NCBI GenBank assembly: GCA_964428495.1
Contig: CAYRXY010000003.1
Location: 9,588 to 73,587 of the forward strand
Length of the DNA stretch: 64,000 nucleotides
Direction: 5' to 3'
Source: an uncultured archaeon
GTDB taxonomy: Archaea; Aenigmatarchaeota; Aenigmatarchaeia; GW2011-AR5; JAHLMP01
In this document: one piece after another, positions 1 to 64,000 of the stretch
Layout of the letters: each line of letters begins with the position of its first letter
How positions within the stretch are numbered: the stretch's first letter is position 1
The notes under the pieces: model-generated
What the model saw: the letters and a program-made list of their open reading frames with translations, nothing else
The model's database searches: none
What the model was told of the DNA's origin: nothing
Program-made: the position numbers and the translations under genes

Positions 1-1
1 A

Positions 2-127
2 ACGGATATACCAGACCCTATGAATATAAATATAAGAGAAAGATTATTAAAAGAACTGGAAGGAAAAGAAAAATATTACCTGTTTGTCACACCTCTTCAT
101 AGACCAAGATTTAGAAGAAGGTTTTAA
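2..127 (+). CDS. 3' end of an unidentified CDS (C-terminal fragment, ...[38 protein letters not shown])
   Basis: Open frame entering from the window edge and ending at TAA 125-127. It converges on the ABC ATPase gene. No recognisable motif. Confidence 0.3.
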   Translation, partial: TDIPDPMNINIRERLLKELEGKEKYYLFVTPLHRPRFRRRF

Positions 128-849
128 CCTGACCTAAGAAAAGATTTTCTGTGGTTCCTTTTTCCTCTTATCTCTTTAACAATCTTACCGTCCCCCAACT
201 TTATAATTCTATCCGCCCGCTTTGCTAAGTCAAGGTCATGAGTTACTATAACAAGAGTTGTGCCTTTCTTCTTATTAATCTTTTCTAACAGTTCAATGAT
301 CATTTTTCCTGTTTTTGAATCAAGATTTCCGGTAGGTTCATCTGCCAAAATAATCTTCGGGTCGTTTGCCAAAGCCCTTGCAATGGCAACACGTTGCCTC
401 TCACCACCAGAAAGTTCGAGTGGTCTATGATGCAAACGCTTTTCGAGTCCAACAAGTTTTAACAATTGCTTTGCCTTTTTGATTCTTTCGTTTCGCGGAA
501 CCCCCTGAAATATCATAGGTAAAGTAACATTTTCTAAGGTCGTTAAAGTTGTAATCAGATTAAAGGTTTGAAAAATGAATCCTATTGTTTTGCCTCTCAA
601 CTTTGCTAATTCTTTTTCATTCATTTTAGTAACATCTTTACCAATTAGCTTTACCTTACCGCTCGTTGGCAAATCTAAACAACCTGTTATACTTAGGCAC
701 GTACTCTTTCCAGAACCAGATTTACCAACAATAGCAAGAAATTCGCCCTTATAGATTTTCAAATCAATGTCACGAAGCGCAGGCACATCTACTTTTCCCA
801 ACTTATACACTTTCGTTACATTTCTCAATTCTATGATAGGTTTACTCAT
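124..849 (-). CDS. ABC transporter ATP-binding protein (MacB/LolD-like)
   Basis: Walker [13 protein letters not shown] signature [15 protein letters not shown], Walker [13 protein letters not shown]-loop VTHD. Overlaps the permease gene by 8 nt. Confidence 0.9.
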
Positions 850-2059
850 ACCTCAACGCCTCAGCAGGTTGTAACTTTGCGGCACGTCTGGCTGGAGCAA
901 AACCAGCAATAGTACCAACAAAAAATGAAAATAAAAGTGCGCCAACAATTAACACCGGATTCACATATGCTTTAAGCATTGGCAGATTTACGCTAGCAGC
1001 ATAAATTTCAACAATTTTTGCTAATCCAACTCCTATTATACATCCAATAGCACCGCCACTCAAACCAATTAATCCTGCTTCAATAAGAAAGATGAGCATA
1101 ATATCTCTGTTGCTTGCACCAATGGCCTTCATAATTCCGATTTCTCTTGTTCTTTCCAGGGCTGCAGTGTACTGTGTATTCATTATTCCGACCCCACCGA
1201 CGAGAAGAGATATGGCTGCAATTCCAATTAACATTATTTGAAACATTCCTAAAACCGTTTGAATTCTTTCTAAAAGCTGACGAGATGTTTCGACACTAAA
1301 ACTCTCTTCACCTTCTTTCTCTCCCTTCACTTTTCTTAACTTTTCTTTTATCTCTTCTGCTACCTTATCCACATCTGCACCTTTTTTGACCTCAACTAGA
1401 ATCATCGAAACCTCATCCTCGGCATCAAAGAGCTCTCTTGCCCGATCTATGCTTATAACAGCACTTGTATCATCCATTCGATTTCCTATTTTATCCAGAA
1501 TGCCAACGACTTTAAATTTTTTATATTCGATTTCTATTTCATCTCCCGGTCTTATATTCTTGTCAAAAAAATCATGAGCAAGATCATAACCAATTACCGC
1601 TTCTGCCTTTGTTTCAGATGTAAGATCTCGGCCTTTTATTATTTCAAATTGTTGCATCGTTTCTATAATTTCTTTTGTTTCGTCTATCGGAATCCCTGTT
1701 ACAAATATGTACTTTGTCTCGCCGTTAAATGTAAGTTTAGCACTATTGGATAAAATTCCTGCTGCCATATCTACACCCCGAATTTTCTTTATTTTATCTA
1801 CATCTTCTTCTGTGAGAGGTTTTGAAGCAAAACCCGTGGAAAAGAAACCCATTTGGTTACCACTGCCAGACATTACAATAATTTTGTCTGCTCCCATCTT
1901 TTCGAATTGTTCTTCAATAGCGACATTCATACCTTGACCGAGCGATATAAGAGAAACAACAGCAGCTATGCCTATAAATATACCTATTATAGTTAGCATG
2001 GAACGTAATCTGCGATGTGTAAGATTTGTTATCACAAGTTTTATGTAGTCTGTTAACAT
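842..2059 (-). CDS. ABC transporter permease, MacB/FtsX family
   Basis: 405 aa. One N-terminal TM, a large periplasmic-type domain, and three C-terminal TMs with an FtsX-like motif. Forms an operon with the ABC ATPase. Confidence 0.85.
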   Translation of the reverse strand: MLTDYIKLVITNLTHRRLRSMLTIIGIFIGIAAVVSLISLGQGMNVAIEEQFEKMGADKIIVMSGSGNQMGFFSTGFASKPLTEEDVDKIKKIRGVDMAAGILSNSAKLTFNGETKYIFVTGIPIDETKEIIETMQQFEIIKGRDLTSETKAEAVIGYDLAHDFFDKNIRPGDEIEIEYKKFKVVGILDKIGNRMDDTSAVISIDRARELFDAEDEVSMILVEVKKGADVDKVAEEIKEKLRKVKGEKEGEESFSVETSRQLLERIQTVLGMFQIMLIGIAAISLLVGGVGIMNTQYTAALERTREIGIMKAIGASNRDIMLIFLIEAGLIGLSGGAIGCIIGVGLAKIVEIYAASVNLPMLKAYVNPVLIVGALLFSFFVGTIAGFAPARRAAKLQPAEALRYE

Positions 2060-2065
2060 GAGGAA

Positions 2066-2719
2066 TCACCTATTTCTTTTAATATATAATAGGTAAGAAT
2101 AGAAAATTAAATAACCAACTGTTACTATGATTAAGAGAACGGTAAAATAAAATATTTCCCCGCTTTTTGTAAAGTAGTTAATAAACAAGGTAATAATAAG
2201 AAGAAGTGATGTGAATTTGAATAATTTTTCACCTTGCTTATGTGTCTTCTTCCATACGTAATCGCTACTAAGCGTCCATGGAGTTCTAATGCCGATGAAC
2301 CAATTTCTCCTTGTGTATTTACAAAGTTCTCCGCACGCATAAAGAATTATCGAAACCACGGGAATAACAAAATAATGAGCTTGCCTAACTACGTAAAGAT
2401 TTGCATAGATAACAAAAGCTGTGACGTAAAACATAAATCCAAGTGTTAGAACACAAAACTTTTCATAAGCGCCCTGGAATTTTTTTACATTCTTTTTTAG
2501 TGGATCAATACGAGGTATTAATAAGAAAAGTAGCCACAAACCAAGTGAAAACAAAGGAAATGAAAATAACCAAATCCTACTTACGTAGCGGTCTGGTCCT
2601 TCAATATTCCAGTGGATAGTGATTCTCTCCGAGAGTAAAGGATAATAATAAATAGTTAGAATGAATGATAACGCAACAATTGCTACGCCGATTACCCTCC
2701 ATTTCATTTTCTCCTCCAC
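2066..2719 (-). CDS. Polytopic membrane protein, DUF1648/SdpI-like
   Basis: Motif ITIHWNIEGPDRYVSR after the first TM, typical of DUF1648/SdpI-family proteins. At least 5 TM segments. Confidence 0.5.
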   Translation of the reverse strand: MEEKMKWRVIGVAIVALSFILTIYYYPLLSERITIHWNIEGPDRYVSRIWLFSFPLFSLGLWLLFLLIPRIDPLKKNVKKFQGAYEKFCVLTLGFMFYVTAFVIYANLYVVRQAHYFVIPVVSIILYACGELCKYTRRNWFIGIRTPWTLSSDYVWKKTHKQGEKLFKFTSLLLIITLFINYFTKSGEIFYFTVLLIIVTVGYLIFYSYLLYIKRNR

Positions 2720-3903
2720 TTTTTGTAAGCTAAGTAACCAACAATTATTACTACGATTATAAGAATGTATATAAGAGAACTAGACTCTCGAACATTCATT
2801 TTTGCAATTTCACTTGGACTGTAAAGGCGAAGTTCAATCACTCTGCTCTCGGTGTAAACATTATTATTCTCGTCTAAATATTCTAGAGTTACAGGAATCT
2901 CGAGCTTACCATTTCCACCAACAGCCCATAACTTGATTTCGAAAGTTTCATAATCATCTGAATCAAGAGAACCAATGTAAAATTCATTGGAAGGTGAAAG
3001 GAGTTTGAAGTCATTGGTCTGGTTTACAATAACCGTCAAAAACTTCACATCAATTAAGCCCTTGTTTGCAATGTCAACAATTACTGTACCAGAATCTCCC
3101 TGCTTTAGCACATCAGAACTTTCCACGCCAAGCTCGAGCCTTGGTTCAGATCCTACAACAACAGTTACATAGTAACTTTTTTCGTAACTATTTCCCAAGT
3201 AATCAGAATAACTAATAGAAACGGGTAGTTTGTAAATTCCACAAGAGGCATCTGGTTCGACAATCAGATTGAATGTGACATCGATCGAATCACCATTCCC
3301 TAATATCTTTATCGCCTTTTCATCTGTTCCATCAACCGGAGAAAGAGGAACAGACGAGAGGTCAAGTTTCACAATAATGTTTCTAAGGTCAGAATCGGCT
3401 AGGTTTTTTAGTGTAAGTGTGAGCTTACCTACCTTCCCAGGTTCGACTTTACTCGGCGTTGTTTTAGCGTTTTCTATTGAAATGATAGAATCCGAGGTTT
3501 GAACATAAATATCAAAGGTTTTTTCAATCCAAACGTTCCCACCAATCGAATATCTTAATTTGAGTTCGTTCCATCCTTCAACTGCATCAGGAGAAACGCG
3601 AAGTTTGTAATCAAAGTTTACATTATCTACAGCATCTATTTTTCCAAAATATCTTGTAGTATTTTCGCTCTCATCCAAAGAGAATGGAAACTCAGGCACA
3701 ATCTCAAATGTCACTTGCTCTGCATCTTTCAGACCCGTGTTTTCAACATTGAAGTAAACATGTAAGTATTGACCCAGTGCTGCTGGGTATGGTTCATATT
3801 TTAGGATTTGAATTTGAAGGTTGGCCCTATCAGAATAGTTTACTGCATTTGATATTGAAATTATTATCAGAAATACCGAAAATAGTAACTTAAAACGATT
3901 CAT
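2704..3903 (-). CDS. Cell-surface protein with signal peptide, repeated beta-sandwich (CARDB/COG1361-like) domains and C-terminal TM anchor
   Basis: N-terminal signal MNRFKLLFSVFLIIISISNA and C-terminal LIYILIIVVIIVGYLAYKKWRRK. Operon partner of the ABC exporter, a common archaeal arrangement. Confidence 0.6.
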   Translation of the reverse strand: MNRFKLLFSVFLIIISISNAVNYSDRANLQIQILKYEPYPAALGQYLHVYFNVENTGLKDAEQVTFEIVPEFPFSLDESENTTRYFGKIDAVDNVNFDYKLRVSPDAVEGWNELKLRYSIGGNVWIEKTFDIYVQTSDSIISIENAKTTPSKVEPGKVGKLTLTLKNLADSDLRNIIVKLDLSSVPLSPVDGTDEKAIKILGNGDSIDVTFNLIVEPDASCGIYKLPVSISYSDYLGNSYEKSYYVTVVVGSEPRLELGVESSDVLKQGDSGTVIVDIANKGLIDVKFLTVIVNQTNDFKLLSPSNEFYIGSLDSDDYETFEIKLWAVGGNGKLEIPVTLEYLDENNNVYTESRVIELRLYSPSEIAKMNVRESSSLIYILIIVVIIVGYLAYKKWRRK

Positions 3904-4008
3904 AGATATAAATTACTTGATAAGTTATTTAAATACTTTAAATTACTCTGTAATAGTTGTTACGATTGGCTTCTTCATTACAATAATTGTATGCTCGAAT
4001 TAACTCAT

Positions 4009-4325
4009 CTTACAGTTTTCAACATCTTTCAAAACCTTTCGTAACTCTTCCAATTCTTTTGGTTTCCTTTCTATGCTCGGTAAAATTGGTATAAATTTTT
4101 TCAACCGATCATCATCTTTAAATATCAAGACGAGAATACGTATTACTTTTTCGCTCACGTTATCGATATCATCAATCCTAATTCTGAAAGTTGAATGACA
4201 GTAGAAGATCGTAAACTTACCTTTTCAGGTAGGTCGAGTCCACGAACAAGCGTCCTATAATAGTAAGCTTTTCCGACTAAGTAATCGAGCTCTCCTTTTT
4301 CAAACAGTTCATATGTTATACTCAT
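4009..4325 (-). pseudogene. Small gene apparently split by a frameshift ([35 protein letters not shown]... then ...[60 protein letters not shown])
   Basis: ATG at 4325. Frame A stops at TGA 4155-4157 after 56 codons. An adjacent stop-free stretch in another frame continues to TAA ending at 4009. Neither piece is in the ORF track (each under 60 aa). Confidence 0.25.
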
Positions 4326-4363
4326 TGTCAAAAAATTAATAGAATAACAATGTAGAAAAACTT

Positions 4364-5545
4364 ATGTCATTTAAAGAAAATATAAAAAGACTATACATCT
4401 TCAATTTTGTTGCTTCATTCTGCTTAATTTGTGCAGTCATTGTACCATTTTACACAGAATGGGGTCACTTAAATTTCACGCAAATTATGATACTTCAATC
4501 ATGGTTCATGTTTTGGACATTTGTACTTCAAATACCTACCGGAGCCCTGGCTGACAAACTAGGTAGAAAGAAAGTTTTAGTCCTTGGTCTATTATCCGGT
4601 ATTTTGGCAAATATAATTTATGTTACAATTCCAAACTTCTTGGTCTTTATGATAGCTGAATTTTTCTTTGGATTGTCTGCTTCTTTGTTTACCGGATCGG
4701 AAGATGCGCTTCTTTATGATACGTTAAAGGCTACTGGAATGATTCACAGATCTAAATCCATTCTCGGCAGATTCGCAAGTTTTGGTCTTCTTAGTTTAGC
4801 TTTAGGATCTTTAACAAGTGGTATATTAGTCAAGTTCATTGGATTGAGATTATTAATGCTATTTTCAGCTGTGCCTTACGTCCTCTCACTCTTTATATTA
4901 ATTACTATAAAAGAGCCTCCAATCTACAGGAGAGAGATTATAAAAATTAAATCTATCATAAAAAATACTACGAAACTTCTTAGAGGGATTTACCCGCTAA
5001 AAATTATAGCAGTAGATTTCATAATCATATCAATAGTCTCATACTTCCTTTGGTGGTTATATCAGCCCCTACTTCAAAACATAAACATTGACTTGAAGTA
5101 CTTTGGAATAGCATTGTTTAGCATTTCGATTATTGAAATTATCCTGATGTTAAATTATGAAAGACTTGAAAAGATATTGGGCTCAAAAAAATCCCTAACG
5201 GTAATGACGTCTGCATTAACAGGATTGTTTGCAATCCTCTCAATAGGTTCTGCCTTTGTTGGACTAAGACTATTTGCGTTCGTATTCATAACTTTAGCTG
5301 CAGGTATAGGTCTGGGCCGGAGACCGTTGATGATAAATTACTTAAATAAGTATATTCCACCGGAGATAAGAGCAACAGCTCTCTCGACTTTTGGAATGAT
5401 TAGAACTTTAAGTCTGATGATACTAAATCCGGTCATAGGTTGGTTAGCAGATTGGTCTATAGAATTAACTATTCTTGCTATAGGTATCATTGCAGTAATA
5501 TTCTCAATTCTATCAAGAATTGAAGAAAAACACCTTTTAGATTGA
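4364..5545 (+). CDS. MFS-family transporter
   Basis: 393 aa with about 12 TM. Motif GALADKLGRKKVL between TM2 and TM3 is typical of the major facilitator superfamily. Confidence 0.8.
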   Translation: MSFKENIKRLYIFNFVASFCLICAVIVPFYTEWGHLNFTQIMILQSWFMFWTFVLQIPTGALADKLGRKKVLVLGLLSGILANIIYVTIPNFLVFMIAEFFFGLSASLFTGSEDALLYDTLKATGMIHRSKSILGRFASFGLLSLALGSLTSGILVKFIGLRLLMLFSAVPYVLSLFILITIKEPPIYRREIIKIKSIIKNTTKLLRGIYPLKIIAVDFIIISIVSYFLWWLYQPLLQNINIDLKYFGIALFSISIIEIILMLNYERLEKILGSKKSLTVMTSALTGLFAILSIGSAFVGLRLFAFVFITLAAGIGLGRRPLMINYLNKYIPPEIRATALSTFGMIRTLSLMILNPVIGWLADWSIELTILAIGIIAVIFSILSRIEEKHLLD

Positions 5546-7138
5546 TTCAGCTTTTTTAAATAAAATCTTCGGTTTCTTTACCTTGTGATTCTCATCAAGA
5601 AGAATATTTCCAACATTTTTCCACTTTAGCTCTTTGTCACTTAAATTAAGTAATCTCCATATTTCTTTTACCGAGAATGGAATAAACGGATAGAGAAGAA
5701 TTGATATGTTTGCTATAGCGTTTGCACAGATAAATAGGCAATCTTTATCTCCTGTCTTCCAAGGTTCTTTTTCTTGAAAATAAGCATTACAAAATTTAGA
5801 AAAGTTCATAATCTCCTTTAATGCTTGATTAAATTTAAGTTCTATCATTAATTTGTAAACTCTTTCTTTTAGTTTTTGGATATTTTCAATTACAAGACTA
5901 TCTACTTCATTTGGTTTTGGTATTTTACCATCAAAATTCTTCCATATGAAACTCAGAACCCTAAACACAAAATTACCAAAATTTGCAATCAGCTCGTTAT
6001 TTATTCTATCTTCAAATTCCTCCCAATCAAAATTTATATCCTTTTGAGAGTATGGAGTCAAGCCGGAGAGATAATATCTCAGATAATCTGCAGGGTACTT
6101 CTCTAAAAATTCTTTTATGCTAATATACCAATTTCTACTTTTTGATAATTTTTTACCTTCTAAGAGAAAGTACCCTCTTGTTGGTATATAGTCTGGTAGT
6201 TTAAACGTTCCTTCAGCTATTCTCATTGCTGGTAAAAATATGTAGTGATGATAAACTATGTCTTTTCCTATAAAATGATATATCTTCGATGAATTCCAAA
6301 ACTCAACCGGATCGATTCCTTTTTTCTTCAAATATTCCATTATAAAAGAGATATAACCGAGATGATTATCGAACCATCCATAAAGTACCTTTCCTTTTGC
6401 TTCTTTCAATGGAACTGGAACTCCCCACTCTATATCTCGAGTTATATCCCAATCTTTCAGACCTTCTTTAATCCATGACAACACGTAGTTTTTTACATCA
6501 TCCTGTAGATTTTCATTTTCTTCAAGCCACTTTTTCAGCTCATTAGTAAATTCAGATAACTTAAAAAAGTAGTGAGCACTTTTTCTAATTACTGGTTTTG
6601 CCCCACAGATAGCACAATATGGATCAATCAGTTCTAATTGTGAATAAGTTCGACCACAAACCTCACAACTATCTCCATATTGGTCTTTAGCTCCACAATA
6701 CGGACAGGTCCCTTTAACATATCTGTCCGGTAGGAATTTCTTATCATTCTCACAGTAATACTGTTCTATTTCTTTCTTGTATATCAAATTTTTCTCCCAT
6801 AAAACTTTGAAGAAATGTTGAACAAGTTCCCTATGACTCTTAGAATGTGTATGACCAAAAACATCAAAGTCTATTCCAACGCCTCTCAAGTCCTTTTCAT
6901 CTCTCTCCCACCAAATCTTAACAAACTCTTCTGGGGTCATTCCTCTTTTTTCGGCATTCAAAACAACAGGAACTCCATAGTCATCTGTACCACATACATA
7001 TATGACTTCATTATCAAGAATTCTTTGAAATTTTACAAATATATCCGCAGGTAAGTAAGTTGATGCAATATGACCTAGATGAAGCTCACCATTACTATAA
7101 GGTAAAGCTGCAGTAACTATTATTCTTTCCTTCTCCAT
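5537..7138 (-). CDS. metG: Methionyl-tRNA synthetase
   Basis: Class I HIGH-type motif PYSNGELHLGH, KMSKS-type motif KLSKSRNW, and a Zn knuckle CPYCGAKDQYGDSCEVCG. Confidence 0.95.
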   Translation of the reverse strand: MEKERIIVTAALPYSNGELHLGHIASTYLPADIFVKFQRILDNEVIYVCGTDDYGVPVVLNAEKRGMTPEEFVKIWWERDEKDLRGVGIDFDVFGHTHSKSHRELVQHFFKVLWEKNLIYKKEIEQYYCENDKKFLPDRYVKGTCPYCGAKDQYGDSCEVCGRTYSQLELIDPYCAICGAKPVIRKSAHYFFKLSEFTNELKKWLEENENLQDDVKNYVLSWIKEGLKDWDITRDIEWGVPVPLKEAKGKVLYGWFDNHLGYISFIMEYLKKKGIDPVEFWNSSKIYHFIGKDIVYHHYIFLPAMRIAEGTFKLPDYIPTRGYFLLEGKKLSKSRNWYISIKEFLEKYPADYLRYYLSGLTPYSQKDINFDWEEFEDRINNELIANFGNFVFRVLSFIWKNFDGKIPKPNEVDSLVIENIQKLKERVYKLMIELKFNQALKEIMNFSKFCNAYFQEKEPWKTGDKDCLFICANAIANISILLYPFIPFSVKEIWRLLNLSDKELKWKNVGNILLDENHKVKKPKILFKKAESI

Positions 7139-7173
7139 AAGTTTCTATTCGGTGAGAAATTTAAAAACGATTT

Positions 7174-8118
7174 CTACTCTATGAATTTTTTCAACCCATT
7201 CCCATTGATTGTACTATCTCTAAGTGTAAATTCACCACTTCTAAATCTTTTCATTACCGATTCAATTTTTGCATCTTCTAATTTAAACTTCTTAAGATCT
7301 TTCACGGGGCATGAAATCAAGTATGTTTTATAGTGAATAGAATAAGGAATTCGTACGATTCCATTAATTCGATTTATTGCATAATCTATTTTAACACTAC
7401 TCGGTACTTTTACCTGTTTACTAATTTCTTTTATAAATTCTCGTGCTCGCTCAAATTCAATCGGTTTAGAAGGTTTGATCCAAATATGAAATCCGCGAGA
7501 ACCTGAAAATTTTGTAGCAAAGTTTATTTTTTCATCCTTCAAAATCTTTTCTATTTCTATTGTGACCTTCTTAGTTTTTTCTAGCTCACCATCAATGTCA
7601 AAAACAATCCAGCTTGCTCTATTACTACCAATTTCATTTAGATATGCACCAAAATCGAGACCGTGCATATTTATCCAGAAGAAAAGTTCTTTTTTGTCTC
7701 TTATTTGAATTAATTTGCCTTTGAATTTCCTTCGAAAAATTACCTGCGCTGTAAATATCTGACGGACAGCAACGTATCGATTAGACAAAAATTTCAGTAT
7801 CTCATTAGAGACAACTTTGTAATATTTCTTTGCTTTCCAAACAAGTAAGTATGTAGGATTTAACTTTTCTTCATCAATCTCATTGTACCTCTTCTCCCAT
7901 TCTTTCCTTCCCTTTTCAGTAGCACGATATGTATCATTTTTCCATTCAACAAATCCTTCTTTTACTATCCTATCAAGTATATTCCTAAGCTCCTCTTCAG
8001 TAACTTTTCCGTAATCTCTCTGCAATTTTTCAAGAATATGTTTGAACGTAACAAACTTCGTTTCCCTCTTCATTGAAAGCATGAGAAGAATGTGATCCTC
8101 GATTGTTGGCTCACGCAT
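7174..8118 (-). CDS. Archaeo-eukaryotic primase (AEP) superfamily protein with N-terminal winged-helix domain (PriS/prim-pol-like)
   Basis: Motifs IVFDIDGE and FSGSRGFHIWIKP resemble the catalytic DxD and SGxRGxH motifs of PriS and LigD-Pol primase-polymerases. The N-terminal 90 aa are wHTH-like. Overlaps XPF by 8 nt. Confidence 0.5.
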   Translation of the reverse strand: MREPTIEDHILLMLSMKRETKFVTFKHILEKLQRDYGKVTEEELRNILDRIVKEGFVEWKNDTYRATEKGRKEWEKRYNEIDEEKLNPTYLLVWKAKKYYKVVSNEILKFLSNRYVAVRQIFTAQVIFRRKFKGKLIQIRDKKELFFWINMHGLDFGAYLNEIGSNRASWIVFDIDGELEKTKKVTIEIEKILKDEKINFATKFSGSRGFHIWIKPSKPIEFERAREFIKEISKQVKVPSSVKIDYAINRINGIVRIPYSIHYKTYLISCPVKDLKKFKLEDAKIESVMKRFRSGEFTLRDSTINGNGLKKFIE

Positions 8119-8755
8119 AGTCCTCGCCTATTACCTGGCGAATCTTTTTTGCAAGCTCTTTACCTATTCCCCTTACCTTTCTCAGCTCCTTTTCAGATGC
8201 TGTAAACACAAACTCAGGACATTTGAAGTACTCCAGCAGTGCTTTTGCTTTAACAGTATCAACACCAGGAAGACCAGCAATTAAATATTCCTGCAACTCC
8301 TTTATTGTTTTAGGCTTTTTCTCTATTCTCAGGCGTATGCTTCTTTTTTCCTTGAACTGCTCTCGCTTTGCTAAGAGAATTATGTATTCAGCAGTTTCCC
8401 TTGGTGTTTTAGTCCATATCAAAGGCATGGAAAAGTCAACAGCAACTGCTGCTAACGCACCTCTGATTGCGTTTGGATTCACATTTTCATTAGAATAAAG
8501 ACCATTTCCCTCCACTACCAAGATAGGTGCCTCAAAGTTATCTTTTAGATTTTTCAACTGCTCAAATAGTCTCCCATCGATTATTGATGTTACGAAGTCT
8601 TTGGTAGTTTTTCTCTCAACAGCTACACGATCTGATAAAATATAATCTCCTACTTCAAGCATTTTCTTTTCTAGCTCACACTTCTCTTTTAGAAAATTTA
8701 CAACTAACGATTTCTCTTCTCGAGAATCGAAAACAATCTTAGGTCTCTGCTCCAT
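8111..8755 (-). CDS. xpf: Short XPF/ERCC4-family structure-specific nuclease
   Basis: ERCC4 nuclease motif VGDYILSDRVAVERKTTKDF followed by a C-terminal HhH2 motif (LIAGLPGV...VRGIGKELAKKI). 214 aa, with no helicase domain. Confidence 0.8.
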   Translation of the reverse strand: MEQRPKIVFDSREEKSLVVNFLKEKCELEKKMLEVGDYILSDRVAVERKTTKDFVTSIIDGRLFEQLKNLKDNFEAPILVVEGNGLYSNENVNPNAIRGALAAVAVDFSMPLIWTKTPRETAEYIILLAKREQFKEKRSIRLRIEKKPKTIKELQEYLIAGLPGVDTVKAKALLEYFKCPEFVFTASEKELRKVRGIGKELAKKIRQVIGEDYA

Positions 8756-8789
8756 ATAGAATAGTTAAGATTATTACACTTTAAATTCA

Positions 8790-8936
8790 TGCGGGGGGCC
8801 GGACTCGAACCGGCGAACCCACTAAGGGAGTAGGTTCCTCCCTTAATTTCAACTCGTCTTGAGCTTCGTCGTCATGAGCCCAAACGGCTTCCGAGCTCAA
8901 TGACTCTACCGCCTTTGACCGCTTGGCTACCCCCGC
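8790..8936 (-). tRNA. tRNA of unresolved identity, about 147 nt, intron-containing
   Basis: Acceptor stem 5'-GCGGGGG/3'-CCCCCGC, D-arm GCC-AAGCGGUCAAA-GGC, T-arm GCCGG-UUCGAGU-CCGGC. About 60 extra nt between the D-arm and T-arm include a 9-bp hairpin (UUAAGGGAG/CUCCCUUAG). Consistent with an archaeal bulge-helix-bulge intron and/or a long variable arm. A possible CAU triplet is present, but the anticodon could not be resolved by eye. Confidence 0.55.
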
Positions 8937-8993
8937 TCACTAATGGATATTATGGTTCATCTTTTTATCCTTTATTCGGAAGAGTTATTATAT

Positions 8994-10202
8994 ATGTATA
9001 AATTTGCTCATATAGCTGATTGTCATTTAGGGGCATTTAGAGACCAAACGCTTCGAAAACTTAATCTTGATGCATTCAAGTTAGCCATGGATAAATGTAT
9101 AGAAGAAAATGTGGACTTTATAATAATAGCTGGAGATTTGTTTGATATACATTTACCTGATACAAAGGTTCTTGACGAAGCTGCAAGAAAGATGAGAGAA
9201 GTGAAACAAAAAGGAATAAACATTTATGTTCTTTATGGATCCCACGATTATTCTCCAACCCAGACATCCATGATAGACGTCTTAGCAAGCGCGGGACTTT
9301 TTGAGAAAATTGGGACCAAATTTATAACAGATGAAAAGACTAGAGCAAAAATAGTTGGAATTAAGGCAAGAACGATGGGTCTCGAGAGAAAGGAATATGA
9401 GACATTAGACCTAAAAAAATTTGAGAATGAGAAGGGGTTTAAAATTTTTGTGTTTCATTCTGCTGTAACAGAAATTCATCCACAGTTTACACAAATATCA
9501 GTACCACTTGCAAACTTTCCAAAAGGATTTGATTATTATGCGGGTGGTCACATCCATGAGAAAGCAGTAGAAAAGTTTGATTCTTATGGATTGTTTGCAC
9601 TTCCTGGAACACTCTTTGGAGCAAGTTACAAGGACCTGGAGTATGTTGCAATGGGAAATGATCCGGGATTTTTCATAATAGAATTTAATGAATCGGGAAT
9701 AAAATCTCATAGATTTATTTCCACAAAGATTTGTGATGTAGAATATGTTGAATATGATGCTACTGGAAAAACATCATCCCAGGCAGAAGAAGAAATAAAA
9801 GATCTTATAAATGGTATCGATCCTTCAGAAAAAATCATTTTGTTTAAAGTAAAAGGTGAATTAAGTGCTGGTAATCCAAGTGACATTCCGTTTTCTGGGA
9901 TAAAGTCCATGATACTGGAGAAAGGAGCAAAAGTTGTTTATCTAAATCGAAATAAATTGAAGACAAAGGAAAAGGAAGAAGTAAAAGTGGAAGGAGAGAC
10001 CAAAGAAGAAGTCGAGAAGAAGCTGTTTGAAAATGTACTGAATGAATTAAAATTAAATCATGAGGAGCTCATAGGAGAAAAGGGAGTTGAACTGGCCATT
10101 AGATTACTAAATATATTAAAGGAGGAAAAAAGGGGAGAAACAAAATCGGATTATGAGAGAAAAATTTTGACACGTGCATTACATGAAATGGGATTATTAT
10201 GA
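8994..10202 (+). CDS. mre11: DNA double-strand break repair nuclease Mre11
   Basis: Phosphoesterase motifs FAHIADCHLG, IIAGDLFD, GSHD and GGHIHE. The upstream in-frame ATG at 8943 lies only 7 nt from the tRNA 5' end on the other strand, so 8994 (MYKFAHIADCH) is preferred as the start. Confidence 0.85.
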   Translation: MYKFAHIADCHLGAFRDQTLRKLNLDAFKLAMDKCIEENVDFIIIAGDLFDIHLPDTKVLDEAARKMREVKQKGINIYVLYGSHDYSPTQTSMIDVLASAGLFEKIGTKFITDEKTRAKIVGIKARTMGLERKEYETLDLKKFENEKGFKIFVFHSAVTEIHPQFTQISVPLANFPKGFDYYAGGHIHEKAVEKFDSYGLFALPGTLFGASYKDLEYVAMGNDPGFFIIEFNESGIKSHRFISTKICDVEYVEYDATGKTSSQAEEEIKDLINGIDPSEKIILFKVKGELSAGNPSDIPFSGIKSMILEKGAKVVYLNRNKLKTKEKEEVKVEGETKEEVEKKLFENVLNELKLNHEELIGEKGVELAIRLLNILKEEKRGETKSDYERKILTRALHEMGLL

Positions 10203-12220
10203 GATTAAAAAGACTTGAGTTAAAAAATTTCAGATCATATAAGGATGCGGTATTAGAATTCCCACTAGGTAAAATTCTTTTTGAAGGAGATATAGGTTCT
10301 GGTAAATCTTCAATTCTTTATGCAATAGAATTCGCACTATTCGGTCTCGGAGATCTAAAGGGAGATAGTTTAATTCGTGTAGCTGAGAAGAAATGCTCCG
10401 TTGAGTTAACGTTTGAAATTAATGGTAAAGAATACAGGGTAGGCAGAACACTTGAAAAAAAGGGAAGAGGAATTTCTCAAACGGAAGGTTATCTGATAGA
10501 AGATGGAGTAAAAAATTATTACTCCTCAACAGAGCTCAGAGCAAAAATATTAGATCTCCTAAAGTTCAAGGAAAGTGTAAAAACCAAATCATCTTCTGTA
10601 ATATTCAGATATGCAATATTTACACCACAAGAAGAAATGAAGGAGATACTAAACTTGAAAGCTGAAGATCGACTTCAGACATTACGTCGCGCGTTTGGAA
10701 TAGAAGACTATAAAATTGCAAAAGATAACGCAAAAATACTTCTCAATGAATTGAAGAATAGAATTAAATTTATAGAAGGTGAGGTAGCTGACTTAGAAGA
10801 AGTAAAAAAAGAACATAAAGAAACGGTAGAAAAAATAGCGGAATACAAAACAGAACTAAATAAATCTGAAGAAGAGAAAAAGATCTATGAGAAAAAAATA
10901 CTTTCAATAGATGAAAAGTTAATTTCGATGGAAGAAAAAATATTAGAAGTCAATAAGCTAAAAAGTGAAATTCCGTTACTTGAAAAAGAAATGGAAGAAA
11001 AAAATGAAGAAGTTAAAATTCTGAAATCGGAAATTGAAACAATTGAGAAAAGAATTAAAGAAGTTGTGAAAGAAATTGATGAGTATAGATCTAAAATAGA
11101 AAAACCTAAAAGTAGTTTAGAAGAACTAGAAAAAAGAGAGAAAGAGTTGGAAGATGAAAAAGAAAAACAAAGAGAATTACTAACTTCTACAAGAGTTGAG
11201 TTAAGTAATATCAAAAAGTTACTTGATGAGAAGGTGTGTCCTACCTGTAAGCGTCCAGTCGAAAAGGCTGAATTCAAGGATAAAATTGAAGTCCTTCAAT
11301 CTGAATACGAAAAGATTGGGAACAAGATCTTGGAAATAAACAAGGAATTAGAAAAAATAAAGATAGAAAAGGAGAAAGTTAGGGAAATTGAACAACAAAA
11401 GAAAGAATTGGAACGACTTGAAAAAGAAATAAGCGAATTAGAAGAGAGAAGGATGAAGAATGAAACTAAAATAAGAGAGCTTGAAGAAAGATTAGAAAAA
11501 TTGGAGAAGGAAATTCCAGAGAAGAAAAAGAAGGTAGATGAATATCATTCTATTATGCAGAGAGTCGAGGAATTGAAAAAGGAGAAACAAACTCTCGAAT
11601 CTAATTTAAGGGAATGGATCTCAAAAATAAGCACGCTGGAAGGTAAGATAAAAACGCTAACAGAAATAAAAGATAGGCTGGAAGATAAAATCAATGAAAA
11701 GGAGAAGCTGAAGAAAGATAAAGCAGTATTAGAGGAGTATCTATTCTGGATTCAAGATTATTTCGTTCCTGCTTTAGACCAAATAGAGAAGCATGTTCTA
11801 CAAAATATCAACGAGGAGTTTAATGCACTATTTCAAAGATGGTTTAATATGCTTTTAGAGGGAAGTGATATAAACGTGTATGTAGATGAAACATTTACCC
11901 CTATTGTAGAGCAGAACGGTTATGAGTTAGATATAAAATCGTTATCAGGTGGGGAAAGAACATCTGTAGCTCTTGCGTATAGACTTGCACTAAACATGAT
12001 GGTCAGAAAAGTCTGTACTTCTCTAAAGTCAAATTTACTTATTCTTGACGAGCCAACAGATGGATTCTCAAAGGAGCAGCTGCAAAAAGTTAGAGATGTT
12101 CTAAATGAAATAGAGACCGATCAATTAATTTTAGTTTCTCACGAAAGGGAATTGGAAGGATTTGTAGACAAGATATTCTACGTGAGAAAAGAAGATGGAA
12201 TTTCAAGAATTGAAGAATAA
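10199..12220 (+). CDS. rad50: DNA double-strand break repair ATPase Rad50
   Basis: Walker A GDIGSGKSSILYAIEFALFG. Long E/K-rich coiled coil with a zinc-hook CPTC. ABC signature LSGGERTSVALAYRLAL, Walker B LLILDEPTDGF, H-loop VSHE. ATGA overlap with mre11. Confidence 0.9.
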   Translation: MRLKRLELKNFRSYKDAVLEFPLGKILFEGDIGSGKSSILYAIEFALFGLGDLKGDSLIRVAEKKCSVELTFEINGKEYRVGRTLEKKGRGISQTEGYLIEDGVKNYYSSTELRAKILDLLKFKESVKTKSSSVIFRYAIFTPQEEMKEILNLKAEDRLQTLRRAFGIEDYKIAKDNAKILLNELKNRIKFIEGEVADLEEVKKEHKETVEKIAEYKTELNKSEEEKKIYEKKILSIDEKLISMEEKILEVNKLKSEIPLLEKEMEEKNEEVKILKSEIETIEKRIKEVVKEIDEYRSKIEKPKSSLEELEKREKELEDEKEKQRELLTSTRVELSNIKKLLDEKVCPTCKRPVEKAEFKDKIEVLQSEYEKIGNKILEINKELEKIKIEKEKVREIEQQKKELERLEKEISELEERRMKNETKIRELEERLEKLEKEIPEKKKKVDEYHSIMQRVEELKKEKQTLESNLREWISKISTLEGKIKTLTEIKDRLEDKINEKEKLKKDKAVLEEYLFWIQDYFVPALDQIEKHVLQNINEEFNALFQRWFNMLLEGSDINVYVDETFTPIVEQNGYELDIKSLSGGERTSVALAYRLALNMMVRKVCTSLKSNLLILDEPTDGFSKEQLQKVRDVLNEIETDQLILVSHERELEGFVDKIFYVRKEDGISRIEE

Positions 12221-12253
12221 GTTTTAAGTTTCGAATACATCTTTATTATAGAT

Positions 12254-12392
12254 GGGCCGGTAGTCTAGTGGAAGGACGCCGCCTTCGCAAGGCGGAGATC
12301 CTGGGTTCAAAGGTACATTAGTGGGTTTGACATACAGAATATGTTAATTATCATTTTACTCCACTAATGATCTGAAAGTCCCAGCCGGTCCA
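12254..12392 (+). tRNA. tRNA-Ala (CGC) with a 67-nt non-canonical intron in the T-loop
   Basis: Acceptor GGGCCGG/CCGGUCC with the G3:U70 alanine identity pair. Anticodon arm CCGCC-UUCGCAA-GGCGG. T-stem CUGGG...CCCAG is interrupted after UUCA(A) by an insert containing a 9-bp hairpin (CAUUAGUGG/CCACUAAUG). Discriminator A; CCA not encoded. Confidence 0.7.
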
Positions 12393-12408
12393 TCAAAAAT
12401 AAGAAGTA

Positions 12409-12483
12409 TGGGCAGGGCCGGATTTGAACCGGCGACCTCCACGTTATCAGCGTGGCGCTCTAACCAGGCTAAGCTACCCGCCC
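12409..12483 (-). tRNA. tRNA-Ile (GAU)
   Basis: GGGCGGG-UA-GCUUAGCCUGGUUAGAGC-G-CCACG-CUGAUAA-CGUGG-AGGUC-GCCGG-UUCAAAU-CCGGC-CCUGCCC-A. Canonical cloverleaf with no intron. Confidence 0.85.
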
Positions 12484-12527
12484 ATTAACAAGAATTCTAT
12501 AGAATAAAAAATATTAAAGTTTTGGGT

Positions 12528-13232
12528 TTAAGAGCTAAATTTTTGAGAGAATGTTGATTCTGACTTTTCTTTCATTTTATTTACAAGTTCCGAAAGTGTT
12601 CGAATATTCTGAATCAGTGATGGTAGAAACTGCTTAAATGCCTTTTCCAATCCAGAAACACGAGCGTCAATATTCTCAATCTTTCTATCAAATAACATGA
12701 GCTTTCGCTCTATCTCTGGATTCTTCTTTTCTTCACTTATCCTATATATTGCCTTTCTCATTTCGTCTAATTCTTTAATCATCTTTTCATAATCGTATTT
12801 TATGTTTCGAAGTTCTTTCTCAAATATTTCCCATTTTTCATTAACAACTCCTTCCACTAATTCCTCTATAGAAAGTTCTGCATCTCCTTCGTCGAAAAGT
12901 CCAACCGCAGAGGAAGGCTCCACGATAGTCTCTGGTGGTATATCAGATTCTGTCTCTTCGGGTTTCTCTTCATATATTTCTCCAACACTTGGTTCAGCTG
13001 TCTTTGCCTCAGGCGCATCCGGCTTCGCCTGCATTAATGTTTCAGTAGCAGGTGAGACTTCACCCTTAAGAGATTCTATCATTGCCTTTTCAATTTCATC
13101 ATAGGAGTAACCCATCTCTTTTAACTTCTTTATTATGTCTTTATCACTAATTCCAGAAGATCTCATAGAAACAATTTCATCAACTGGTAGTTTTCTTGAC
13201 TTAGATTTAGATTTGAATGTAAATAATGGCAT
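12528..13232 (-). CDS. Hypothetical acidic protein with an N-terminal small helical domain and C-terminal coiled coil
   Basis: 234 aa. Acidic low-complexity middle region. C-terminal heptad-like region (EELVEGVVNEKWEIFEKELRNIKYDYEKMIKELDEMRK...). No recognisable catalytic motif. Confidence 0.4.
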   Translation of the reverse strand: MPLFTFKSKSKSRKLPVDEIVSMRSSGISDKDIIKKLKEMGYSYDEIEKAMIESLKGEVSPATETLMQAKPDAPEAKTAEPSVGEIYEEKPEETESDIPPETIVEPSSAVGLFDEGDAELSIEELVEGVVNEKWEIFEKELRNIKYDYEKMIKELDEMRKAIYRISEEKKNPEIERKLMLFDRKIENIDARVSGLEKAFKQFLPSLIQNIRTLSELVNKMKEKSESTFSQKFSS

Positions 13233-13310
13233 TTAAATCACAATATTTATTTCTCTTGGCTACTTTTAAAATTTAAAAGATATAAATTCTTAAAAAGGTT
13301 TCACTCAATA

Positions 13311-13318
13311 TTTATACA
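13311..13318 (+). promoter_or_regulatory. TATA-box-like element (TTTATACA) upstream of the L11 gene
   Basis: AT-rich hexamer-plus about 15-22 nt upstream of ATG 13333. Consistent with a leaderless or short-leader archaeal promoter, but the spacing is not ideal. Confidence 0.25.
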
Positions 13319-13332
13319 ATCAGGTGTTATTC

Positions 13333-13827
13333 ATGAAAACTGTTGAAGCTCTTGTAGAAGGGGGGAAGGCAACCGCAGGACCACCTTTAGGTCCAGCTCT
13401 CGGACCATTAGGCGTACCAATACCCAAGGTCATCGAGGAAATCAACAAGAAGACGAAGGCATTTGAAGGAATGAAGGTTCCTGTTAAGGTTATCATTGAT
13501 GAAAAAACTAAAGAGTTTAAGGTCGAGGTTGGGACACCACCAGTAAGTGCAATGATTAAAAAGGAGCTGGGTGTCGAAAAGCTTGCAGGTTTAGGTAAAG
13601 ATGAATCTGGCCGACCAGCACCGACTGTTGGTAACCTAACTATTGATCAAGTAATCAAGATCGCTGAGGCAAAAGGTGATTCACTTGCAGGCGATTTGAA
13701 AGCAAAAATAAAACAAGTTGTTGGTACATGCCTATCTGTTGGTGTGACTGTCGAAGGAAAAGATCCACGAGAAGTTCAAAAGGAAATTGATGAAGGGAAA
13801 TATGATGATAAGTTGAAGGGAGAATAA
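13333..13827 (+). CDS. rpl11: 50S ribosomal protein L11 (uL11)
   Basis: [21 protein letters not shown]...[24 protein letters not shown]...[13 protein letters not shown]...[22 protein letters not shown]. The listed ORF begins at GTG 13324; ATG 13333 is preferred. Confidence 0.85.
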
Positions 13828-13828
13828 A

Positions 13829-14746
13829 ATGATCTACGTCATCGGTCACAAAAATCCCGATACTGATTCGATATGCTCGGCAATAGCTTATGCGAGACTG
13901 AAGAACAAACTTGGAGAAGGTGAGTTTGCCCCTGCAAGGTGCGGCGCCATAAACCCAGAGACAAAATTCGTCTTGGAAAAGTTTGGCGTTGAAGCACCAG
14001 AAGTTTTAGAAAATGCTTCTGGTAGAGAGTTAATCCTTGTTGATCATAACGAATTTTCTCAAGCAGTTGATGGGATTGAGAACGCTAAAATAGTTGAGGT
14101 TGTCGATCACCACAAAGTCAACTTCAACTACAGCGAGCCAATTTACTTTCTTGTTAAACCGCTTGGTTCAACTGCAACAATAATAGCGGAGAAGTACTTT
14201 GAAGCAGGCATTGAACCAGAGAAAGAGATAGCTGGTATACTTTTAGGTGCAATCCTCTCTGATACGGTCGTGTTTAAATCACCAACAACAACAGAAAAGG
14301 ATAAGGAAATAGCGAAAAAACTTGCTGAAATTGCTGGCATCGATGATATTGAAAAGTTCGGTATCGAAGTCAAGAAGGCAAAATCGAATCTTGAAGGAAT
14401 GAGCGAAGAAGAGATTATCAAAGGGGATTTCAAGGAGTTTACTTTCGGTGATAAGAAGGTTGGCATCGGTCAAGTTGAGATTGTGGATTATGATCAGGTC
14501 AAAGGGAGAGAAGATGAAATCATTAGTGAGATGGAGAAAATGACAGGAGAAGGTTATGATTTGGTCATGTTAATGGTTACTAACATCATGGATGAAAGTT
14601 CACTATTATTAGTAGCTGGTAATATTGTTAAGGTTGAAGAAGCATTTGGTAAGAAGGTGGAGAATGATCGTGTATTGTTACCAGGTGTAATGTCAAGAAA
14701 GAAGCAGGTTGTACCAAAAATAGAGGAAGCATATAAAACTCGATAA
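13829..14746 (+). CDS. ppaC: Manganese-dependent inorganic pyrophosphatase (family II, DHH/DHHA2)
   Basis: N-terminal MIYVIGHKNPDTDSICSAIAYA and DHH motif VVDHHK. 305 aa. Confidence 0.85.
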   Translation: MIYVIGHKNPDTDSICSAIAYARLKNKLGEGEFAPARCGAINPETKFVLEKFGVEAPEVLENASGRELILVDHNEFSQAVDGIENAKIVEVVDHHKVNFNYSEPIYFLVKPLGSTATIIAEKYFEAGIEPEKEIAGILLGAILSDTVVFKSPTTTEKDKEIAKKLAEIAGIDDIEKFGIEVKKAKSNLEGMSEEEIIKGDFKEFTFGDKKVGIGQVEIVDYDQVKGREDEIISEMEKMTGEGYDLVMLMVTNIMDESSLLLVAGNIVKVEEAFGKKVENDRVLLPGVMSRKKQVVPKIEEAYKTR

Positions 14747-14821
14747 TCAATAGGAAGAAATATTAGCTGAGATGGAAAATTGGCTTATGCTTGGTTGGTC
14801 CACTAATGGTTTGGTGATTCC

Positions 14822-15124
14822 ATGGAAATGAAGAAAATTCAAGAATTCATACAAAAAAATAAAATTACGCCACGAGACTCATTATATCATACATGGCGTG
14901 AGGTGAAGAACAAGGAAGGAAAATATACTGGAAAGATTCGAATTATTGTTCTCAAAAAAGATAAGATTGCTCGCTGCGAGTACACATGCCCTGAATGCAG
15001 TTATTATGGCTATGTCGAGAAGCCATGGAAAAGACCATTTTCCGTTAAATGTGAACACTGTGGATTTTTGATCCGTGTACCAAGGCTGAGAGATGAGGTA
15101 AAGAAAGATAGGAAAGCTAAATAA
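14822..15124 (+). CDS. Small Zn-ribbon protein (two CxxC pairs), function unknown
   Basis: CPEC...CEHC within 100 aa, with a basic C-terminus. Confidence 0.4.
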   Translation: MEMKKIQEFIQKNKITPRDSLYHTWREVKNKEGKYTGKIRIIVLKKDKIARCEYTCPECSYYGYVEKPWKRPFSVKCEHCGFLIRVPRLRDEVKKDRKAK

Positions 15125-15126
15125 AT

Positions 15127-15936
15127 TTATAGTTCACTCCTAAACTTCTCCAACGCCTTCTCTTCGAGCTCAACTTCCTCTTTAGAAATTTCTTTTATTT
15201 CCTTACTATCAATGATCGTGAAATATCTTATCGGCTTGCCAAGTTGCTTTGCAAGTTTTATCTCTGCTAATACGCCATCACTGACCGGACCAAAGACCCA
15301 GAACTCATCAGAGACTCTTAACAAATTATTGTTCGCATTTCTAATTCTATCTCTATCGACCGTATCAAGAAGAAAATAATCAAAAATTCCATATTGAGAT
15401 ATTGGAGTGTATCCCTGTTCCAATACAAACTTTACTGCATGCCTTCTAAAGTAGAAGTAATGTTTAGATAAGCCGATGAAGACAATTTTAGTTTCTTTAT
15501 TTTGATTCAATGCTGGATGAAAAAACGAAGATTTATATACTTCTATAATCTTTTTACTAGGTGTATATAGATCTTCAGGCAATTCATCTATTTTAAACCA
15601 TCTCCACTCAATAATTTCATCAGACTCCATTATCTTTGCTTCTCCTTCAAAATCGTCGCAAACATAACCAAAGGTTATGAAATGGGCGTCTGGTAAAATT
15701 TCTTCTGTAATGCTTATCCTCCTTAACCTTTCTTTATTAATTCTTATTCCTGTCTCCTCTAAAACTTCTCGAAAGCAAGCATCGATCAAACGTTCACCAA
15801 ATCTTACTTTCCCACCAGGCAAAGTCCATGTATTTTCTCCATGTAGTGCGGTTTTTGAAGGGTCCGGACTTCTTTTCCCTAGTAGTATTTTTCCGTTTTT
15901 TACGAGAAGAATTCCAACCCCTACACCGAATTTCAT
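15127..15936 (-). CDS. Nudix hydrolase fused to a nucleoside 2-deoxyribosyltransferase-like (SLOG/Rossmann) domain
   Basis: N-terminal Nudix box GGKVRFGERLIDACFREVLEETGI. C-terminal about 120 aa has the pattern IVFIGLS...DEFWVFGPVSDGVLAEIKLAKQLGKPIRYF, typical of NDT/DNPH1-like domains. Confidence 0.6.
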   Translation of the reverse strand: MKFGVGVGILLVKNGKILLGKRSPDPSKTALHGENTWTLPGGKVRFGERLIDACFREVLEETGIRINKERLRRISITEEILPDAHFITFGYVCDDFEGEAKIMESDEIIEWRWFKIDELPEDLYTPSKKIIEVYKSSFFHPALNQNKETKIVFIGLSKHYFYFRRHAVKFVLEQGYTPISQYGIFDYFLLDTVDRDRIRNANNNLLRVSDEFWVFGPVSDGVLAEIKLAKQLGKPIRYFTIIDSKEIKEISKEEVELEEKALEKFRSEL

Positions 15937-15978
15937 AAAAGCACCTTATTTAAAGGTTCTCTTTATAAATTTAAATTC

Positions 15979-17229
15979 ATGCATAAAACATTAACTATTA
16001 TTGCAATTCTCTTGATAGTAGCAGTAGGTGGAGCGATATTATTCTTTTTCCCATACAATCCATTACAACCACCAAAAGCAGATGATACAGGTTCAACATC
16101 GGAGGGCGTCCAACAGGTAGTGAACGCAAACAATAAATTTGCCTTTGAGTTATACAAGCAACTTTCGGACGAAGAAGGCAATCTATTCTTCTCACCATAC
16201 AGCATTTCCTCAGCGTTAGCAATCACATATGAAGGAGCAAGGGAAAAAACAGCGGAAGAAATAAAAAATGTATTTCACTTTCCTGATTATACTACTCTAC
16301 GACCAAACTTTGCAGCAATATACAATGAGATAAACAAAGGTTATAGAGACTACACCATTAGAACCGGAAATGCTCTCTGGGTTCAAAAAGACTTTCCTTT
16401 GCTTGAGAACTATACAACAACAGTTGAAAGGTATTATGGAGCTAAAGCAGCAAATTTAGATTTTGTAAATGAACCAGAGAAATCTAGGCAAACGATAAAC
16501 AGCTTTATCGAGAAGCAGACAAATGGAAAGATCGAAGACTTGATTCCTAAAGATTTTATAACTTCGTCAACAGGAATTGTCATCACAAATGCAATCTATT
16601 TTAAAGGTACATGGAAAGTTGAGTTTGATCCTAAAGAAACAAAAGAAATGGACTTTCACATGGATTCAAACAAGGCAATAAAGGTTCAAATGATGCACAT
16701 GAAACCAAATGAAAAGACGTTCAATTACACAGAAACAGAAGATGTACAGATTCTTGAGCTTCCTTACAAAGGCGATGATATTTCAATGTTGATCATATTA
16801 CCAAAATTTGGTAAACTATCTGAGATCGAGAAAAAGTTAACTATAGAAAAGCTGAAAGAATGGAAAAGTAAAATGAGAGAAACAGAGCTAAGTGAAATTT
16901 ACCTTCCAAAGTTTGAGATTGAGACAAAATACTTTCTAGAAGACACACTCCCTGATATGGGAATGCCAACTGCTTTCAGCCCTGATGCAGACTTTTCAGG
17001 AATGACTGGAAGAAGAGATCTTTTTATAAGTCATGTGATTCATCAGGCTTATGTAAAAGTCTATGAGAAGGGAACGGAGGCAGCAGCCGCTACAGCGGTA
17101 ATATTCGAAAAAAGTATGCCAGCGCCAGAAATAATTTTTAAGGCAGATCATCCATTCATCTTCATAATTCAGCAGAAAAGTACAGGGAACATCTTGTTCA
17201 TTGGAAGGGTTGTTGAACCAAAGATCTGA
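15979..17229 (+). CDS. Serpin (serine protease inhibitor) with N-terminal membrane anchor/signal
   Basis: N-terminal hydrophobic LTIIAILLIVAVGGAILFFF, then a serpin core NKFAFELYKQL...FSPYSISSALAITYEG. Reactive-loop region GTEAAAATAV and C-terminal signature FKADHPFIFIIQQKSTGNILFIGRVVEP. Confidence 0.85.
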   Translation: MHKTLTIIAILLIVAVGGAILFFFPYNPLQPPKADDTGSTSEGVQQVVNANNKFAFELYKQLSDEEGNLFFSPYSISSALAITYEGAREKTAEEIKNVFHFPDYTTLRPNFAAIYNEINKGYRDYTIRTGNALWVQKDFPLLENYTTTVERYYGAKAANLDFVNEPEKSRQTINSFIEKQTNGKIEDLIPKDFITSSTGIVITNAIYFKGTWKVEFDPKETKEMDFHMDSNKAIKVQMMHMKPNEKTFNYTETEDVQILELPYKGDDISMLIILPKFGKLSEIEKKLTIEKLKEWKSKMRETELSEIYLPKFEIETKYFLEDTLPDMGMPTAFSPDADFSGMTGRRDLFISHVIHQAYVKVYEKGTEAAAATAVIFEKSMPAPEIIFKADHPFIFIIQQKSTGNILFIGRVVEPKI

Positions 17230-17322
17230 TTTTCTTTTTGTTTTTCGTTATAGAATTAAGTTAGAAGTTTATCATTGTCAATTTCATACACAAACCTTTA
17301 AAAACCCATTTAAATACTTCCT

Positions 17323-17335
17323 TTTTATATATTAA
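17323..17335 (+). promoter_or_regulatory. Candidate TATA box (TTTTTATATATTA) plus GAGGT Shine-Dalgarno at 17355-17359 upstream of tbp
   Basis: AT-rich element about 32-44 nt upstream of ATG 17367. GAGGT lies 8 nt before the ATG. Confidence 0.3.
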
Positions 17336-17366
17336 AATGTAACTTTTTGAAAAGAGGTAAGATAAA

Positions 17367-17915
17367 ATGGTAAAAATACCAAAAATGCATATAGAAAACG
17401 TTGTTGCTTCTACAGGCATCAATAAAACAATACCATTGGAAAAACTTCTCGGTGTTTTAGAGTCGAGTGAGTACGAACCTGAACAGTTTCCTGGGCTAGT
17501 ATTCCGCCTCGACGAGCCAAAGGTAGCATCACTAATTTTTAGATCAGGGAAAATAATTTGCGTCGGTGCAAGATCGATATCAGAGGCGAAGAGAGCGTTG
17601 AGGGAAATAGTAAGAAGAATAAAGAAAGTTGGTATTAGAGTAGACGAGAATAAAATAAGGGTAAAAATTGAGAACATAGTAGTTGCAATAGATCTAGAAA
17701 AAGAATTGAACCTTGACTCCCTAGCGTTCAATTTAGAGTCGAGTGAGTACGAACCTGAACAGTTTCCTGGATTGGTCTACAGGCTTACCAGTCCAAAAGT
17801 AGCATTTTTATTGTTCTCATCAGGAAGGATAATATGCGCAGGTGCAAAGACACTTGATGAAGTAAAGAAGGCTGTCACTATTCTTCAAAAAAATCTAAGA
17901 AAGGTTGGATCTTAA
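17367..17915 (+). CDS. tbp: TATA-box binding protein
   Basis: Two direct repeats of about 90 aa (IENVVASTGINKTIPLEKL...EYEPEQFPGLVFRL and IENIVVAIDLEKELNLDSL...EYEPEQFPGLVYRL). 182 aa. Confidence 0.9.
   Translation: MVKIPKMHIENVVASTGINKTIPLEKLLGVLESSEYEPEQFPGLVFRLDEPKVASLIFRSGKIICVGARSISEAKRALREIVRRIKKVGIRVDENKIRVKIENIVVAIDLEKELNLDSLAFNLESSEYEPEQFPGLVYRLTSPKVAFLLFSSGRIICAGAKTLDEVKKAVTILQKNLRKVGS
17456..17494 (+). repeat. 39-nt perfect direct repeat, copy 1 (inside tbp repeat 1)
   Basis: TTTAGAGTCGAGTGAGTACGAACCTGAACAGTTTCCTGG is identical to 17732-17770 and encodes LESSEYEPEQFPG in both TBP halves. Confidence 0.8.
17732..17770 (+). repeat. 39-nt perfect direct repeat, copy 2 (inside tbp repeat 2)
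   Basis: Identical to 17456-17494. The flanking sequence has diverged. Confidence 0.8.
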
Positions 17916-17940
17916 TTTTTTCTTTTTCTTATCTATCATT
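17916..17940 (+). terminator. T-rich tract after tbp (candidate archaeal terminator)
   Basis: TAATTTTTTCTTTTTCTTATC immediately after the stop codon. Confidence 0.3.
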
Positions 17941-18021
17941 TTATGATTTTTATTTCGACAATTAACGAAAGGTAATTTTTATATAGAAAGTCTTACGATA
18001 ATTCATTTAGGTGAACAAAAA

Positions 18022-18300
18022 ATGTTTGGAACAGGAATAGATGTTGCAATCGGTGTATTGATAGCACTAGTATTCATACACTACATAGCACTAGACAAGA
18101 AGATCAAGAAGGCATTTACATGGATGACAGCAGGAGCAATCTCCTTTGTATTGGCCGGTGTATTTGAGAAGACACCATTCGTAGCAGAGTATGTAACACA
18201 GAACGGAATCAACTACGGTCTAGGATTATTCGCAGTAATTGGTTGGATCTTGGTTTTGGTAGGATCTCTTTGGACAATGTACCAGCTAATTGCTGAGTAA
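18022..18300 (+). CDS. Small membrane protein (3 predicted TM), unknown function
   Basis: 92 aa, hydrophobic throughout. Preceded by AGGTG at about -10. Confidence 0.4.
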   Translation: MFGTGIDVAIGVLIALVFIHYIALDKKIKKAFTWMTAGAISFVLAGVFEKTPFVAEYVTQNGINYGLGLFAVIGWILVLVGSLWTMYQLIAE

Positions 18301-18368
18301 TTTTTTTGATTTTTCCTTTTCTCATTTTTTATTTTTCTTTAAAAAGTTTTCAAGCTAAGAACTTTGTT

Positions 18369-18806
18369 ATGAATACCAAAGAAGATTTCGAAGAAGCCCA
18401 AGAAAAGATAGAAAATGGTTGGATACATGTTTGGTTCATATTTGAAGTAATGGCTGTTACGAAGGAAGCAGCCGAAGAAGCTATAAAGAAACATATTGAA
18501 AGACTAGATCATGTGAAGAACGTGAAGATATATGAAGTAACGTATCATGATGCAGTTAAGGTTGATAATCCACCAGCCAACGTCAAGGAGGCATGGTCTC
18601 AGGTCTCTGAGGTCAAACTCGTTGTAAAGAGTCTGTTCGACCTTGTGAATATCACGATTCTCTATGCCCCATCTGCAATAGAGATAATCGAGCCTAAAGA
18701 ATATAAGATAAAGATAGATGAGGTTCAGAACATGGTTAATATTATCGCTGGTCTTGTTCATAGATTTGCAGCGGCAGGAGTAGGGGGAGTTGTGATTAGG
18801 TCATAA
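18369..18806 (+). CDS. Hypothetical protein
   Basis: The listed ORF begins at TTG 18306 in a hydrophobic leader. The in-frame ATG 18369 (MNTKEDFEE...) is preferred. No recognisable motif. Confidence 0.35.
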   Translation: MNTKEDFEEAQEKIENGWIHVWFIFEVMAVTKEAAEEAIKKHIERLDHVKNVKIYEVTYHDAVKVDNPPANVKEAWSQVSEVKLVVKSLFDLVNITILYAPSAIEIIEPKEYKIKIDEVQNMVNIIAGLVHRFAAAGVGGVVIRS

Positions 18807-18846
18807 ATTTCTACCAATTTTAAATACAAGTGTAACACTAAATAAA

Positions 18847-19239
18847 TTGTTGGTAGAAATGATAGACAGTAAAAAACTCGAGCTTATACTTCAAGAATTG
18901 ATAAGAAGGGCTAATCGTGGTGATAGAAGACTTAGAGAATTAGAGCAAAGAACTCAAGCACTAGAATCTAGAGTAAGTTCTCTGGAGGATTCTTTATTCA
19001 AACAGACAAAGGAATTAAAAAAGAGAATAATAGATCTAAGCATCGATATAAAATCTATTTCTGAGCAAGTAAACAAGATAGAAGAAAATATAGCAAGACT
19101 CAATGATCAAGCAAAGAATTTTGCTAGAAGAAAGGAATTGAAGGAATTGGAAAATATGTTTGAACTTCTAAATCCAATTCAACAAGAATTCGTCACAAAG
19201 GAAGAAGTTAGAAAGATGATAAGAGAATGCATGGAATAG
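18847..19239 (+). CDS. Hypothetical coiled-coil protein
   Basis: 130 aa with heptad periodicity (LRELEQRTQALESRVSSLEDSLFKQTKELKKRIIDL...). Confidence 0.35.
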   Translation: MLVEMIDSKKLELILQELIRRANRGDRRLRELEQRTQALESRVSSLEDSLFKQTKELKKRIIDLSIDIKSISEQVNKIEENIARLNDQAKNFARRKELKELENMFELLNPIQQEFVTKEEVRKMIRECME

Positions 19240-19240
19240 T

Positions 19241-20152
19241 TTATCCAAAAGAAGAGAGTACTATGATTATCAACGTGTAAATAGACAGCATCACCATACC
19301 AACCATTCGGTCCATTTTATACTTCATAAACAACAAGGCTAAACCATAAGTTAATAATAGGGACGCCAAAAGGGCTATTTCTCTAACACCAATACCAATA
19401 GTTGATATCGTAGCGCTTAGTCCGAGAATCAGCGCTATGTTAACAAAACACGAACCAAACACCGTACCAAAAATAATTCCCATCTCTTTCTTTCTAGCTG
19501 CAGACAAAGCAACCATAAGTTCTGGAAATGATGTTGTGATACCAACTACCGTAGCTCCAAGAAGTGTCTCAGAAATTCCTAGAATTTTCGAAAGTTCTAT
19601 AGAAGATCTTGTGACAACTTCTGCTGAAATAAGGATCATTACAATGATTAAAATCAATTTTCCAAGAATGATCAAAATTTCAATCGTACTACCTTTTTCT
19701 TTTCCATCCTTGTACTTTTGGTGTAGTAAAGAGTCTGAAAGGAAGAAGAATATTAAAAGGCTCATTAGACCAAAAGTGCTGTCATATCCATAGAACAGAC
19801 CGTAGAGAAGTAACAGTGAAGTTATGATAATTATCTCCTTAGCCCTTTTCAAATACTTCTCTCCTACACCAATGCCATAGACTAGAGCAGTGCCCCCCAT
19901 AACGAGTAATATGTCAGCTATGTTAGATCCGACCATAGTACCATAAATAAGATTCTGGGCATTACTGAGACTGGCTGTAATTGAAACCGAAAGTTCAGGA
20001 AGAGAGGTCATAATAGCTATTATAATAATCCCAATTGTCATCTTCATTATTCCCGTCAATTTAGAAAGCTTGATAGAATAGTCTACAGCGTAATCACTAA
20101 ACTTCATCATAAGTATCATTCCAACGAAAAACGTAAAGAGCCATATCCACAT
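19241..20152 (-). CDS. Na+/Ca2+ exchanger (CaCA family) membrane antiporter
   Basis: Two alpha-repeat signatures: GTMVGSNIADILLVMGG and LGATVVGITTSFPELMVAL. Start set to MWIW (ATG at 20152), because the first 24 codons of the listed ORF overlap tRNA-Ser. Confidence 0.8.
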   Translation of the reverse strand: MWIWLFTFFVGMILMMKFSDYAVDYSIKLSKLTGIMKMTIGIIIIAIMTSLPELSVSITASLSNAQNLIYGTMVGSNIADILLVMGGTALVYGIGVGEKYLKRAKEIIIITSLLLLYGLFYGYDSTFGLMSLLIFFFLSDSLLHQKYKDGKEKGSTIEILIILGKLILIIVMILISAEVVTRSSIELSKILGISETLLGATVVGITTSFPELMVALSAARKKEMGIIFGTVFGSCFVNIALILGLSATISTIGIGVREIALLASLLLTYGLALLFMKYKMDRMVGMVMLSIYTLIIIVLSSFG

Positions 20153-20154
20153 AA

Positions 20155-20239
20155 CGCCGGGGGCAGGATTCGAACCTGCGCGGAGCAAAGCTCCACCGGC
20201 TCTCAAGGCCGGCCCGTTGGCCAACTTCGGTACCCCGGC
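20155..20239 (-). tRNA. tRNA-Ser (UGA)
   Basis: GCCGGGG-UA-CCG-AAGUUGGCCAA-CGG-G-CCGGC-CUUGAGA-GCCGG with a 16-nt variable arm UGGAGCUUUGCUCCGC, then GCAGG-UUCGAAU-CCUGC-CCCCGGC-G. Confidence 0.85.
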
Positions 20240-20289
20240 CTAATGATTTCTATAAGCTTTTTATAATTATAAGTGAATTAATTCTTAAA

Positions 20290-20820
20290 ATGGGAATCAG
20301 CAAGGTAATATTAATATTAATTCAGATATTCTGGTTTATCCTTCCAGCCTATGCCGCAAACGCGTTTCCTCCTCTTCTAAGAGGTAAAAGACCATTAGAT
20401 TTTGGTAAGTCATGGAGGGGGAAACCAATTTTAGGTAAAGGTAAGACTATGGAGGGGACTATTGGTGGTATAATATTTGGTTGTCTTGTCGGATTCTCTC
20501 AACTCTACTTCCAATCTTATGTAGAAACTTATCTCCCATTAATTGAATTGACACCAATACTCGTGGTTCTACTGAGTGCTGGAGCGATTCTTGGAGATAT
20601 AGTAGCTAGTTTTTTTAAGCGCAGAGCTGGAATAAAAAGAGGTGAACCAGTTCCATTAATGGATCAATTGGATTTCATATTAGGCGCTCTTCTCCTTTCC
20701 TCAATATTCAAAAGACTACCACTTCTTCATTTTTCACTGATCATCGTCCTGACGCCTTTAATCCATCTTCTGGCAAATGGAATATCTTATTTATTAAAAA
20801 TTAAGAGCGTTCCATATTAG
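20290..20820 (+). CDS. carS: CDP-archaeol synthase
   Basis: LPAYAANAFPPLLRGKRPLDFGK...GKGKTMEGTIGG...GDIVASFFKRRAGIKRGEPVPLMDQLDF is characteristic of the CarS (DUF46) family. 5 TM. Confidence 0.75.
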   Translation: MGISKVILILIQIFWFILPAYAANAFPPLLRGKRPLDFGKSWRGKPILGKGKTMEGTIGGIIFGCLVGFSQLYFQSYVETYLPLIELTPILVVLLSAGAILGDIVASFFKRRAGIKRGEPVPLMDQLDFILGALLLSSIFKRLPLLHFSLIIVLTPLIHLLANGISYLLKIKSVPY

Positions 20821-20851
20821 TTTAAAAATCTAAAAACTAATTATCTTTCTT

Positions 20852-21337
20852 ATGATACATCTACCGATAACAGGTTTTGTTTCGGTTTTATTTAGTCCAT
20901 TGCTCTCGCTAAATCCAGCTCTAGCTATATTCATACTTTCAACGATTATCAGCTTTCTTGTAACCCTTCCCTACAGATTCTTAATACATCATGAAAAGAT
21001 GAAAGAAATTAAGGAAAGAGTGAATGCGTTGAATGAAAGGGCTAAGGAAGAGCAAAAAAATGGTAATACAGAAAAGGCAAATGAATTAATGATGGAAGTT
21101 ATGAAGCTTCAGGGACAAATGATGAAGCATATGTCCAAGCCGTTACTCCTTGGATGGATTGTTGTATTTATATTTCTTCCATGGATATCCCAACAATATG
21201 GCCATGTCACAATTCTTTTACCGTTCTCTCTTCCAATAATCGGAAATGTATTTCCATTTAATTGGATGGGTTGGTATTTTGTAACTTCCTATACAATGAC
21301 CAAAATATTCAGGGTCATACTTGGTGTAGAGATATGA
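20852..21337 (+). CDS. Membrane protein, possibly DUF106/archaeal YidC-Oxa1-like
   Basis: TM1, then a cytoplasmic coiled hairpin (KEIKERVNALNERAKEEQ...MMEVMKLQGQMMKHM), then two more TMs. This topology resembles DUF106 insertase-like proteins. Weak call. Confidence 0.4.
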   Translation: MIHLPITGFVSVLFSPLLSLNPALAIFILSTIISFLVTLPYRFLIHHEKMKEIKERVNALNERAKEEQKNGNTEKANELMMEVMKLQGQMMKHMSKPLLLGWIVVFIFLPWISQQYGHVTILLPFSLPIIGNVFPFNWMGWYFVTSYTMTKIFRVILGVEI

Positions 21338-21501
21338 ATCTGAATAAATCAATACTAAAGATTCTCGCATGTCCTAGATGTAAAGGTGAGTTAGAATACA
21401 ATGAAAAAGAGGAGGCTTTGATATGTAAAAATTGTAGATTAAAATTTAAGATCATAGATGGCATTCCAGATCTTCTATTAGAAGATGCAGAAAAATTTTA
21501 A
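21334..21501 (+). CDS. Trm112-like small zinc-finger protein
   Basis: MNLNKSILKILACPRCKGELEYNEKEEALICKNCRLKFKIIDGIPDLLLEDA matches the Trm112/DUF343 pattern. ATGA overlap with the preceding gene. The listed ORF starts upstream at 21262 with an alternative start. Confidence 0.55.
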   Translation: MNLNKSILKILACPRCKGELEYNEKEEALICKNCRLKFKIIDGIPDLLLEDAEKF

Positions 21502-21533
21502 ACAATAAAAGCTTTCTTTATTGATAATAAGAT

Positions 21534-21854
21534 ATGGACTATAAGAAACAATCTTTTAAGGATAAAACAATTAAGGATCTTAATACCGAAAAAGATGTTA
21601 ATGTTTCTGTGATTGGAAAAATAATAGACATTAAAGACGATATAGCAATAATCGATGATGGAACCGGAACAATTAGAGTAATATTTGAAAATTCTGCTAA
21701 AGATTTAAAAGTAGGTGATATAATAAAAGTATTTGGACAGTTAATTACAGTTCAAGGAAGTCCAGAAATAAGGGTAGAGGTTTACAGCGTGATGAAGGGA
21801 CTTGACCTGAACTTATATAAAAAATACTTAGAACTGAGGGATGAAAATGTTTAA
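21534..21854 (+). CDS. OB-fold nucleic-acid-binding protein
   Basis: 106 aa with an alternating beta pattern (VNVSVIGKIIDIKDDIAIIDDGTGTIRVIFE...IIKVFGQLI). Immediately upstream of, and overlapping, the pcna start. Confidence 0.45.
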   Translation: MDYKKQSFKDKTIKDLNTEKDVNVSVIGKIIDIKDDIAIIDDGTGTIRVIFENSAKDLKVGDIIKVFGQLITVQGSPEIRVEVYSVMKGLDLNLYKKYLELRDENV

Positions 21855-22590
21855 GGCCGTTTTGGAGGACGTCGCACTACTAAGAGATTCTATTGCAACG
21901 ATATCAGAATTAATCGAAGAGGCAAAGTTTAAGATAAAAAAAGATGGAATAGAGCTTCTTGCTGCGGATCGGGCGGTAGTCGCCGTTGTGGACTTCAAAT
22001 TTTCTGCTAAGAATTTCAAAGAATATGATCTAAAATCTGATGCTACGATTGGTATAAACTTGAATAATTTTTTACAAATACTTAAGAGAGCTAAAAGCTC
22101 TGAAATATTACGACTAGAATTAAGTGATGATTCATTTTCACTTATTTTCGAAGGTCGTTCTAAGAGAAAATTTACGCTACCATTAATAGAGATAAGGGAG
22201 GAAGTCCCAACCGGAATTGAAAAATTGAGCTTCCCTTCAAAGGTTGAGATCAGCTCTGGGGTTCTATCGGACGGAATAGATGATGCTGATTTAGTATCTG
22301 ATTCCATTGTGATGGAAGTTGAAAAGGATAAGTTCATGCTAAAAGCTCATGGAGATTCGACTTCTGCAGAGCTTGAGTTAAAAGCTGGTGAAGATTGTAA
22401 GATAGAAACTAAGGAACCAGTTAGAGCAAGATATTCAATAGATTATCTAAAGAAGATGCTTAAAGCCAAAAAACTATCCGAAAGAGTAACTATTGCCCTA
22501 AATACAAACTACCCATTAAAGATGAGTTTCAAATATCAGGAAGGACTTATAACACTAAGTTTCATTCTTGCTCCAAGAGTTGAAGAATAA
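21847..22590 (+). CDS. pcn: DNA polymerase sliding clamp PCNA
   Basis: MFKAVLEDVALLRDSIATISELIEEAKFKIKKDGIELLAADRAVVAVVDF... 247 aa. An alternative start at 21841 would add MK. Confidence 0.9.
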   Translation: MFKAVLEDVALLRDSIATISELIEEAKFKIKKDGIELLAADRAVVAVVDFKFSAKNFKEYDLKSDATIGINLNNFLQILKRAKSSEILRLELSDDSFSLIFEGRSKRKFTLPLIEIREEVPTGIEKLSFPSKVEISSGVLSDGIDDADLVSDSIVMEVEKDKFMLKAHGDSTSAELELKAGEDCKIETKEPVRARYSIDYLKKMLKAKKLSERVTIALNTNYPLKMSFKYQEGLITLSFILAPRVEE

Positions 22591-22622
22591 AGTTTTTTAT
22601 ATCGTCTAAAACCAATATTTAT

Positions 22623-23048
22623 TTGATAGATATGAAAGCGATAACTCCGGTAATTGCTATTGTACTCTTACTAGCAATAACAATTTCGATAGTAGCTTTT
22701 TCAATAACATATTTTCAGAGATTAACATCATCTGGACTTAAGAAAAGTACAGAGCAAATGGAAAATATCGAATATGGCAAGAATGTTGTTATAGATTCTG
22801 TAAGTACCAGTGGAAATCTAAAAGTCTATTTGAGATGGATTGGACCAAAATCGGTAAATGCAAGTGAGATTGCACTGTATGTAGATGGAAATGCAGTTGA
22901 ATGCAATCTCAAAGATCTCAGTGGAAACACTCTTTCAGAACTTTCTTCATCAAACCAGCTCGGTTATTGCAATACAACACTTACAACATGCAATAGTGTA
23001 AAGATAACTACTCCGACAAACATAGATGAAAGAAGTTGCAAATCGTGA
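22623..23048 (+). CDS. Putative archaeal type-IV-pilin-like protein (class III signal peptide)
   Basis: N-terminus MKAITPVIAIVLLLAITISIVAFSITYF resembles the prepilin/DUF361 N-terminal helix. 141 aa. Confidence 0.5.
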   Translation: MIDMKAITPVIAIVLLLAITISIVAFSITYFQRLTSSGLKKSTEQMENIEYGKNVVIDSVSTSGNLKVYLRWIGPKSVNASEIALYVDGNAVECNLKDLSGNTLSELSSSNQLGYCNTTLTTCNSVKITTPTNIDERSCKS

Positions 23049-23053
23049 TTGAT

Positions 23054-23281
23054 ATGAAGACAAAATCTAAAATAAAATCTGGAGAAAGGGCGACGTACAT
23101 AGAGTCAGTGACAATAGTAATTCTAGTTATTTTAGTAGCGATCAGCTTCATATTCGCTGGGTATGGCATGAATTCCCCAGCTGGAGTTTCAGGAAGCACT
23201 CTGACAAATATGTTGTTACTATTTTTAATTGCAGAAGTAGCAGTCATAATTCTGATGCTCTCCAGAATATACCACAAGTAG
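23054..23281 (+). CDS. Small membrane protein (2 TM)
   Basis: The listed ORF starts at TTG 23036. ATG 23054 (MKTKSKIKSGER...) is preferred. Confidence 0.3.
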   Translation: MKTKSKIKSGERATYIESVTIVILVILVAISFIFAGYGMNSPAGVSGSTLTNMLLLFLIAEVAVIILMLSRIYHK

Positions 23282-23321
23282 TTTATTTTTCTTTTTAATT
23301 TTCATTCTCAATATTATTACT

Positions 23322-24581
23322 ATGAAAAACGTACGTGGAACTAGGGATATTTTACCTCCCGAATCTATCATAAGAAAGGAAATAATAGATATTATTAGAC
23401 GTACCTATGAAGAGTTTGGATTTCTTCCTATGGAAACCCCTGCACTAGAAAAGTGGGAAGTTCTTTCAAAAAAGGGAGCTGGTGGATCAGAAGTATTAGA
23501 GGAGTCTTTCAAATTTAAAGATAGAAAAGGGAGAGAAATAGGGCTAAGATATGACATGACTGTTCCTCTTGCCCGGTTCATTTCTGAAAATAGATCAATA
23601 GTTCTCCCGTTTAAGAGGTACCAAATTGATCGTGTATGGCGTTACGGAGATGTAACTCGTGGTCGATTACGTGAGTTCTGGCAAGCAGATATTGATGTAA
23701 TAGGGAGCAAGGAGATAGAGGCAGATGCTGAGGTTGTTTCATGTGCAGTTGTAGCTATGAGAAGATTAGGATTTAGAAAATTCTTCGTAAGAATAAACAA
23801 CAGAAAGGTTTTGAATGATATAATGAATTATGCTGGTGTTTCTGAATCAAAGAGATTGGATGTCATCAGAACAATCGATAAGTTAGATAAAATAGGTGAA
23901 AAAGGAGTAGAAGAAGAGCTGAAAAAAATCATTGAAATAGATGTAGTAAAAAGACTTATGAAGGTTTTGAAGATATCTGGAAAAGATGTTTTGAAAAAGG
24001 TGGGGACCATAATTGGTAATACAGAAGGGCTCAAAGAACTGAAAAAACTTTCTGAAATATTGAATATGATTGGAATAAGTGAGTATAAAATAGACTTAAG
24101 CTTGGCAAGGGGGCTTGATTATTATACTGGTCCTATTTTTGAAATCTTCGCTGAAGAAGGTGTTGGAAGTGTTGGAGGGGGTGGGCGATATGACAACCTT
24201 ATCGAGCTCTTTTCCGGTAGAAAAATGCCAGCTACCGGAATCAGCCTTGGGATAGAAAGAATATTCGAAGTTCTGAAAGATAAATTCAAGGTAAAAGATA
24301 ATATTAAAGTTTATGTAGCAATTGCAAATGAAGAAGTTAGAGTGGAAGGAATGAAAATTACACTCTTACTCCGTGAAAATGGAGTTGCATGTGATATAGA
24401 CCTTATGAAGAGAAAACTTAACAAACAACTCGAGTATGCTGGAAAAATGAAAATTCCTTACGTACTAATCATAGGCTTAAATGATTTGAAAAAGAACATA
24501 GTAACATTAAGAGATATGAGTTCTGGTAAGGAGAGAAAGATAAGGCTAGATGATGTCATAAATGAATTGAAAAAACTCTAA
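23322..24581 (+). CDS. hisS: Histidyl-tRNA synthetase
   Basis: Class II motifs MKNVRGTRDILP, RYDMTVPLAR, FWQADIDVIG and GGGRYDNL, plus a C-terminal anticodon-binding domain. Confidence 0.95.
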   Translation: MKNVRGTRDILPPESIIRKEIIDIIRRTYEEFGFLPMETPALEKWEVLSKKGAGGSEVLEESFKFKDRKGREIGLRYDMTVPLARFISENRSIVLPFKRYQIDRVWRYGDVTRGRLREFWQADIDVIGSKEIEADAEVVSCAVVAMRRLGFRKFFVRINNRKVLNDIMNYAGVSESKRLDVIRTIDKLDKIGEKGVEEELKKIIEIDVVKRLMKVLKISGKDVLKKVGTIIGNTEGLKELKKLSEILNMIGISEYKIDLSLARGLDYYTGPIFEIFAEEGVGSVGGGGRYDNLIELFSGRKMPATGISLGIERIFEVLKDKFKVKDNIKVYVAIANEEVRVEGMKITLLLRENGVACDIDLMKRKLNKQLEYAGKMKIPYVLIIGLNDLKKNIVTLRDMSSGKERKIRLDDVINELKKL

Positions 24582-24700
24582 CCATAAAATCTTCTTCCGT
24601 TCCATCTTTCATGTATTACTGTTCCACAATTTCTACAAAACTTCAGACCACTACTATCCAAACCAAGGTTCGTGGAACCACAAACTGGGCACTTATTCAT
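24578..24700 (-). CDS. Possible 40-aa Zn-ribbon protein (MNKCPVCGSTNLGLDSSGLKFCRNCGTVIHERWNGRRFYG)
   Basis: Two CxxC pairs. Not in the ORF track (under 60 aa). Converges on the hisS stop. Confidence 0.3.
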   Translation of the reverse strand: MNKCPVCGSTNLGLDSSGLKFCRNCGTVIHERWNGRRFYG

Positions 24701-24796
24701 GATTAGCGTTTCTCTTAAAAGATAAAAATTGATTTCGGAATTTGAAAATCTAAATTCAAAACTAATATAGATAAACTATAAAATGAAAAGTATCTT

Positions 24797-25441
24797 CTAA
24801 TTCATAGAAATCTTTTTATTTAACCCTTTGTAGTATTTACACCACTCTCTTACAGGACAAATTTCACATTTTGGTTTTTGAGTTCTACAAATTTCCTTTC
24901 CAAACTCTACAAGAAGGAAGTTGACAAGTTTTCTTTTATTCTTTGGAGTAATTTTAAACAAATCTTCCTGTATTTGATCGTAGTCATTACTATTTGTAAT
25001 TCCGAGCCTCCTTGATATTATGGCCACATGAACATCAACAGCTATCATTGGTTTATTGAATGAGAATGCAAGAACACAATCTACGGTTTTCTTTCCAACA
25101 CCTGGAAGTAAGAGCATTTCATCTCTAGAAATCGGTACCTTACCATTATATTTTTCGATTAAAATTTTTGATATCTCCTTTATCCTTCTTGCCTTCACTT
25201 TGTAAAAACCCACTGGTTTTATTAAGTTTTCAATCTCCCTTACACTCAGACTAAGCAACTTATCCGGAGTATCGGCCTTAGAAAATAAACGTTCAGCAGC
25301 TTTATCTGTAACTTCATCTTTCGTTCTCTGAGAAAGGACTGTCCTTATTAGGACTCTAAACGGATCGTCTTTCTTCTTTTCCCAGTAATCGTATCTTTTC
25401 TCCAATATGTTTAGTATTTTTTGAAATGTTTTTTTATCCAT
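24797..25441 (-). CDS. nth: Endonuclease III (HhH-GPD DNA glycosylase)
   Basis: HhH-GPD region LLLPGVGKKTVDCVLAF and a [4Fe-4S] ligand cluster CRTQKPKCEICPVREWC. Confidence 0.85.
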   Translation of the reverse strand: MDKKTFQKILNILEKRYDYWEKKKDDPFRVLIRTVLSQRTKDEVTDKAAERLFSKADTPDKLLSLSVREIENLIKPVGFYKVKARRIKEISKILIEKYNGKVPISRDEMLLLPGVGKKTVDCVLAFSFNKPMIAVDVHVAIISRRLGITNSNDYDQIQEDLFKITPKNKRKLVNFLLVEFGKEICRTQKPKCEICPVREWCKYYKGLNKKISMN

Positions 25442-25490
25442 AAAAATTTATTTAAGTAAACAAAATAAAAGTAAAGAAGAGGGGAAGAAA

Positions 25491-25766
25491 ATGAACGCAG
25501 GAGTAAAATTGATAATAGGAATCTTGATCTTCCTTGTAGGGTTGTATTGGTATACAGTAGATTATATACCAGGAGCAGCAGGTTGGACAACTATAATCGG
25601 TAAAAAAGCGGTAGATCTTTTCATAGATGTATTTGTAGGAACGTTCGGTCTATTCTTGATAATATTCGGTCTACTAGTAGCCTGGGTAGAATACGAGGAC
25701 TTAAAATGGGGAATGGAAGAAAAGAAACAGCGAACAAAAACTAAGAGAAGGAAGAAAAGAAAATAA
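25491..25766 (+). CDS. Small membrane protein with a basic C-terminal tail
   Basis: 91 aa, 2-3 TM, ends KQRTKTKRRKKRK. Confidence 0.35.
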   Translation: MNAGVKLIIGILIFLVGLYWYTVDYIPGAAGWTTIIGKKAVDLFIDVFVGTFGLFLIIFGLLVAWVEYEDLKWGMEEKKQRTKTKRRKKRK

Positions 25767-25768
25767 AT

Positions 25769-26344
25769 TTACTTAGATTTTTTGGTTTCTTTCTTTTTTG
25801 ATTTTAATTTTCTCTTATCCGTTTCTATCCATGATATAGAGCCTAGCCAAGGCTGTCTCATTGTTAGACTTATCTTTGTACGATTCTTACCAAGAGAAAC
25901 ACCAACGATTCTTGCACGCACGACATCTCCAATCTGAAGTTTTCTCTTAGTTCTCTTTCCCATAAAAGTGCTGTTCTTTGGATCATAGGAAATTCTATCA
26001 TTCAATATTTGACTTACATGAACCAAAGCATCTAAAGGTCCTATTCTTACAAATGCACCAAACTCTGAAATATCGACAACCTCTCCAAGAACCACTTCTT
26101 GATTTTCTGGTTGAAATATCAAGACTTCATATGTGGCTGGGTAATGAATTGCTGGATCTTCAGGGACGATTTCTCCTTCACCAACGTTTAGAACCTTCGT
26201 AACTACTAAGAAAACTCCGATATTTGGATCTATTTTACCTTCAACTTCATCCCTGAGACTTTCTATGATTGCATCTTCTAGATCGAGGTCAAAATACTTC
26301 GGATGGACACGAACCTCATCTTCAATGGTTGCAAGTTTGAACAT
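25769..26344 (-). CDS. rpoE: DNA-directed RNA polymerase subunit E' (Rpo7)
   Basis: MFKLATIEDEVRVHPKYF... with a C-terminal S1 domain (GEVVDISEFGAFVRIGPLDALVHVSQI). Start taken at Met6 of the listed ORF, just after the stop of the upstream PIN gene. Confidence 0.8.
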   Translation of the reverse strand: MFKLATIEDEVRVHPKYFDLDLEDAIIESLRDEVEGKIDPNIGVFLVVTKVLNVGEGEIVPEDPAIHYPATYEVLIFQPENQEVVLGEVVDISEFGAFVRIGPLDALVHVSQILNDRISYDPKNSTFMGKRTKRKLQIGDVVRARIVGVSLGKNRTKISLTMRQPWLGSISWIETDKRKLKSKKKETKKSK

Positions 26345-26345
26345 T

Positions 26346-26690
26346 TCAATCCTCCACAAGATATTTTCTTTGTCTAAGACGTATAACCTTAATATTCTTC
26401 TCTTTTAACGCTTTTATAAGTTTTTTGTCATTTGTAACAACTGCATCTCCAGGCTTCACAATATTAAGAATAGCCTTATCAGCACTTTTCTCTGAAGTCT
26501 GAATAATTTTGATAGGTTGTGAAGCTATTATGTCAAGAGCTAGTTTTGCGTTTTTGTTCTTTATATTTTTTAGCTCTTCTATTGTAGAAGAGAGTACAAC
26601 AGGCTCTCCATATTTTAGAAAATCTATTAAATGATCAAATATATCCACATTCTTTAATTCAAGTAGTATATTAGTATCAATGATTATCAT
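26346..26690 (-). CDS. PIN-domain protein (Fcf1/COG1412-like)
   Basis: MIIIDTNILLEL begins a PIN fold. 114 aa. The position upstream of rpoE' matches the conserved archaeal PIN-rpoE' neighbourhood. Confidence 0.6.
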   Translation of the reverse strand: MIIIDTNILLELKNVDIFDHLIDFLKYGEPVVLSSTIEELKNIKNKNAKLALDIIASQPIKIIQTSEKSADKAILNIVKPGDAVVTNDKKLIKALKEKNIKVIRLRQRKYLVED

Positions 26691-26742
26691 AATGATTCTT
26701 TTAAAATTCTAATTTAAAAAACTCTGTCCAGAACTAAGAATT

Positions 26743-27867
26743 ATGAGCTTCGAAATCATTGAAAAGTTAGAATACGGAAAACTTGCAACATTTATACCTA
26801 ATAAAAACCTTCCGATATATAACTGGTTCTACTTCAAGGAGGGATTCTCTAGAGATTTGGCTGTGGAGTTATTCAGAATGTTTAATTTAAGGAAAGGTTC
26901 GTGGGTAATGGATCCATTCTGTGGAAGTGGTACAACGCTATTAGCTGGAAAAGAAAAGGGAATAAACTCAATTGGTTTTGATGTTTTACCTATATCAGTC
27001 TTTGTATCAATAGTAAAAACCAGAGACTATAATATTGAAAAACTTGAGAGAATTTCTAAAGAAATTTTAAAAATTAAATTCGTAAAACAAAAGTTTAGTA
27101 TATCAAAGAATGTAAAAAAATATTTCTCTCCGTACACATTAGAAGACATAATATTTTTCAAGAGATTGATTTTATCTCTAGAAAATCCGGAGAGAGATTT
27201 CTTTCTTCTTGCGTTAATAAATGCATCTATGAAATGTAGCTATGCTTTCAAGGATGGTGGGTTCGTCAAAGTGAGGGCCAAGAATGTACCTCCACTAAGG
27301 CAAATGTTTAGAAGACAAATAAAGAAAATGATAAAAGATCTTAAGGAATTCGAGGTGCAGAAGTGTAAAGTTATTGTAGAGGAAAGAGATGCAAGGACTA
27401 TAGACGTAGAGGATTCGGTAGATGCAATAATAACTTCACCTCCGTATTTGAACAAAATAGAATATCAAAATGTTTACAAAATAGAGCATGAGTTATTTTT
27501 TGGTAGGAAGAGTTCAACAACGATAAGATCATTCATAGGTACAATAAAAGAAAAGGACGAAGAATTTGGACATATAGACAAAATCGTTAAAGAAGAACAA
27601 GCAAAGAGATACTTTAAGGACATGTACATAGTAATAGAAAATTTATACAGAGCTTTGAAAAAAGGGGGGTGGGTAGGGATGGTCGTCGGTAATGGATGCT
27701 TCCCATCCAGTGTTATTGAATCTGACATTATTTTATCAAAAATTGCTGAAGAGATTGGCTTCACTGTGAAAAAAGTAATAGTACTAAATAAAAGATTTTG
27801 TACAACCCCGTCAAGGAGAAAGATAGGAACAGCTAGAGAAAGTCTATTGATCTGGGTGAAAGAATGA
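26743..27867 (+). CDS. DNA amino-methyltransferase (N6-adenine or N4-cytosine)
   Basis: Motif I VMDPFCGSGTTLLAG and motif IV IITSPPY. Confidence 0.8.
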   Translation: MSFEIIEKLEYGKLATFIPNKNLPIYNWFYFKEGFSRDLAVELFRMFNLRKGSWVMDPFCGSGTTLLAGKEKGINSIGFDVLPISVFVSIVKTRDYNIEKLERISKEILKIKFVKQKFSISKNVKKYFSPYTLEDIIFFKRLILSLENPERDFFLLALINASMKCSYAFKDGGFVKVRAKNVPPLRQMFRRQIKKMIKDLKEFEVQKCKVIVEERDARTIDVEDSVDAIITSPPYLNKIEYQNVYKIEHELFFGRKSSTTIRSFIGTIKEKDEEFGHIDKIVKEEQAKRYFKDMYIVIENLYRALKKGGWVGMVVGNGCFPSSVIESDIILSKIAEEIGFTVKKVIVLNKRFCTTPSRRKIGTARESLLIWVKE

Positions 27868-28373
27868 AAATTTTTATATCGGGAATGCCCAGAGTTGGTA
27901 AGAGTACGTTAGTTAGAAGATTGGTAGAAGAATTCAAGGATAAAAAGATCTGTGGATTTTTTACACCAGAAATAATTGAAAATGGTAAAAGAGTTGGATT
28001 TTTTATAGAAAATATTTCTACCGGTAGTAAAAAGGTTTTTGCGCATGTTTCCCTTAATGGAGTTAAATTTGGAAAATACAAAATTGATGTAAAAGTCCTA
28101 AACGAGATTCTTAAGAACACAGAAGAGTGTCTGGAAGGCGCAGACATAATCTTCATAGATGAAATAGGTAAGATGGAATTTTTTAGTGAAAAATTCCGGA
28201 TGTTTTTGAATAAAATTCTTGAGACAAAAATATCTGTCGTAGCTACAGTTCATAGAGCGTTAACAAATGAGGTCAGAGGTAAAGGGAAACTTATCTGGCT
28301 GACTCGAGAAAAACGAGATGAAAAATTTGAAGAAATAAAAAATTACTTAAAAAATTCATCTATCACTTCTTGA
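27864..28373 (+). CDS. THEP1-family nucleoside-triphosphatase
   Basis: MKIFISGMPRVGKSTLVRRL (Walker A) and IIFIDEIGKMEFFSEKF, as in Aquifex THEP1 and COG1618 proteins. ATGA overlap with the methyltransferase. Confidence 0.7.
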   Translation: MKIFISGMPRVGKSTLVRRLVEEFKDKKICGFFTPEIIENGKRVGFFIENISTGSKKVFAHVSLNGVKFGKYKIDVKVLNEILKNTEECLEGADIIFIDEIGKMEFFSEKFRMFLNKILETKISVVATVHRALTNEVRGKGKLIWLTREKRDEKFEEIKNYLKNSSITS

Positions 28374-28984
28374 ATTCTGTCAGAAATTCTTTCCGCAACT
28401 TTTAAGGCATCATCACTTGCTTCTATATACTCCATATTAAATTCTCGAATAAGTTCTGTCGGAAGATTATAATATATTTCACACTGCTTTCTTATGTGTT
28501 GTTCAACTTCGAATCTATCAAATCCTCTTTTTTCCAGTCGCATCCTCTCCAACAGCTCGTTCTGACTAACCTTTAGAATCAATGTCAAATGAGGACGAGT
28601 TCTGCAATATTTGTTTATTTCTTTTATCCATAAAATGTCGGTTTTTCCGATCAAACTTTGATATATATATGTCGAGAGTAGAGACCGTTCTAAAATCATT
28701 ATAATTTTTTTATCAGATTCTTCTAAAGGTTTTATGACATTTATATAATGGTGCAGATGATCTAGAGCATAGACAAGTGCGTATTCCTCCGCTGTAATTT
28801 TGTCTTTAGAATTTCTTAAAATCTTTGTAAAACTACCTGTTATTAGCTCACTTGGAACTGAAGTTCTCTTGAAAATAATATCTCGACCTTTATTTTTTCT
28901 TCGTAAAAATTCTACAACAAGATTTGCTATTGTACTTTTTCCTGAGAAATCTGGACCATCAATACTTATAACCAAAAGACTCAT
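28343..28984 (-). CDS. Thymidylate-kinase-like P-loop nucleotide kinase
   Basis: ISIDGPDFSGKSTIANLV P-loop in a 213-aa NMP-kinase-like protein. Confidence 0.6.
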   Translation of the reverse strand: MSLLVISIDGPDFSGKSTIANLVVEFLRRKNKGRDIIFKRTSVPSELITGSFTKILRNSKDKITAEEYALVYALDHLHHYINVIKPLEESDKKIIMILERSLLSTYIYQSLIGKTDILWIKEINKYCRTRPHLTLILKVSQNELLERMRLEKRGFDRFEVEQHIRKQCEIYYNLPTELIREFNMEYIEASDDALKVAERISDRIQEVIDEFFK

Positions 28985-29179
28985 GATTAAATTTTGAAAG
29001 AAAAGTTATTTTAAGTTTTTTTCGTCCAAAATTGGTGTTTGAAATATCTTAATACGAAGATTTCGCAAAATTCTTGAAATTCAAAGTATCGATGAGTTCT
29101 ATACCTTGGTATCGTTCATCGCTATTTAGAATGAAGACAATTTAACGGACGAAGATACATAGTTTTCAAGTCCAAAGAA

Positions 29180-31195
29180 TTAAACCTTTCTAACATATCC
29201 TGGTTTTGGTTGAAATATTAATCCATCATTCTTTAATCTATCTAAAACTTCATCAACATCTGTTATTCCTTTCTCTTCCGCAGCAGCTTTAACATCCTCT
29301 ATAGAAACGTTCTTACTATCCATCTCCTTTGCAAGTTCATCTATTATCTCGAGGATTACCCTTATTTTACTTCTCTGGGATGTCGTAATACCACTTTCAA
29401 TTTTATCGATGTCTATCTTTCCAGTTTCCATATCAATTCCTAATTGTTGAAGAGAGAATTTCATAAGTCGTATTGCTCTTTCAGAATCTTCCTTTCTTAC
29501 ATATTTATCTAATCTAACTTTTGCACTAGCTTCAGATAATCTCATTAACGCTTCAAATTGTCTCAGAGTTATAGGAACTGTTGGAGTTCCCTCTCCCGAA
29601 TAATATTTGTTTCTTAAATCTACATAGAATTTCTTCAACATCTCAGCCGCCTCTTCAGTCATCTTTATATCTGTACATGTCTTTCTTGCATAAACAATAT
29701 ACTTTCGTAGAAAGTGTAGATCGAGAGGTGGTTTGAGTGTTTCAGGCTTTATTCTACTTCTTGTTACATGATCCACAAGTTCCTGATCTCTTTTAGCATC
29801 TGGGATATCCTTTAGGGCAAACTTCAAGTCAAATCTTGTCAAAAGTGTTTCTGGAATTTGAATTTGCTTAAGGATGGGGACAAAGGTATCAAATCTTCCA
29901 AGCTTAGGATTTGCAGCGGCAAGAATAGCAGTTCTTGCTGGTAGTGACGCTACGATATTTGCCTTAGCAACGCTTACTGTTTCCAAACTCATTGCCTCAT
30001 GCATTGCAACCTGATCATCTTTGCTCATCTTGTCAAATTCGTCTATAGCGAGTATTGAGTTGTTTGATAGGATCAATGCCCCAGCCTCCAAAACCCAGGA
30101 ACCCATCATTTCGTTTTTTACAACAGTAGTCGTTAGTCCGGCACCTGTAACTCCCTTACCGCTTACATATCTTCCACGCGGTAAAGCCTTTACAGCCAAC
30201 GAAATTAGCTGCGATTTTGCAGTAGAAGGATCACCAGTGATTAGAATGTGTATATTTCCCCTTATATGAGTACCATCCTCATATTCTCTTCTTACACCAC
30301 CAAAGAGCTGAAGAAGAATTGCTTCCTTGATCTCATCATGACCATAAATTCCAGGAGCTATGGAATCTATAAGCTTTTTGTAAATGTTTGGATCCTTTGC
30401 AAGCTCCATTATCCTTTCCTTGTCTTCATCTGTAATCTTTATCTCTTCGAATGATTCTTCTCTTGGCTCAGCATAATTTGCTTCAAAATATATATCTGGC
30501 CTCGTTGAGAGTTTTCCACCAATCTTTTTTGGAATCTCCTTTAAAATACCCACAATTCGAAGTTCATTACCTGGATCTGTTCTTCTTTGAAATCCAGGAC
30601 TTGTTAAATCCTCTTTTAGAAGTACATTTATCTTCTCAGGAGGTTCACCTTGAGTTATCTCAAATGGTTCATTGATCGTTATCCATCGAGTATCATACAT
30701 TCTTTTCTCTATAAGTTTGAAAATACCTCGACGACCACACTCAGGACAAATTATGGGCTGCTTTAAAACATTACCATCCTGATCTACAATTATTTTAGCT
30801 TTACATTCAGGACATCGAAAAACAGCTTCGTATATTTGAGGTCTTATCTCACTCGCTGCCCTGACGACTCCTTCAATCTCAACAAGCTTACCTATGTGTT
30901 CTGCTCTCAATCGTCTTATTCTTATTTTTCTATGCTTAGGTAAGTTCCTAACCCTTACATTTATTTTTTCATGCTCGGGTAGCTCTATTCTATCTATAGC
31001 ATTTTGAAATATTTTTAAGACCATCTCTGGTTGGTCAAGAAGCATTTCTGAAAGGATTGGGTCGAACCTATCAAGGCGCACAAAATCTATAACAACCGCA
31101 CCCGTCTGACAAGCCTCTATCAAAGCCTTCATATCACTACGCAAAAACTCTTCAGCCTTTTCTTCGAGTAGAATATTCTCCCGATTCTCTTCCAT
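29180..31195 (-). CDS. mcm: MCM replicative helicase
   Basis: Zn finger CPECKAKIIVD...CPECG, Walker A ILITGDPSTAKSQL, Walker B LAIDEFDKM, and an arginine finger in SLETVSVAK...LAAANP. Confidence 0.95.
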   Translation of the reverse strand: MEENRENILLEEKAEEFLRSDMKALIEACQTGAVVIDFVRLDRFDPILSEMLLDQPEMVLKIFQNAIDRIELPEHEKINVRVRNLPKHRKIRIRRLRAEHIGKLVEIEGVVRAASEIRPQIYEAVFRCPECKAKIIVDQDGNVLKQPIICPECGRRGIFKLIEKRMYDTRWITINEPFEITQGEPPEKINVLLKEDLTSPGFQRRTDPGNELRIVGILKEIPKKIGGKLSTRPDIYFEANYAEPREESFEEIKITDEDKERIMELAKDPNIYKKLIDSIAPGIYGHDEIKEAILLQLFGGVRREYEDGTHIRGNIHILITGDPSTAKSQLISLAVKALPRGRYVSGKGVTGAGLTTTVVKNEMMGSWVLEAGALILSNNSILAIDEFDKMSKDDQVAMHEAMSLETVSVAKANIVASLPARTAILAAANPKLGRFDTFVPILKQIQIPETLLTRFDLKFALKDIPDAKRDQELVDHVTRSRIKPETLKPPLDLHFLRKYIVYARKTCTDIKMTEEAAEMLKKFYVDLRNKYYSGEGTPTVPITLRQFEALMRLSEASAKVRLDKYVRKEDSERAIRLMKFSLQQLGIDMETGKIDIDKIESGITTSQRSKIRVILEIIDELAKEMDSKNVSIEDVKAAAEEKGITDVDEVLDRLKNDGLIFQPKPGYVRKV

Positions 31196-31221
31196 AATTG
31201 TAGTTAGATAGCCAAAGCTTT

Positions 31222-32601
31222 TTAACTTAAGCCAGTTTCCAATGGAGGAAGTGGAACACCATACTCAAAAAGAACACTACTAAACATATCATATATTTTT
31301 TTCATATCTTCTGGTGTTTTCCCCTCGAACCGCGCAATTAAATAAGGTGATGTGTTGGAAGCCCTCAAAAGACCCCATCCGTTCTTAAGCTCCAGACGAA
31401 TACCGTCTATATCGATAATCTTTGCCCCTTGAGCAATACTGAGAATTTCCTTCTTTACATTCTCTATTATTTCAAATTTCTTCTCATCGTCCACTGGAAG
31501 TCTAAGCTCTGGAGTAGAAAAGTAATGAGGAAGTTCATTTACTAAGTCTGAAAGGCTTTTCTGTTGGGAAGTAAGAAACGAAACCAGTCTTATAGCAGCG
31601 TGTGTTCCATCATCTATAGAGTAGAAGTCCTTGAAATATAGATGGCCGGACATTTCACCAGCAAGCAGAATTGCTGGATCTTCCATCATTTTTTTCATTA
31701 TGAAAGAGTGCCCCGTCTTGTACATAATTGGTTCTCCACCATGCTTTCTTATCCATTCTTCCAATAGTCGTGAACATTTGACCTCATAGAGAACCTTTTC
31801 CTTTTTAGATTGAAGAACATCCTCTGATAATATTGCTAGAGCTTGGTCCCCGCGAATGATTCTACCAGTCTCGTCTAAGAAAAATGTCCTGTCACCATCG
31901 CCATCAAATGCAATACCCATATCTGCTTTTTCCTCTTTGATAATCCTTCTAAGTTCCTTTAGGTTTTCCTCTTCTGCCGGATCAGGCCAATGATTAGGAA
32001 ACGATGAATCTGGTTCGTCAAAAAGGAATATTGGTTCAATATTTTCATTTTCAAGTATTTTTTTCATAACAGGACCTACAGTTCCGTTACCAAAGTCGAA
32101 CACAACCTTTAATTTTTTTCGAAAATTTATTTTTTCCTTTATTTCTTTTACGTATTCTAGAACGATATCGTACTTTTCAATGGTCCCTGGAGCTTCAATA
32201 AAATTTTCATTTTCAACAAGTTTTCTAACTTCTTGTATTTCTTCTCCTGCTAGTGCTACGGCATTTCGTCGACATAGTTTGAAACCGTTCCACTCTCCCG
32301 TCAAATGTGACGCTGTGATCATGATTCCTCCACTTGCACCAAGTTTGATTATCGCATAGTACAAGACAGGAGTTGGGACCATTCCTACATCGATAACACG
32401 CACGCCGGAAGAAACTAGACCTTCTATGATCGATTTCTTTATTACAGGAGAACTTTCTCTGTTGTCATGACCAACAACAACTGTTTTTGGCTTCAAAAAC
32501 GTTGCAAACGCCTTACCGATTCGTTCAGCGTCTTGACTATCGAAGTCTTTTCCGTAAATTCCTCGAATATCATATGCACGAAAAATCAGTGGATTCATCA
32601 C
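31222..32601 (-). CDS. Phosphohexomutase (phosphoglucosamine/phosphomannomutase family)
   Basis: GIMITASHLTGEWNGFK is a variant of the TASHNP active-site loop. Metal site FDGDGDR. Sugar-binding GEMSGH. Confidence 0.8.
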   Translation of the reverse strand: MMNPLIFRAYDIRGIYGKDFDSQDAERIGKAFATFLKPKTVVVGHDNRESSPVIKKSIIEGLVSSGVRVIDVGMVPTPVLYYAIIKLGASGGIMITASHLTGEWNGFKLCRRNAVALAGEEIQEVRKLVENENFIEAPGTIEKYDIVLEYVKEIKEKINFRKKLKVVFDFGNGTVGPVMKKILENENIEPIFLFDEPDSSFPNHWPDPAEEENLKELRRIIKEEKADMGIAFDGDGDRTFFLDETGRIIRGDQALAILSEDVLQSKKEKVLYEVKCSRLLEEWIRKHGGEPIMYKTGHSFIMKKMMEDPAILLAGEMSGHLYFKDFYSIDDGTHAAIRLVSFLTSQQKSLSDLVNELPHYFSTPELRLPVDDEKKFEIIENVKKEILSIAQGAKIIDIDGIRLELKNGWGLLRASNTSPYLIARFEGKTPEDMKKIYDMFSSVLFEYGVPLPPLETGLS

Positions 32602-32659
32602 ATCACTTAATTTTGTTTTAGGAATAATGATTTAATAATTTTCTTTCGAACTTTATTTC

Positions 32660-33391
32660 ATGTTATACCTAATAAGCATCGGTCTAAACTCGGAAGAGGA
32701 TATGAGCTTAAAGGCATTAGAAGCAGCTAAAAAATGTGATGTGCTGCTGTGGGAAAATTATACCACACGGTTGGACACCACTGCTGAAAAGCTCAACAAG
32801 TTGATAGGGCATGAGGTTAAGGAAGTGGATAGGAGTGATATTGAAGATAGAATGGATGAAATCATTAAGCAAGCGAAGGAAAAGAATGTAGGCATTCTGG
32901 TTGGTGGAGATGCTCTGACCGCGACGACGCACATTTCCCTAGTATTAGAAGCGAAAAAACAGAACATTGCTGTTAAAATAATTCATAGCTCATCAATTCT
33001 AACGGCAGTAGCCGAGACTGGTCTACAAGTTTACAAGTTTGGGCGCGTGGTCACACTACCCGCTAGCGGTTTTACCGATTCAATAATCGAGATGATTAAA
33101 ATGAACCTATCTAATGGTCTACATTCACTAATTCTTCTTGACATTGATTTATCACCATTATTGGCAGTAAAGATGTTGGTCAAAAACGTAGAAAAGTTAG
33201 GGCTAAATAAAGAAACGAAAATTGTTGTTGCATGCAGGCTTGGTAGTGAGGAAGGTATTATAAGATATGGCACGATCGAGCGTCTCATCAATGACAATGA
33301 CATCGACAAAGTACCAGGCATTCTTATAATTCCTGGTAAACTCCATTTCATGGAGGAGGAGGTGTTAAAATTCTTCAAAAATAGAAGTTAA
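32660..33391 (+). CDS. dphB: Diphthine synthase
   Basis: MLYLISIGLNSEEDMSLKALEAAKKCDVLLWENYT, a tetrapyrrole-methylase fold. 243 aa. Confidence 0.85.
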   Translation: MLYLISIGLNSEEDMSLKALEAAKKCDVLLWENYTTRLDTTAEKLNKLIGHEVKEVDRSDIEDRMDEIIKQAKEKNVGILVGGDALTATTHISLVLEAKKQNIAVKIIHSSSILTAVAETGLQVYKFGRVVTLPASGFTDSIIEMIKMNLSNGLHSLILLDIDLSPLLAVKMLVKNVEKLGLNKETKIVVACRLGSEEGIIRYGTIERLINDNDIDKVPGILIIPGKLHFMEEEVLKFFKNRS

Positions 33392-33420
33392 ATTCTTTTT
33401 AAAAATTCTGGCGCAAACTA

Positions 33421-34515
33421 TTGATTATGAACGCTGACGAGAAAGTAAAGATTGTCGAATCTGTTGCGGAGGAAATCGTGACAAAGGATGAGCTAAGAAA
33501 ACTCTTTGAAGAGAAGAAGCACCCTGTTGCTTACGATGGATTTGAACCAAGTGGTCTTGCTCATCTTCCGTTCGGTGTGTTTCGCCCTCTTATTCTCGAA
33601 AGGTTAATGAAGGCTGGTATTCATTTTAAACTCTATCTCGGTGATTGGTTCGCATGGATCAACAATAAACTTAGTGGCGATCTAGACACCATAAGAAAAT
33701 GTGGTGAATACTTTGTTGAAGTCTGGCACGCGGCTGGTGTTGATTTAAGTAAAGTTGAAATCGTTTGGGCGAGCGATCTGGTAGCAAGGAAAGAATATTG
33801 GCAGCGCGTTTTAACTGTGGCAAAGCACTGCACCATAGCGAGAACTGAACGTGCCTTGACAATCATGGGTAGAAAAAAAGGAGAACTTAAAGAAGTAGCA
33901 CAATACTTTTACCCGATGATGCAAGTTGCGGATATATTCGAGCTGGGAGTTGATATTTGCCAACTTGGTCTAGATCAGCGTCGTGCAAACATGCTTGCCC
34001 GAGATATTGCAGAGAAGTTAAAATGGCGAAAACCAGTTGCGGTAAGCCATCACATGCTTCTCGGTCTCACAGGAATGAAAGAGCCGGAAGGTTTCGATGA
34101 AAACAAAAAAATCGATGCTATGATTGCATCGAAGATGAGCAAATCAAAACCAGAGTCGTCAATATTTGTACATGATAGTGAAGGGGAAATAAGGAAAAAA
34201 ATTAGTAAAGCATACTGTCCCGCAAAACAAGTTGATGGAAATCCAATACTTGAATACACAAAGTACATCATCTTTCCAAAGTTCGATAAGATGAAGATCG
34301 AACGGGATAAAAAGTATGGTGGTAATTTAGAGGTCGAAAGCTATGAAGAGCTTGAGAATTTGTTTAAACGTGGTGAATTACACCCACTTGATCTGAAAAG
34401 TGCTGTTGCATCTTATTTAAATGAAATAATCAAACCGATAAGGGAACACTTCGAGAAAAATAAGAGGGCACGGGAATTGTACGAGATCGTCAAAAAAGCG
34501 AGGATAACAAGATAG
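33421..34515 (+). CDS. tyrS: Tyrosyl-tRNA synthetase
   Basis: GFEPSGLAHL, YPMMQVADIFELGVD, KMSKS and KAYCPAKQVDGNPILEYTKY. Collinear with archaeal TyrRS. Confidence 0.9.
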   Translation: MIMNADEKVKIVESVAEEIVTKDELRKLFEEKKHPVAYDGFEPSGLAHLPFGVFRPLILERLMKAGIHFKLYLGDWFAWINNKLSGDLDTIRKCGEYFVEVWHAAGVDLSKVEIVWASDLVARKEYWQRVLTVAKHCTIARTERALTIMGRKKGELKEVAQYFYPMMQVADIFELGVDICQLGLDQRRANMLARDIAEKLKWRKPVAVSHHMLLGLTGMKEPEGFDENKKIDAMIASKMSKSKPESSIFVHDSEGEIRKKISKAYCPAKQVDGNPILEYTKYIIFPKFDKMKIERDKKYGGNLEVESYEELENLFKRGELHPLDLKSAVASYLNEIIKPIREHFEKNKRARELYEIVKKARITR

Positions 34516-34528
34516 GTGGTGATTAAGA

Positions 34529-35809
34529 ATGATCGATCCAAAGCTGATAAGAGAAAATCCGGAGTTTGTAAAGGAAAATCTAAAGAAGAGACAGGATCCT
34601 CAAGTATTGAAACTTGTAGATGAGTTTCTCGAAGTGGATAAGAAGAAGAGAGAGATTGAAACTAAAATAAACAAACTCAGACACGAAAGGAATGAAGCAT
34701 CGAGAAAAGTAGCAGAGTTAAAAAAGAAGGGAGCTAACGCAACGAAAGAGATAAAGAAAATGGGACAGATCAGTGATGAGATCGAGAAACTTCAAACGAA
34801 GTTAGAAAAATACAAGACCGAACTCGATGAAATCCTTTATAAGATTCCAAACTTGCTTCACGAGACTGTTCCATTCGGTAAAGACGAGCATGATAACGTT
34901 GAAATAAGACGATGGGGTTCTCCTCCGAAATTTGATTTTGAACCAAGGGGCCATCTAGAGTTAGCAATGCAACTTAATCTGCTTGATCGTGATCGTGCAG
35001 CAAAGGTTGCTGGGCATGGATTTTATTATATCAAGGGTAAACTTGTGCTTCTCGATCTAGCGTTGATACGTTTTGCTATAGATGAACTAATAAAAAAGGG
35101 ATACAGCCTCGTTGAACCACCGTTTATGCTAAACGAAAGAGCATACAGAGGTGCTGAGGACTTTGAGTTTCTTCGTGATCAGGCATATAAGATTGAAGGT
35201 GATGATCTATTCTTGATTGGTACTGCAGAGCATCCACTTGCTACCATGTTCATGAACGAGACCTTGCTTAAAGGGCAATTGCCAATGAAGTTTATCGGTG
35301 TTTCACCGTGCTTCCGTCGAGAGGTCGGTTCCCATGGAAAATATACAAAGGGTCTTTACAGAATGCATCACTTTAACAAGATAGAGATGTTCGTAATTTC
35401 GAAACCTGAAGAAAGCTGGCAAATATTCGAACAGGTTCAAGGAGATGCTGAGGAACTTTTTCAGAAACTTGGTCTTCATTATCGTGTTGTTAACGTCTGT
35501 ACTGGCGATATTGGATACAAGGCAGCAAAAAAATATGATATTGAAGCATGGATGGCTGATGGTAAGTTTCGAGAGATTGGTTCGAACTCCAACTGCACGG
35601 ACTATCAAGCAAGAGCTCTGAATATCAAGTATAGGGAAAAAGAAGGGCAAAGACCTGCCGGTTTTGTTCATATGATAAACAACACAGCAATCGCAACGAG
35701 TAGAACGATGATTACAATCATGGAACAATATCAACAGAGAGACGGAACGATAAAGATTCCAAAGGTTTTGTGGAAATATACTGGGTTCAAGAAGATTGAA
35801 AGGCAGTAA
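34529..35809 (+). CDS. serS: Seryl-tRNA synthetase
   Basis: N-terminal coiled-coil arm, then class II motifs FRREVGSHGKYTKGLYRMHHFNKIEMF and GFVHMINNTAIATSR. Confidence 0.95.
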   Translation: MIDPKLIRENPEFVKENLKKRQDPQVLKLVDEFLEVDKKKREIETKINKLRHERNEASRKVAELKKKGANATKEIKKMGQISDEIEKLQTKLEKYKTELDEILYKIPNLLHETVPFGKDEHDNVEIRRWGSPPKFDFEPRGHLELAMQLNLLDRDRAAKVAGHGFYYIKGKLVLLDLALIRFAIDELIKKGYSLVEPPFMLNERAYRGAEDFEFLRDQAYKIEGDDLFLIGTAEHPLATMFMNETLLKGQLPMKFIGVSPCFRREVGSHGKYTKGLYRMHHFNKIEMFVISKPEESWQIFEQVQGDAEELFQKLGLHYRVVNVCTGDIGYKAAKKYDIEAWMADGKFREIGSNSNCTDYQARALNIKYREKEGQRPAGFVHMINNTAIATSRTMITIMEQYQQRDGTIKIPKVLWKYTGFKKIERQ

Positions 35810-35855
35810 TTTACTTATAACGAAATTTTTATTTTTTATTTCATAATTAATTCTC

Positions 35856-36119
35856 ATGATAGATCAAAGACTGAAAGAAGAAACAGAAAAATGGATCGAT
35901 AAGATAGAAAAAGAGTTGGAATCAACAGGTTTCTACGATGAGAAAGGTAAAGAGTTCTTATTGAATATACATGCCTACGTTGACGATTCCAAGTATTGGT
36001 TGGATCGGGGTGATTTGATAAAGGCTTTCGAAGCGATTATATGGGCTTGGGCATGGTATGAGATCTGTCTCAGATTGGAAATTCTAAAAAATATAAATAA
36101 GCCCGAGGAGGAAGAATAA
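35856..36119 (+). CDS. Hypothetical small protein
   Basis: 87 aa. Ends 3 nt before the pilin-like gene, so likely co-transcribed. Confidence 0.3.
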   Translation: MIDQRLKEETEKWIDKIEKELESTGFYDEKGKEFLLNIHAYVDDSKYWLDRGDLIKAFEAIIWAWAWYEICLRLEILKNINKPEEEE

Positions 36120-36121
36120 TT

Positions 36122-36412
36122 ATGAAGGGTTTAAGTTTACCAATAAATGCAATTGTTATAATCGCAATTGGAATAATTGTTCTTCTTGCATTGACCATGT
36201 TTTTCACAAGTCAATTTTCCAATGCATCATCTAGTATGTCTAAAACCGAAGAAATTCAAAGAGCATGTGCTACTTGGAGAATGACCAACTGTGATGATAA
36301 TTATTGGAATAATAAAAATATATTTAACAGTAAAAATATGTCCGCTATTTGTACATCTGCAGGTTATCCGAATGATAAAGCCCTTTGTAAGGATATTTGT
36401 GGTTGTAGCTAA
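36122..36412 (+). CDS. Prepilin-like protein with class III signal peptide and Cys-rich C-terminus (paralog A)
   Basis: MKGLSLPINAIVIIAIGIIVLLAL, with a KG|L cleavage-type motif. C-terminal 50 aa contain 8 Cys (CATWRMTNCDD...CTSAGYPNDKALCKDICGCS). Confidence 0.55.
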   Translation: MKGLSLPINAIVIIAIGIIVLLALTMFFTSQFSNASSSMSKTEEIQRACATWRMTNCDDNYWNNKNIFNSKNMSAICTSAGYPNDKALCKDICGCS

Positions 36413-37447
36413 TCACATTCTATACTTTTTGTAATATGTAGAATCTTCTAATGGTGCTATCCATCTGTCAACGTATCTTTTCTTGTTTTGAATTATGATA
36501 ATTCTCGATTCCTTGTGTTCGTCCATAAGCTCGAAATCCGGAAGGTATTTTAGAAGCTTGTTCATCCACTCGACAACTTCCTTATGGTCTAACATATGAT
36601 CCTCTTTGAGTCTTACCGTTGAATATCCAACATGCATATATGATTTTGCCTCCACAAAGTGTGGATTCGCTCTTTTGATAAGTTCTGCAATAGCCTTTAT
36701 CTCTTCTTCATGAGTATTCATACCTCTTATAAGCGTTATTCTTATCACAGTCCTCGTGTTGGTCTCCTTAATGAAGTTAAGACTCTCCATAATCTTGTTC
36801 CATCCATCTCTCACAACAGGACAGGATATTTTTTCAAAGGTTTTCTTAGTACCAGCATTTAAAGATAGATAAACTTGTGTGGGTAGTGCGTCTTCTCTTT
36901 CAAGTCTCCACAACATTTCTGGCTCTTCTCCATTAGTTACCAAGAATATAGATTTAGTTTCTGGAAGTGATTTTAGATATTTTATGAGCTCAGGAAGCTT
37001 TGGATAAAGTGTCGGCTCACCACTAAGCGAAATTGCAAAGTGAGATGGTTTAAAAGCTTCTTTCAGAATCTCTTTATCCACCTTTTCATTTCCTCCGAAG
37101 CCGGATAAAAGTTTTCTTCTTTCTTCCAGAAGATGGTTTATAATATCTTCGGATTCATCAACCTCATCCGACTTCATCTCTACTTTATTGTAGAATTCAG
37201 TAGGTCTCCAGCAGTATATACACCTATGATGACAGTACATACCAGCTGGAGAGAATTCCATACATCTATGTGTTTCTATACCAAAAAACTTCCTCTTATA
37301 GCAAATTCCTTCACCTTTCAACGCCTTCTTTGTCCAGTGACAAACATCAACAGTGGAATGATTCCAAACACCATACTGAGCATTTCTAAGCTTTTCTTCT
37401 GTCTTCTTATATATCGCCAGCTTTCCGTTTTCCTTATGAATTGTCAT
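36413..37447 (-). CDS. taw1: tRNA 4-demethylwyosine synthase Taw1 (radical SAM)
   Basis: YKRKFFGIETHRCMEFSPAGMYCHHRCIYCWRP contains the radical-SAM CxxxCxxC and a Tyw1-specific upstream Cys. Confidence 0.8.
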   Translation of the reverse strand: MTIHKENGKLAIYKKTEEKLRNAQYGVWNHSTVDVCHWTKKALKGEGICYKRKFFGIETHRCMEFSPAGMYCHHRCIYCWRPTEFYNKVEMKSDEVDESEDIINHLLEERRKLLSGFGGNEKVDKEILKEAFKPSHFAISLSGEPTLYPKLPELIKYLKSLPETKSIFLVTNGEEPEMLWRLEREDALPTQVYLSLNAGTKKTFEKISCPVVRDGWNKIMESLNFIKETNTRTVIRITLIRGMNTHEEEIKAIAELIKRANPHFVEAKSYMHVGYSTVRLKEDHMLDHKEVVEWMNKLLKYLPDFELMDEHKESRIIIIQNKKRYVDRWIAPLEDSTYYKKYRM

Positions 37448-37499
37448 AACTTTTTGTTATTTGTGAAAAAATTTAAACAAGCTAAAATAATCAATAAGT

Positions 37500-37796
37500 A
37501 TGAAAGGTACAAGTCTACCGGTAAATTCTATAGTAATAATAGCATTGGCAGTAATTGTACTTGTTGCGATCGCCGTTTGGTTTTCGTCAGAAATGCTTCA
37601 CGGACAGAAACAGGTTAACGCCGAGCAGGCATGGGTAAGTGCGTGCAATCAATGGAAAGCTACAAACTGTGATGCAGGACATTTTAACAACACATTAACA
37701 GGATTTCCAGGTATTTCTACTATAAAGGAAGCATGTAAAGCTGCAAGAGGATCAGATGATGCTGACCTATGTAAAAAGCTTTGTTGTGGAGAGTAA
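37500..37796 (+). CDS. Prepilin-like protein with class III signal peptide and Cys-rich C-terminus (paralog B)
   Basis: MKGTSLPVNSIVIIALAVIVLVAIAVWF. C-terminus CNQWKATNCDAGHF...CKAARGSDDADLCKKLCCGE. Clear paralog of 36122-36412. Confidence 0.55.
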   Translation: MKGTSLPVNSIVIIALAVIVLVAIAVWFSSEMLHGQKQVNAEQAWVSACNQWKATNCDAGHFNNTLTGFPGISTIKEACKAARGSDDADLCKKLCCGE

Positions 37797-37829
37797 TTTC
37801 TATTTAATTTTTTCTTATCTATTTATTTC

Positions 37830-38363
37830 ATGGAGATAGTCTTTGTAACTTCTAACCCAAACAAGGTAAGGGAGGTTGAAGAGATACTAGGTATGAAGGT
37901 AAAACAAGTCAGTATCGATGTGAAAGAGATTCAGTCATTGGATGTTAAAGATGTTGTAAGAGAGAAAGTTATCGAGGCGTACAAGATTGTTAATAAGCCT
38001 GTTATAGTAGAAGACACGGGTTTGTACATAGAATCGTTGAATGGTTTTCCCGGTGCATTGATCAAATGGGTGATGAAGACTATAGGAAATGAGGGAATAT
38101 GTAGAATTACAACTGGGGACAGAAGAGCCGTAGCGAGAACGTATGTTGGATACTATGATGGAAACGATCTAAATCTATTTGTTGGTGAAATATCGGGTAG
38201 AATTTCTGATGTACCACGTGGCGATGGATTTGGATGGGACGCCGTTTTTATACCGGATGGATATGAAAAAACATTTGGAGAACTTGGACCAGAAATTAAA
38301 AACAAAATATCGATGAGAAAGATAGCATTTGAAAAGTTAAGAAACTATCTTAAACAAGAGTAA
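37830..38363 (+). CDS. Non-canonical purine NTP pyrophosphatase (Ham1/ITPase)
   Basis: MEIVFVTSNPNKVREV...VEDTGLYIESLNGFPGALIK. Confidence 0.85.
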   Translation: MEIVFVTSNPNKVREVEEILGMKVKQVSIDVKEIQSLDVKDVVREKVIEAYKIVNKPVIVEDTGLYIESLNGFPGALIKWVMKTIGNEGICRITTGDRRAVARTYVGYYDGNDLNLFVGEISGRISDVPRGDGFGWDAVFIPDGYEKTFGELGPEIKNKISMRKIAFEKLRNYLKQE

Positions 38364-38616
38364 CACTTTCCGTTTCTACTTCTCCAACGCCTTCAATCTT
38401 TTTTATTTTTTCCTCAATCTCCGAAGGACTTACAGTCTTATCAGGCATGACAAAAAGAACCTTTATTGCTTTTAATCCAAAGGCTACGTCCTCTATTGAA
38501 ATATCACTTACCTTAACTACATCGGTCTCTAGTTCCTTGATTTCATTAACAATCTTGTTAACATCAATATCTGGAGATTCCGGCATTACTTTTAGCGTAA
38601 GTGCTACTTGACCCAT
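38350..38616 (-). CDS. Elongation factor 1-beta (aEF-1beta)
   Basis: MGQVALTLKVMPESPDIDVNKIVNEI...AFGLKAIKVLFVM...VGEVETESVTLV. 88 aa. Confidence 0.8.
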   Translation of the reverse strand: MGQVALTLKVMPESPDIDVNKIVNEIKELETDVVKVSDISIEDVAFGLKAIKVLFVMPDKTVSPSEIEEKIKKIEGVGEVETESVTLV

Positions 38617-38625
38617 TTAACCACC

Positions 38626-38793
38626 TCAAGGACCTTCAAACCCACATTTTGGACAAATATACGGAACGCTAAGCTTTCTACATCTTTCACAACGAACAAT
38701 TATTTCCTCTCCACAGTTTGGGCACTTAAATTTTACCCAGTTCTCCTCCGTAGCAACATTCCTTTTACATGAGGTACAAAGTATCTCTACCAT
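38626..38793 (-). CDS. Zn-ribbon protein (COG2888-like), [55 protein letters not shown]
   Basis: 55 aa with four CxxC pairs. Lies immediately upstream of aEF-1beta on the same strand, the usual archaeal arrangement. Not in the ORF track (under 60 aa). Confidence 0.6.
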
Positions 38794-38921
38794 ATACCTT
38801 TGTTTTAGGGAGAGAAAATATAAAAAGTTTCATCATCCAAAAGGACTGAAAACTTTGAGAAAATCTAAACTATTTAAGTTTTAAAACCAATTATTGATAA
38901 GCTTAATATATAGGTGATATT

Positions 38922-40190
38922 ATGGCAAGTAACAAGCCACACTTAAATCTTGTAACGATTGGTCACGTAGACCATGGTAAATCGACCTTGGTAGGTCGAT
39001 TGCTCTTCGACAGTGGTGCAATCAGAGAAGACCAAGTAAGAAAGCTAAAGGAAGAAGCAAAGGAGAAAGGAAAGGAAACCTTTGAGTTCGCCTTCGTCAT
39101 GGACCGACTCAAAGAGGAAAGAGAGCGTGGTCTAACAATCGACATCATGCATCAGAAGTTTGAGACAAACAAATACTACTTTACAATCATAGATGCACCA
39201 GGTCACAGAGACTTTATCAAGAACATGATTACAGGTACATCTGAGGCAGACGGTGCGATACTCGTCGTGTCTGCAAAAGAAGGTCCACAAGAACAGACAA
39301 AAGAGCACATATTCTTAGCAAAGATTTTGGGTGTAGAACAGCTCATTATAGCAATCAATAAGATGGATACAGTAAACTACGAAGAGAAGAGATTCAACGA
39401 GGTAAAGGAAGAGGTTTCAAAGCTTTTGAGGGCAGTGGGTTATAAACCAGAGGAAATAACATTCATTCCTATCTCCGCATACAATGGAGATAATGTAGTA
39501 AAGAAGAGTGATAAGACACCTTGGTACAATGGCCCTACTATCGTAGAGGCATTGGATCAATTCAAGGAACCTGAAAGACCAATAGACAAGCCATTGAGAA
39601 TTCCTATTCAGGATGTTTACTCCATCAGTGGAGTAGGTACGGTTCCTGTAGGAAGGGTGGAAACAGGAGTATTAAAAAAAGGTGACAAGGTAGTATTTGT
39701 ACCATCAAACGTTACTGGTGATGTAAAGTCCATCGAGATGCATCACGAAGAGATTGCAGAGGCGAAGCCTGGAGACAATATTGGTTTCAACGTACGTGGT
39801 GTAGGTAAGGATCAAATAAAGAGAGGGGATGTAGCAGCTCATCCAGATTCTGCACCAAAGCCTGTTAAGGAATTTGTAGCTCAGATTGTAGTATTGAACC
39901 ATCCTACCGTAATCTCTAAGGGATACACTCCAGTAGTTCATGCACACACTTCACAGGTAGCTTGTAGATTCGTAGAGATTCAGAAGAAACTTGATCCAAA
40001 GACAGGTCAAGTAGTCCAGGAAAATCCTGATTTCATCAAGACAGGAGATGCAGCTATCGTAAAACTTCAACCAACAAAGCCATTCATCATTGAAAAACAG
40101 AAGGACATTCCACAGTTGGCACGATTCGCAATCAGAGATATGGGTATGACAGTTGCAGCAGGTATCTGCATTGATACCGTGACCGAGTAA
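38922..40190 (+). CDS. tuf: Elongation factor 1-alpha (aEF-1alpha)
   Basis: G1 [10 protein letters not shown]3 DAPGH and G4 NKMD motifs. 422 aa. Confidence 0.95.
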
Positions 40191-40240
40191 ATTTTGATTT
40201 TTCTATTGTTTTCATTTTTCCATTTTAATTCTTTCGTTAA
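40191..40240 (+). terminator. T-rich tract after aEF-1alpha (candidate terminator)
   Basis: ATTTTGATTTTTCTATTGTTTTCATTTTTCCATTTT directly after the stop codon. Confidence 0.3.
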
Positions 40241-40280
40241 AATGGCTTAGAATTATAAGTCTTCTCGATAAATTTATATT

Positions 40281-40356
40281 GCCCCCGTGGTGTAGTTTGG
40301 ATTAACATGCCACCCTGCGGAGGTGGAGATCCTGGGTTCGAATCCCAGCGGGGGCA
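40281..40356 (+). tRNA. tRNA-Arg (GCG)
   Basis: GCCCCCG-UG-GUGU...ACAU-G-CCACC-CUGCGGA-GGUGG-AGAUC-CUGGG-UUCGAAU-CCCAG-CGGGGGC-A. Confidence 0.85.
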
Positions 40357-40372
40357 TGAAGAGATTAATACC

Positions 40373-40918
40373 TCAAGATTTCCTATGATAAGTTTTTTTA
40401 TTTTTGTTTCTTATTTTAATTAGGTATCGGTTCAATTCTTCGTAAAACTTTAGCAGTTCATTCATATTTTTTGTTTTTGACTTAACATATTCTATTCTTT
40501 CTTGAACCGTATGATGCTCTATTTTATCTACATAAACAACCGAAACTTCACAATTTTCAAACTCATTTACAGGAAATATAGGAGCCAAAAATTTATCAAA
40601 GGTAGCATCTATTAACTCATTATCTACTTTTAATGCAAGATGATATCGCTCTGGAAGATTTTTTGAGAGATTTTTCAAGTGCCTATTAAGAAATTCCTGA
40701 TCTTCCCAGTAAAAAATATAAGTTAGATATAAGACCTTCGATCCTAATTTTTCATAAAAATTCCCAAGATATAAATGTTTAGAAGTACAACCAGCTTTTT
40801 TGTGTATTTTTAAACTTTCAATAGCTTTTTGATAGTCTATAGATGCTCCAAACACAATTTCAAAAGGTATATCTCTCACTTCTTCGAACATCTTCTTTTT
40901 ATATTCATATGTATTCAA
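40373..40918 (-). CDS. Hypothetical protein
   Basis: 181 aa with no recognisable motif. First gene of the AT-rich segment after tRNA-Arg. Confidence 0.35.
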   Translation of the reverse strand: MNTYEYKKKMFEEVRDIPFEIVFGASIDYQKAIESLKIHKKAGCTSKHLYLGNFYEKLGSKVLYLTYIFYWEDQEFLNRHLKNLSKNLPERYHLALKVDNELIDATFDKFLAPIFPVNEFENCEVSVVYVDKIEHHTVQERIEYVKSKTKNMNELLKFYEELNRYLIKIRNKNKKTYHRKS

Positions 40919-40996
40919 TTTTTACACCTTTAATGGGTGTAAAGTGTCAGATGTATTCTATAAATAATAAGTATGCAATAAAATAAAATTTTATTT

Positions 40997-41650
40997 ATGA
41001 GAATCATCAAAAATGCCTGGAATATGGAGTTTAAAAGAAAAGGGAAAATTTGGGTTAAACCTCAAGAGGATATTCCCAAAATTATTAAAAAATGGAAAAA
41101 GGAAGGAATAAAAAAAATTCTAGACTTGGGATGTGGTACAGGCAGGCATCTGGTTTACCTAGCTAAGAATGGTTTTGAAACCTATGGATTCGATATTTCA
41201 CGTGAAGGTATAAGAATTGCTAGTAAATGGCTAAGAGAGGAGAGACTAAATGCTAATCTAAAAGTAGGTGATATTTGCAGAAGATTGCCGTATAAAGATG
41301 ATTTTTTTGATGCAATAATTTGTATTAAAACATTAAATCATGGAAAAATAGAATGGATAAGAAGAACCATTCAAGAAATGTATAGGGTTTTGAAACCAGG
41401 AGGATATGTATTTGTTACTGTTCATAAACATAAAAGTAAAAAACAAATACCAAAAAATAGATTATATGGAATAAAATGGATTGCGCCAAGGACTTATATC
41501 ATATTAGACGGCCCTGAAAAGGGGCTTCCTCATTATAGATTTAACAAAAAAATTTTAATTAAAGAATTTAGAAAATCAAAGTTCAAAATTTTAGATTTAT
41601 GGCTAGATTCAACTAATTATTATTGTTTATTAGCTAGAAAATTATCCTAG
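40997..41650 (+). CDS. SAM-dependent methyltransferase (class I Rossmann)
   Basis: Motif I ILDLGCGTGRHLVYLAKNGFETYGFDIS, with post-I and motif II following. Confidence 0.7.
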   Translation: MRIIKNAWNMEFKRKGKIWVKPQEDIPKIIKKWKKEGIKKILDLGCGTGRHLVYLAKNGFETYGFDISREGIRIASKWLREERLNANLKVGDICRRLPYKDDFFDAIICIKTLNHGKIEWIRRTIQEMYRVLKPGGYVFVTVHKHKSKKQIPKNRLYGIKWIAPRTYIILDGPEKGLPHYRFNKKILIKEFRKSKFKILDLWLDSTNYYCLLARKLS

Positions 41651-42112
41651 TACGTCTTTTAGCTTAAATTCATTTCCATTAATAAAATAGAACGAACTTC
41701 TATCCTGCGATAAAATTCCCACAAATTTTACATTTTTATAAATAGAAAATATTTTTGCTACATAAAAACGAACTCCTCTTTTCTCATTTGGTCGAAGATC
41801 AACCTTTTTAACTAATAAAACTCTACAAATTCCTATAAAGTTTGATTTTTTATCTAGAAAATGAAAACCATCATGAAAATTATTTGAGGTAGATAATTTT
41901 ACAAGCATTCTAGCAACATAATCAATAGTTGTATTCTTATTTATTTCCTTTAGAAATTTAGATTCCATTGATGGTCTTAACGAAAGAGTCAATTTTTTCA
42001 TTACATCTTTTGTAGATATTACAAATCCTAATCCGTGAAAATTTTTTGAATGCTTCTTAGAGAGTTGTGTACACTTTTTAAGTATTTTTATTCCAATTTC
42101 TTCAATTACCAT
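41642..42112 (-). CDS. Hypothetical protein with weak resemblance to DisA_N/diadenylate-cyclase fold
   Basis: FHDGFHFLD and GVRFYVAKIFS line up loosely with the DAC motifs hDGAvii and GtRHRAAlgiS. The resemblance is speculative. 156 aa. Confidence 0.3.
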   Translation of the reverse strand: MVIEEIGIKILKKCTQLSKKHSKNFHGLGFVISTKDVMKKLTLSLRPSMESKFLKEINKNTTIDYVARMLVKLSTSNNFHDGFHFLDKKSNFIGICRVLLVKKVDLRPNEKRGVRFYVAKIFSIYKNVKFVGILSQDRSSFYFINGNEFKLKDVLG

Positions 42113-42678
42113 TTCTCCAACACCTTTCTAATTTCGAGATAAAACTTACTCAAATTTTTAGGTCTAGGAAGCTTTCTTTTTCCCTTTGGCTCTATAAATA
42201 CTCTCATAAAAATTGGTCCTTCTTTATTTAAAGCCTGTTCTAATCTTTTTTCAAAGACTTCTCTATTTTTTACTGAGTTATAAACTTTGTATCCAGCTAA
42301 TTTTGCCATTTTTTCTAATTCTATATTAGAAGAATAAGTTTTCATTCCCCCGGTAGAAAAATATACCCCATTATCCAAAACTATGTGTACAAGATTTTTT
42401 GGTTTTGTGCTTCCTATGGTACAAGACCCACCGAGATTCATCAAAAAACTTCCATCACCATCTATGCTGATAATTTTAACATTTGGTTTAGAAAAGGCTA
42501 TACCTAATCCAATAGACGCTACCAGTCCCATAGAACCAGCCATATAGAAATGTTTATCATATTTAGCTATTTCAAACGCTTCTCTACCTATTAATCCAGT
42601 TGTTGTTATGACTATTGCCTTCATTTTTTTAATTTTACTAAAAATGATCTTTAATACCTCTCTACGTTTCATCATCAA
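42106..42678 (-). CDS. TPP-dependent decarboxylase beta subunit (ComE / sulfopyruvate-phosphonopyruvate decarboxylase C-terminal-half-like)
   Basis: TPP-binding motif GSMGLVASIGLGIA...IDGDGSFLMNLGGSCTIG...LDNGVY. 190 aa. Confidence 0.7.
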   Translation of the reverse strand: MMMKRREVLKIIFSKIKKMKAIVITTTGLIGREAFEIAKYDKHFYMAGSMGLVASIGLGIAFSKPNVKIISIDGDGSFLMNLGGSCTIGSTKPKNLVHIVLDNGVYFSTGGMKTYSSNIELEKMAKLAGYKVYNSVKNREVFEKRLEQALNKEGPIFMRVFIEPKGKRKLPRPKNLSKFYLEIRKVLEKW

Positions 42679-43214
42679 AATACACCTCTCTTTATTATTA
42701 GAGCTACTGGCCTATTTTTTTTCTCCAGGCTTTTATTAGCCCTATAAACAGAACTTTTTATTGTAGTTGGTGAAATAATGTAATATTTTATATTTAGCAG
42801 TGACAAGATTGGAAGTGTAATTTTCCCATCAATTAAATGATGGGTCGCATCTTCTCCTTTACATCCTCTCCAGGTTATCAGAAATATAACTGGTATTTTA
42901 TATGAAAGAAGTAATGATGAAATATCATGTATTGAATTTAAGAAACCAGAGTTCTGCATATAGATGACAACTTTATTTCCAGCCATTGCTGCTCCCGCCG
43001 CAATTCCTATGGCCTCTCCTTCTCTAATCGCTGGTATATGGAAAATATTCTTATTTTTTTCAATTTCCCTGATAATATATTTTTGTACTGCGCACGGTAC
43101 ACCTGTTGCGAAGTTCACATTCACTTTAACTAAACTCCTTACAAGCTCTTTTGCCCTTTTCTTCCTAATAACCCCTGATAAAGGTTTGTAGGTGACTCCC
43201 TTCAATTTTTTCAC
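42675..43214 (-). CDS. TPP-dependent decarboxylase alpha subunit (ComD-like, pyrimidine-binding half)
   Basis: VNFATGVPCA...IPAIREGEAIGIAAGAAMAGNKVVIYMQNSG. 179 aa, with a 4-nt overlap to the beta subunit. The first M overlaps the upstream gene by 50 nt, so the start is uncertain. Confidence 0.7.
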   Translation of the reverse strand: MKKLKGVTYKPLSGVIRKKRAKELVRSLVKVNVNFATGVPCAVQKYIIREIEKNKNIFHIPAIREGEAIGIAAGAAMAGNKVVIYMQNSGFLNSIHDISSLLLSYKIPVIFLITWRGCKGEDATHHLIDGKITLPILSLLNIKYYIISPTTIKSSVYRANKSLEKKNRPVALIIKRGVF

Positions 43215-44262
43215 CTTTAAATTTTGTATACCATAATCCTCTATAATTTTCCCATAATTTTGGTCTTAAATCAGTATCCTCAAAAATATTCTCGAATATC
43301 ATTCTAGCATTTAAAAAATAATCTAACCTTTTAGCGTCTTCATGTCTTAAAAGTTCAAATGATGGGTGATATGCTTGGAATATATTAATTACAGGAAATC
43401 GTGTCAATACCTTCTTAAATTTTTGAAATGCATGAGAAATACTAGAAAGACTATCCAATCCAAGTACATATAGTAATGACGTCTCAATTCCTTTTTTTCT
43501 TAAATTGTTTAGAAATTTAACCGTCTTCTCTACATTAAAGGCTGCGAAATATTTTTTTCTTTTGTCAATAAAATCTCTTCGTTCAAGAGTTTCCAATGTA
43601 AAATAATAAGAAAATTTTGGAATGATTTTAGATATTTCCTTTAAATTACTTTTATTTCTTAGCTGGGCCCCAATATATTTAATTTCACCTTTAAAGTTCA
43701 TGAGTGAAGCAGCTTTATAAATTGAAATTAAATGTGTAAATAACTTTTTTTCATTCTCAAACAAACCAGTATTAAGACATATCTCTTCCAGCTTTGAAAA
43801 TTTTATTTTGGCTGTTTCTTCAATTTTTTCAAATAATTTCAAAATTTCTTTAAACTCTAAAAATTTTCTTTTAGACCTAGGTGTTTGATATTGAGTACCA
43901 CAAAATGTACATTTTCCTATACAATGACTTCTATCATTAGTATTTAATACTAGAACCTTTTTTTTCTTTCTAAAATAATATAGTTCAACTAGATCATTTT
44001 CAAATTTCTTCAAACTTCCAATCATATATTCTCCTAAATGTATTTTTGACTTAGTTAAGTAAAATGGAGTTTGAGATGTATTCAAACATATCATTAAATA
44101 AAAAGTTTTATTTATAAAATTTGGAGTGAAATACGACCTTATTCTTAAGAATTTTAGAGAACTCTTTGCTCCTAAGGTATTTAGTGATATTAAGCAAGTA
44201 TCAGTATCGGGAACGTTATATTTCTGTGAATAGTATTTAAGATTCTTTATATTATCTATCAC
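43165..44262 (-). CDS. Radical SAM enzyme, unknown specificity
   Basis: CIGKCTFCG (CxxxCxxC) at residues about 114-122 of the listed ORF. The true start is probably at an internal Met (about 44025). Confidence 0.6.
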   Translation of the reverse strand: MIDNIKNLKYYSQKYNVPDTDTCLISLNTLGAKSSLKFLRIRSYFTPNFINKTFYLMICLNTSQTPFYLTKSKIHLGEYMIGSLKKFENDLVELYYFRKKKKVLVLNTNDRSHCIGKCTFCGTQYQTPRSKRKFLEFKEILKLFEKIEETAKIKFSKLEEICLNTGLFENEKKLFTHLISIYKAASLMNFKGEIKYIGAQLRNKSNLKEISKIIPKFSYYFTLETLERRDFIDKRKKYFAAFNVEKTVKFLNNLRKKGIETSLLYVLGLDSLSSISHAFQKFKKVLTRFPVINIFQAYHPSFELLRHEDAKRLDYFLNARMIFENIFEDTDLRPKLWENYRGLWYTKFKGEKIEGSHLQTFIRGY

Positions 44263-44306
44263 ACTTAATATATGCCAAAAAATTTTATATTTTTATTAGA
44301 AATTTA

Positions 44307-46346
44307 TCAGGACAAATTCACAGATCCAAATATCATTAATGTAAAGCCGAGAGTTAGAAAGTACATAATGGAGCCGAACCAAAGAATATGAAATATTAAA
44401 TTGTTCTTTCCGATTTTATCCTCACCATTTTGAATCCCGTTTATTAGAGTCCCTACGATATAGGAAGTTAGAATGAAATATATAGAAGACACGAGCTGAA
44501 ATTCCCCTTGTGTAATTTCTAGTTTACCCCACGGTAGAATTAACATGCTAGAAGCATATGTTCCCATAAGTTCTTGTCCGGTAAACTTTGTTGCTATTTG
44601 ATTTATTATATTTATCATAAGGTTTGAAAGCGTTACAATAACACCAGAAACTAATGGAGTCAAAATGTATCCCTGAAGCTTTAGAGCACTGACTATATCC
44701 TCTAAGAGATCGCTTATTCTTTCTTGTGTCTGATGTACATCATAGAGATATCTAGAAATACTCAACATCGCAGAGGCTGCAGCCTGTACACCTTTAGACG
44801 AAACATCAGCAACAGTCCTCATTATTGAATTGATTAGAGTAGATGGATAATAAAGAATAGCACCATATTCTGGATCAAATATAGCCTGTCGAAAAGTCAT
44901 TCCAAGTCTTTTTATGTTTCTAAGAATAATAACAAAGAATTTTTTTATGCTAAGGTTACCTATTGCGTGTATCAGCCTTTCTATTGCAACCTCTAATGGC
45001 ATTCCGGTAGAAAGATAATTTCCAAGTTGAAATAGAGCCTCTGTGAATTCTTCTTCTATTTTCCTTATTTCATTTCTCAATTCTATTCTTTGGAACGATG
45101 AAAGATAAAAATAAGATATTGATCCAACAATAAGACCAAAAGAAATTACTATAGATTGAAATAGATTATTCTCATCGGCCGCTGTAGCATTTATATAGAG
45201 ATGAGAACCGAAAATTATGAAAGGTAAAGCAACCAAAATTGAAAATGGTAGGACGGGAACAAAGTATTTCTTTTTTCCAATTCTTAAGGCAAAGGTCCCT
45301 TCTGGCGGCATATCAGGATGATGAACCGGTCTTATCTCACTAAACGTTGTCGGTCTTCTAGAAAGAATTTCAGAAACAAAAAACATAAGTGCAATTGGGA
45401 GAATTCCATCAAAACCTATGAATAGTATGGATGATTTTATCTTCATAAATATACCCAATACAGGAAATAGAACCATTCCTATGACTGGCAATAGAATTCC
45501 AAGAGCATGAAGAAGCATCACAGGTATTTTAAGTTCTTGTGAATAATGCTTGGCTTTTTCACTTGTTCCATCAAGCACTATCTTAACAGCTTCATCCAGC
45601 ATCTTTAGTCTTCTTTCCTCGGGTTGTGCTAATGCATTCCTTAGTGTTTGAACTGCCTCTATTATATACCGCTCTTCCTTCCATCTAGACAAATATTTCA
45701 TTAGTGCTTCATCAATATTTTCATACTTACCAACTTCAACATCCCATAAAATTTTTCTCATATCATTTGCTAATGGCCCTACGAGATTTCGAGCAGCGAA
45801 ATCAACTGCTCCTTCAAGATTTGGCGACTGTCTTAAATAAACAACCATATACAAAATAAGGAATGGAATTTCTGTTCCTATCTTAGTCATGTATTTTCTT
45901 TTATAGGTTATAGGATAGGTGTACAGATAGTAAGAGAACAACAATTCAAATAATATTATTATAAGTGCATGATTCAACGTAATACCAAGCTTCAGTATGT
46001 TTGATACTACCACAACAACTAAGGTTAAAATAATTGAACTTAAAAGAAAGAGCATAGCAAGAGATGTTGCACCTTCAGGTGTAATCTTCATCTTGGTTAT
46101 CTTTATTGCATCTATCATCTTCTTTTTAGTTTTTTCATCTGGTTGAACTTTCATTATCTTCTCTGCAAATTCACAAGCCTTCTCGTAAACTGTGTCCTTC
46201 TTCTTTAACATCTCTTCCTCTTCTAAAAAGAGCTTGTATTCTCGAGAAGCAAACTTATATGCAGGGACTTCTAACTTAACGTCTGATTTTTTCTTCTCCT
46301 TTTTCTTTTTGAAGAACTTCTTAAACCAATCAAGCATGTTTACCAC
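44307..46346 (-). CDS. Polytopic membrane protein of type IV pilus/archaellum assembly platform type (FlaJ/TadC-like)
   Basis: 679 aa with several TM clusters separated by two large cytoplasmic loops. Overlaps the upstream secretion ATPase by 17 nt. Confidence 0.6.
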   Translation of the reverse strand: MVNMLDWFKKFFKKKKEKKKSDVKLEVPAYKFASREYKLFLEEEEMLKKKDTVYEKACEFAEKIMKVQPDEKTKKKMIDAIKITKMKITPEGATSLAMLFLLSSIILTLVVVVVSNILKLGITLNHALIIILFELLFSYYLYTYPITYKRKYMTKIGTEIPFLILYMVVYLRQSPNLEGAVDFAARNLVGPLANDMRKILWDVEVGKYENIDEALMKYLSRWKEERYIIEAVQTLRNALAQPEERRLKMLDEAVKIVLDGTSEKAKHYSQELKIPVMLLHALGILLPVIGMVLFPVLGIFMKIKSSILFIGFDGILPIALMFFVSEILSRRPTTFSEIRPVHHPDMPPEGTFALRIGKKKYFVPVLPFSILVALPFIIFGSHLYINATAADENNLFQSIVISFGLIVGSISYFYLSSFQRIELRNEIRKIEEEFTEALFQLGNYLSTGMPLEVAIERLIHAIGNLSIKKFFVIILRNIKRLGMTFRQAIFDPEYGAILYYPSTLINSIMRTVADVSSKGVQAAASAMLSISRYLYDVHQTQERISDLLEDIVSALKLQGYILTPLVSGVIVTLSNLMINIINQIATKFTGQELMGTYASSMLILPWGKLEITQGEFQLVSSIYFILTSYIVGTLINGIQNGEDKIGKNNLIFHILWFGSIMYFLTLGFTLMIFGSVNLS

Positions 46347-48564
46347 TTGATTTCAGCCATTCTAACCATCTCTTATATATTTCATTCGAGTCCAACTCCT
46401 CAAACTCTTCCAGAACTTTACTGGAAATCAAATGAAACTGATCATTAGACTTAACAACAAACTCTGCTTCCAAAATTTCTGGATTTTTCTTTCCATATTC
46501 TGCAAGTGTTTTCATTATTTTAGACCTCAACATTATATTGTCCCAGACCTTATCCCATCTTCCTTTCCATTCCCTGACACGGGAGGCTATCTCATTCAAT
46601 ACAAATGATTCGCCGATACTCAATGTTTCGGTTGGTCTCAGTTCATCCTCTTTTGCATGATACTCGAGCAAATCAACAAATCCCCCTTCAGTAAGAGGGT
46701 CTTCCTTCCAATGTTTTCTAACCTCTGTAAGTTGTATTACTCTTCTAAATGTTGTTAAGCCATCAGGAGATCTAAGTCTGTTAGCAATGACTATAATGTC
46801 CGTCGCCTTAAAGCTGGTGGGAGGTACCCCCAAATCATTAACAACTCTATCGTATACACCATAGGGAGAGTCACCGTGTATGGTACCTGCCACTACGTTT
46901 GCTAATGCACCAATACGCATAGCCTCATATAGCGCCTTTGCCTCCACACTTCGAACCTCACCGACAATCAAACACGAATCTCCTAAACGAAGTGCAGTTC
47001 TCAACGCCTCATCTGCAGGAAGTTCTATTTCTACTTGAGTTATAACACTTCGTGATTTCAATTGCTCAATATTATATCCAAGCTCTCTCAACTTTCTTAC
47101 TGGAAGTTCTAATGTATCTTCTAATGTTACGATTCTTGATTTTCTCATTATTTGAAGCATCATCGCACCTAACAATGAAGTCTTACCACTTGAACGAGTA
47201 CCAGCAATTAATATACTCCTTCCATTGTCAACTAAAAACCAAAGTAATCCAGCTGTAAATGGATTTATCATCCTATTTGATACGAATAGAGGAAATGTCC
47301 AAGGTCTTTCTCTATGTCGTCTTAAAGCAAATGCCAAACCTGTTGGTGAAAGTGTTCTCGTAATTGAACAGACTCTTGCATGACCTCCGGGTATAAAAAG
47401 CTCTGTATCGAGAACTGGGTTCGCCTCGTCCAATGGCCTTCCTGATAAAAGTCTCAATCTTGTCGCCCAAGATTCAGCATCCTCTCTACTAGGTATTAGA
47501 TTCGTCTCACACTCCTCAAAGTCGTTGTGAAAGATATATATTGGCGATCTACCTATAGGAGAGTTTACGGAAATATCCTGAATCTTTTCATCTGCAAGTA
47601 AAAGCTCTAAGATACCAAAACCAGCTGTATATCTAGTAAGTATTCGTGCAAGCAAATCTATCTTATCAGATGAAAGCCTTACACCATGTCTATTTGCCAG
47701 ATCAGATACCAAGTCCTTTGAAATGTTGTAAAAGGTTTCCCTCATCGTTTTTGGATCAGATAGTTCCGGTCTTCGTGGCTGGTGAGCTGCAAGATATCTC
47801 CTTGCAGCATCAAGTATTGTATATTCATCCTCTTCCAACCTAAATTCTGGTGGTAACATATGATAAAGATATCGAACCTTTCCAGGTAATCTAAAGATTT
47901 CTACGATTGATTCTCCAACCTTATAACGATAAACAAGCTCTGCATTTTCTGGTGGTATTGCAAGATAATAAGTGTACATAAAGTTCGGTCGAATTGTTGG
48001 ATGAAATATTTCTCGGTAGAATGATCTGTCCTTTATTGGTTTATCTAACACATCCTTAGCCAGTTCAAATATTTCACATCGATCGAGAATTTCCTTCATA
48101 GGAAGTAGAGCTTTTCTTAAGTACTTTGAATAACATTCTTGACATATACCTTTAGACCTTTCTAATCTCACTTTGACATGTCGAATTTCACGTATCAACT
48201 GTTTGTATGCATTCAAAGGATCATACTTAATTTGATCTACTAAATTTCTCAAAAAAGCATATCTAGTGGGAACACACTTATCACATCCTTTTACAGAAAT
48301 ATTTTCTAAAGAAATTAAACGCTTTCTCATTATCTCTTGAATTGCATCTGCAAGTTGAACTAGTAATTTTACTTGGGGATAGTCATACTCATATTCTCTT
48401 GTTTCAGCGAGGACGATTTTAGAAACCTTTTTTACTTCAAATAGCTTCTCAATTATTCTTCCCATACATACTTCGCTATCCTCTATACTTGCTCCATATA
48501 TGCAACCCAGACAGTTAATTCTCATCGTCTGGTTTTTATCATCGTAAGTATAATCACAAACCAT
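46330..48564 (-). CDS. Type II/IV secretion-family ATPase (FlaI/TadA/VirB11-like)
   Basis: Walker A LIAGTRSSGKTSLLGAMM, Asp box, Walker B/His box region DSCLIVGEVRSVEAKALYEAMRIGA...GTIHG. 744 aa. Confidence 0.85.
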   Translation of the reverse strand: MVCDYTYDDKNQTMRINCLGCIYGASIEDSEVCMGRIIEKLFEVKKVSKIVLAETREYEYDYPQVKLLVQLADAIQEIMRKRLISLENISVKGCDKCVPTRYAFLRNLVDQIKYDPLNAYKQLIREIRHVKVRLERSKGICQECYSKYLRKALLPMKEILDRCEIFELAKDVLDKPIKDRSFYREIFHPTIRPNFMYTYYLAIPPENAELVYRYKVGESIVEIFRLPGKVRYLYHMLPPEFRLEEDEYTILDAARRYLAAHQPRRPELSDPKTMRETFYNISKDLVSDLANRHGVRLSSDKIDLLARILTRYTAGFGILELLLADEKIQDISVNSPIGRSPIYIFHNDFEECETNLIPSREDAESWATRLRLLSGRPLDEANPVLDTELFIPGGHARVCSITRTLSPTGLAFALRRHRERPWTFPLFVSNRMINPFTAGLLWFLVDNGRSILIAGTRSSGKTSLLGAMMLQIMRKSRIVTLEDTLELPVRKLRELGYNIEQLKSRSVITQVEIELPADEALRTALRLGDSCLIVGEVRSVEAKALYEAMRIGALANVVAGTIHGDSPYGVYDRVVNDLGVPPTSFKATDIIVIANRLRSPDGLTTFRRVIQLTEVRKHWKEDPLTEGGFVDLLEYHAKEDELRPTETLSIGESFVLNEIASRVREWKGRWDKVWDNIMLRSKIMKTLAEYGKKNPEILEAEFVVKSNDQFHLISSKVLEEFEELDSNEIYKRWLEWLKSSGKHA

Positions 48565-48614
48565 AATTATCTCTTATAGTTTTTCCATTTATAATTTGAA
48601 AAGAAAAAAGAAAA

Positions 48615-49580
48615 TCATCTAACTAAGAATGCCCACCAAGGTCTTCTTATGTGAATTACATCTCCTGTAACTACGTCGGCACTACTTTCCACTGGAACGT
48701 TAACGTTAAACACACCGAGAAATTTTCCTGGTTTCAATGCTCTTACCTTGTAAACGACTTTGTTCCCTTCACTATCTATCTCAATTCGTTCAAGCTTCTT
48801 AAATTTGACTTGTTGCCTTATCTTGTTTATTACATCATCTGGAAGCGCCTTTATTTGAGCCGTAACGTTTCTTTCTGTTCGCACTACAACTGTTCCGTTT
48901 TCTATTTCGATATTTCTTCTCGTCACGACTGTTAGATTTCCTATTCTCATTTCAACTTCCCCCTTACTCTCGTTCACTGTCATATTCACTACTCTTTCTC
49001 GTATCCTCGCTCTAATTCTTGCTAACCTTGCAGGAATAGCTGTCTCGTTTGTCATATTTTTCATTCTTAACCATGCAGAAATTCTTGCTTTTCTAGGATT
49101 AATCACGAACCTTTCTATACCCTCTGTGTGATTAAGCGCATTTTCCACTTCAGTCTCATTTCCTGTTTTCACAATAGATATCTCAGTATTAGGAGCTATT
49201 ATGTGAATCTCCTTAGTATGATTTTCATTATTCTGACTAATTTCTATCACTGCCCTTGGAGTTGTTATGTATGTTTCCTTTGTTTCATTAGAGATTACCA
49301 TCGTTCTGTTTACCCCTCTACTACTCATAGAAATGATTTTCGACCCGTTAACAATCTCTCTAGTTATGTTAACCTTTCCCTCTGGTGTTTTTATTTGAAT
49401 CAATTTTGTACCGTTAATATCGACAACAGTTTTGTTCTTAAGTAAGTGGGATAACGCAACTGGTCTCATCTTGTTCATTATGTGAAGAGTCCCCGGTGCT
49501 GCGTTCTGACTCTGTGGAAATACTGCAAAGCCCACTGAAGCTACTAACAGAACTGATAATAAAATCAATAGTTTCTTCAT
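48615..49580 (-). CDS. Secreted N-glycosylation-sequon-rich protein, possibly pilus-associated
   Basis: Signal peptide MKKLLILLSVLLVASVGFAVF. More than 20 N-x-S/T sequons. Sits between the secretion ATPase and the ParA-like gene. Confidence 0.5.
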   Translation of the reverse strand: MKKLLILLSVLLVASVGFAVFPQSQNAAPGTLHIMNKMRPVALSHLLKNKTVVDINGTKLIQIKTPEGKVNITREIVNGSKIISMSSRGVNRTMVISNETKETYITTPRAVIEISQNNENHTKEIHIIAPNTEISIVKTGNETEVENALNHTEGIERFVINPRKARISAWLRMKNMTNETAIPARLARIRARIRERVVNMTVNESKGEVEMRIGNLTVVTRRNIEIENGTVVVRTERNVTAQIKALPDDVINKIRQQVKFKKLERIEIDSEGNKVVYKVRALKPGKFLGVFNVNVPVESSADVVTGDVIHIRRPWWAFLVR

Positions 49581-49584
49581 AGCA

Positions 49585-50325
49585 TCACCTAAACCATCTT
49601 CTTATAAATAAGAACATTGGCTCTTTATATTCTTTTCCTGTGAGTTTGGAGGCTAGTCGGAAAAATGCCACGCTCGCAGGAGCGTACGGATGATATTCAA
49701 CAACAGGTTTCTTTGCTGCCAAACTCCTCAAAACGTTCTTATCAAAAGGTATTTTACCTATCACAGGAGCCCCTAGGGTTGCTTCAACTTCAGCATCCCC
49801 AATCTCGTGTTTCTCCCTCATTACCCTGTTCAAAACTATACCCTTAATCTTCACGCCCATATCCTTGGCTACTTCCACTGTCTTTAATGCATCCGTAACA
49901 TCTGGAAGGTATGGCGATGTCACAACCAGTATTTCATCGCATGCTTCCAACACATTAATTGCCGTCTTATCTAGCCCAGGGGGTGAATCTATTAGAACTT
50001 TTGTATCAAACTCCTTTAGAGCCTGCTTTAGACCTGATGAGTCAATATTAAGATACCTAAGAGAAAGATGAGCTGGAATAAATCTAAGTCCTGTTTCATG
50101 TATATGAAGAGCTTCTAGAAGGGAAAGATTCTGATTAAGAACCTCATGAACCGTTTTATCATAATCAAAGATTCCCAAGTGTAGACCGAAGTTTGGATTT
50201 TTTAGGTCTCCGTCCATAACAACAACTTCCTCTCCAAGCTTGTGCATTGCTAGTCCAAGATTAACAGAAACCGTAGTCTTCCCAACACCTCCTTTACCAG
50301 ATACGATGCCAACGACATTCCTCAT
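49585..50325 (-). CDS. ParA/MinD-family ATPase (TadZ/CpaE-like position)
   Basis: Deviant Walker A GIVSGKGGVGKTTVSVNL. 246 aa. 4-nt overlap with the regulator gene. Confidence 0.85.
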   Translation of the reverse strand: MRNVVGIVSGKGGVGKTTVSVNLGLAMHKLGEEVVVMDGDLKNPNFGLHLGIFDYDKTVHEVLNQNLSLLEALHIHETGLRFIPAHLSLRYLNIDSSGLKQALKEFDTKVLIDSPPGLDKTAINVLEACDEILVVTSPYLPDVTDALKTVEVAKDMGVKIKGIVLNRVMREKHEIGDAEVEATLGAPVIGKIPFDKNVLRSLAAKKPVVEYHPYAPASVAFFRLASKLTGKEYKEPMFLFIRRWFR

Positions 50326-50705
50326 TTTTCAATCACTTTTACTTTATAATATTTTTTCTTTTCTTTTATTTCTCCTTCAAGTATTCCTTGAGATTCCAAA
50401 AATCTTAGATATTGATTTGCACGCGTTCGTGAAATACCAAGCTTCTTTCCAGCTTCTTTGGCTGTCATTGGTTTTTGCTTTAATAAAAATAATATTTGTT
50501 TTTCCTTCTTCGGATTGAGATCGTTCTTACCCTCTTTCAATCTCTTCTCTAAGCGCTCCACACGATGGCCAAGCTCTTTAAGCATTATTACAATTTCCTC
50601 TTTAACCTCTCTTACCTGAATTTTTCTTGGTTCACCAACAAGATTTTTTACCTTCAGTAAATCTTCAGAGACTTCAATCCTTCTCATTTCAATTATTATT
50701 ATCAC
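50322..50705 (-). CDS. Winged-helix transcriptional regulator
   Basis: C-terminal HTH MTAKEAGKKLGISRTRANQYLRFLESQGIL. First gene of the minus-strand pilus-assembly operon. Confidence 0.6.
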   Translation of the reverse strand: MIIIIEMRRIEVSEDLLKVKNLVGEPRKIQVREVKEEIVIMLKELGHRVERLEKRLKEGKNDLNPKKEKQILFLLKQKPMTAKEAGKKLGISRTRANQYLRFLESQGILEGEIKEKKKYYKVKVIEK

Positions 50706-50783
50706 TTAACCTCTTTATAAATTTGATGGCCAACAGTTTTTTAGAAAAATGGCTGAAAATTGCAAATTTTTTGATATATGAAT

Positions 50784-50797
50784 GTGTTTGCAAACAC
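50784..50797. promoter_or_regulatory. Perfect 14-bp palindrome GTGTTTGCAAACAC in a divergent promoter region
   Basis: Lies between the divergent operons (50705 on the minus strand, 50876 on the plus strand). A TATA-like TTATAAAA (50799-50806) follows on the plus strand, and TTTATAAA (50711-50722) on the minus side. Confidence 0.35.
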
Positions 50798-50875
50798 GTT
50801 ATAAAAGCTTATACTTCCCAACACTTATATTCTAATAGACAATTGGCGTCGGTAGTTAACATTAGGTGAAGTTAG

Positions 50876-51910
50876 ATGAAACAAGTAATTTTATTTTCGC
50901 TCTTAGTATTGTTATGTATATTTCCAGCTCAGTCCTTTGGCGGTTCAGTGCAAACGTGGCCAAAAAATGGAATATTAAATACGATCAATGATTTGATCGG
51001 AGGGGTCGTTAACTTTTTTGAAGGAATTGGAAGTAGCATTACGGGTATGATTACAGCAGTTCCAAAGGGTAGTATCCCATCTAGTGGTACAAAAATCCCA
51101 ACCACACCTACTTCACCAGAACCTATGACAACTCTATCTACAACAACGTCTACAAGCACTTCAACGTCTACCACTACATCGATCGCTACAACAACTACCA
51201 TTCCGACAACAAGCACTTCGACAACCACTACAAGCACTGTTGAGACAACTATACCTACAACTACAACCATAGAACCAACCACTACTGTCAATGAAACAAC
51301 GACAACGATCGAACCTAATACAACAACTACAGTGAACGAAACGACAACTACCATCAATGAAACTACTATCCTTCCTGTAGAAGCTCAGACAAAGAATATA
51401 ACTAGTAATGAAACCACTACCACAGTGGAAACGACTACCACGATAAATCAAACCTTGAACAATGCATTAAACCAAAATAATACCCTAAATGAAACAAATA
51501 TCACACTCACTACTCTACCTTCGACAACTAGTACAATCCTGACTACGACTAGTACGATACCGACAACTACAAGCACTCTGGAAACTACAACCGTGCCAAC
51601 AACGTTGGAAACAACAACTACGTTAAATGAAACCGAACTTCCAAACCTTGTGATTGGTGTTGCTATGCCCAAGAAGATAACAAGAGGACAAAAGTTTTCC
51701 ATAACTGTTAGCGTAAACAATCTAGGAGGTCCGGCTTCGGGACTTGATGTATCATTACTGCTTCCGGATGGATTTGAGGTAATAAGTTATGACTCTGATT
51801 GTTCGTCATTATCATATGGTCAAACCTGTTCAGCGTTGTTCGTTGTGAACAGCTCCCTATCTGCATCTCTGGGGGCAAATAATTTTGGTGTGTTGGTGAG
51901 ATATGAATAA
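50876..51910 (+). CDS. Secreted Thr-rich mucin-like protein with C-terminal CARDB/DUF11-like beta-sandwich domain
   Basis: Signal peptide MKQVILFSLLVLLCIFPAQSFG. About 200 aa of T/S/N-rich low complexity (TTTSTSTSTSTTTSIATTTTIPTTSTSTTTT...). C-terminal ITRGQKFSITVSVNNLGGPASGLDVSLLLPDGFEV. Confidence 0.7.
   Translation: MKQVILFSLLVLLCIFPAQSFGGSVQTWPKNGILNTINDLIGGVVNFFEGIGSSITGMITAVPKGSIPSSGTKIPTTPTSPEPMTTLSTTTSTSTSTSTTTSIATTTTIPTTSTSTTTTSTVETTIPTTTTIEPTTTVNETTTTIEPNTTTTVNETTTTINETTILPVEAQTKNITSNETTTTVETTTTINQTLNNALNQNNTLNETNITLTTLPSTTSTILTTTSTIPTTTSTLETTTVPTTLETTTTLNETELPNLVIGVAMPKKITRGQKFSITVSVNNLGGPASGLDVSLLLPDGFEVISYDSDCSSLSYGQTCSALFVVNSSLSASLGANNFGVLVRYE
51100..51620 (+). repeat. Low-complexity ACN-codon (Thr) tract
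   Basis: Repeated acaac/actac motifs encode poly-Thr/Ser. They generate several spurious antisense ORFs (50929-52114). Confidence 0.7.
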
Positions 51911-53969
51911 AGGAGTAAGTAGTGTAATAGCTGCTGTAATATTGGCATCGGTAATAGCTGTATCTGGACTTGCAGCTGTAAAGCTTTCGACTACAGGACT
52001 TCTCACAGCTGGAAAGATGAAGCAGCAAACATTACCTATGGAAGTGTTTGCTAATACGAATCTAAAACTTTGGTTAGAAAACGATACTCTAAAGGCAAAA
52101 TTAATATTAGACAATGAAACACCAGTCTCTGGTGAAACCGTCTATTTCTCATTTGATCAAAGTAAATACTCCGCCACCACAGATAAGAGTGGTGTCGCTT
52201 CTGTTAAAATAGGAAACTATTCCGGCGCCATTGTCGCATCCTATCCGGGAAATGGTAAGAAATACCTGAATGGGGTAGAGGAAAGTATTAGCACAGAGGA
52301 ACTGGATCTAAGTCAGATTCTTCCTCCTGAAGCAAAGAATGTAGTAGTTAAGGAAAAGGAAACGAGGAAGGTATTAAAGACATTCACGAGAGTAAAAAAT
52401 GTAAAACTGAAGATAATTACACCGAAAACTTCTCTTTTAACAGGGTTTGCTACAAAATCTGAATCATCTAAAATAATAGTTAAGAAACAAATTAGAGCCG
52501 TACTGAATCAACCTGTAAAGTGGAAAATAGATACCGGAAATTACGAAATCGAATATGAAACATCAAAACCAATTGCGAAGGAAATTATGCTGGGAAAAAG
52601 AAAGAAGATAATCGTAGAGTCGAATGCATCAGATCATTATTATAATATTTCCGCATTTACCACGATACCAGAACTCAGCTTTCAACCCCGTCTTTACCAC
52701 ATCGTAAATGGTCAGCGCATCGACGTGACAAATGATCCAAGGTACAACGTCTCCTACTGGGATACGAATGGTAACGGCTTATATGACAAGATTACGTGGA
52801 TTGTTCCGATGTTGAGTAACGATACATACGAAATCGATCTAACAATTCTTAATCTTCAATCTTACCCTACCGTCGGTGGAAACTGGACTGTTAAATTCAC
52901 AACACAAGGTACTGCCGACCTATGGATCAGACCTGTTAACGGAACTACATGGTCGCTCTCTTCCTCAGACAATACCGATCTTCAATTCTTAGATATTCGT
53001 TGTGGTAACGAATCAGTCAACTACCAATGGATTAACGGCTCTGTTTATGTATTGGGCTGGTCATGTAATGAAACAGGATATGAAATTAGTCATGTAAAGA
53101 CTCATGGTCATCATTACTTAGAATTCAAATTTGGTAATACAACAAAGTATGCAGAAAATTTTGCCAGTGGTCAAACAATCTGCGGTGTGACATTTAGTAA
53201 TATTACATACGAATTTTTGAACCCATATGGTAATACAATTTTAGCAGTGGATGACAACGGAAATGTCTTGATCAAAAGTACAAATGTTCATACAAGTACT
53301 GCACCGTCATCTGCACCAGTAAATGGTTTTGGAATTCAAATAAATGGTGTCTGGAATTGGACATTTAATGCAAGTGATGCCTACATTTCTGGTAATATTC
53401 AACGATCAATAATATTACCAACATCGGCGGGAGCGAACGATGTTCTCATAGTAAACGCTAGCAATGGCGTTCCACTCCTTTACTTTAATGGATCTTCTGG
53501 TGATCTATTAGCAAAAGGAGTTGTAGTTTATCAGGGAGCACAACTAAATTGTCCATCTGATGGATATTATTGCTATGCGACATATTATAGGGAACATAGA
53601 AATTATTATTGTAATGTATCATCTGGCGACTGTGATTATACCTACTCAAATCGAATAGATTGTAGAAAATACTGTAAAGATATTTGTCATAGATATACCG
53701 GATGTTCTAGTGGTGCATGTAGTGGATCTACTGCTTGTGCAGATAACTATCATTGTAAAGTTGGTTCAGGATGTATATCAGGTGATGGGTGTAGTGGATA
53801 TAAATTATGTTCATGCTCAGGTGGATCAGCAACATGTGTCTGTAACAAAGCGACATGTCATGCACCATGTGCAACTCATTCAGATTGCCCTTCAGGGTAT
53901 TGCTGTGACATGGGTACTTGTACTTGTTATAAATCTGATGGTAGTCTTTGTCCGGGTATGAACATATAA
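51903..53969 (+). CDS. Large prepilin-like surface protein (class III signal peptide) with extremely Cys-rich C-terminal domain
   Basis: N-terminus MNKGVSSVIAAVILASVIAVSGLAAV matches the archaeal prepilin KG|x hydrophobic-helix pattern. 688 aa. The last about 130 aa contain about 45 Cys (CKDICHRYTGCSSGACSGSTACADNYHCKVGSGCISGDGCSGYKLCSCSGGSATCVCNKATCHAPCATHSDCPSGYCCDMGTCTCY). ATGAATAA overlap with the upstream gene. Confidence 0.6.
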   Translation: MNKGVSSVIAAVILASVIAVSGLAAVKLSTTGLLTAGKMKQQTLPMEVFANTNLKLWLENDTLKAKLILDNETPVSGETVYFSFDQSKYSATTDKSGVASVKIGNYSGAIVASYPGNGKKYLNGVEESISTEELDLSQILPPEAKNVVVKEKETRKVLKTFTRVKNVKLKIITPKTSLLTGFATKSESSKIIVKKQIRAVLNQPVKWKIDTGNYEIEYETSKPIAKEIMLGKRKKIIVESNASDHYYNISAFTTIPELSFQPRLYHIVNGQRIDVTNDPRYNVSYWDTNGNGLYDKITWIVPMLSNDTYEIDLTILNLQSYPTVGGNWTVKFTTQGTADLWIRPVNGTTWSLSSSDNTDLQFLDIRCGNESVNYQWINGSVYVLGWSCNETGYEISHVKTHGHHYLEFKFGNTTKYAENFASGQTICGVTFSNITYEFLNPYGNTILAVDDNGNVLIKSTNVHTSTAPSSAPVNGFGIQINGVWNWTFNASDAYISGNIQRSIILPTSAGANDVLIVNASNGVPLLYFNGSSGDLLAKGVVVYQGAQLNCPSDGYYCYATYYREHRNYYCNVSSGDCDYTYSNRIDCRKYCKDICHRYTGCSSGACSGSTACADNYHCKVGSGCISGDGCSGYKLCSCSGGSATCVCNKATCHAPCATHSDCPSGYCCDMGTCTCYKSDGSLCPGMNI

Positions 53970-53984
53970 ATACGTGTGAGTAAT

Positions 53985-56900
53985 ATGATAAAAAAAATAA
54001 TATCGGCCGCGATTTTAATGTTATTTATATTATCCACTATAGCCTTTTCTTTACCCATATCTTCATCTTACATAGAATCTGGGAATAGTGCGACAGTTCA
54101 AATGAACTCTGGTTCTGTATTTTATGGAGAGGTTGATGCTGGTCAGGTCGTTTCTTGGAAATATCTGAAGTATCAAATTTCTGGAACTGGTATTACTGCA
54201 CAAGCTATGGTTAATGTTTCTGACTATGAAAACTTTGCCTCTGTAAAAGGTAGTACTGGTTGGTTTTCTATTAACGCAGATGGCGTACTTGATATTAAAG
54301 AATTATCATCAACATTTAACCTTCCATATGCACGATATGCTCGATTCGCAATAAAAGGAACTGGAGGAGCCTGGCAAATTGATCAATCATGGTTAGAAAT
54401 TTCCACCGGTCCTGATGTATTTCAACCAAAAACGTATTCTACTACAGGAACAGAAAAAACAACATTTAATGATGGTGATAATGTTGTAATAAAAGTGAAC
54501 GTTACAGATCCTGATGGGGCATCTGACATAGGTAGTGTATTGATAAACATAACTGATCCAAACGGTGTTTCAAGAGTTATAAATGGAGTAATGAGTGTTG
54601 ACTCTTCTATAAGTTACGGAAAAACGTATAGATATAACTTTTCAACTACAAATGTAAATGGGACTTGGTCCTTTACAATAGTGGCAAAAGATTCTACTGA
54701 AAAAACCGATTCAAAAGCTGGATCCTTTGTTATAGTTGATACACATGCACCAACCATTACTCTAAATTCTCCAGCTAACAATGATTGGACAAACAATAAT
54801 AAACCCACATTCTACTTTACACCTGATGATTATATTGATCCGGTTTTGGATTGTAGTCTTTACATTGATGGAAATGCCTGCGGTTCAACAACTGCAGATA
54901 GAGGACAACAATCAAGTATAACATCTACATGTACATTAACTGTTGGAGCTCACAATTGGTATATCAAATGTACAGATGATAAGGGTAATACCGGCCAATC
55001 ATCAGAAACGTGGACGATAAACATTGACACCACTCCACCAACCTATACTTGGCTTTCTCCATTGAGTGGAAGTTGGTATAAAGATGGAGATTCAATTAGT
55101 ATTGATGTTGATGTTTCTGATGGAACAGGTGTCGGAATAAATGATGGGGAAAATTGTAATGTAGAGATAGATGATTCAACGACATCGTTTACGGGGACAG
55201 TTACTTATAGTAGTGCGACAGGTAAATGTACTGGAACGATAAAGCTGAATAATCCATCAAATCTAGCAGAAGGTTCAAATTCTCATTCGATAACTGTTAG
55301 TGTTCCTGACAAGTTAGATAATGTACAGACATCTTCAGGACTGTTAATTTCGATTGATAATACTCCACCAACGATAACTTATGTAACTCTAAGTGATTAT
55401 GATGTTCAACCGGGGACAACAATCACGGTAACTACGGATGGCTCTGATTCACTTAGTAGCATAAATACTTGTCATGCTTATCTTGATGATGACACAAACT
55501 ATGGAAATGGATATCTAGATGACTTGGGTGAGTTAGGAACCGACTGTAGTGGACCTGTAACATTACCTTCTGTTAGCAACGGAATCTATTATATAGTCGT
55601 TAGACCAGTGGATAATGTGGGTCTTTCAAACACGAAGGCAAGTAGTGCGCTTAAAATCGATTCAACTTCCCCATCTTGTTTAATCAAATCAATAAAAGAA
55701 GTTTCTGGAACTGATTATTCTTATGTAAGTGGAACCACGATATGGTACAATAATGTAAGTAGTGGTTCATTCATGGTCAATGTATCTGCAAGTGACGATC
55801 TTGCAGGAGTAAGTAGGGTGGTGTTTCCTGCTACAACATCATCTGGTACAACCGACTATTCATCGCCATATAACCACACATACACCTGGTCTATTGGTTC
55901 GAGTTATTCCAGTACAGCAAATGTAACGTGTTATGATAAGGCAGAAAATTCCGCTACTACTTCATTTACCATAACTTTAGACAATACTCCTCCATCTGAT
56001 GGTTCAATAACTTACACTGATGGTTACTACACAACAAAGAGCGTTTCCATATCATATTCATTAGGTTCTGATAATGTGGGTGGTGTCGGCCTTAACACTG
56101 CAACTGGTAGGATTGAGAGAAACTCAGCACCACTAAGTGGTGGTGTTTGTGGTTCTTGGTCTGGATGGACAACGCTCTTATATGATTCTGATGGAACTCA
56201 TGTAGATGAAACCGTCCAAGATAATTATTGCTATCAGTATATATACAGAATCTGTGACGAAGTAAGCAATTGTAAAAATTACACTTCTACCAATATCGCT
56301 AAAGTGGATTCCGTATTACCAACAATTTCATATATTGAACCACCGACTGAAACAAACAACAGTATTATTCATGAACCATTCATAGAAGTGAAGGTTTCAA
56401 CAAGCGATGCTGGTGCTGGTGTTGATAAGATTACCATCTACCTCTACAGAGCAGATACAAAAGCCGGACCTTACACACTAAATGCGACCAAGACATTATA
56501 CTACTCTGGTCAAACCTCTGCTTCACTCTTGGCAAACTTCACGGGATTGGGAGATGGATTTTACAAGTTCAACGCAACAGTCTGGGATCAAGCAGGAAAC
56601 AAACAATCAACAATGACAAGAACCGTTTCAATAAGTCTTAACCCAACAAACTTAACAGATCTTTCGTATTCCTGTGAAGATGATTGTGGATGGGGTGAAG
56701 CATGGAACTTCACCGCCAACATCACCGACAAAGACAATAATCAACGGCTGAATCTCACGTTGCAGTTGTTTAATAGATCAGGATCCGGAATGTGGGAAAA
56801 CATCGACTCTAAAATAGTGTACAGCAACGGAGATAGTTTTGCCGAGACATTCTCGTTAGATCCTGCCTGGACTAATATAGATTCTAACAAAACAAGGGAG

Positions 56901-59900
56901 TTTAGATTTATGGCCACTGATAACTGGGATGCTACATTCTATAGCGATCCTATAACTGTCGATGTCAAGAGAGATGATGTGCTGTTAAGTATCACAAAAG
57001 GTATTAATGAAATTGTAAACAGGGATGACAGTACCGACTACTCAAATGTAACACTTGAAGCAAGGTTATACGATGTGGATAAAGACGGATACGTAGCTGG
57101 AGAAAACATAGATTTCTTGTTCTTAAATGCTAATGGTTGGATCAAAATAGGATCGTCCACTACAAATGGAAATGGTTACGCTGAATTTATATGGAACCCA
57201 GATTGTACTATCTCACCATTAGGAGAACATCAATGGAGTGTGAACCATTCAACAAGTTCATTATACAAATTTACATCTAACAGTAGTCAAGTAACAATTA
57301 GAGAAAAGCTTCATGTAACCATTTTACAGCCAACTAATGGTGAAATAGTACATAGAAATAAGATATATCAATACTTACGTGCTAGCATTGCCGATTCTTG
57401 TGGGAATGACTTAACATCTAGCTCTACGATAGATTGGTCAACAGGAGCAAAGGGTCCTAGCGTGGAATGGTCAGTACCAGATCAACTAGGGAATTTCACT
57501 ATAACCGTCAATGGAAGTATTTCTGATTCATTTTATGATCCAGGGGACTCGAGTGTCATCGTGAAAATATTTGGATATTCTAAAACCACCGACTTACAAA
57601 CATATGCTCTATGGTCTCATAACGAAACATCAGCAATTAAAGGCGAACCTGTTAAGATAAATTGCAACGTAAATGATGAAAAAGACTCTCCTATATCTAG
57701 CTATCCGGTGAATTTCTCTGTATTCAATTCCACTGGTTCACTAATCTCATCTTATGTAAACTATACCAATTCATCTGGTGTTGCAACGTGGATATGGAAT
57801 ACAAGTGGAAAATCCGTTGAGACTTACACGATAAAATGTTCAATAGATAATATCGAAGATCCTCAAAACCAACTATATTATAGTATTACTAGCGATTATA
57901 ACCAACTACAGAAGAGCTTTGATGTAAAATATCAAGATCGATTACTCCTTGAAACTGATAATAGCTGGATATATAGAAACAACACGTTTAACCCTCACGT
58001 AGCAACAATAACTGCAAAATTCATGAAATCATATGAGGATATGCAAAGTGGATATATAGAATTCACATATAAGAATGGAACACATATAGCCAGTTGTTCA
58101 GCCGATTCATCAGGTACATGTTCAATAACATACGATGAGTCAGACTCCGCAACTCCTGAGGAATATTTAATAAAAGTGGGTGCTGCAAAAGATCTCGATA
58201 ATTTCCTTGATAAAAATTATACTGCAACATCTAATATATCCATAGAAGTAAGAGGTAAATTAAGTCCTGTAACTTTAATCAAACCAATTTCAGAGGCTAA
58301 ATTCAATAAAACGAACTATATAAACTTTTCTTCATCTGTTGAAGATGAAAACGGTAATGTTGTAAATGCTAATGTTTCATATATTCTTTCTGGAAACAAT
58401 AAAGGTGACTTTAGAATAGTAAAGGACGTATCATCTGAAGAGACTAGATGGAAAATATTTAATGATCTAAAACCTGATTCATACTCAATAACTGTAAATG
58501 CAACAAGACCATATTATACAGGTAGTAGTACGCTTGGTTCGAGGAGTATTTACATTTACGGTTTTGCTAACGTCACGAATCTAACATTAGATTATCCTCT
58601 TTACAATGCACCAACAAAGGTAAGCTGTAAGGTAATTGATAGAGACTCATCTGAGCTTCCAATAAGTAAATATAATGTAAGCTTCTGGTATGAGAAGTTG
58701 GGTATATGGACTCTAATAGGGTCTAATCTGACAGACACCAATGGTACTGCTACGATGTGGTGGATTCCTGATATTGTAGGCACAACCAAACTAAAATGTA
58801 ATATTTCTGATCAATTAAAGATATTTTACTATGCAAATCCTTTAGCAAGTGAAGTGATCAATGACACTGTGTCTGTTGGCGATAACGAATCGCCAGAAAT
58901 TCATTCATTTGAAAAAATTGGAACTACACCGTTAGAGGCAAACCATCAGAGCTTGACATTCAAAGCAAACGTAAGCGATAATGTAGAGATAAGTAGTGTA
59001 CGGGTTGAGATTACCGGAGTTGAGAGTGATATTGTTATCTTAAACCCCGAGTCCATAGATGATAGAGGAAATGGAATTTATTCGATAGTTTATACACCAA
59101 AGAAGGGTGGATTTCACTATGCTACATTGTATGTAAATGACACGACTAACAATACCAACTCCAGTGAATCAATTAGCTTTAATGTAATTGGTACTGCTAA
59201 TGAGAGCATGAGTATTACACCAACCTCCGTAACAACGGATGATAACATAACGAGGGATAATCCTTACAACTTTACGCTAAATATTATTGTCAATAACACA
59301 GGATCATCAGATATTATTAACAATGGAACAATGTACAATGTCAACATGTCTCTTGATCTTCCAACCGGTTTCACAACAAAAAATATAACTAAAATATGTG
59401 AATCCGTTCCTGTTGGTGGAACGTGTGAATGGAACCCTGAAATTCAGGTAACGAATATTGTGGATCTCGGTACAAACACAATAACTATTAATGCTAAATG
59501 GAATAACCCAGATAACAGTATATCGACAGATTCTAAATCAATTTCAGTAGATGTTTTGGAACACCCAGAAATATCTATAGAACCTAACCCAGTAATAGGT
59601 ACAGCTAATCACGGAGAGACGATAGAAATACCTATAAATGTTTCAAACTTTGGAAACACAATTCTATATGCAATAGGTTCTTCCTGTTTAACATATACAT
59701 ATCCACTTAATTGTAGCTACATAACTCCATCGATTCCATATAGTTTAAATAAAAATGATACTCAAAGTGGTAATATTGTTGTTAAAATACCAAAAGGTAC
59801 TGATCCTAAACAGTACGAGTGGAAGCTTAGAATTAATTCAACAAAATATGTAAATAGTTATGGTGAATATGTCTCTTGTACTTCACAAGGATGTTATAAA

Positions 59901-62900
59901 GATATTACCGTAGATGTTAATGTAAATGAGGATAAAAGTTGGAGCATCTCACCTAATAAAACAAATCTTTTAGTTCCTATAGAAGATTATAGATCAATAA
60001 ACATAACATTAAACAATACCGGTAATGTTGATAGAAATTGGACTATTTCCACATCGGGCTGTGGTAACATAATTGGTCTAGTTGTATCTCATCCACAGTC
60101 TATATATGTTCCAAAAATCAGTAGCAAGATCATTCCTATAACCATAGATGCAACAAATGCCGAAAATGGTGGAAATTGCACGATAATTATTTCATTCAGT
60201 AATTCTAGTGCAGAACCACAAGCCAATAGCACGGTGATTAACTTAACTGTAGAGGACACCCCACCTAATTTTAATGTTCAGATTCTTCCATACGATTATA
60301 TAGATATGGGCAAAGAGGATGTTACAATAAACGCAACCGTGGGTGATAATAAATTAGTTATCTATGATGGTATCAATCTTACAAAACCAGACGGATCAAC
60401 TATAGTTCTAGTTGGAAAGAAAAGTGTTAGTCGACCATCTGATACAATGACACATGTCATCTTAAGTTCAGAATTAGACCAGCCAGGAGAATATAAAGTA
60501 AAGGTCTATGCATGGGATAATGCCAATCCAAGTAAATATAATGAAACTATTATAACTTTCCATGTATACCCAACAACATCTTTAGCATTAAAGACTAACT
60601 ATACGTCAACTACTATGTTGAATACTGTAGAAGTAAATGGAATAACAGCAGAGGATTCAAAGACTGTATCAGTTAACGTGACTATTAATAACACAAAGAG
60701 GATTGGAGCTTATAATGTTAATCTAACAGGAATCAATGGTCCATTGAATAAAAAATTCACTTTAACACCATCATCACAATACTACAATAAAATAAAGATA
60801 CCTCCTGTTATAAGTAAGGTATTCAATATAACGATACCCGCAGGTACACCACCTTCAGGCTCTACAGAATACTATGTTACATTCGGAGCTCGATGGGAGA
60901 ATCCGGATGGAACAATTGACTCTACTTCAACCCCCTTCTATATTAAAGTAAACCCGACGAAAATATTAGAGATCACATCCAATTCATCGACCTATACCGT
61001 TCCTCACGCATCAAAGAAAACAATAAATATTACTTTATATTCAAGAGGTAATGCTCCTATCGATAACATAAAATTATCATGTGTACCAGTCGGATTGATA
61101 GATTATTGTAAGAATTTCAGCGTATCTATTACACCATCAAGCACAAGTTTAGGAGCCGGAGAAAAGACAATAGCTAAAATGACATTAAATGTCCCATTCA
61201 CATATCCTCCTGGAGACTATAATATAAAAATCGTTGCAAATTCATCAGACTTAAATGACGTAGTAAGTCTTCCTTTAACTATTCACGTACCTGTAGACAC
61301 AACTTGGAACTTAACTCCAACACAATACAACTTCACAACAGGTAGTGGAAGCTATGGATACTTCTATGTCAACGTTTCATCATACGCAAACGTTAACTTA
61401 AGCTTTACAACATCTTACACCAATCCAAACATAACGGCTTCTGAAACAACCTTCACACTCAAAAAAGGCACACTTCGCCTCCTAAAAATTAATTATACGG
61501 CACCAGAACTTGCTGAGAATGAAAATGAAAGAAATATTACTGGAAATGTAACTGTTTCATGTACTGATTGTGGACCTCTACAAAATCAAATACAATCCTC
61601 CACTCTCAATGCAAACATGAGAGTACTTCCATTCAAGCTTTATATAGAAAATATTGAACCGACTAATGATATAAGAGCTGGAGACGAAATTCAGGCAATA
61701 GTAAATGTTACATTTGCGGGTCAAATCTTAACAGATCCAAAACTCGTAGCATTCAATGCATATATAGGAGATAAACCATGTGAAACTACAAGTGAATTAT
61801 TCAATATAAGTAAATGGAAGGTAAGATTCAAAGCACCAACACTCCCAGACGGGAAGAATTACACGTTGAGAATAGAAGCTATTCAACTACAATACAATGC
61901 AAGAACTCCAAGATATTTCAATTACATCCATTATAAAGACGTGACCCCTCCTAACATAACATCTGTTAAAACGAGCTTCATAGAACCACAAAAACCTGAA
62001 GAAATATACGTTAATGTAACCGACAATGTTAAGGTAGACAAAGTCTGGATAGTAATATACCACAATGGATCCGTATTTGGAAGCTTTAATTTAACTAACC
62101 TTACAACTAACTTCGTAAATTCAAAATGGAAATGGAAATCACCAGCATTAACTCTCCCAGGAGATTATGATGTTGTAATTTATGCAAATGATACTACTGG
62201 TAATATAGCAAACCTAAGTACATGGTTCAGAGTTAATCAAAAGGTTAGAATAGAGGGAATTGTAAAAGATGTTAAAGAAAATCCAGTACCAGTAGAATTA
62301 GGAATTTATAAGAATACAAAAGCTGGAATAGGTTCGTACATGGTTACAAAAATCATGAATCATACTGGAAGTTACAACGTAAGTATACCTAAAGGAAAAT
62401 ATGACATCACGATTAAGGCATTAGGTAATGAATTCACATTCAGAGATGTGAATGTTGAATCCAACTTAACAAATATAACCAGAGTGAGTGATGTTGATCT
62501 AAGTGTTGTAACTTCACAACTACCTCTAGAGGGGGGACAATTACTAGGAGCGATAGGAATTGAACATAACATTTCATATTCATCTGCAGATGTTATCTTG
62601 AACTTTTCATCAGAAAATCTGATTCCAGGAGATCTCGGACTGAAGAATATTGAGGTATATAGATGTGATGATTGGGACTTTGATAATCAAACATGTAATG
62701 GTGAATGGACCAAGGTAGAAAATACTGAGGTTGATGTGGCAAACTTACTCATAAAGGTACCGTCAACAAAGCTTTGTGCATTTGTAATTGTAAAACCAGC
62801 TGTTGCACCTTCTACAGTTACAGTTCCGCCACAGCAACCGACATCACCTGGAGGTGGCAGCACAGGCATATCATCTCAGTTAGAAGAGGCTTTAGAGAAA

Positions 62901-64000
62901 TTAGTTAATCAGAGCCAATTACCACCAATATCAGCAGAAACCGATTTAATTGAGGCGACACTTCATCCAGGAGAATCTAAACTATTCTCGTTATATCTTT
63001 CGAACAATCTCAACAAACCGGTTACGGCCCATATAAAAATACTTGGAAGTATTTGGCAGTTTGTCCAGTTAGAGAAGGATAATGTCACTATACCTGGAGG
63101 TGGTTCTGAATCTGTCCAGATGAAAGTCTACACATTACCAACAACACCTGTAGGAACATATACAGGCGATATCATAATTTCAACAGACAAGTATACAAGA
63201 ACGATACCAATAACGTTGATGGTTGTACCACCTAAAGAAGCTTTACTTGATCTAAAGGTCAATGCAATAACTAAAGAAGTTCCAATTAATGGAAGTTTGA
63301 AATACTATGTAACACTCTATAACTTGGGTACAAAGAAGAGATTTGATGTCACACTAATATACAGGATCAAATCTGCTACAACAGAGGAAATTCTTGATTA
63401 CAAAGAAGAGACTTTGGCAATAGAAACATCTCTTGCATTTGTCAGAGTTTATGATTTGTCTAAAGTAAAGGGAATAGTTCTAGGAAAATACTTTATTGAA
63501 GTAATAGCAAAATATGATAATAAAACAGCTAGTGCAGTAGACATATTCGAAATTAAGAAGCCGTTCTGGACCAAGGAAAGAATTATGTTGCTTGGTATAC
63601 TAGCAGCATTGATAATAAGCGTTTTGGTTGGTTGGAAAGGTAAACAGTACTATGACAAATGGAAGTTAAAGAAGATGAGATACTTACATCCCGTTGATAT
63701 GAAGAGTCTTCCAAAGGGTGAAGTATGGCTCGGTAAATTAGCAGAGATGAATGTAAGAGCTGAATTCAAGATGGATGATTTAACAACTCACGCAATAGTC
63801 GCAGGTGCAACAGGTTCCGGTAAATCTGTTGCTGCAATGGCCATTGCAGAAGAAGTATTGAAACAAGATATTCCTGTTGTCGTATTCGATCCAACAGCAC
63901 AATGGACAGGATTTGTAAGACCATGCAGAGATAAGAAGATGTTATCATTCTACAAGAAGTTTGGTCTAAGAGAGGAAGATGCAAGACCATTCAAAGGTAT
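53985..64000 (+). CDS. Giant surface protein (at least 3,338 aa, 3' end beyond window): signal peptide, many Ig-like/beta-sandwich modules, C-terminal TM helix and cytoplasmic FtsK/HerA-type P-loop ATPase domain
   Basis: Hand translation shows an uninterrupted ORF from ATG 53985 to the window end. Sec signal MIKKIISAAILMLFILSTIAFSLP. Repeated modules are bounded by D-x-T-P-P-T/S linkers. N-x-S/T sequons occur throughout. TM helix IMLLGILAALIISVLVGW (about 63584-63645). Walker A HAIVAGATGSGKSVAAMAIAEEVL...VVVFDPT (63801-63829). Confidence 0.85.
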   Translation, partial: MIKKIISAAILMLFILSTIAFSLPISSSYIESGNSATVQMNSGSVFYGEVDAGQVVSWKYLKYQISGTGITAQAMVNVSDYENFASVKGSTGWFSINADGVLDIKELSSTFNLPYARYARFAIKGTGGAWQIDQSWLEISTGPDVFQPKTYSTTGTEKTTFNDGDNVVIKVNVTDPDGASDIGSVLINITDPNGVSRVINGVMSVDSSISYGKTYRYNFSTTNVNGTWSFTIVAKDSTEKTDSKAGSFVIVDTHAPTITLNSPANNDWTNNNKPTFYFTPDDYIDPVLDCSLYIDGNACGSTTADRGQQSSITSTCTLTVGAHNWYIKCTDDKGNTGQSSETWTINIDTTPPTYTWLSPLSGSWYKDGDSISIDVDVSDGTGVGINDGENCNVEIDDSTTSFTGTVTYSSATGKCTGTIKLNNPSNLAEGSNSHSITVSVPDKLDNVQTSSGLLISIDNTPPTITYVTLSDYDVQPGTTITVTTDGSDSLSSINTCHAYLDDDTNYGNGYLDDLGELGTDCSGPVTLPSVSNGIYYIVVRPVDNVGLSNTKASSALKIDSTSPSCLIKSIKEVSGTDYSYVSGTTIWYNNVSSGSFMVNVSASDDLAGVSRVVFPATTSSGTTDYSSPYNHTYTWSIGSSYSSTANVTCYDKAENSATTSFTITLDNTPPSDGSITYTDGYYTTKSVSISYSLGSDNVGGVGLNTATGRIERNSAPLSGGVCGSWSGWTTLLYDSDGTHVDETVQDNYCYQYIYRICDEVSNCKNYTSTNIAKVDSVLPTISYIEPPTETNNSIIHEPFIEVKVSTSDAGAGVDKITIYLYRADTKAGPYTLNATKTLYYSGQTSASLLANFTGLGDGFYKFNATVWDQAGNKQSTMTRTVSISLNPTNLTDLSYSCEDDCGWGEAWNFTANITDKDNNQRLNLTLQLFNRSGSGMWENIDSKIVYSNGDSFAETFSLDPAWTNIDSNKTREFRFMATDNWDATFYSDPITVDVKRDDVLLSITKGINEIVNRDDSTDYSNVTLEARLYDVDKDGYVAGENIDFLFLNANGWIKIGSSTTNGNGYAEFIWNPDCTISPLGEHQWSVNHSTSSLYKFTSNSSQVTIREKLHVTILQPTNGEIVHRNKIYQYLRASIADSCGNDLTSSSTIDWSTGAKGPSVEWSVPDQLGNFTITVNGSISDSFYDPGDSSVIVKIFGYSKTTDLQTYALWSHNETSAIKGEPVKINCNVNDEKDSPISSYPVNFSVFNSTGSLISSYVNYTNSSGVATWIWNTSGKSVETYTIKCSIDNIEDPQNQLYYSITSDYNQLQKSFDVKYQDRLLLETDNSWIYRNNTFNPHVATITAKFMKSYEDMQSGYIEFTYKNGTHIASCSADSSGTCSITYDESDSATPEEYLIKVGAAKDLDNFLDKNYTATSNISIEVRGKLSPVTLIKPISEAKFNKTNYINFSSSVEDENGNVVNANVSYILSGNNKGDFRIVKDVSSEETRWKIFNDLKPDSYSITVNATRPYYTGSSTLGSRSIYIYGFANVTNLTLDYPLYNAPTKVSCKVIDRDSSELPISKYNVSFWYEKLGIWTLIGSNLTDTNGTATMWWIPDIVGTTKLKCNISDQLKIFYYANPLASEVINDTVSVGDNESPEIHSFEKIGTTPLEANHQSLTFKANVSDNVEISSVRVEITGVESDIVILNPESIDDRGNGIYSIVYTPKKGGFHYATLYVNDTTNNTNSSESISFNVIGTANESMSITPTSVTTDDNITRDNPYNFTLNIIVNNTGSSDIINNGTMYNVNMSLDLPTGFTTKNITKICESVPVGGTCEWNPEIQVTNIVDLGTNTITINAKWNNPDNSISTDSKSISVDVLEHPEISIEPNPVIGTANHGETIEIPINVSNFGNTILYAIGSSCLTYTYPLNCSYITPSIPYSLNKNDTQSGNIVVKIPKGTDPKQYEWKLRINSTKYVNSYGEYVSCTSQGCYKDITVDVNVNEDKSWSISPNKTNLLVPIEDYRSINITLNNTGNVDRNWTISTSGCGNIIGLVVSHPQSIYVPKISSKIIPITIDATNAENGGNCTIIISFSNSSAEPQANSTVINLTVEDTPPNFNVQILPYDYIDMGKEDVTINATVGDNKLVIYDGINLTKPDGSTIVLVGKKSVSRPSDTMTHVILSSELDQPGEYKVKVYAWDNANPSKYNETIITFHVYPTTSLALKTNYTSTTMLNTVEVNGITAEDSKTVSVNVTINNTKRIGAYNVNLTGINGPLNKKFTLTPSSQYYNKIKIPPVISKVFNITIPAGTPPSGSTEYYVTFGARWENPDGTIDSTSTPFYIKVNPTKILEITSNSSTYTVPHASKKTINITLYSRGNAPIDNIKLSCVPVGLIDYCKNFSVSITPSSTSLGAGEKTIAKMTLNVPFTYPPGDYNIKIVANSSDLNDVVSLPLTIHVPVDTTWNLTPTQYNFTTGSGSYGYFYVNVSSYANVNLSFTTSYTNPNITASETTFTLKKGTLRLLKINYTAPELAENENERNITGNVTVSCTDCGPLQNQIQSSTLNANMRVLPFKLYIENIEPTNDIRAGDEIQAIVNVTFAGQILTDPKLVAFNAYIGDKPCETTSELFNISKWKVRFKAPTLPDGKNYTLRIEAIQLQYNARTPRYFNYIHYKDVTPPNITSVKTSFIEPQKPEEIYVNVTDNVKVDKVWIVIYHNGSVFGSFNLTNLTTNFVNSKWKWKSPALTLPGDYDVVIYANDTTGNIANLSTWFRVNQKVRIEGIVKDVKENPVPVELGIYKNTKAGIGSYMVTKIMNHTGSYNVSIPKGKYDITIKALGNEFTFRDVNVESNLTNITRVSDVDLSVVTSQLPLEGGQLLGAIGIEHNISYSSADVILNFSSENLIPGDLGLKNIEVYRCDDWDFDNQTCNGEWTKVENTEVDVANLLIKVPSTKLCAFVIVKPAVAPSTVTVPPQQPTSPGGGSTGISSQLEEALEKLVNQSQLPPISAETDLIEATLHPGESKLFSLYLSNNLNKPVTAHIKILGSIWQFVQLEKDNVTIPGGGSESVQMKVYTLPTTPVGTYTGDIIISTDKYTRTIPITLMVVPPKEALLDLKVNAITKEVPINGSLKYYVTLYNLGTKKRFDVTLIYRIKSATTEEILDYKEETLAIETSLAFVRVYDLSKVKGIVLGKYFIEVIAKYDNKTASAVDIFEIKKPFWTKERIMLLGILAALIISVLVGWKGKQYYDKWKLKKMRYLHPVDMKSLPKGEVWLGKLAEMNVRAEFKMDDLTTHAIVAGATGSGKSVAAMAIAEEVLKQDIPVVVFDPTAQWTGFVRPCRDKKMLSFYKKFGLREEDARPFKG

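Follow-up and report, generated by a model that had tools for sequence, protein, structure and literature searches.

DPANN archaea live attached to hosts, and the means by which they attach and exchange material with them are an open question. The secretion ATPase and the TadC-like platform of archaeal type IV pilus-like systems are a conserved pair that is semi-autonomous. The pilins of these systems change quickly in evolution, and their genes are often at other sites; FleN/MinD is sometimes part of the locus, and adhesins and S-layer-like proteins can be found nearby. FleN/MinD genes beside archaeal pilus genes have already been described (Makarova, Koonin & Albers 2016, PMC4858521), as have DPANN loci with FlaI/TadC and "dark-matter" pilins (PMC6393860). 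The bacterial Tad/Flp pilus combines a MinD/ParA-type ATPase with a TadA-family ATPase and a T2SSF platform. Its TadZ/CpaE protein carries an extra receiver-like N-terminal domain before the MinD-like ATPase. A different kind of surface protein, the SPEARE-type giant, has been described from Nanohaloarchaeota (Hamm et al. 2019, PMC6642349; Reva et al. 2023, PMC10266531); these giants have a Sec signal, a huge Ig-like ectodomain, one TM segment on the C-terminal side, a conserved cytoplasmic P-loop ATPase (DUF87/HerA-like, with weak ResIII) and a terminal coiled coil.

The window, by which we mean the whole 64-kb stretch of DNA analyzed here, belongs to a DPANN genome (Aenigmatarchaeota) in which the two candidate contact systems, a pilus-like motor and a SPEARE-type giant adhesin with its own HerA-like pump, adjoin each other. 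All eight ORFs reported by the first-pass annotation were recovered at the same positions in the ORF listing of the window, and its figure of 170 bp for the intergenic gap between the two strands is correct. The features of the locus are as follows:

44307..46346, minus strand: TadC/FlaJ-like polytopic platform, 679 aa, about 8 TM segments (T2SSF in orthologues)
46330..48564, minus strand: secretion/assembly ATPase of the FlaI/TadA/GspE family, 744 aa (T2SSE profile, PDB relatives)
48565..48614, minus strand: spacer before the ATPase gene, with an oligo-T tract and then a TATA-like AAATTATAAAT (sequence reading)
48615..49580, minus strand: sequon-rich secreted protein, 321 aa (signal-peptide-like N-terminus)
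49585..50325, minus strand: archaeal MinD/FleN-family ATPase, 246 aa, deviant Walker A KGGVGKTT (TIGR01969)
50322..50705, minus strand: winged-helix (wHTH) regulator, TrmB/ArsR-like (TrmB 31 bits, HTH_24 and HTH_5 in Pfam)
50706..50875, no strand: divergent intergenic region with TATA-like boxes pointing both ways
50876..51910, plus strand: secreted protein, its low-complexity linker Thr-rich and its C-terminal domain a beta-sandwich (composition, CARDB/NPCBM_assoc-like domain)
51903..53969, plus strand: 688-aa surface protein with a class-III-like or signal-anchor N-terminus, MNKG followed by VSSVIAAVILASVIAV
53985..64000, plus strand, continuing past the window end: giant SPEARE-type protein (signal peptide, Ig-like ectodomain, TM segment, HerA/VirB4-like ATPase, coiled-coil tail)

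The reading that we favor, with a probability of about 0.7, is that two DPANN cell-surface systems, each conserved on its own, have come to lie next to each other here in one shallow Aenigmatarchaeota lineage. Both the giant module and the pilus core belong to already described kinds of system. Gene order was compared among related loci from MAG and metagenome contigs, which are phylogenetically non-independent: within the 10-kb flanks examined, the Thr-rich, 688-aa and giant genes are near the pilus ATPase in 0 of 80 species-level loci with an orthologous ATPase, and the pilus ATPase or TadC is near the giant's ATPase in 0 of 83 loci. The first-pass annotation had taken the plus-strand genes for cargo of the minus-strand machinery, an association that it would have regarded as accidental were they missing from orthologous loci, and for the most part missing they are, the arrangement in the window recurring only in locus L084 (ATPase 84% identical) and being gone in L082, at 75%. 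Since the adjacency is restricted to so narrow a lineage, the pilus pair is probably not a machine that has the giant for its cargo. The proposal of "one functional module" is also unsupported on the side of the giant, which has its own motor and conserved partners. The survey also corrects the tempting but unsupported idea of a pilus machine exporting the plus-strand proteins.

It is also evident that the pilus locus in the window departs from its usual form. Pilus loci are usually accompanied by c3/c4 coiled-coil proteins upstream (c4 at position -1 in 44 loci, c3 at position -2 in 46) and by pilin-like genes downstream. These genes and the c0 membrane proteins found at the usual Aenigmatarchaeota pilus loci are missing from the locus in the window, where the wHTH, MinD and secreted-protein genes and the divergent giant-adhesin operon are found instead. 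Homologs of c3 and c4 are present elsewhere in the window:

12528..13232, minus strand: c3 coiled-coil homolog (tblastn E = 6.5e-47; 58 of 65 c3 members match)
18847..19239, plus strand: c4 coiled-coil homolog (tblastn E = 4e-29; 51 of 52 c4 members match)

The c3 homolog, a divergent neighbor of the ATPase in most other Aenigmatarchaeota, lies about 33 kb from the pilus ATPase, and c4, usually the immediate divergent neighbor, is displaced as well, both genes being roughly 30 kb off.

The identification of a FlaI/TadA-family ATPase and a FlaJ/TadC-like protein was borne out by the T2SSE profile, PDB relatives and T2SSF matches in orthologs. The 744-aa ATPase scores 57.4 bits with T2SSE (PF00437; Pfam cutoff 24.9), keeps its Walker A, Asp box, Walker B and His box in 73 homologs, and is 51-72% identical to its orthologs in the 80 loci. 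Its best solved relative is afGspE (2OAP, E = 8e-30), followed by FlaI (4e-19) and CpaF (3e-18). It differs from described archaeal type IV pilus-like systems in an N-terminal extension of about 280 aa, which is typical of the lineage and conserved in the phylum. The 679-aa platform itself scores 20.3 bits with T2SSF, under the Pfam cutoff of 25.2, and T2SSF is matched by 19 of its 28 orthologs (best E = 1.4e-10); its profile has no match among PDB sequences. The ATPase and TadC/FlaJ-like genes are adjacent in 67 of the 80 species-level loci, nearly all of them from Aenigmatarchaeota. Judged by their sequences, these two genes encode the assembly core of an archaeal type-IV-pilus-like system rather than that of an archaellum. 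The true start of the platform gene is likely the ATG at 46337, the start chosen in the L084 and L085 gene calls.

Candidate filament subunits were sought by a rule for class-III-like N-termini ([KR][GA] followed by a hydrophobic stretch), which is fitted by exactly 4 of 61 window genes, namely that of the 688-aa protein and these three:

22623..23048, plus strand: candidate archaeal pilin, MKA followed by ITPVIAIVLLLAITISIV (motif rule; weak match to c15 pilins)
36122..36412, plus strand: candidate small pilin, 96 aa, MKG followed by LSLPINAIVIIAIG (motif rule)
37500..37796, plus strand: candidate small pilin, 98 aa, MKG followed by TSLPVNSIVIIALA (motif rule)

The three further prepilin-like genes of the first-pass annotation therefore stand at the motif level, but none has a pilin profile above threshold: the gene at 22623 (22632 in the profile search) has a sub-threshold Pilin_N match (E = 0.012) and a very weak Arch_flagellin match (E = 0.07), and the two small genes have no Pfam match. 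A prepilin peptidase (Peptidase_A24: PibD/FlaK/EppA) is absent from the 64-kb window, as had been claimed; the multi-TM proteins there have other Pfam identities, and a tblastn search with 12 Aenigmatarchaeota A24 peptidases gave nothing better than E = 0.09. Genes for A24 peptidases are present on other Aenigmatarchaeota contigs.

Upstream of the ATPase/TadC pair and on the same strand lie a MinD-family ATPase and a wHTH gene, as previously annotated. The 246-aa ATPase passes the archaeal MinD model TIGR01969 (209.7 bits, cutoff 201.75) and has nothing beyond the MinD core; the copy in L084 is 78% identical to it and that in L066 57%. The identity of the window protein to the MinDs of giant-ATPase modules is only 35-42%, and this low value counts against the two-systems reading. 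The wHTH protein has a 121-aa ortholog in L084 (75% identical). Its true start is likely the ATG at 50687, which has a TATA-like TTTATAAA about 30 nt upstream and, from the sequence, would mean a leaderless transcript. The 321-aa secreted protein has 16 N-glycosylation sequons where 3.4 are expected, no Pfam or NCBIfam match and no known domain; the sole homolog detected is in L084 (35% identical).

The minus-strand genes had been described as all overlapping by 4-17 nt. This is true of wHTH/MinD (4 nt) and of ATPase/TadC (17 nt with a GTG start, 8 nt with the ATG at 46337), but the other two junctions are spacers, of 4 nt between MinD and the 321-aa gene and of 50 nt between the latter and the ATPase gene. 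In this 50-nt spacer the TATA-like box sits 27 nt upstream of the ATPase ATG. A terminator and a separate promoter for the pilus genes may lie in this spacer, whose oligo-T tract and TATA-like box argue against one five-gene minus-strand transcript; a survey of upstream regions was not discriminating in the AT-rich DNA of the window. The two systems have the 170-bp divergent control region in common, an arrangement kept in L084, which makes their co-regulation plausible in this lineage and counts against the two-systems reading. It contains a perfect 14-bp palindrome at 50784-50797, GTGTTTGCAAACAC, unique in the window at 0 mismatches and a candidate operator; no comparable palindrome is reported for the intergenic region of L084.

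The plus-strand proteins were confirmed as secreted or surface proteins. Thr makes up 27% of the first, and 45% of its residues 61-250; its C-terminal domain matches NPCBM_assoc (E = 8e-4) and DUF11 (E = 1e-3). Conservation with L084 is confined to this domain (43% identity), and the linker of the L084 counterpart is shorter, is not Thr-rich and has many N-x-S/T sequons. The gene for the 688-aa protein overlaps it by 8 nt. In this protein 25 of the 28 Cys residues fall within the last 170 residues, there is no Pilin_N match in Pfam, and the central ectodomain is widely conserved, being about 50% identical to surface proteins with other kinds of N-terminal anchor. With its class-III-like N-terminus, the 688-aa protein could serve the pilus machine as a substrate, which counts against the two-systems reading.

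The giant protein has 3,338 aa inside the window and a full length of 3,586 aa, its gene having been completed with P0121 and contig L088, the latter overlapping window positions 62548-64000 at 99.8% identity. An ectodomain of about 3,170 aa is made up of Ig-like, CARDB and macroglobulin-like domains (Pfam matches to Big_13, NPCBM_assoc, MG2 and Big_3), and the protein has 111 sequons against 57 expected. A TM segment follows at about residues 3199-3217, and the DUF87/HerA Walker A motif lies near the window end. The ATPase domain matches DUF87 (39.8 bits), HerA_C (28.8) and ResIII (27.8) in Pfam. Its best PDB sequence match is HerA 4d2i, and the fold of a homolog matches the same HerA hexameric translocase (E = 3e-11); the coiled-coil tail is modeled as helices at residues 658-727 in the homolog. 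The domain shares Walker A GATGSGKS, Walker B FDEVH and a HerA-like fold with HerA and the FtsK-HerA pumps (VirB4, the crenarchaeal Ced DNA-import ATPase). Unlike these, it forms one chain with a giant ectodomain and a TM segment that precede it. It also scores far under every equivalog cutoff, no NurA/Mre11/Rad50 partner of HerA was found among the neighbors examined, and the partner genes examined have no match to Ced or T4SS components. By its domains and gene neighbors the module does not qualify as a VirB4/VirD4-based T4SS: the T4SS matches in Pfam are sub-threshold, and the conserved neighbors are coiled-coil proteins, Ig-TM proteins and MinD rather than VirB6/8/9/10-like channel genes.

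The nanohaloarchaeal proteins P0155 (whose gene follows that of the 9,409-aa giant in Ca. Nanohalococcus occultus), P0156 and P0161 (AQV86_02330 of SG9) match the giant ATPase at about E = 1e-41 to 1e-45. The giant belongs to the SPEARE type and is no pilus substrate. It differs from the Nanohaloarchaeota giants of the two papers in its source organism, an Aenigmatarchaeote, in its length (3,586 aa versus 5,998-9,409 aa), in the lack of detected laminin-G, protease or toxin-like domains, in being preceded in the operon by the Thr-rich and Cys-rich 688-aa proteins, and in adjoining a pilus ATPase/TadC pair. Past the window end, L088 carries three tightly packed genes downstream of the giant, encoding an Ig-TM-coiled-coil protein of 305 aa and two cytoplasmic coiled-coil proteins of 437 and 339 aa. 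We collapsed the 83 loci with the giant's ATPase domain to 24 clusters, 15 of which have at least 6 kb downstream. Among these 15 de-replicated clusters, a coiled-coil protein (CC1) is a partner in all 15, the Ig-TM-coiled-coil protein in 10 and MinD in 9; in 14 of the 16 clusters with enough upstream DNA, the ATPase-bearing ORF has at least 2,500 aa. In a representative library (50% identity), 543 relatives of the giant ATPase were found at E <= 1e-30; among the best 147 of them, most exceed 1,000 aa, the median is 2,202 aa and the longest has 7,878 aa. These results suggest that giant-ATPase proteins are common and come with a recurrent partner set, so that the "giant orphan protein" becomes a multi-protein module open to testing. 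Neither PMC6642349 nor PMC10266531, in the sections used here, takes up this set of CC1, Ig-TM-coiled-coil protein and MinD.

The locus could also be read as a single Tad-like module, in which the minus-strand operon of wHTH, MinD, secreted protein, ATPase and TadC assembles or exports the plus-strand mucin-like, giant pilin and giant adhesin proteins. The genes are adjacent and have the 170-bp region in common, the arrangement is kept in L084 together with the MNKG and hydrophobic N-terminus of the 688-aa ortholog, wHTH and MinD are near a pilus ATPase in L066 too, and some archaeal pilus loci do include FleN/MinD ATPases and adhesins (PMC4858521). We nevertheless consider it unlikely, given the absence of shared loci in the synteny survey, the spacer before the ATPase gene, a giant that has the usual kind of Sec signal peptide and supplies its TM anchor, ATPase and conserved partners itself, and homologs of the 688-aa protein whose N-terminal anchors vary and are not consistently class III. 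The label "Tad arrangement" does not fit either, since a 246-aa MinD leaves no room for the N-terminal domain of TadZ/CpaE and reaches 41 bits with the CpaE-related TIGR03815, for which the cutoff is 154. CpaF of the bacterial Tad system is a detectable homolog of the ATPase; however, the platform is a single 679-aa gene, not TadB plus TadC, MinD is not a stable neighbor of the pilus ATPase in relatives, and no secretin (RcpA), Flp pilin or TadV peptidase was found among the window ORFs examined. That the ATPase and membrane protein are archaellum remnants (FlaI/FlaJ), a common annotation in DPANN MAGs, is highly improbable. Several homologs are named "flagellar protein FlaI" by JGI, a FlaI model is the best NCBIfam match, and FlaG/FlaI/FlaJ are reported from most Aenigmarchaeota MAGs (PMC8407114). 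Yet the FlaI equivalog NF058587 reaches 143.7 bits against a cutoff of 550, afGspE outscores FlaI in PDB (107 versus 72 bits), and the FlaI alignment begins at residue 315, leaving the N-terminal extension unmatched. In addition, no FlaH-like ATPase, FlaF/G or archaellin was recognized in a general survey of the Pfam-searched window genes and of the conserved gene clusters of the 80 loci.

A broader alternative takes giant ATPase, CC1, Ig-TM-coiled-coil protein and MinD as a widespread DPANN envelope apparatus, here wired through the wHTH/MinD arm to the pilus motor to give one co-positioned host-contact organelle; we find this doubtful. MinD/wHTH genes lie within 10 kb of the pilus ATPase in only 2-3 of the 80 loci. 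One of these, the distant relative L066, has an orthologous wHTH (49%) and MinD (57%) 3.5 kb upstream of the pilus ATPase, a hint of a real MinD-pilus link that counts against two separate systems. Because MinD is frequent in giant-ATPase modules and rare by the pilus core, the MinD/wHTH pair fits the giant-ATPase module at least as plausibly. A further question concerns solely how the giant module works. It is possible, though less likely than not, that it is a type-IV-secretion-like "straw" with a VirB4/TraG-like ATPase that injects effectors into the host or exchanges DNA with it, a mechanism put forward for nanohaloarchaea in PMC10266531. The topology puts the ATPase at the cytoplasmic face, Pfam gives weak, sub-threshold matches to T4SS-DNA_transf (19.2 bits) and TrwB_AAD_bind (17.9 bits), and the NCBIfam matches are CedD, TraB and TraD, with CedD at the top for the truncated domain. 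On the other hand, HerA, not VirB4 or VirD4, is the best match in both sequence and fold, the VirB4 N-terminal domain (PF03135) is not listed by Pfam for P0121, the conserved coiled-coil, Ig-TM and MinD partners have no Pfam match to any T4SS component, and each chain has one TM helix, so that any channel would need oligomerization.

What the analysis establishes is the identity of the genes, the families to which they belong and the synteny statistics; transcription units, substrates, the part played by MinD/wHTH and any functional coupling are inferred. Under the two-systems reading, the pilus core is probably driven by its own promoter. By analogy with its family, the hexameric ATPase would drive the platform to lift processed class-III-signal pilins from the membrane into a filament, the candidate pilins being those at 22623, 36122 and 37500 and the required prepilin peptidase having to be encoded elsewhere. 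The SPEARE module would be a plus-strand operon of the Thr-rich, 688-aa, giant, Ig-TM-coiled-coil and two coiled-coil genes. The glycosylated ectodomain of the giant may reach and bind the host cell, and the cytoplasmic HerA/VirB4-like ATPase could oligomerize at the membrane and either pump a polymer (DNA or protein) or power assembly. Most simply, the wHTH, MinD and 321-aa secreted proteins would be a regulatory and positioning arm common to the locus. The coiled-coil partners may scaffold the giant ATPase, and the Ig-TM-coiled-coil protein has a C-terminal tail motif in common with it.

The first-pass annotation had read eight ORFs as a single Tad-like machine on the minus strand and its substrates on the plus strand. 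All eight were found where it had placed them, and the divergent intergenic region is 170 bp long as it had described. Its component calls are largely right, and both the pilus-like core and the giant module belong to known kinds of system.

Genes of the divergent locus (window positions)
44307-46346, minus: polytopic protein (TadC, platform), 679 aa
46330-48564, minus: ATPase, 744 aa
48615-49580, minus: secreted protein, 321 aa
49585-50325, minus: MinD-type ATPase, 246 aa
50322-50705, minus: wHTH protein, 127 aa
50876-51910, plus: Thr-rich protein, 344 aa
51903-53969, plus: 688-aa protein
53985 to past the window end, plus: giant ORF

The minus-strand genes had been described as overlapping by 4-17 nt throughout, which is false at two junctions: a 4-nt spacer lies between the MinD gene and the 321-aa gene, and a 50-nt spacer between the 321-aa gene and the ATPase gene. 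The latter contains an oligo-T run and then AAATTATAAAT, 27 nt upstream of the ATPase ATG. An idea based on the window sequence alone is that the ATPase might have a separate promoter; looking for TATA-like motifs in front of the ATPase gene in 60 loci gave no information, the DNA being AT-rich. On the plus strand, the Thr-rich and 688-aa genes are predicted to be translationally coupled to the operon of the giant gene (8-nt overlap, 15-nt spacer).

The ATPase and TadC form a genuine archaeal type-IV-pilus-like core. The ATPase scores 57 bits against T2SSE, its best solved relative is Archaeoglobus GspE (2OAP, 8e-30), followed by FlaI and CpaF, and its Walker A, Asp box, Walker B and His box are kept across 73 homologues. 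Nearly all homologues come from Candidatus Aenigmatarchaeota (DPANN) MAGs, with 51-75% identity over the full 744 aa. The N-terminal extension of about 280 aa (residues 1-280) has no Pfam match and is conserved in 73 Aenigmatarchaeota homologues, Cys94 and Cys144 being more than 90% conserved. The 679-aa protein matches T2SSF just under threshold, and 19 of its 28 orthologues match this family (best E = 1.4e-10). Because a search of the TadC family profile against PDB sequences gave no meaningful match, family membership rests on these Pfam matches of the orthologues. The ATPase and platform genes are adjacent in 67 of 80 species-level genome loci, and they are the FlaI/FlaJ-like or T4P-like pair that earlier studies reported in DPANN and Aenigmarchaeota (PMC6393860, PMC8407114, PMC6642349). 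Membership of an archaellum was rejected, since the ATPase reaches 143.7 bits with the FlaI equivalog model (cutoff 550) and GspE ranks ahead of FlaI. As had been noted from the sequence, no prepilin peptidase is encoded within the 64-kb window. Several ATPase homologues carry inteins (P0023, P0071, P0113, P0115 and P0119), and two TadC-like genes flank the ATPase in some Aenigmatarchaeota loci (L003, L005 and L006), as in the clade 1 and clade 2 systems of euryarchaea.

We called ORFs in the 80 loci with an orthologous ATPase and clustered them. The usual neighbours of the ATPase are two divergent coiled-coil proteins, cluster c4 at position -1 in 44 loci and cluster c3 at position -2 in 46, with three or four small polytopic membrane proteins (cluster c0) further upstream. 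Downstream of the core there are often runs of pilin-like proteins with MK[GA]+hydrophobic N-termini. The window homologues of c3 (12528-13232, minus strand) and c4 (18847-19239, plus strand) have no Pfam family and lie about 30 kb from the ATPase, and therefore the locus has been rearranged in this lineage. Homology of c3 and c4 with CC1 and CC2, the coiled-coil partners of the giant protein, was not accepted, since the matches (E = 1e-5 to 1e-3, with a tiny database) are weak and of the kind that coiled-coil composition typically produces.

The giant ORF, which runs out of the window, belongs to a genuine module of the SPEARE type, with a giant adhesin and a HerA-like ATPase. A search with the C-terminal 533 aa of the ORF found a partial protein (P0121) of 100% identity, whose contig (L088) overlaps the window at 62548-64000 with 99.8% identity, giving a complete protein of 3,586 aa. 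Behind the signal peptide comes an ectodomain of some 3,170 aa, which is built of Ig-like, CARDB and macroglobulin-like domains and holds 111 sequons (57 expected); it is followed by a single TM segment, a P-loop ATPase and a coiled-coil tail. In Pfam, the ATPase matches DUF87 (39.8 bits), HerA_C (28.8) and ResIII (27.8), and its best PDB sequence match is HerA (4d2i). In the AlphaFold model of a 728-aa homologue (P0127; mean pLDDT 76.5), a pair of beta-sandwich domains, a TM helix, the ATPase and a helical tail can be seen, and the fold of the ATPase part corresponds to that of the hexameric translocase HerA (E = 3e-11). Hamm et al. (PMC6642349) describe this architecture under the name of SPEARE proteins and note similar sequences in Aenigmarchaeota, and Reva et al. 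(PMC10266531) re-read it as that of giant adhesins bearing a VirB4/TraG-like ATPase and a coiled coil. Nanohaloarchaeal homologues were also found (P0155, P0156 and P0161, the last being AQV86_02330). The putative secretion system of Makarova 2015 (arCOG01314/02884) was rejected as an identity for the module, as that system is without a HerA-like component. In a representative library of 1.84 billion proteins, 543 members of the giant-ATPase family were found at E <= 1e-30; the best 147 of them are up to 7,878 aa long, with a median of 2,202 aa, and nearly all of these 147 carry the conserved block at or near the C-terminus.

Beyond the giant gene, three tightly packed genes follow (L088 2185-5437), the first with a 14-nt overlap and the others after spacers of 1 and 0 nt. 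The first encodes a 305-aa protein with a signal peptide, an Ig-like domain, a TM segment and a coiled coil, and the second and third encode cytoplasmic coiled-coil proteins of 437 and 339 aa with a weak FlaC_arch-like match. The last ~50 residues of the giant ATPase protein resemble the tail of this Ig-TM-coiled-coil protein (E ~1e-3), which hints that the two may share a binding partner. We then scanned metagenome contigs with the family alignment, which gave at least 564 relatives; 80 loci were kept and, with three earlier ones, 83 were analysed. At 80% identity of the ATPase tail they fall into 24 clusters, 15 of which extend at least 6 kb downstream. Among these 15, CC1 is present in all, the Ig-TM-coiled-coil protein in 10 and a MinD of about 252 aa in nine. 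The ATPase-bearing ORF is at least 2,500 aa long in 14 of the 16 clusters with enough upstream DNA, often spanning the entire 10-kb flank. In a split variant (L086 type), a surface protein of 1,900-2,500 aa, a small wHTH and three small secreted or anchored proteins precede a 720-730-aa ATPase protein. In one clade (L086, L089, L091-L102, L105 and L119), a gene for a Peptidase_A24 (prepilin peptidase) follows further downstream, about seven genes after the MinD of the module, with conserved genes including ribosomal protein L16 and a sugar epimerase in between.

The reading of the locus as a machine plus its cargo is not supported by these surveys. Homologues of the 321-aa, Thr-rich, 688-aa and giant genes stand beside the ATPase in none of the 80 pilus loci, except for a match to the Cys-rich segment in L071, and neither the pilus ATPase nor TadC occurs in any of the 83 giant-ATPase loci. 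The pilus core and the giant module are each conserved alone across many lineages, and are neighbours only in a shallow clade. One relative (L084, ATPase 84% identical) retains the order wHTH-MinD-secreted protein-ATPase-TadC, with a 195-aa protein and a homologue of the 688-aa protein in the divergent arm; the arrangement is absent from a second (L082, ATPase 75% identical). Two points are modestly new: a set of partners recurs with the giant-ATPase module, and in this locus the module is physically linked to the pilus motor.

The label Tad is likewise not supported. TadZ carries an extra N-terminal domain, for which the window MinD, with its 246 aa, has no room; this protein passes the archaeal MinD model, and true Tad membership was rejected. 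Among the regulators linked to archaeal pilus loci in general, FleN/MinD ATPases are the most frequent (PMC4858521). In Aenigmatarchaeota, MinD is rare beside the pilus ATPase, MinD or wHTH lying within 10 kb of it in only two or three of the 80 loci (L066, L011 and a weak match in L002), and is frequent in giant-ATPase modules, whose MinDs share 35-42% pairwise identity with that of the window. Yet the closest non-sister MinD (57% identity) is that of L066, where it is found 3.5 kb upstream of the pilus ATPase together with a wHTH of 49% identity. The wHTH-MinD-secreted protein arm may therefore belong to either system, or serve both. The window wHTH has no detectable similarity to the wHTH of L086-type giant loci.

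Only the C-terminal CARDB/NPCBM_assoc-like domain of the Thr-rich protein is kept in L084, and the linker evolves freely. MNKG and a hydrophobic stretch form the N-terminus of the 688-aa protein and also of its orthologue in L084. Pilin_N from Pfam matches neither the 688-aa protein nor two small MKG proteins (36122 and 37500) even at E <= 5, so the term pilin stays at the level of a motif for all three. The central domain of the 688-aa protein is conserved, about 50% identical across phyla, and is shared by many archaeal surface proteins whose N-terminal anchors are of other kinds; for both reasons, a giant pilin is only a possible reading of this protein. In an 845-aa JGI metagenome protein (P0173), a wHTH is fused N-terminally to a TM segment and a 688-aa-type ectodomain, which could be a gene-fusion link between regulator and surface family or an artefact of gene calling.

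The divergent intergenic region has TATA-like boxes in both directions and, at its centre (50784-50797), a perfect 14-bp palindrome, GTGTTTGCAAACAC. With 0 mismatches allowed, it occurs nowhere else in the window, and it may serve the neighbouring wHTH protein as an operator. For the intergenic region of L084, nothing comparable was reported.

The window (GC 30-39%, AT-rich) also encodes ordinary housekeeping genes and three tRNAs. Between TadC and tRNA-Arg lies a 4-kb block of low GC (~0.30; 40373-44262) with genes for a radical-SAM-like protein, a split TPP-dependent enzyme (179 + 190 aa), a SAM methyltransferase, and two proteins of 156 and 181 aa without a Pfam match. In an 89% relative (L085), tRNA-Arg directly follows TadC, with a PmbA/TldD pair beyond, and the block is a variable island adjoining the tRNA gene. 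Elsewhere in the window there are an archaeo-eukaryotic primase/LigD Prim-Pol-like protein (7174-8118, minus strand), an N6/N4 DNA methyltransferase (26743-27867, plus strand) and, in this DPANN genome, a full-length serpin with an N-terminal hydrophobic anchor or signal (15979-17229, plus strand; PF00079, E = 1.7e-126).

Follow-up and report, generated by a model that had tools for sequence, protein, structure and literature searches.

Gene organization and strain variation

The 64-kb window, by which we mean the whole stretch of DNA analysed, carries a gene for a predicted surface glycoprotein, which lies between a mucin-like gene and a giant ORF on the same strand, with a type IV filament-like operon running divergently from it. 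The genes that bear on its interpretation are as follows.

22632..23045, + strand: candidate for a small canonical pilin of 138 aa, MKAITPVIAIVLLLAITI; served to test the N-terminal pilin profiles as positive control
44307..50705, - strand: type IV filament-like operon, divergent from the surface protein gene; identical in strain L085
44307..46346, - strand: TadC-like membrane protein (weak T2SSF match, E 5.8e-4)
46330..48564, - strand: FlaI/TadA-like ATPase gene of the operon
between the MinD and ATPase genes, - strand: 321-aa secreted protein
49585..50325, - strand: archaeal MinD (TIGR01969, 209.7 bits, above cut-off)
50322..50705, - strand: HTH gene of the operon
50876..51910, + strand: upstream partner, 344-aa Thr-rich mucin-like protein with a Sec signal; overlaps the next gene by 8 nt
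51903..53969, + strand: the gene under study, 688-aa predicted surface glycoprotein, ATG start (ORF and translation)
53985..64000, + strand: downstream partner, giant ORF of at least 3338 aa running off the window; signal peptide and Ig-like/NEW3 domains

The ORF at 51903..53969 gives exactly the product on record, P0001, whose N-terminal sequence is MNKGVSSVIAAVILASVIAVSGL; its start is backed by the orthologues P0006 and P0086 and, judged from these sequences, the ORF is real. The overlap with the mucin-like gene reported in the original prediction is present (8 nt, ATGAATAA) and suggests translational coupling; the orthologous L088 locus keeps an overlap of the same length. The giant ORF does follow in the same reading frame, after a stop and five codons (IRVSN), as had also been pointed out, but the shared frame is coincidental: in the syntenic locus L081 the two genes lie in different frames, and the giant protein has a signal peptide of its own. 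The giant protein also has a transmembrane helix (residues ~3201-3217) followed by a HerA/DUF87-type P-loop domain (Pfam).

The trio of mucin-like, P0001-like and giant Ig-repeat genes is conserved in L081, where the upstream gene has an N/T-rich analogue and a homologue of the giant N-terminus (28% identity, E 1.5e-21) follows the gene for P0052; the upstream pair is conserved in L088. The ATPase and TadC genes are adjacent and divergent here and in L085. In L014, L081 and L087 the 10-kb flanks lack them, and there only the HTH-MinD pair recurs, or neither. Strain L085 (GCA_021160745.1) is ~99% identical to the window up to codon 127 of the gene and unrelated beyond it, and the C-terminal sequence of the L085 protein occurs nowhere in the window; on this comparison, the cargo past residue 127 is exchangeable between strains. 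We rejected the idea that P0001 is a diversity-generating retroelement protein, since a tblastn search of the window with the reverse transcriptases of L084 and L086 gave no match.

Domain architecture and the central domain family

In order from the N-terminus, the protein has a helix, a pair of Ig-like domains, a beta-sandwich of 235 residues, a GN-hairpin region and a Cys-rich tail, encoded as follows.

51903..51992, + strand: residues 1-30, MNK-G/VSSV and a 23-residue hydrophobic helix; class III-like signal or signal anchor
52056..52424, + strand: residues 52-174, a pair of Ig-like beta domains (the first 52-113, the second 129-174; AlphaFold2 strands)
52281..52286, + strand: strain breakpoint after codon 127 (comparison with L085)
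52470..53177, + strand: residues 190-425, conserved double beta-sandwich domain without a model in the copies of Pfam and NCBIfam used
53181..53549, + strand: residues 427-549, region of 'GN-hairpin' repeats, for example (V/I)D..GN(L/V).(L/I)KG
53550..53966, + strand: residues 550-688, Cys-rich tail, comprising a neck (550-600) and repeats (601-688)

The beta domains spanning residues 52-425 were modelled confidently by AlphaFold2, with pLDDT values of ~80-90 for the Ig-like strands and above 90 for the central domain. Pfam gave weak Big_1/MG4 matches to residues 63-103, and Foldseek found nothing beyond generic adhesin- or macroglobulin-like chains of Ig-like domains. The sole hydrophobic stretch is that at residues 4-27, a C-terminal transmembrane segment being absent. 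There are 19 N-x-S/T sequons, compared with 8.9 ± 2.7 in shuffled sequences, a density similar to that of neighbouring surface proteins in the cluster and unlike that of cytoplasmic proteins.

The central domain had no match in Pfam or NCBIfam, but at E≤1e-3 it turned up in 1366 cluster representatives, and a relative is encoded in 378 stretches of GTDB species genomes; by these searches, it is widespread in archaea and its family is unnamed. P0001 shares homology with the family over residues 190-425, including the near-invariant QSYP..GNWTV.F.T.G. Its relatives (mostly from DPANN, ANME and Methanosarcinales archaea, with E values down to 1e-121) share with it the order of Ig-like and then central domain, frequent N-terminal anchoring, an abundance of sequons and, often, Cys- or Asp-rich partner modules. 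Most of them differ in that LamG, beta-helix, Kelch or CCGDD-type modules replace the combination of GN region and Cys-rich tail.

Role of the N-terminal helix

For class III signals in archaea, the published rule demands a charged residue at -2 and Gly, Ala or Ser at -1, directly before an H-domain of ~20 residues (PMC4371748, PMC3387779), and the leader M-N-K(-2)-G(-1)/V-S-S-V with its H-domain at residues 5-27 conforms to it, in agreement with the original prediction. Among the complete ORFs of the window, this one alone fits a FlaFind-style pattern. The prepilin-like character proposed for the protein held up as far as this rule is concerned, and a FlaI/TadC operon adjoins the gene, but it did not hold up against the pilin N-terminal profiles: neither Pfam PF07790 (Pilin_N) nor NCBIfam TIGR02537 (arch_flag_Nterm) or UpsA matched at E≤10, either with the whole protein or with its N-terminal 49-60 residues, in searches where very weak matches may be hidden by HMMER's filters. 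The control ORF at 22632..23045, by comparison, scored 21.8-25.5 bits with TIGR02537 (cut-off 20) and matched Pilin_N weakly (E 0.012). In the AlphaFold2 model, the helix spans residues 7-30 (pLDDT ~80); a linker of 20 residues, modelled with low confidence, comes next in place of a packed head domain.

Comparison with the family offers a second view of the helix. Most central-domain proteins are anchored by an N-terminal transmembrane helix that follows cytoplasmic extensions of up to ~100 residues, and the members with long extensions therefore cannot be prepilins. A TG[FYLW] motif lies 23-27 residues past the start of the helix in 24% of members, against a background of 4.5%, and P0001 has a similar motif, STTGLL, at residues 30-35; its orthologue P0086 is without it, having SPTAWA at that position. 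The pair [KR][GA] precedes the helix in ~13% of the N-terminally anchored members (read off a table), which is approximately the chance rate.

Two readings of the helix can be set against each other. As a modular, type IV pilin-like protein, P0001 would be cleaved after Gly4 by a prepilin peptidase, and the freed helix would enter a filament built by the FlaI/TadC-like proteins, probably in low copy or at the tip, with the tail as its adhesive end. It shares the very short basic MNK leader, the K-G pair, the ~23-residue helix, Ig-like beta domains, sequons and FlaI-like, TadC-like and MinD neighbours with archaeal class III or type IV pilin-like proteins (PMC4858521; Pohlschroder and Esquivel 2015, PMC4371748), whose loci include large FlaFind-positive proteins as well as putative adhesins. 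P0086 has MNK-S, with a permitted Ser at -1, and P0103 has IKG/FSSII; furthermore, the N-terminus that precedes the central domain in P0165 matches the pilin profile UpsA (E 1e-5), so that there are cases of such cargo being grafted onto a pilin helix. Retention of residues 1-127 while the cargo is swapped would be expected of a pilin module with a grafted domain, an arrangement established in bacteria, where Streptococcus sanguinis PilB (PMC8179133) likewise has a small conserved N-terminal module and a bulky functional graft behind a linker; in P0001 the breakpoint between strains at residue 127 would mark the point of grafting. PilB, however, belongs to another domain of life and has no sequence relationship to P0001, in which the N-terminal pilin fold is putative and the cargo is an uncharacterised chain of domains rather than a vWA or lectin domain.

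Against prepilin processing stand the failure of both profiles where the control within the window reaches the TIGR02537 cut-off, the chance-level frequency of [KR][GA] in the family and a helix that leads into a flexible linker. Unlike archaeal type IV pilins, moreover, P0001 has 688 residues with five further modules, and the adjacency to the ATPase and TadC genes is not kept in its distant relatives. The Ig domains behind its helix are also found mid-protein in giant anchor-type proteins, and the 64-kb window has no prepilin peptidase gene. Sequence alone does not distinguish anchoring from prepilin processing; weighing these points, we regard the pilin as a real possibility with rather less than an even chance. 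The reading that we prefer, to which we give about half of our confidence, is that P0001 is a modular adhesin-like cell-surface protein of a small DPANN archaeon of symbiotic type, probably one of the Aenigmatarchaeota, held by its one N-terminal hydrophobic helix. The case suggests that, before a large archaeal protein is called a pilin, its rule-based class III prediction should be compared with profiles and with what is seen across its family.

Composition and conservation of the Cys-rich tail

P0001 contains 28 Cys residues, an even number, and 25 of these lie within the last 139 residues (550-688), i.e. 18% of the tail; the densest run of 100 residues has 21. The original prediction, with about 45 Cys and one-third cysteine in the last ~130 residues, was therefore about twofold too high, and the 'one-third-cysteine pilin' as first stated is weaker than reported. 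Nevertheless, the enrichment far exceeds chance: the background, taken from 41 further ORFs in the window, is 0.88% Cys, some 20 times lower, and under a binomial model 25 or more Cys in 139 residues have a probability of 3.5e-25. The neck (550-600) is rich in Tyr and Cys (7 Cys), and the Gly/Ser/Cys repeats (601-688) hold 18 Cys and are free of sequons; the tail as a whole has 15 Tyr and 5 His. Spacing is mainly C-x3-6-C, with six consecutive Cys exactly six residues apart (606-636), and P0001 and P0185 have their peak of Cys-Cys spacing at lag 6, P0103 at lags 5-6. CxC occurs three times and CC, CX3CH and CX4CH once each, but CxxC and CxxCH are absent. The DNA of the tail shows no tandem repeat, and in G+C content it matches the remainder of the gene.

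Besides P0001, a GN region together with a Cys-rich C-terminus was found, in the databases searched, only in P0002, P0052 and P0103. The GN region is kept in all three (E 1e-17 to 1e-26), and GN units also match weakly at the C-termini of P0184, which consists of such units only, and P0185. P0052 and P0103 retain the neck motif CPSD..C...E..NY.CN.SSGDC, and P0002 part of it. This motif and the Cys register are conserved in proteins that are only 30-48% identical overall, and the start of the tail is conserved too, although the tail varies in length from 139 to ~470 residues. The best alignment of the repeats, with P0103, has an E value of 1e-9 and nine of nine Cys aligned; for the hexad part, composition-adjusted E values against the P0103 repeats were 1e-9 and 3e-7, and both proteins end in CCD..TCTCY. 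Conservation of the Cys positions among homologues, which the original prediction took as the test of a lineage-specific tail, was thus found, on few sequences, since only about four proteins carry the tail: a profile search recovered just four proteins and nothing in metagenome contigs, and a search with the tail alone as query found nothing. From these comparisons the tail is a rare, conserved Cys-rich repeat, as yet uncharacterised.

The search for a keratin-associated, metallothionein-like or EGF-like relationship, suggested in the original prediction as a check, was negative. No Pfam or NCBIfam family (EGF, Dickkopf_N, granulin, EB and keratin-associated included) matched the tail at E≤10, nor did any PDB sequence, and AlphaFold2 gave no usable model (pLDDT mostly below 50, both in a full-length run and in one of residues 427-688 with a four-sequence alignment). 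As to the suggested disulfides, the lag-6 peak and the even Cys count would agree with them, although the fold was not predicted. Dickkopf_N/colipase-like and EB-like modules similarly have a Cys every 5-6 residues between turns rich in Gly, Ser, Thr and Asn, and share with P0001 the local motif D.C..GY.C....C and an even number of Cys, but the tail has no significant sequence match to small disulfide-rich modules; P0185, with sDsdC.sGY.C....C, has a sub-threshold Dickkopf_N match (E 0.009). Disulfide-braced beta-solenoids such as the beetle antifreeze protein also have regularly spaced Cys, about six residues apart, and the tail has no significant sequence match to these either.

We consider that the tail is likely to be disulfide-rich, and a tip-adhesin or cross-linking role is possible. 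It seems improbable that it is instead a metal- or mineral-binding module whose thiolates ligate Fe, Zn, Cu or sulfide minerals. The high Cys content, the His residues and the CxC, CC, CX3CH and CX4CH motifs would suit such a module, and reducing habitats, in which extracellular disulfides are less favoured, are common among DPANN archaea; on the other hand, C-x5-C spacing dominates, CxxC and CxxCH are missing, no metal-binding family matched at E≤10, and the motif and weak match in P0185 resemble small disulfide-rich extracellular modules. A metallothionein as such was rejected: the tail is Cys-rich, short and low in hydrophobic residues, as metallothioneins are, but at 18% rather than ~30% Cys, with many bulky Tyr and with His, and it sits on a large extracellular glycoprotein. 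More improbable still is that the tail is lineage-specific low-complexity sequence with no defined fold or function. The empty tail-alone search, the few profile matches, the very low AlphaFold2 confidence and the variable length could be read in that way, yet the conserved neck and Cys register, the ending and periodic Cys spacing in common with P0103 (the spacing with P0185 also), the normal G+C content and the absence of tandem repeats in the DNA all argue against it.

A model for the surface protein

We propose that P0001 is an extracellular, heavily N-glycosylated, modular adhesin-like protein. Its N-terminal helix would tether it, most likely as an uncleaved signal anchor, as in most central-domain proteins, and the Ig-like domains, beta-sandwich and GN-hairpin repeats would form a stalk that holds the Cys-rich module off the membrane. 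That module probably comprises a conserved neck and then short Gly/Ser/Cys repeats, variable in number, which intramolecular disulfides most likely lock into a rigid, protease-resistant distal knob or rod that would serve contact with another surface. Makarova et al. 2016 (PMC4858521) report large signal-peptide proteins, as well as conserved cysteines that presumably form disulfides, from loci for archaeal surface structures and type IV pili. P0001 would act together with two partners, presumably co-transcribed with it: the mucin-like glycoprotein and the giant Ig-repeat protein with its cytoplasmic HerA-type ATPase.

DPANN archaea rely on physical contact with host cells, and the molecules that make this contact are, to our knowledge, largely unknown. 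With a conserved N-terminal tether and a cargo that differs between near-identical strains, P0001 is a testable candidate; three of its sequence modules are undescribed by the libraries used, the central one occurring in hundreds of archaeal species, and its conserved partner is a giant protein that would join the cell exterior to a cytoplasmic ATPase. A bolder suggestion, which we think unlikely, is that the trio serves DPANN archaea as an apparatus dedicated to contact between cells. If it were true, the Cys-rich tail would be a strain-specific host-recognition tip, on or beside a type IV filament, and surface contact would be linked, by way of the giant membrane-crossing protein and its cytoplasmic HerA/FtsK-type ATPase, to an energy-dependent transfer of DNA or other macromolecules.

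A minor observation concerns two of the homologues: reverse-transcriptase genes lie downstream of those for P0103 and P0002, on short contigs in which no repeat pair was found.

Gene context and the conserved trio

The ORF predicted at 51903–53969 on the forward strand was present; it encodes 688 residues, and its start reads MNKGVSSVIAAVILASVIAVSGL. Its predicted overlap with the upstream Thr-rich, mucin-like gene (344 aa) was likewise found, spanning 8 nt (ATGAATAA), and the downstream ORF lies in the same frame, starting at 53985 after the stop and five codons. Read-through fusion of the two was ruled out: the frames of their counterparts differ in L081, a syntenic locus, and the downstream ORF has its own signal peptide. 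At L081, an overlapping N/T-rich mucin-like protein precedes P0052, a relative of the 688-residue protein, and the gene after it, in a different frame, encodes a protein homologous to the N-terminal part of the giant downstream ORF (28% identity, E 1.5e-21). Locus L088 repeats the upstream half of this layout: there an orthologue of the Thr-rich protein stands ahead of the orthologue of the 688-residue protein, and the two genes again overlap by the same 8 nt. These arrangements indicate that the trio is conserved as a unit.

The giant ORF (53985–64000, forward strand) encodes at least 3338 aa and runs off the end of the window. Its signal peptide is followed by Ig-like, NEW3 and CARDB-type domains over about 3190 residues, then by one transmembrane helix (about residues 3201–3217) and a HerA/DUF87/FtsK-like P-loop domain (GATGSGKS), which is predicted to be cytoplasmic and is itself cut by the window end. 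Fusions of an extracellular giant with a HerA-type ATPase, as predicted here, are unusual; our literature search on giant proteins fused to HerA found nothing specific, and an exact-match search of metagenome contigs with the window end, for the remainder of the ORF, gave no match.

The 688-residue protein carries 19 sequons for N-glycosylation, twice the expectation from shuffled sequences (8.9 ± 2.7), and its density of sequons matches that of the neighbouring surface proteins (2.8–5 per 100 residues, against 0.2–0.9 in cytoplasmic proteins). It has no C-terminal hydrophobic segment, and the N-terminal helix is therefore its only possible tether; the same absence rules out a C-terminal sorting signal (PGF-CTERM or similar).

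Domain anatomy and the central domain

The full-length protein was modelled with AlphaFold2 from an alignment of 48 sequences, and the GN-hairpin region was delimited by sequence comparison.

Domains of the 688-residue protein
Residues 7–30: helix (AlphaFold2)
After the helix: low-confidence linker of 20 residues (AlphaFold2)
Residues 52–113 and 129–174: two Ig-like domains (AlphaFold2)
Residues 190–425: beta-sandwich pair (AlphaFold2, pLDDT >90)
Residues 427–549 (window 53181–53549, forward strand): 'GN-hairpin' repeat region (sequence comparison)
Nearly all of residues 461–688: low-confidence part (AlphaFold2, pLDDT <50)

Foldseek comparison with the PDB returned only generic Ig-like domain chains, such as macroglobulin domains and adhesins, and PDB sequence searches with the central domain and with the N-terminal module gave nothing relevant. 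The central domain (residues 190–425; window 52470–53177, forward strand) spans 235 residues with a near-invariant QSYP..GNWTV.F.T.G motif. It matched 1366 cluster representatives at E ≤ 1e-3, and its relatives are encoded in 378 stretches of GTDB species genomes; the top matches are from Aenigmatarchaeota, and the best 80 loci include Aenigmat-, Woese-, Nano-, Pace-, Micr- and Altiarchaeota, together with Methanosarcinales/ANME-2/Methanoperedens and single Nitrosopumilus and Thermoprotei genomes. No model in the copies of Pfam and NCBIfam used matched it in whole-protein scans (E ≤ 1 and E ≤ 0.1). P0184, a relative of 255 aa, consists of nothing but GN units (..D..GN(L/V)y(L/I)KG..), to which the libraries used assigned no family; GN units precede or follow Cys-rich regions in several proteins, for example at residues 724–820 of P0185.

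In P0003, another relative, a cytoplasmic HTH domain is followed by a single transmembrane helix and an extracellular central domain, and a gene beside a relative at locus L014 (5147–5911) has the same order ending in an extracellular Cys-rich domain; both fusions suggest one-component regulators, tethered to the membrane, for sensing the exterior. Many members (P0024, P0025, P0027, P0038, P0042, P0045 and others) begin, before the transmembrane helix, with a conserved cytoplasmic motif, M.YK(R/K)YIK..GK.YGPYYY.S.R..GKV, for which no family assignment was made.

A breakpoint between near-identical strains

Locus L085 belongs to an Aenigmarchaeota metagenome-assembled genome (GCA_021160745.1); this contig is about 99% identical in DNA to the window across the operon, the Thr-rich gene and codons 1–127 of the gene for the 688-residue protein. 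Past codon 127 (window about 52283; L085 4808–6808) the sequence is abruptly unrelated with the frame still open, and what lies beyond the codon in L085 has no copy anywhere in the window. Two explanations would fit the breakpoint: the C-terminal cargo was swapped between strains, or an assembly is chimeric. If no chimera is involved, the helix and first Ig domain would be a fixed module and the rest exchangeable cargo, a pattern expected for host-contact proteins of episymbionts; diversification of surface proteins has been reported in Nanoarchaeota (PMC6142677). The Thr-rich genes of the two strains differ by three in-frame indels (12, 15 and 30 nt), and the length of the mucin-like region thus varies between strains. 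Within this gene, a degenerate 21-nt tandem repeat (51245–51363, forward strand) encodes a T-rich segment.

The N-terminus: signal anchor or prepilin

Judged from sequence, the N-terminus has about an even chance of being a signal anchor; prepilin-type (class III) processing, as originally predicted, is possible, if somewhat doubtful. The rule-based part of that prediction stood. Lys at −2 and Gly at −1 immediately precede the hydrophobic stretch, as archaeal prepilin peptidases require (PMC4371748, PMC3387779), the leader has just three residues, and the protein is the only complete ORF of the window to fit a FlaFind-style rule. The orthologue P0086 reads MNK-S and the related P0103 reads IKG|FSSII at this point, while the N-terminus of P0165, a central-domain protein, was matched by the UpsA pilin profile (E 1e-5). 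Cleavage would also suit the filament assembly operon that adjoins the gene, whose gene content is that of the type IV filament loci described in archaea by Makarova et al. (2016, PMC4858521).

Genes of the divergent operon
Reverse strand, upstream of the 688-residue ORF: winged-helix regulator
Reverse strand: archaeal MinD (TIGR01969, above cut-off)
Reverse strand: secreted 321-aa protein
Reverse strand: FlaI/TadA-like ATPase
Reverse strand: polytopic membrane protein (weak T2SSF match)

Profile searches did not bear it out, however: the N-terminus matched neither Pilin_N nor TIGR02537 even at E ≤ 10, whereas a 138-aa ORF used as positive control reached the TIGR02537 cut-off and matched Pilin_N weakly (E 0.012). 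Pilin-family membership is accordingly not established. In most family members the transmembrane helix follows long cytoplasmic extensions, some with HTH domains, and those members are therefore anchored rather than prepilin-processed; [KR][GA] precedes the helix in about 13% of them (counted from the tabulated N-termini), roughly the chance rate. The Ig domains behind the helix also occur mid-protein in giant anchor-type proteins, and at loci L014, L081 and L087 the ATPase and TadC genes are not adjacent, at most the HTH–MinD pair recurring there. A further feature shared with the family is an [ILSP]-T-G-[FYLW] motif 23–27 residues past the start of the N-terminal transmembrane helix, in 31 of 128 members (24%, against a background of 4.5% per equal-sized window elsewhere in the same proteins); its TG[FYLW] core is present here as STTGLL, at residues 30–35 (window 51990–52007). 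The motif, of which no description was found in the literature or profile libraries searched, may serve archaeal surface proteins as a signal for processing or sorting.

The pair of winged-helix and archaeal MinD-type ATPase genes (window 49585–50705, reverse strand) also stands beside genes for central-domain surface proteins at several DPANN loci lacking ATPase/TadC genes in the vicinity (L003, L014, L015, L061 and L087). The control ORF is likely a genuine small pilin, encoded 29 kb away from the assembly operon.

Small pilin candidate
22632–23045, forward strand: 138 aa, starts MKAITPVIAIVLLLAITI, scores high enough for TIGR02537, the model of archaellin/type IV pilin N-termini

The cysteine-rich tail

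The original prediction of about 45 Cys, making up about one-third of the tail, was too high, as the whole protein contains 28. Despite the lower count the enrichment is real: 25 of the 28 fall in the last 139 residues (18%), with 21 in the densest 100-residue stretch, and at the average of the other window ORFs (0.88%) the probability of at least 25 in 139 residues is 3.5e-25. The DNA of the tail is not a tandem repeat; it has the same G+C content as the remainder of the gene and offers no alternative open frame. A neck rich in Tyr and Cys (residues 550–600) leads into Gly/Ser/Cys repeats (residues 601–688), which include six Cys spaced exactly 6 residues apart and contain no sequons.

The proposed HMM search was run, and the tail and GN region matched no Pfam or NCBIfam family at E ≤ 10; a PDB sequence search with the tail gave nothing relevant. 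By these comparisons, the tail is a member of no catalogued Cys-rich family (Pfam, NCBIfam, PDB sequences), and a literature search on DPANN cysteine-rich surface proteins found nothing specific. The proposed structure prediction was run but proved uninformative: pLDDT was below 50 over most of the tail both in the full-length model and in a second AlphaFold2 run on residues 427–688 (mean pLDDT 41), and we therefore make no structural claim for it. Intramolecular disulfides are predicted because of the even number of Cys, their periodic spacing, the extracellular context and precedent in archaeal surface systems (PMC4858521). A metallothionein-like tail fits poorly with the lack of CxxC and the presence of 15 Tyr, and haem binding was ruled out by the absence of CxxCH.

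A homology search with the tail alone (residues 529–688) gave no scored match and missed even the protein itself, probably through low-complexity handling. A profile from a four-protein alignment of GN region and tail retrieved only P0052, P0184, P0185 and the query protein (P0001), and the same alignment found no match in JGI metagenome contigs. The GN region and a Cys-rich C-terminus occur together in only three other proteins of the databases searched, P0002, P0052 and P0103, all three of which keep the GN region. The neck motif CPSD..C...E..NY.CN.SSGDC is kept in P0052 and P0103 and partially in P0002. P0103 has internal repeats to which the part with six-residue spacing aligned (composition-adjusted E values 1e-9 and 3e-7), nine of nine Cys being matched in the best segment, and the C-terminal ends compare as ...CCDFDTCTCYCSDFTCSY in P0103 and ...CCDMGTCTCYKSDGSLCPG here. 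Cys–Cys spacing peaks at lags of 5–6, a local motif, sDsdC.sGY.C....C, is seen again in P0103, P0185 and P0060, and the tails are between 139 and about 470 residues long. The reading that homologues do not conserve the tail thus fails, since neck motif and Cys register are shared while length varies; the alignments indicate a conserved, expandable module.

Downstream of two of the three tail-bearing homologues, P0103 and P0002, reverse-transcriptase genes lie within about 100 nt (L084 2427–3338 and L086 2228–2830). The enzymes are homologous to each other, with motifs GLPLGNPLSGTLANLYL and YADDFIILG, and match group II intron and retron models below the cut-offs. That the tail is a target of a diversity-generating retroelement was rejected, as these enzymes have no match in the window and no template/variable repeat pair was found on the short L084 and L086 contigs.

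Comparison with known systems and other genes of the window

In function the protein looks like a modular adhesin, and two kinds of protein come closest to it in design: the modular pilins of bacteria (PMC8179133) and, from archaeal type IV pilus loci, the large proteins with signal peptides (PMC4858521). More unusual are the conserved trio with its HerA-linked giant protein and the putative strain-level cargo swap, both partly outside the original finding.

The gene content of the window is archaeal (MCM, aEF-1alpha, a wyosine enzyme, CDP-archaeol synthase; about 35% G+C). Given the near-identity to L085 and the origin of the top central-domain matches, the DNA probably comes from a DPANN archaeon of the Aenigmatarchaeota. 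Maturation by a radical-SAM-like neighbour (43165–44262) found no support; its matches are weak and it adjoins phosphonopyruvate/sulfopyruvate-decarboxylase-like genes. A full-length serpin is encoded at 15979–17229 on the forward strand (Pfam E 1.7e-126), and is probably exported or membrane-tethered because it has an N-terminal hydrophobic segment.

Follow-up and report, generated by a model that had tools for sequence, protein, structure and literature searches.

A giant archaeal open reading frame encodes a probable SPEARE-family surface protein with a HerA-type ATPase

We analyzed a 64,000-nucleotide stretch of DNA from an uncultured archaeon (here, the window), in which a plus-strand frame opens with an ATG at position 53985 and continues to the window end. 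Translation of positions 53985 to 63998 gives 3,338 sense codons with zero stops. Given the base composition of the region, a stop is expected approximately every 13.6 codons, and the probability of an equally long open frame by chance is approximately 1e-111; the remaining five frames contain 134 to 365 stops each, with a longest open run of 104 codons. The original prediction described a frame of over 10 kb without a stop, and this description holds; neither a stop nor a frameshift was seen. The organism had also been called archaeal, consistent with its archaeal informational genes. The EF-1alpha encoded in the window is 76 to 82% identical to Aenigmarchaeota entries and, judged by sequence comparison, the window (organism G+C 36%) is assigned to an Aenigmarchaeota-like (DPANN) chromosome. 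The parts of the giant gene are as follows:

53985-64000, plus strand: giant open reading frame, probable SPEARE-family surface protein; the window covers its 5' 93% (3,338 of 3,586 inferred codons), and the gene continues past the window end
53985-54056, plus strand: Sec-type signal peptide, aa 1-24 (MIKKIISAAILMLFILSTIAFSLP); hydrophobic segment, n/h/c-region layout inferred from sequence
54057-54464, plus strand: N-terminal tip, aa 25-160, predicted all-beta; orphan, presumed distal end of the stalk
54450-56630, plus strand: N-terminal Ig-like block, aa 156-882, with MG2-like, Big_13, Big_7, and Big_3_2 domains (Pfam)
56631-62876, plus strand: central stalk, aa 883-2964, divergent beta-sandwich domains (Pfam, family alignment)
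within the central stalk, plus strand: MG4-like domain, aa 1222-1286 (Pfam, sub-threshold)
within the central stalk, plus strand: DUF4625/filamin-like domain, aa 1632-1720 (Pfam, sub-threshold)
61011-61241, plus strand: NPCBM_assoc/NEW3 domain, aa 2343-2419 (Pfam, 45.6 bits versus GA 24.4)
61812-62240, plus strand: Big_3_3 domain, aa 2610-2752 (Pfam, sub-threshold)
62877-63575, plus strand: membrane-proximal module, aa 2965-3197, a linker and two Ig-like (CARDB/NEW3-like) domains (homologue alignment)
63573-63641, plus strand: single transmembrane (TM) helix, aa 3197-3219 (hydropathy; position conserved in homologue alignment A1; long helix also modelled by AF2 for homologue P0004)
63642-63998, plus strand: start of the HerA-clade ATPase, aa 3220-3338 (Pfam DUF87, columns of alignments A1 and A2, HerA 4d2i profile), cut at the window end
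63804-63827, plus strand: Walker A GATGSGKS, aa 3274-3281, in the ATPase start
63888-63911, plus strand: DPTAQWTG motif, in the ATPase start

The giant gene is preceded by two genes on the same strand and by a divergent cluster:

51903-53969, plus strand: gene for a 688-aa protein rich in Cys (28 residues) and in sequons; 15 nt separate its stop from the giant's ATG
50876-51910, plus strand: opening gene of the same-strand cluster, for a 344-aa protein that has a signal peptide and, at its C-terminus, a CARDB-like segment; no Pfam match
44307-50705, minus strand: divergent neighbour cluster (Pfam), comprising the next five entries
50322-50705, minus strand: HTH/TrmB regulator (Pfam)
49585-50325, minus strand: MinD/ParA-type ATPase (Pfam)
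48615-49580, minus strand: secreted 321-aa protein
46330-48564, minus strand: T2SSE/PilB-FlaI-type ATPase, 744 aa (Pfam)
44307-46346, minus strand: T2SSF/FlaJ-like membrane protein, 679 aa (Pfam)

The 688-aa gene probably shares an operon with the giant. The N-terminus of its product (MNKGVSSVIAAVILASVIAVSG) is presumably akin to archaeal class III (type IV pilin-like) signals, and it matches no Pfam family even at E<=10. The 344-aa protein has a Thr-rich, mucin-like region with a 21-nt tandem repeat in its DNA.

The portion of the giant protein encoded in the window has only two hydrophobic segments, aa 1-24 and aa 3197-3219. The first, with its predicted n/h/c layout, agrees with the signal peptide originally proposed. 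The ectodomain comprises approximately 3,170 aa (approximately 347 kDa) and is acidic (pI 4.7), consisting of divergent Ig-like/beta-sandwich domains. In the N-terminal block, Big_13 scores 38.3 bits versus GA 27 (Pfam) and is the only module for which AF2 gives a confident model; MG2, Big_7, and Big_3_2 are sub-threshold. From approximately aa 900 to 3338, the protein aligns with the stalks of family members P0203, P0201, P0244, L015, and L007. The tip (aa 25-160) has no Pfam match and no homologue among 5.8 billion proteins, and its single-sequence AF2 model (pLDDT about 33) is unusable. Among Pfam matches at E<=0.1 there is no Laminin_G family in the ectodomain, although a divergent jelly-roll could hide in the tip. 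No protease, toxin, or beta-propeller family was detected with Pfam, and no enzymatic or channel-forming domain was found in the ectodomain.

The original prediction pictured tandem modules, each introduced by a D-x-T-P-P linker. The string of beta-sandwich domains stands, but there are only eight such linkers (at aa 348, 458, 559, 624, 666, 775, 2090, and 2652), six of them in the N-terminal Ig-like block, and the protein has no internal similarity at BLASTP E<=1e-3. At the DNA level, likewise, neither tandem repeats nor direct repeats of >=30 nt were found in the open reading frame. The modularity therefore lies in structure rather than in sequence, and there is no repeat array for an assembler to collapse; a reading of the gene as a tandem repeat array is ruled out on the same grounds. 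D-x-T-(A/P)-P is a frequent boundary motif in Big-type Ig-like domains, and boundaries of this type are common to the giant and Ig-like adhesins. Halomucin, bacterial Bap/SiiE/RTX-type adhesins, and Big_13/Big_3 arrays are likewise long strings of beta-sandwich domains of approximately 100 aa with a presumed role in adhesion. However, these proteins are not fused to a cytoplasmic motor ATPase, and their repeats are usually mutually similar, whereas the giant shows no detectable internal similarity. The high density of N-x-S/T sequons predicted for the ectodomain is real: we counted 111 (3.5 per 100 aa), a twofold excess over the 57 +/- 6.5 expected from composition-preserving shuffles. No sequon falls within the giant's 123 cytoplasmic residues, and the density in cytoplasmic proteins encoded in the window is 0.24 to 0.94 per 100 aa.

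The membrane-proximal module ends immediately outside the membrane in a KPFW(T/D)K motif and is collinear with the SPEARE protein of Nha. antarcticus and with 20 homologues (alignment A1). In the AF2 model of homologue P0004, a beta-sandwich immediately precedes the TM helix. The cytoplasmic flank of the helix, KGKQYYDKWKLKKMR, is K/R-rich, and the net charge is +6 on the C-terminal side versus about +2 on the N-terminal side. Hydropathy and flank charges thus bear out the proposed single hydrophobic helix with a positive-inside flank, and the giant is a type I membrane protein. In addition to Walker A and DPTAQWTG, the ATPase start contains a juxtamembrane RY..P.D...LP motif and a GKLAE hairpin, and these motif columns are invariant in alignments A1 and A2. 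Pfam DUF87 ("Helicase HerA central domain," PF01935) matches aa 3249-3304 with 34.2 bits versus GA 23.2, placing the region above threshold for a HerA-family model, as the original prediction had proposed to check.

The final 248 codons, Walker B, and the partner genes described below were read from a near-identical but separate contig, not from the window. By BLAST of the giant against representatives of the family profile search, we found contig L022 (GCA_021160745.1), which is 99.79% identical over 1,453 nt with three differences, all synonymous. Its protein, P0197, is 100% identical to the giant where the two overlap and brings the total length to approximately 3,586 aa. The continuation carries LLVVFDEVHRLL, CREFRKWGIGMVMISQ, and FRPLLHSPH, with Walker B as VVFDEVHRLL and a REFRKWG..SQ motif, and P0197 scores 39.8 bits versus GA 23.2 for DUF87 (PF01935). 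A helical tail follows the ATPase in P0197 and corresponds to helices 410-483 of the P0004 AF2 model. A complete ATPase with a Walker B motif past position 64000, on which the original prediction depended, is thus found in the 99.8%-identical sister contig. By this comparison, the giant's ATPase would be complete (Walker B, REFRKWG..SQ, FRP..H) and would end in a helical hairpin.

In principle, such a frame could arise from repeats put together wrongly in the assembly or from a pseudogene open by accident, and the window end does cut the gene. The chance of the open frame (approximately 1e-111), the absence of DNA and protein repeats, the existence of independent giant proteins that are homologous along most of the length, and the purely synonymous differences in a second assembly (L022) bring the probability of an artefact close to nil, and this reading is effectively refuted.

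We placed the ATPase by sequence profile and by fold. In a profile search of the PDB, the best matches were HerA (4d2i, 2.8e-13) and YjgR (3.8e-10), followed by FtsK (6.5e-3) and TrwB (0.4); VirB4 was not matched in this search. The alignment to HerA 4d2i covers residues 112-176 (pre-Walker-A hairpin and Walker A) and 295-443 (Walker B, RE.RK.G, and SQ). A Foldseek search with the P0004 AF2 model (pLDDT 89.8) also ranked HerA structures best (1.3e-12), ahead of TcpA (2.2e-9) and VirB4 (4ag6, 2.3e-8), with alignments that span the ATPase part only (TM-score about 0.45). HerA 4D2I of Sulfolobus solfataricus, bacterial YjgR/DUF853, and the defence-system proteins SIR2-HerA and DUF4297-HerA are the best matches by profile and fold, and this group shares with the giant the pre-Walker-A hairpin, Walker A, Walker B of the form hhhhDE(A/V)H, and (A)RE.RK.G.GL...SQ. 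Within the family, the Walker A/B and Arg/Gln motifs are strictly conserved; the Walker B, Arg-containing RE.RK.G, and sensor-like SQ columns are invariant in alignment A2. These profile and model comparisons indicate that the ATPase is nearest to HerA, rather than to VirB4/TraG, FtsK, or a restriction enzyme.

The family nevertheless differs from HerA in several respects. The P0004 AF2 model lacks the HAS-barrel N-domain: a short hairpin is all that joins its TM helix to the RecA-like core, so that in this model the TM helix and juxtamembrane segment occupy the place of HerA's N-terminal barrel. No NurA, SIR2, DUF4297, or other nuclease/effector partner was found among the neighbours, and Mre11/Rad50 (8943-12220) lies 42 kb from the giant. 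A membrane anchor with a giant ectodomain occurs in none of the HerA-clade PDB entries matched here. FtsK/SpoIIIE, the type IV coupling proteins (TrwB/VirD4, TcpA, DotL), and VirB4 are P-loop rings that N-terminal TM segments tether to the membrane and that pump DNA or protein, a principle that probably applies to the giant, and they have weak but detectable sequence and fold similarity to it. EssC of type VII secretion is another membrane-anchored ring ATPase of the FtsK-HerA superfamily. However, the giant has one TM helix per chain versus two to four in the FtsK, coupling-protein, and VirB4 families, has neither the FtsK gamma domain nor the all-alpha domain of coupling proteins, and carries a multi-thousand-residue ectodomain that none of these families has; all of their Pfam models are sub-threshold on the giant. 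For FtsK_SpoIIIE (PF01580), the scores are 16.8 bits (window) and 19.8 bits (P0197) versus GA 24, which, together with the weak PDB profile match and the single TM helix, speaks against an FtsK/SpoIIIE identity. The P-loop had been assigned to either FtsK/SpoIIIE or HerA/DUF87; the superfamily and its HerA branch are upheld, and the FtsK option is not. The proposal that a single product joins a Sec-exported beta-sandwich ectodomain to a cytoplasmic FtsK-HerA superfamily ATPase by one TM helix is supported.

The last ~375 aa of the giant match the C-terminus of the Ca. Nanohaloarchaeum antarcticus SPEARE protein (published sequence, PMC6642349 SI Fig. S18) in a BLASTP alignment of 399 columns (E value 1e-49, 30% identity). 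It runs collinearly as far as the window end, taking in both proximal Ig-like domains, KPFW, the TM helix, RY..LP..GKLAE, Walker A, and DPTAQW; the same C-terminal motifs occur in 20 to 41 homologues (alignments A1 and A2). The open reading frame very probably encodes a SPEARE-family member with a HerA-clade motor and a type I, signal-stalk-TM-ATPase topology. The original prediction could not place this architecture in any described archaeal system, a claim that this match overturns. The giant is genuine and striking, but its architecture has already been described and is not categorically new. SPEARE was originally defined with at least one laminin-G domain and a protease domain (PMC6642349) and was re-annotated in 2023 as a signal peptide, Ig-like array, TM helix, secretion-type ATPase, and coiled coil (PMC10266531). 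Protein-level expression of a family member has been published (PMC6642349).

Nanohaloarchaeal SPEAREs (Nha. antarcticus NAR1_1133, 5,998 aa; Ca. Nanopetramus SG9; SVXNc_0300, 9,409 aa; PMC6642349, PMC10266531) and the giant have in common an export signal, a multi-thousand-residue Ig-like ectodomain with NPCBM_assoc/NEW3 as its top match, two conserved domains next to the membrane, KPFW, one TM helix, a conserved P-loop domain in the cytoplasm, and a helical/coiled-coil tail at the C-terminus, and all are from DPANN archaea. The giant is shorter (3,586 aa), and its organism is Aenigmarchaeota-like rather than a halophile, although the ectodomain is still acidic. Unlike the nanohaloarchaeal proteins, it has an orphan tip and no detected laminin-G, beta-propeller, protease-like, or toxin-like regions.

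All 67 homologues of the last 339 aa carry DUF87. Apart from one Nitrospirae entry, the named ones belong to Aenigmarchaeota, Nanohaloarchaea, Woesearchaeota, Micrarchaeia, and Altiarchaeota, the same lineages that appear in the list of Hamm et al. 2019 (PMC6642349), who had already reported SPEARE relatives in Aenigmarchaeota, Woesearchaeota, Micrarchaeota, and Altiarchaeales. In a profile search (E<=1e-30), at least 451 clusters at 50% identity carry the C-terminal module, in proteins of 452 to 7,878 aa that include members with very short ectodomains (452 to 700 aa). Among the best 150 of the 451, the module is at or near the C-terminus in all; these proteins have a median length of 2,033 aa, with 39 reaching >=3,000 aa. 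Relatives in metagenome-assembled genomes include L003 (3,671 aa, complete), L007 (at least 3,975 aa), L015 (at least 3,934 aa), and L018 (at least 4,099 aa).

Downstream, a gene for a coiled-coil protein is found in 11 of 12 relatives (L022 and 10 of 11 other loci), either directly or one to two genes on. Searches of Pfam, NCBIfam, and the PDB with this partner gave nothing beyond generic coiled-coil matches. Small neighbouring proteins share the giant's C-terminal tail. The genes downstream in L022 encode a tail-sharing small membrane protein and coiled-coil proteins, in contrast to the second VirB4-like ATPase of nanohaloarchaea; the three L022 genes match no ATPase family, and no second VirB4-like ATPase is present. 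The literature that we searched contains no description of the partner gene or of a HerA-clade assignment for SPEARE; the partner gene and the tail-sharing proteins are possibly new observations.

What the protein does has been read in different ways. In one published proposal, it is a type IV secretion-like "straw" in which a VirB4/TraG-type ATPase injects effectors into the host (PMC10266531). The nanohaloarchaeal domain was called VirB4/TraG-like there, and in two nanohaloarchaea a second VirB4-family ATPase (PF03135) lies immediately downstream; our fold search also returned VirB4 and TcpA, and there are weak Pfam matches to T4SS-DNA_transf, TrwB_AAD_bind, and AAA_10. These scores, however, fall below GA (19.2 versus 20.1, 17.9 versus 20.5, and 17.3 versus 27.5, respectively), HerA structures and sequences match better by 3 to 10 orders of magnitude, and the PDB sequence-profile search does not recover VirB4 at all. 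Neither the 10 kb upstream nor the three L022 downstream genes encode PF03135 or a type IV secretion component, and the conserved downstream partner is not an ATPase. We therefore regard this reading as unlikely. Uptake and degradation of host DNA by a type III restriction enzyme, with a serine protease and a toxin-like pore in the ectodomain (PMC6642349), is far less probable still. The match underlying that annotation is present, with Pfam ResIII at 27.8 bits versus GA 22.5 on P0197, but it covers only a generic P-loop stretch (P0197 aa 409-556) that DUF87, HerA_C, DEAD, and FtsK also match. There is no nuclease domain, as the helical hairpin alone follows the RecA-like core in the P0004 AF2 model; no protease or toxin family was detected in the ectodomain; and re-examination of the Nha. 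antarcticus protein found no endonuclease domain (PMC10266531).

A structural or adhesive envelope protein without a host role (S-layer-like, or a biofilm/substrate adhesin), with an ATPase that clusters, anchors, tensions, or recycles the stalk, would account for an ectodomain made solely of adhesin/S-layer-type beta-sandwich domains with dense sequons and without enzymatic or channel-forming domains. It would also suit the neighbouring genes, which encode further secreted proteins that look like glycoproteins, along with a type IV pilus-like assembly set, and members with very short ectodomains suggest that the ATPase module can work without a giant stalk. Against this reading, named matches are almost confined to host-dependent DPANN lineages and Altiarchaeales, the HerA-clade motors characterised so far (the matched PDB entries) translocate DNA, and the strict conservation of the Walker A/B and Arg/Gln residues suggests a working motor rather than a passive anchor. 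We give it a small, though not negligible, probability.

On balance, we lean toward a role in symbiont-host attachment that is coupled either to moving a polymer (DNA or unfolded protein) with energy from ATP or to remodelling a contact-site scaffold, because of the DPANN-restricted distribution and the published nanohaloarchaeal work; the host-attachment part is extrapolated from Nanohaloarchaeota to an Aenigmarchaeota-like organism. HerA/FtsK-type ATPases act as hexameric rings, and the giant would therefore form a ring under the membrane that bears six long glycosylated stalks, and its C-terminal hairpins would dock onto the coiled-coil protein, the conserved partner whose gene lies downstream. 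Because six TM helices by themselves would probably not make a channel wide enough for DNA, additional membrane proteins would be required for any translocation. More tentatively, and with considerable doubt, the C-terminal cassette (two Ig-like domains, TM helix, barrel-less HerA ATPase, and hairpin), the partner, and the tail-sharing proteins might constitute a DPANN-wide membrane machine, neither a type IV secretion nor a restriction system, in which a HerA-type motor ring on a coiled-coil scaffold moves DNA or polymers at host contacts and the stalks are exchangeable targeting modules. Contact-dependent transfer between symbiont and host, suggested in the original prediction, has essentially been proposed already (PMC6642349, PMC10266531).

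DPANN archaea are host-dependent, and the molecules at their contact sites are almost unknown. SPEARE-type proteins, whose genes can occupy about 1% or more of a ~1-Mb genome, belong to the foremost candidates in the literature, and this locus is a well-resolved Aenigmarchaeota-like example. It sharpens the description of the family to a HerA-clade motor, which the "restriction enzyme" and "VirB4/TraG" annotations do not fit, with family-wide Walker A/B, Arg, and Gln motifs and a conserved coiled-coil partner. The HerA class, motifs, and partner provide constructs and predictions for biochemistry in cultivable nanohaloarchaeal systems.

The divergent pilus-like cluster upstream may be functionally linked to the giant. 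When the window neighbours were searched for in the relatives' loci, the MinD/ParA-like gene alone recurred; its homologues in L015 (36% identity) and L018 (31%) follow closely after the SPEARE-like gene and its partner.

The open reading frame that starts at ATG 53985 on the plus strand (hereafter, the giant, with residues numbered from that ATG) is real. Its translation runs for 3,338 stop-free codons (53985-63998); given the region's nucleotide content, stops should come every 13.6 codons, and the chance of such an open frame is approximately 1e-111. Each of the five other frames contains 134 to 365 stops. The ATG lies 15 nt after the stop of the preceding gene, with a purine-rich stretch, GTGAG, between them. 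Only two segments of the giant are hydrophobic (aa 1-24 and aa 3197-3219); the second is the single transmembrane (TM) helix originally predicted, and its flank on the cytoplasmic side is far more basic than its outer flank. The ectodomain is indeed rich in N-x-S/T sequons, with 111 compared to 57 +/- 6.5 in shuffled sequences. The cytoplasmic part contains none; the window's cytoplasmic proteins contain 0.24 to 0.94 per 100 aa.

The original prediction described the ectodomain as tandem modules, each introduced by a D-x-T-P-P linker, which was correct in part. The beta-sandwich modules stand: Big_13 and NPCBM_assoc matched the stalk above the Pfam threshold, and MG2, MG4, Big_3, Big_7, and DUF4625/filamin matched below it. 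However, only eight D-x-T-P-P-type linkers occur, six of them within aa 348-775, BLASTP detected no internal similarity within the giant protein, and its DNA contains no tandem or direct repeats. Together, the lack of repeats and the scarcity of linkers show the stalk to be a chain of divergent beta-sandwich domains. We also considered and rejected a mis-assembly driven by repeats, given that none were found in either protein or DNA.

The continuation of the giant past 64000 comes from P0197 (731 aa), a homologue found among the cluster representatives from a profile search with the conserved C-terminal module that includes TM helix and ATPase (the cassette). P0197 is 100% identical to giant aa 2856-3338, then extends for 248 more residues to a stop. 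It is encoded on a near-identical sister contig, L022 (GCA_021160745.1, JAGHBY010000020.1), whose DNA shares 99.79% identity with window 62548-64000; the two differ at three positions, each time synonymously. The continuation contains LLVVFDEVHRLL, CREFRKWGIGMVMISQ, and FRPLLHSPH, and its tail is GIDTSDIELDLKLAKDKLKIGAFRMAEIYIETLKGRL. Although indirect, the sequence of L022 speaks strongly against a stop shortly after 64000 on the window's own contig, the outcome that would have told against the original prediction, and the ATPase domain there is probably complete. We infer a full length of 3,586 aa, or approximately 395 kDa before glycosylation, with the end of the giant predicted at about window-equivalent position 64742.

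Homologues of the giant's last 339 aa numbered 67, mostly fragments on short contigs, and DUF87 was present in all of them. The named ones belong to Aenigmarchaeota, Nanohaloarchaea, Woesearchaeota, Micrarchaeia, and Altiarchaeota, the exception being one Nitrospirae entry. When homologues are aligned, the cassette has the order two Ig-like domains, (K)PFW, one TM helix, RY..P.D...LP, GK(I/L)AE, Walker A, and DPTAQWTG; in relatives it proceeds to Walker B (VFDEVHRLL), REFRKWGIGL..SQ, FRP..H, and a helical tail. Cassette-bearing ORFs are again huge in contigs from MAGs and metagenomes.

Cassette-bearing ORFs in related loci
L003, Woesearchaeota: 3,671 aa, complete
L007, Micrarchaeota: at least 3,975 aa
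L015, metagenome: at least 3,934 aa
L018, metagenome: at least 4,099 aa
L016, metagenome: at least 2,138 aa
L006 and L009, Woesearchaeota: approximately 1,330 aa
L005, Altiarchaeales: 683 aa

Among 1.84 billion cluster representatives, the cassette profile had at least 451 matches at E<=1e-30. For the best 150 of these, the whole cassette was matched at or near the C-terminus, and protein lengths ranged from 452 to 7,878 aa (median 2,033, with 39 at 3,000 aa or more). These matches in long proteins with a C-terminal cassette argue that the giant's architecture is widespread. At a further, metagenomic locus, L017 (10817-10825), an in-frame TAA splits an ectodomain-plus-TM part (2,608 aa) from an ATPase (445 aa), which is opened by an ATG two codons past the TAA, just ahead of Walker A. 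The split may represent either a natural two-gene form, a nonsense mutation, or a sequencing error. Stalk and motor appear to be separable modules, because this split form and members with short ectodomains both exist.

The architecture had been thought unplaceable in any described archaeal system; this view does not hold, because it is the plan of the SPEARE proteins, a published family of giant DPANN surface proteins. Hamm et al. 2019 described SPEARE proteins of up to 8,553 aa in Nanohaloarchaeota, mostly extracytoplasmic, with a TM helix near the C-terminus and an intracellular portion that is the most conserved; similar sequences were also reported from Woesearchaeota, Aenigmarchaeota, Micrarchaeota, and Altiarchaeales, with production of SPEARE protein demonstrated by proteomics (PMC6642349). 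A 2023 re-analysis reported a signal peptide, approximately 75 Ig-like domains, a TM helix, a "VirB4/TraG-like" ATPase, and a coiled coil, and rejected the protease and endonuclease annotations (PMC10266531). As reference we used the Ca. Nha. antarcticus SPEARE sequence printed in the PNAS supplement (PMC6642349). Its C-terminus aligned by BLASTP with giant aa 2800-3338 (E = 1e-49, 30% identity, 399 collinear columns); the aligned stretch takes in the proximal Ig-like domains, KPFW, the TM helix, and Walker A and reaches DPTAQW at the window end. The features that gave SPEARE its name (protease, laminin-G, and endonuclease) were not found by Pfam in the giant, including the complete C-terminus from P0197, and are disputed for the SPEARE proteins themselves. 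By its sequence, then, the giant is a new Aenigmarchaeota-like SPEARE member, real and striking, yet not a new architecture.

The predicted FtsK/HerA-type P-loop after the TM helix was borne out: giant aa 3249-3304 matched DUF87 ("Helicase HerA central domain") in Pfam at 34.2 bits, compared to a gathering score of 23.2, and HerA_C and FtsK_SpoIIIE were both sub-threshold. When a profile of 41 cytoplasmic regions was run against PDB sequences, the top matches were Sulfolobus HerA (4d2i, 2.8e-13), HerA-like YjgR (3.8e-10), and several defence-system HerAs (approximately 1e-9); DotL (1.5e-3), FtsK (6.5e-3), and TrwB (0.4) were marginal, and VirB4 was absent from the profile's PDB matches. The AF2 model of P0004, a homologue 55% identical to the giant over the shared part, has a pLDDT of 89.8; in it, a beta-sandwich leads into a long TM helix, followed by a RecA-like core and, at the C-terminus, a helical hairpin. 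Foldseek comparison of this model with PDB returned HerA structures first (1.3e-12), with TcpA (2.2e-9) and VirB4 (2.3e-8) weaker. Because HerA was the best match both by profile and by Foldseek, we place the giant's predicted motor in the HerA clade of the FtsK-HerA superfamily, which was reportedly defined by Iyer et al. 2004. HerA has a HAS barrel, which the giant's motor lacks, and a NurA-type partner, whereas none was seen for the giant's motor. The published "restriction" label was rejected, as the Pfam ResIII match from which it arose spans only a generic P-loop stretch.

The genes that follow the giant on L022 include candidates for associated proteins.

Genes downstream of the giant on L022
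2185-3102: 305-aa protein with signal peptide, one Ig-like domain, and TM helix
3104-4417: 437-aa coiled-coil protein (the partner), downstream of the 305-aa gene
Third gene downstream of the giant: 339-aa coiled-coil protein

On the window's own contig the same three genes are predicted to follow, the first overlapping the giant's stop. The cytoplasmic tail of the 305-aa protein is 40% identical to the giant's tail over 52 aa (E = 7e-8). This protein resembles a miniature giant, with signal peptide, Ig-like domain, TM helix, and shared tail but without the ATPase. Small genes between giant and partner in L006 (12998-13903) and L009 (7829-8593) encode modules common to the tails of their own giants. 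The 437-aa protein matches the partner family with an hhalign probability of 98.9%. A partner gene lies zero to two genes downstream, on the same strand, in 10 of 11 other loci, or 11 of 12 when L022 is counted; for the window's giant this position falls beyond 64000. The loci come from several DPANN phyla and Altiarchaeales.

Partner genes in the other loci
L002: 1837-3111
L003: 12151-13428
L004: 4219-5910
L005: 5190-6194
L006: 13950-15218
L007: 12023-13627
L009: 8700-9788
L015: 11807-13324
L016: 6455-7150
L018: 12317-13231

Partners are 230 to 560 aa long, with the core motif ..ER(F/L)..(I/L)SE.IGE(I/L)R ... V.PEKL ... KLNEEV, and have no relative in Pfam, NCBIfam, or PDB except generic coiled coils. 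In L015 and L018, MinD/ParA homologues come after the partner gene, in the vicinity of the SPEARE-like gene.

Topology, domain classes, family membership, and conservation of the motor motifs are established by these comparisons; the mechanism that follows is a proposal. The stalk (approximately 347 kDa) would be exported by Sec and N-glycosylated, the cytoplasmic domains may form a HerA-like hexameric ring from which six stalks project per complex, and the C-terminal hairpins may dock onto the coiled-coil partner. In such a ring, arginines of the REFRKWG motif are candidate arginine fingers. We lean toward a role in which attachment to the host cell is coupled to work, driven by ATP, where the cells touch, because nearly all named members belong to host-dependent DPANN lineages or Altiarchaeales and the HerA-clade motors characterised to date are translocases. 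The motor could translocate a polymer or remodel a scaffold; transport would need more membrane partners, because six single TM helices would not form a DNA-sized pore. That cassette and partner constitute a distinct DPANN-wide HerA-ring/coiled-coil transfer machine seems to us rather unlikely. What is gained is the HerA-clade assignment, a complete domain, a conserved coiled-coil partner, and tail-sharing neighbours. The partner, tail-sharing, and MinD/ParA associations have no mention in the literature searched, and an earlier description is possible.

Several genes upstream of the giant also encode surface-related or assembly proteins; the two on its own strand are tightly packed.

Genes upstream of the giant
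50876-51910, plus strand: Thr-rich mucin-like secreted protein
51903-53969, plus strand: 688-aa Cys-rich protein, directly upstream of the giant
44307-50705, minus strand: HTH regulator (TrmB-like), MinD/ParA-type ATPase, secreted protein, T2SSE, and T2SSF (Pfam)

The middle of the mucin-like protein is almost purely Thr/Ser/Asn/Ile/Glu/Pro, partly encoded by a degenerate 21-nt tandem repeat (five copies, 51257-51363); the protein has 12 sequons and a CARDB-like segment at its end. The 688-aa protein shares the giant's reading frame, separated from it by one TAA plus 15 nt, and has 19 sequons; its 28 cysteines cluster at the C-terminus. At the other end, the N-terminus (MNKGVSSVIAAVILASVIAVSG) looks like the class III signal of an archaeal type IV pilin, a reading for which Pfam gave no supporting profile; the gene upstream of the giant in L003 also has a pilin-like N-terminus, MDKRGASEIVTIVLLVFLALVAV. 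The minus-strand cluster, divergent from the giant's operon, includes a type IV pilus/archaellum-like assembly set, made up of a PilB/FlaI-type T2SSE ATPase (744 aa) and a T2SSF/FlaJ/PilC-like membrane protein (679 aa).

Otherwise, the window (G+C approximately 36%) is ordinary archaeal chromosome, encoding MCM, aEF-1alpha, Mre11/Rad50, three tRNAs, Met-, His-, Ser-, and Tyr/Trp-tRNA synthetases, a wyosine radical-SAM enzyme, and a tetrapyrrole-methylase-family protein (diphthine-synthase-like). Its EF-1alpha is 76 to 82% identical to Candidatus Aenigmarchaeota/Aenigmatarchaeota entries, and, among MAG copies, the one nearest to the C-terminal module of the giant (L001, 44% identity) is likewise from Aenigmatarchaeota. 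No canonical HerA/NurA adjoins Mre11 (8943-10202) and Rad50 (10199-12220), and no HerA-clade ATPase was seen in the window other than the giant's membrane-anchored one. A LigD-type primase-polymerase (AEP, 7174-8118) lies upstream of Mre11/Rad50 on the opposite strand. Within a surface-related cluster (124-3903, minus strand), a MacB/FtsX-type ABC permease (842-2059) adjoins a 399-aa protein (2704-3903, minus strand) with a sub-threshold CARDB-like region. An N6/N4 DNA methyltransferase (26743-27867, plus strand) matches N6_N4_Mtase and MethyltransfD12. The window also encodes a full-length serpin (15979-17229, plus strand; Pfam Serpin, 422.9 bits), which is probably uncommon for a small archaeal genome of the DPANN type.
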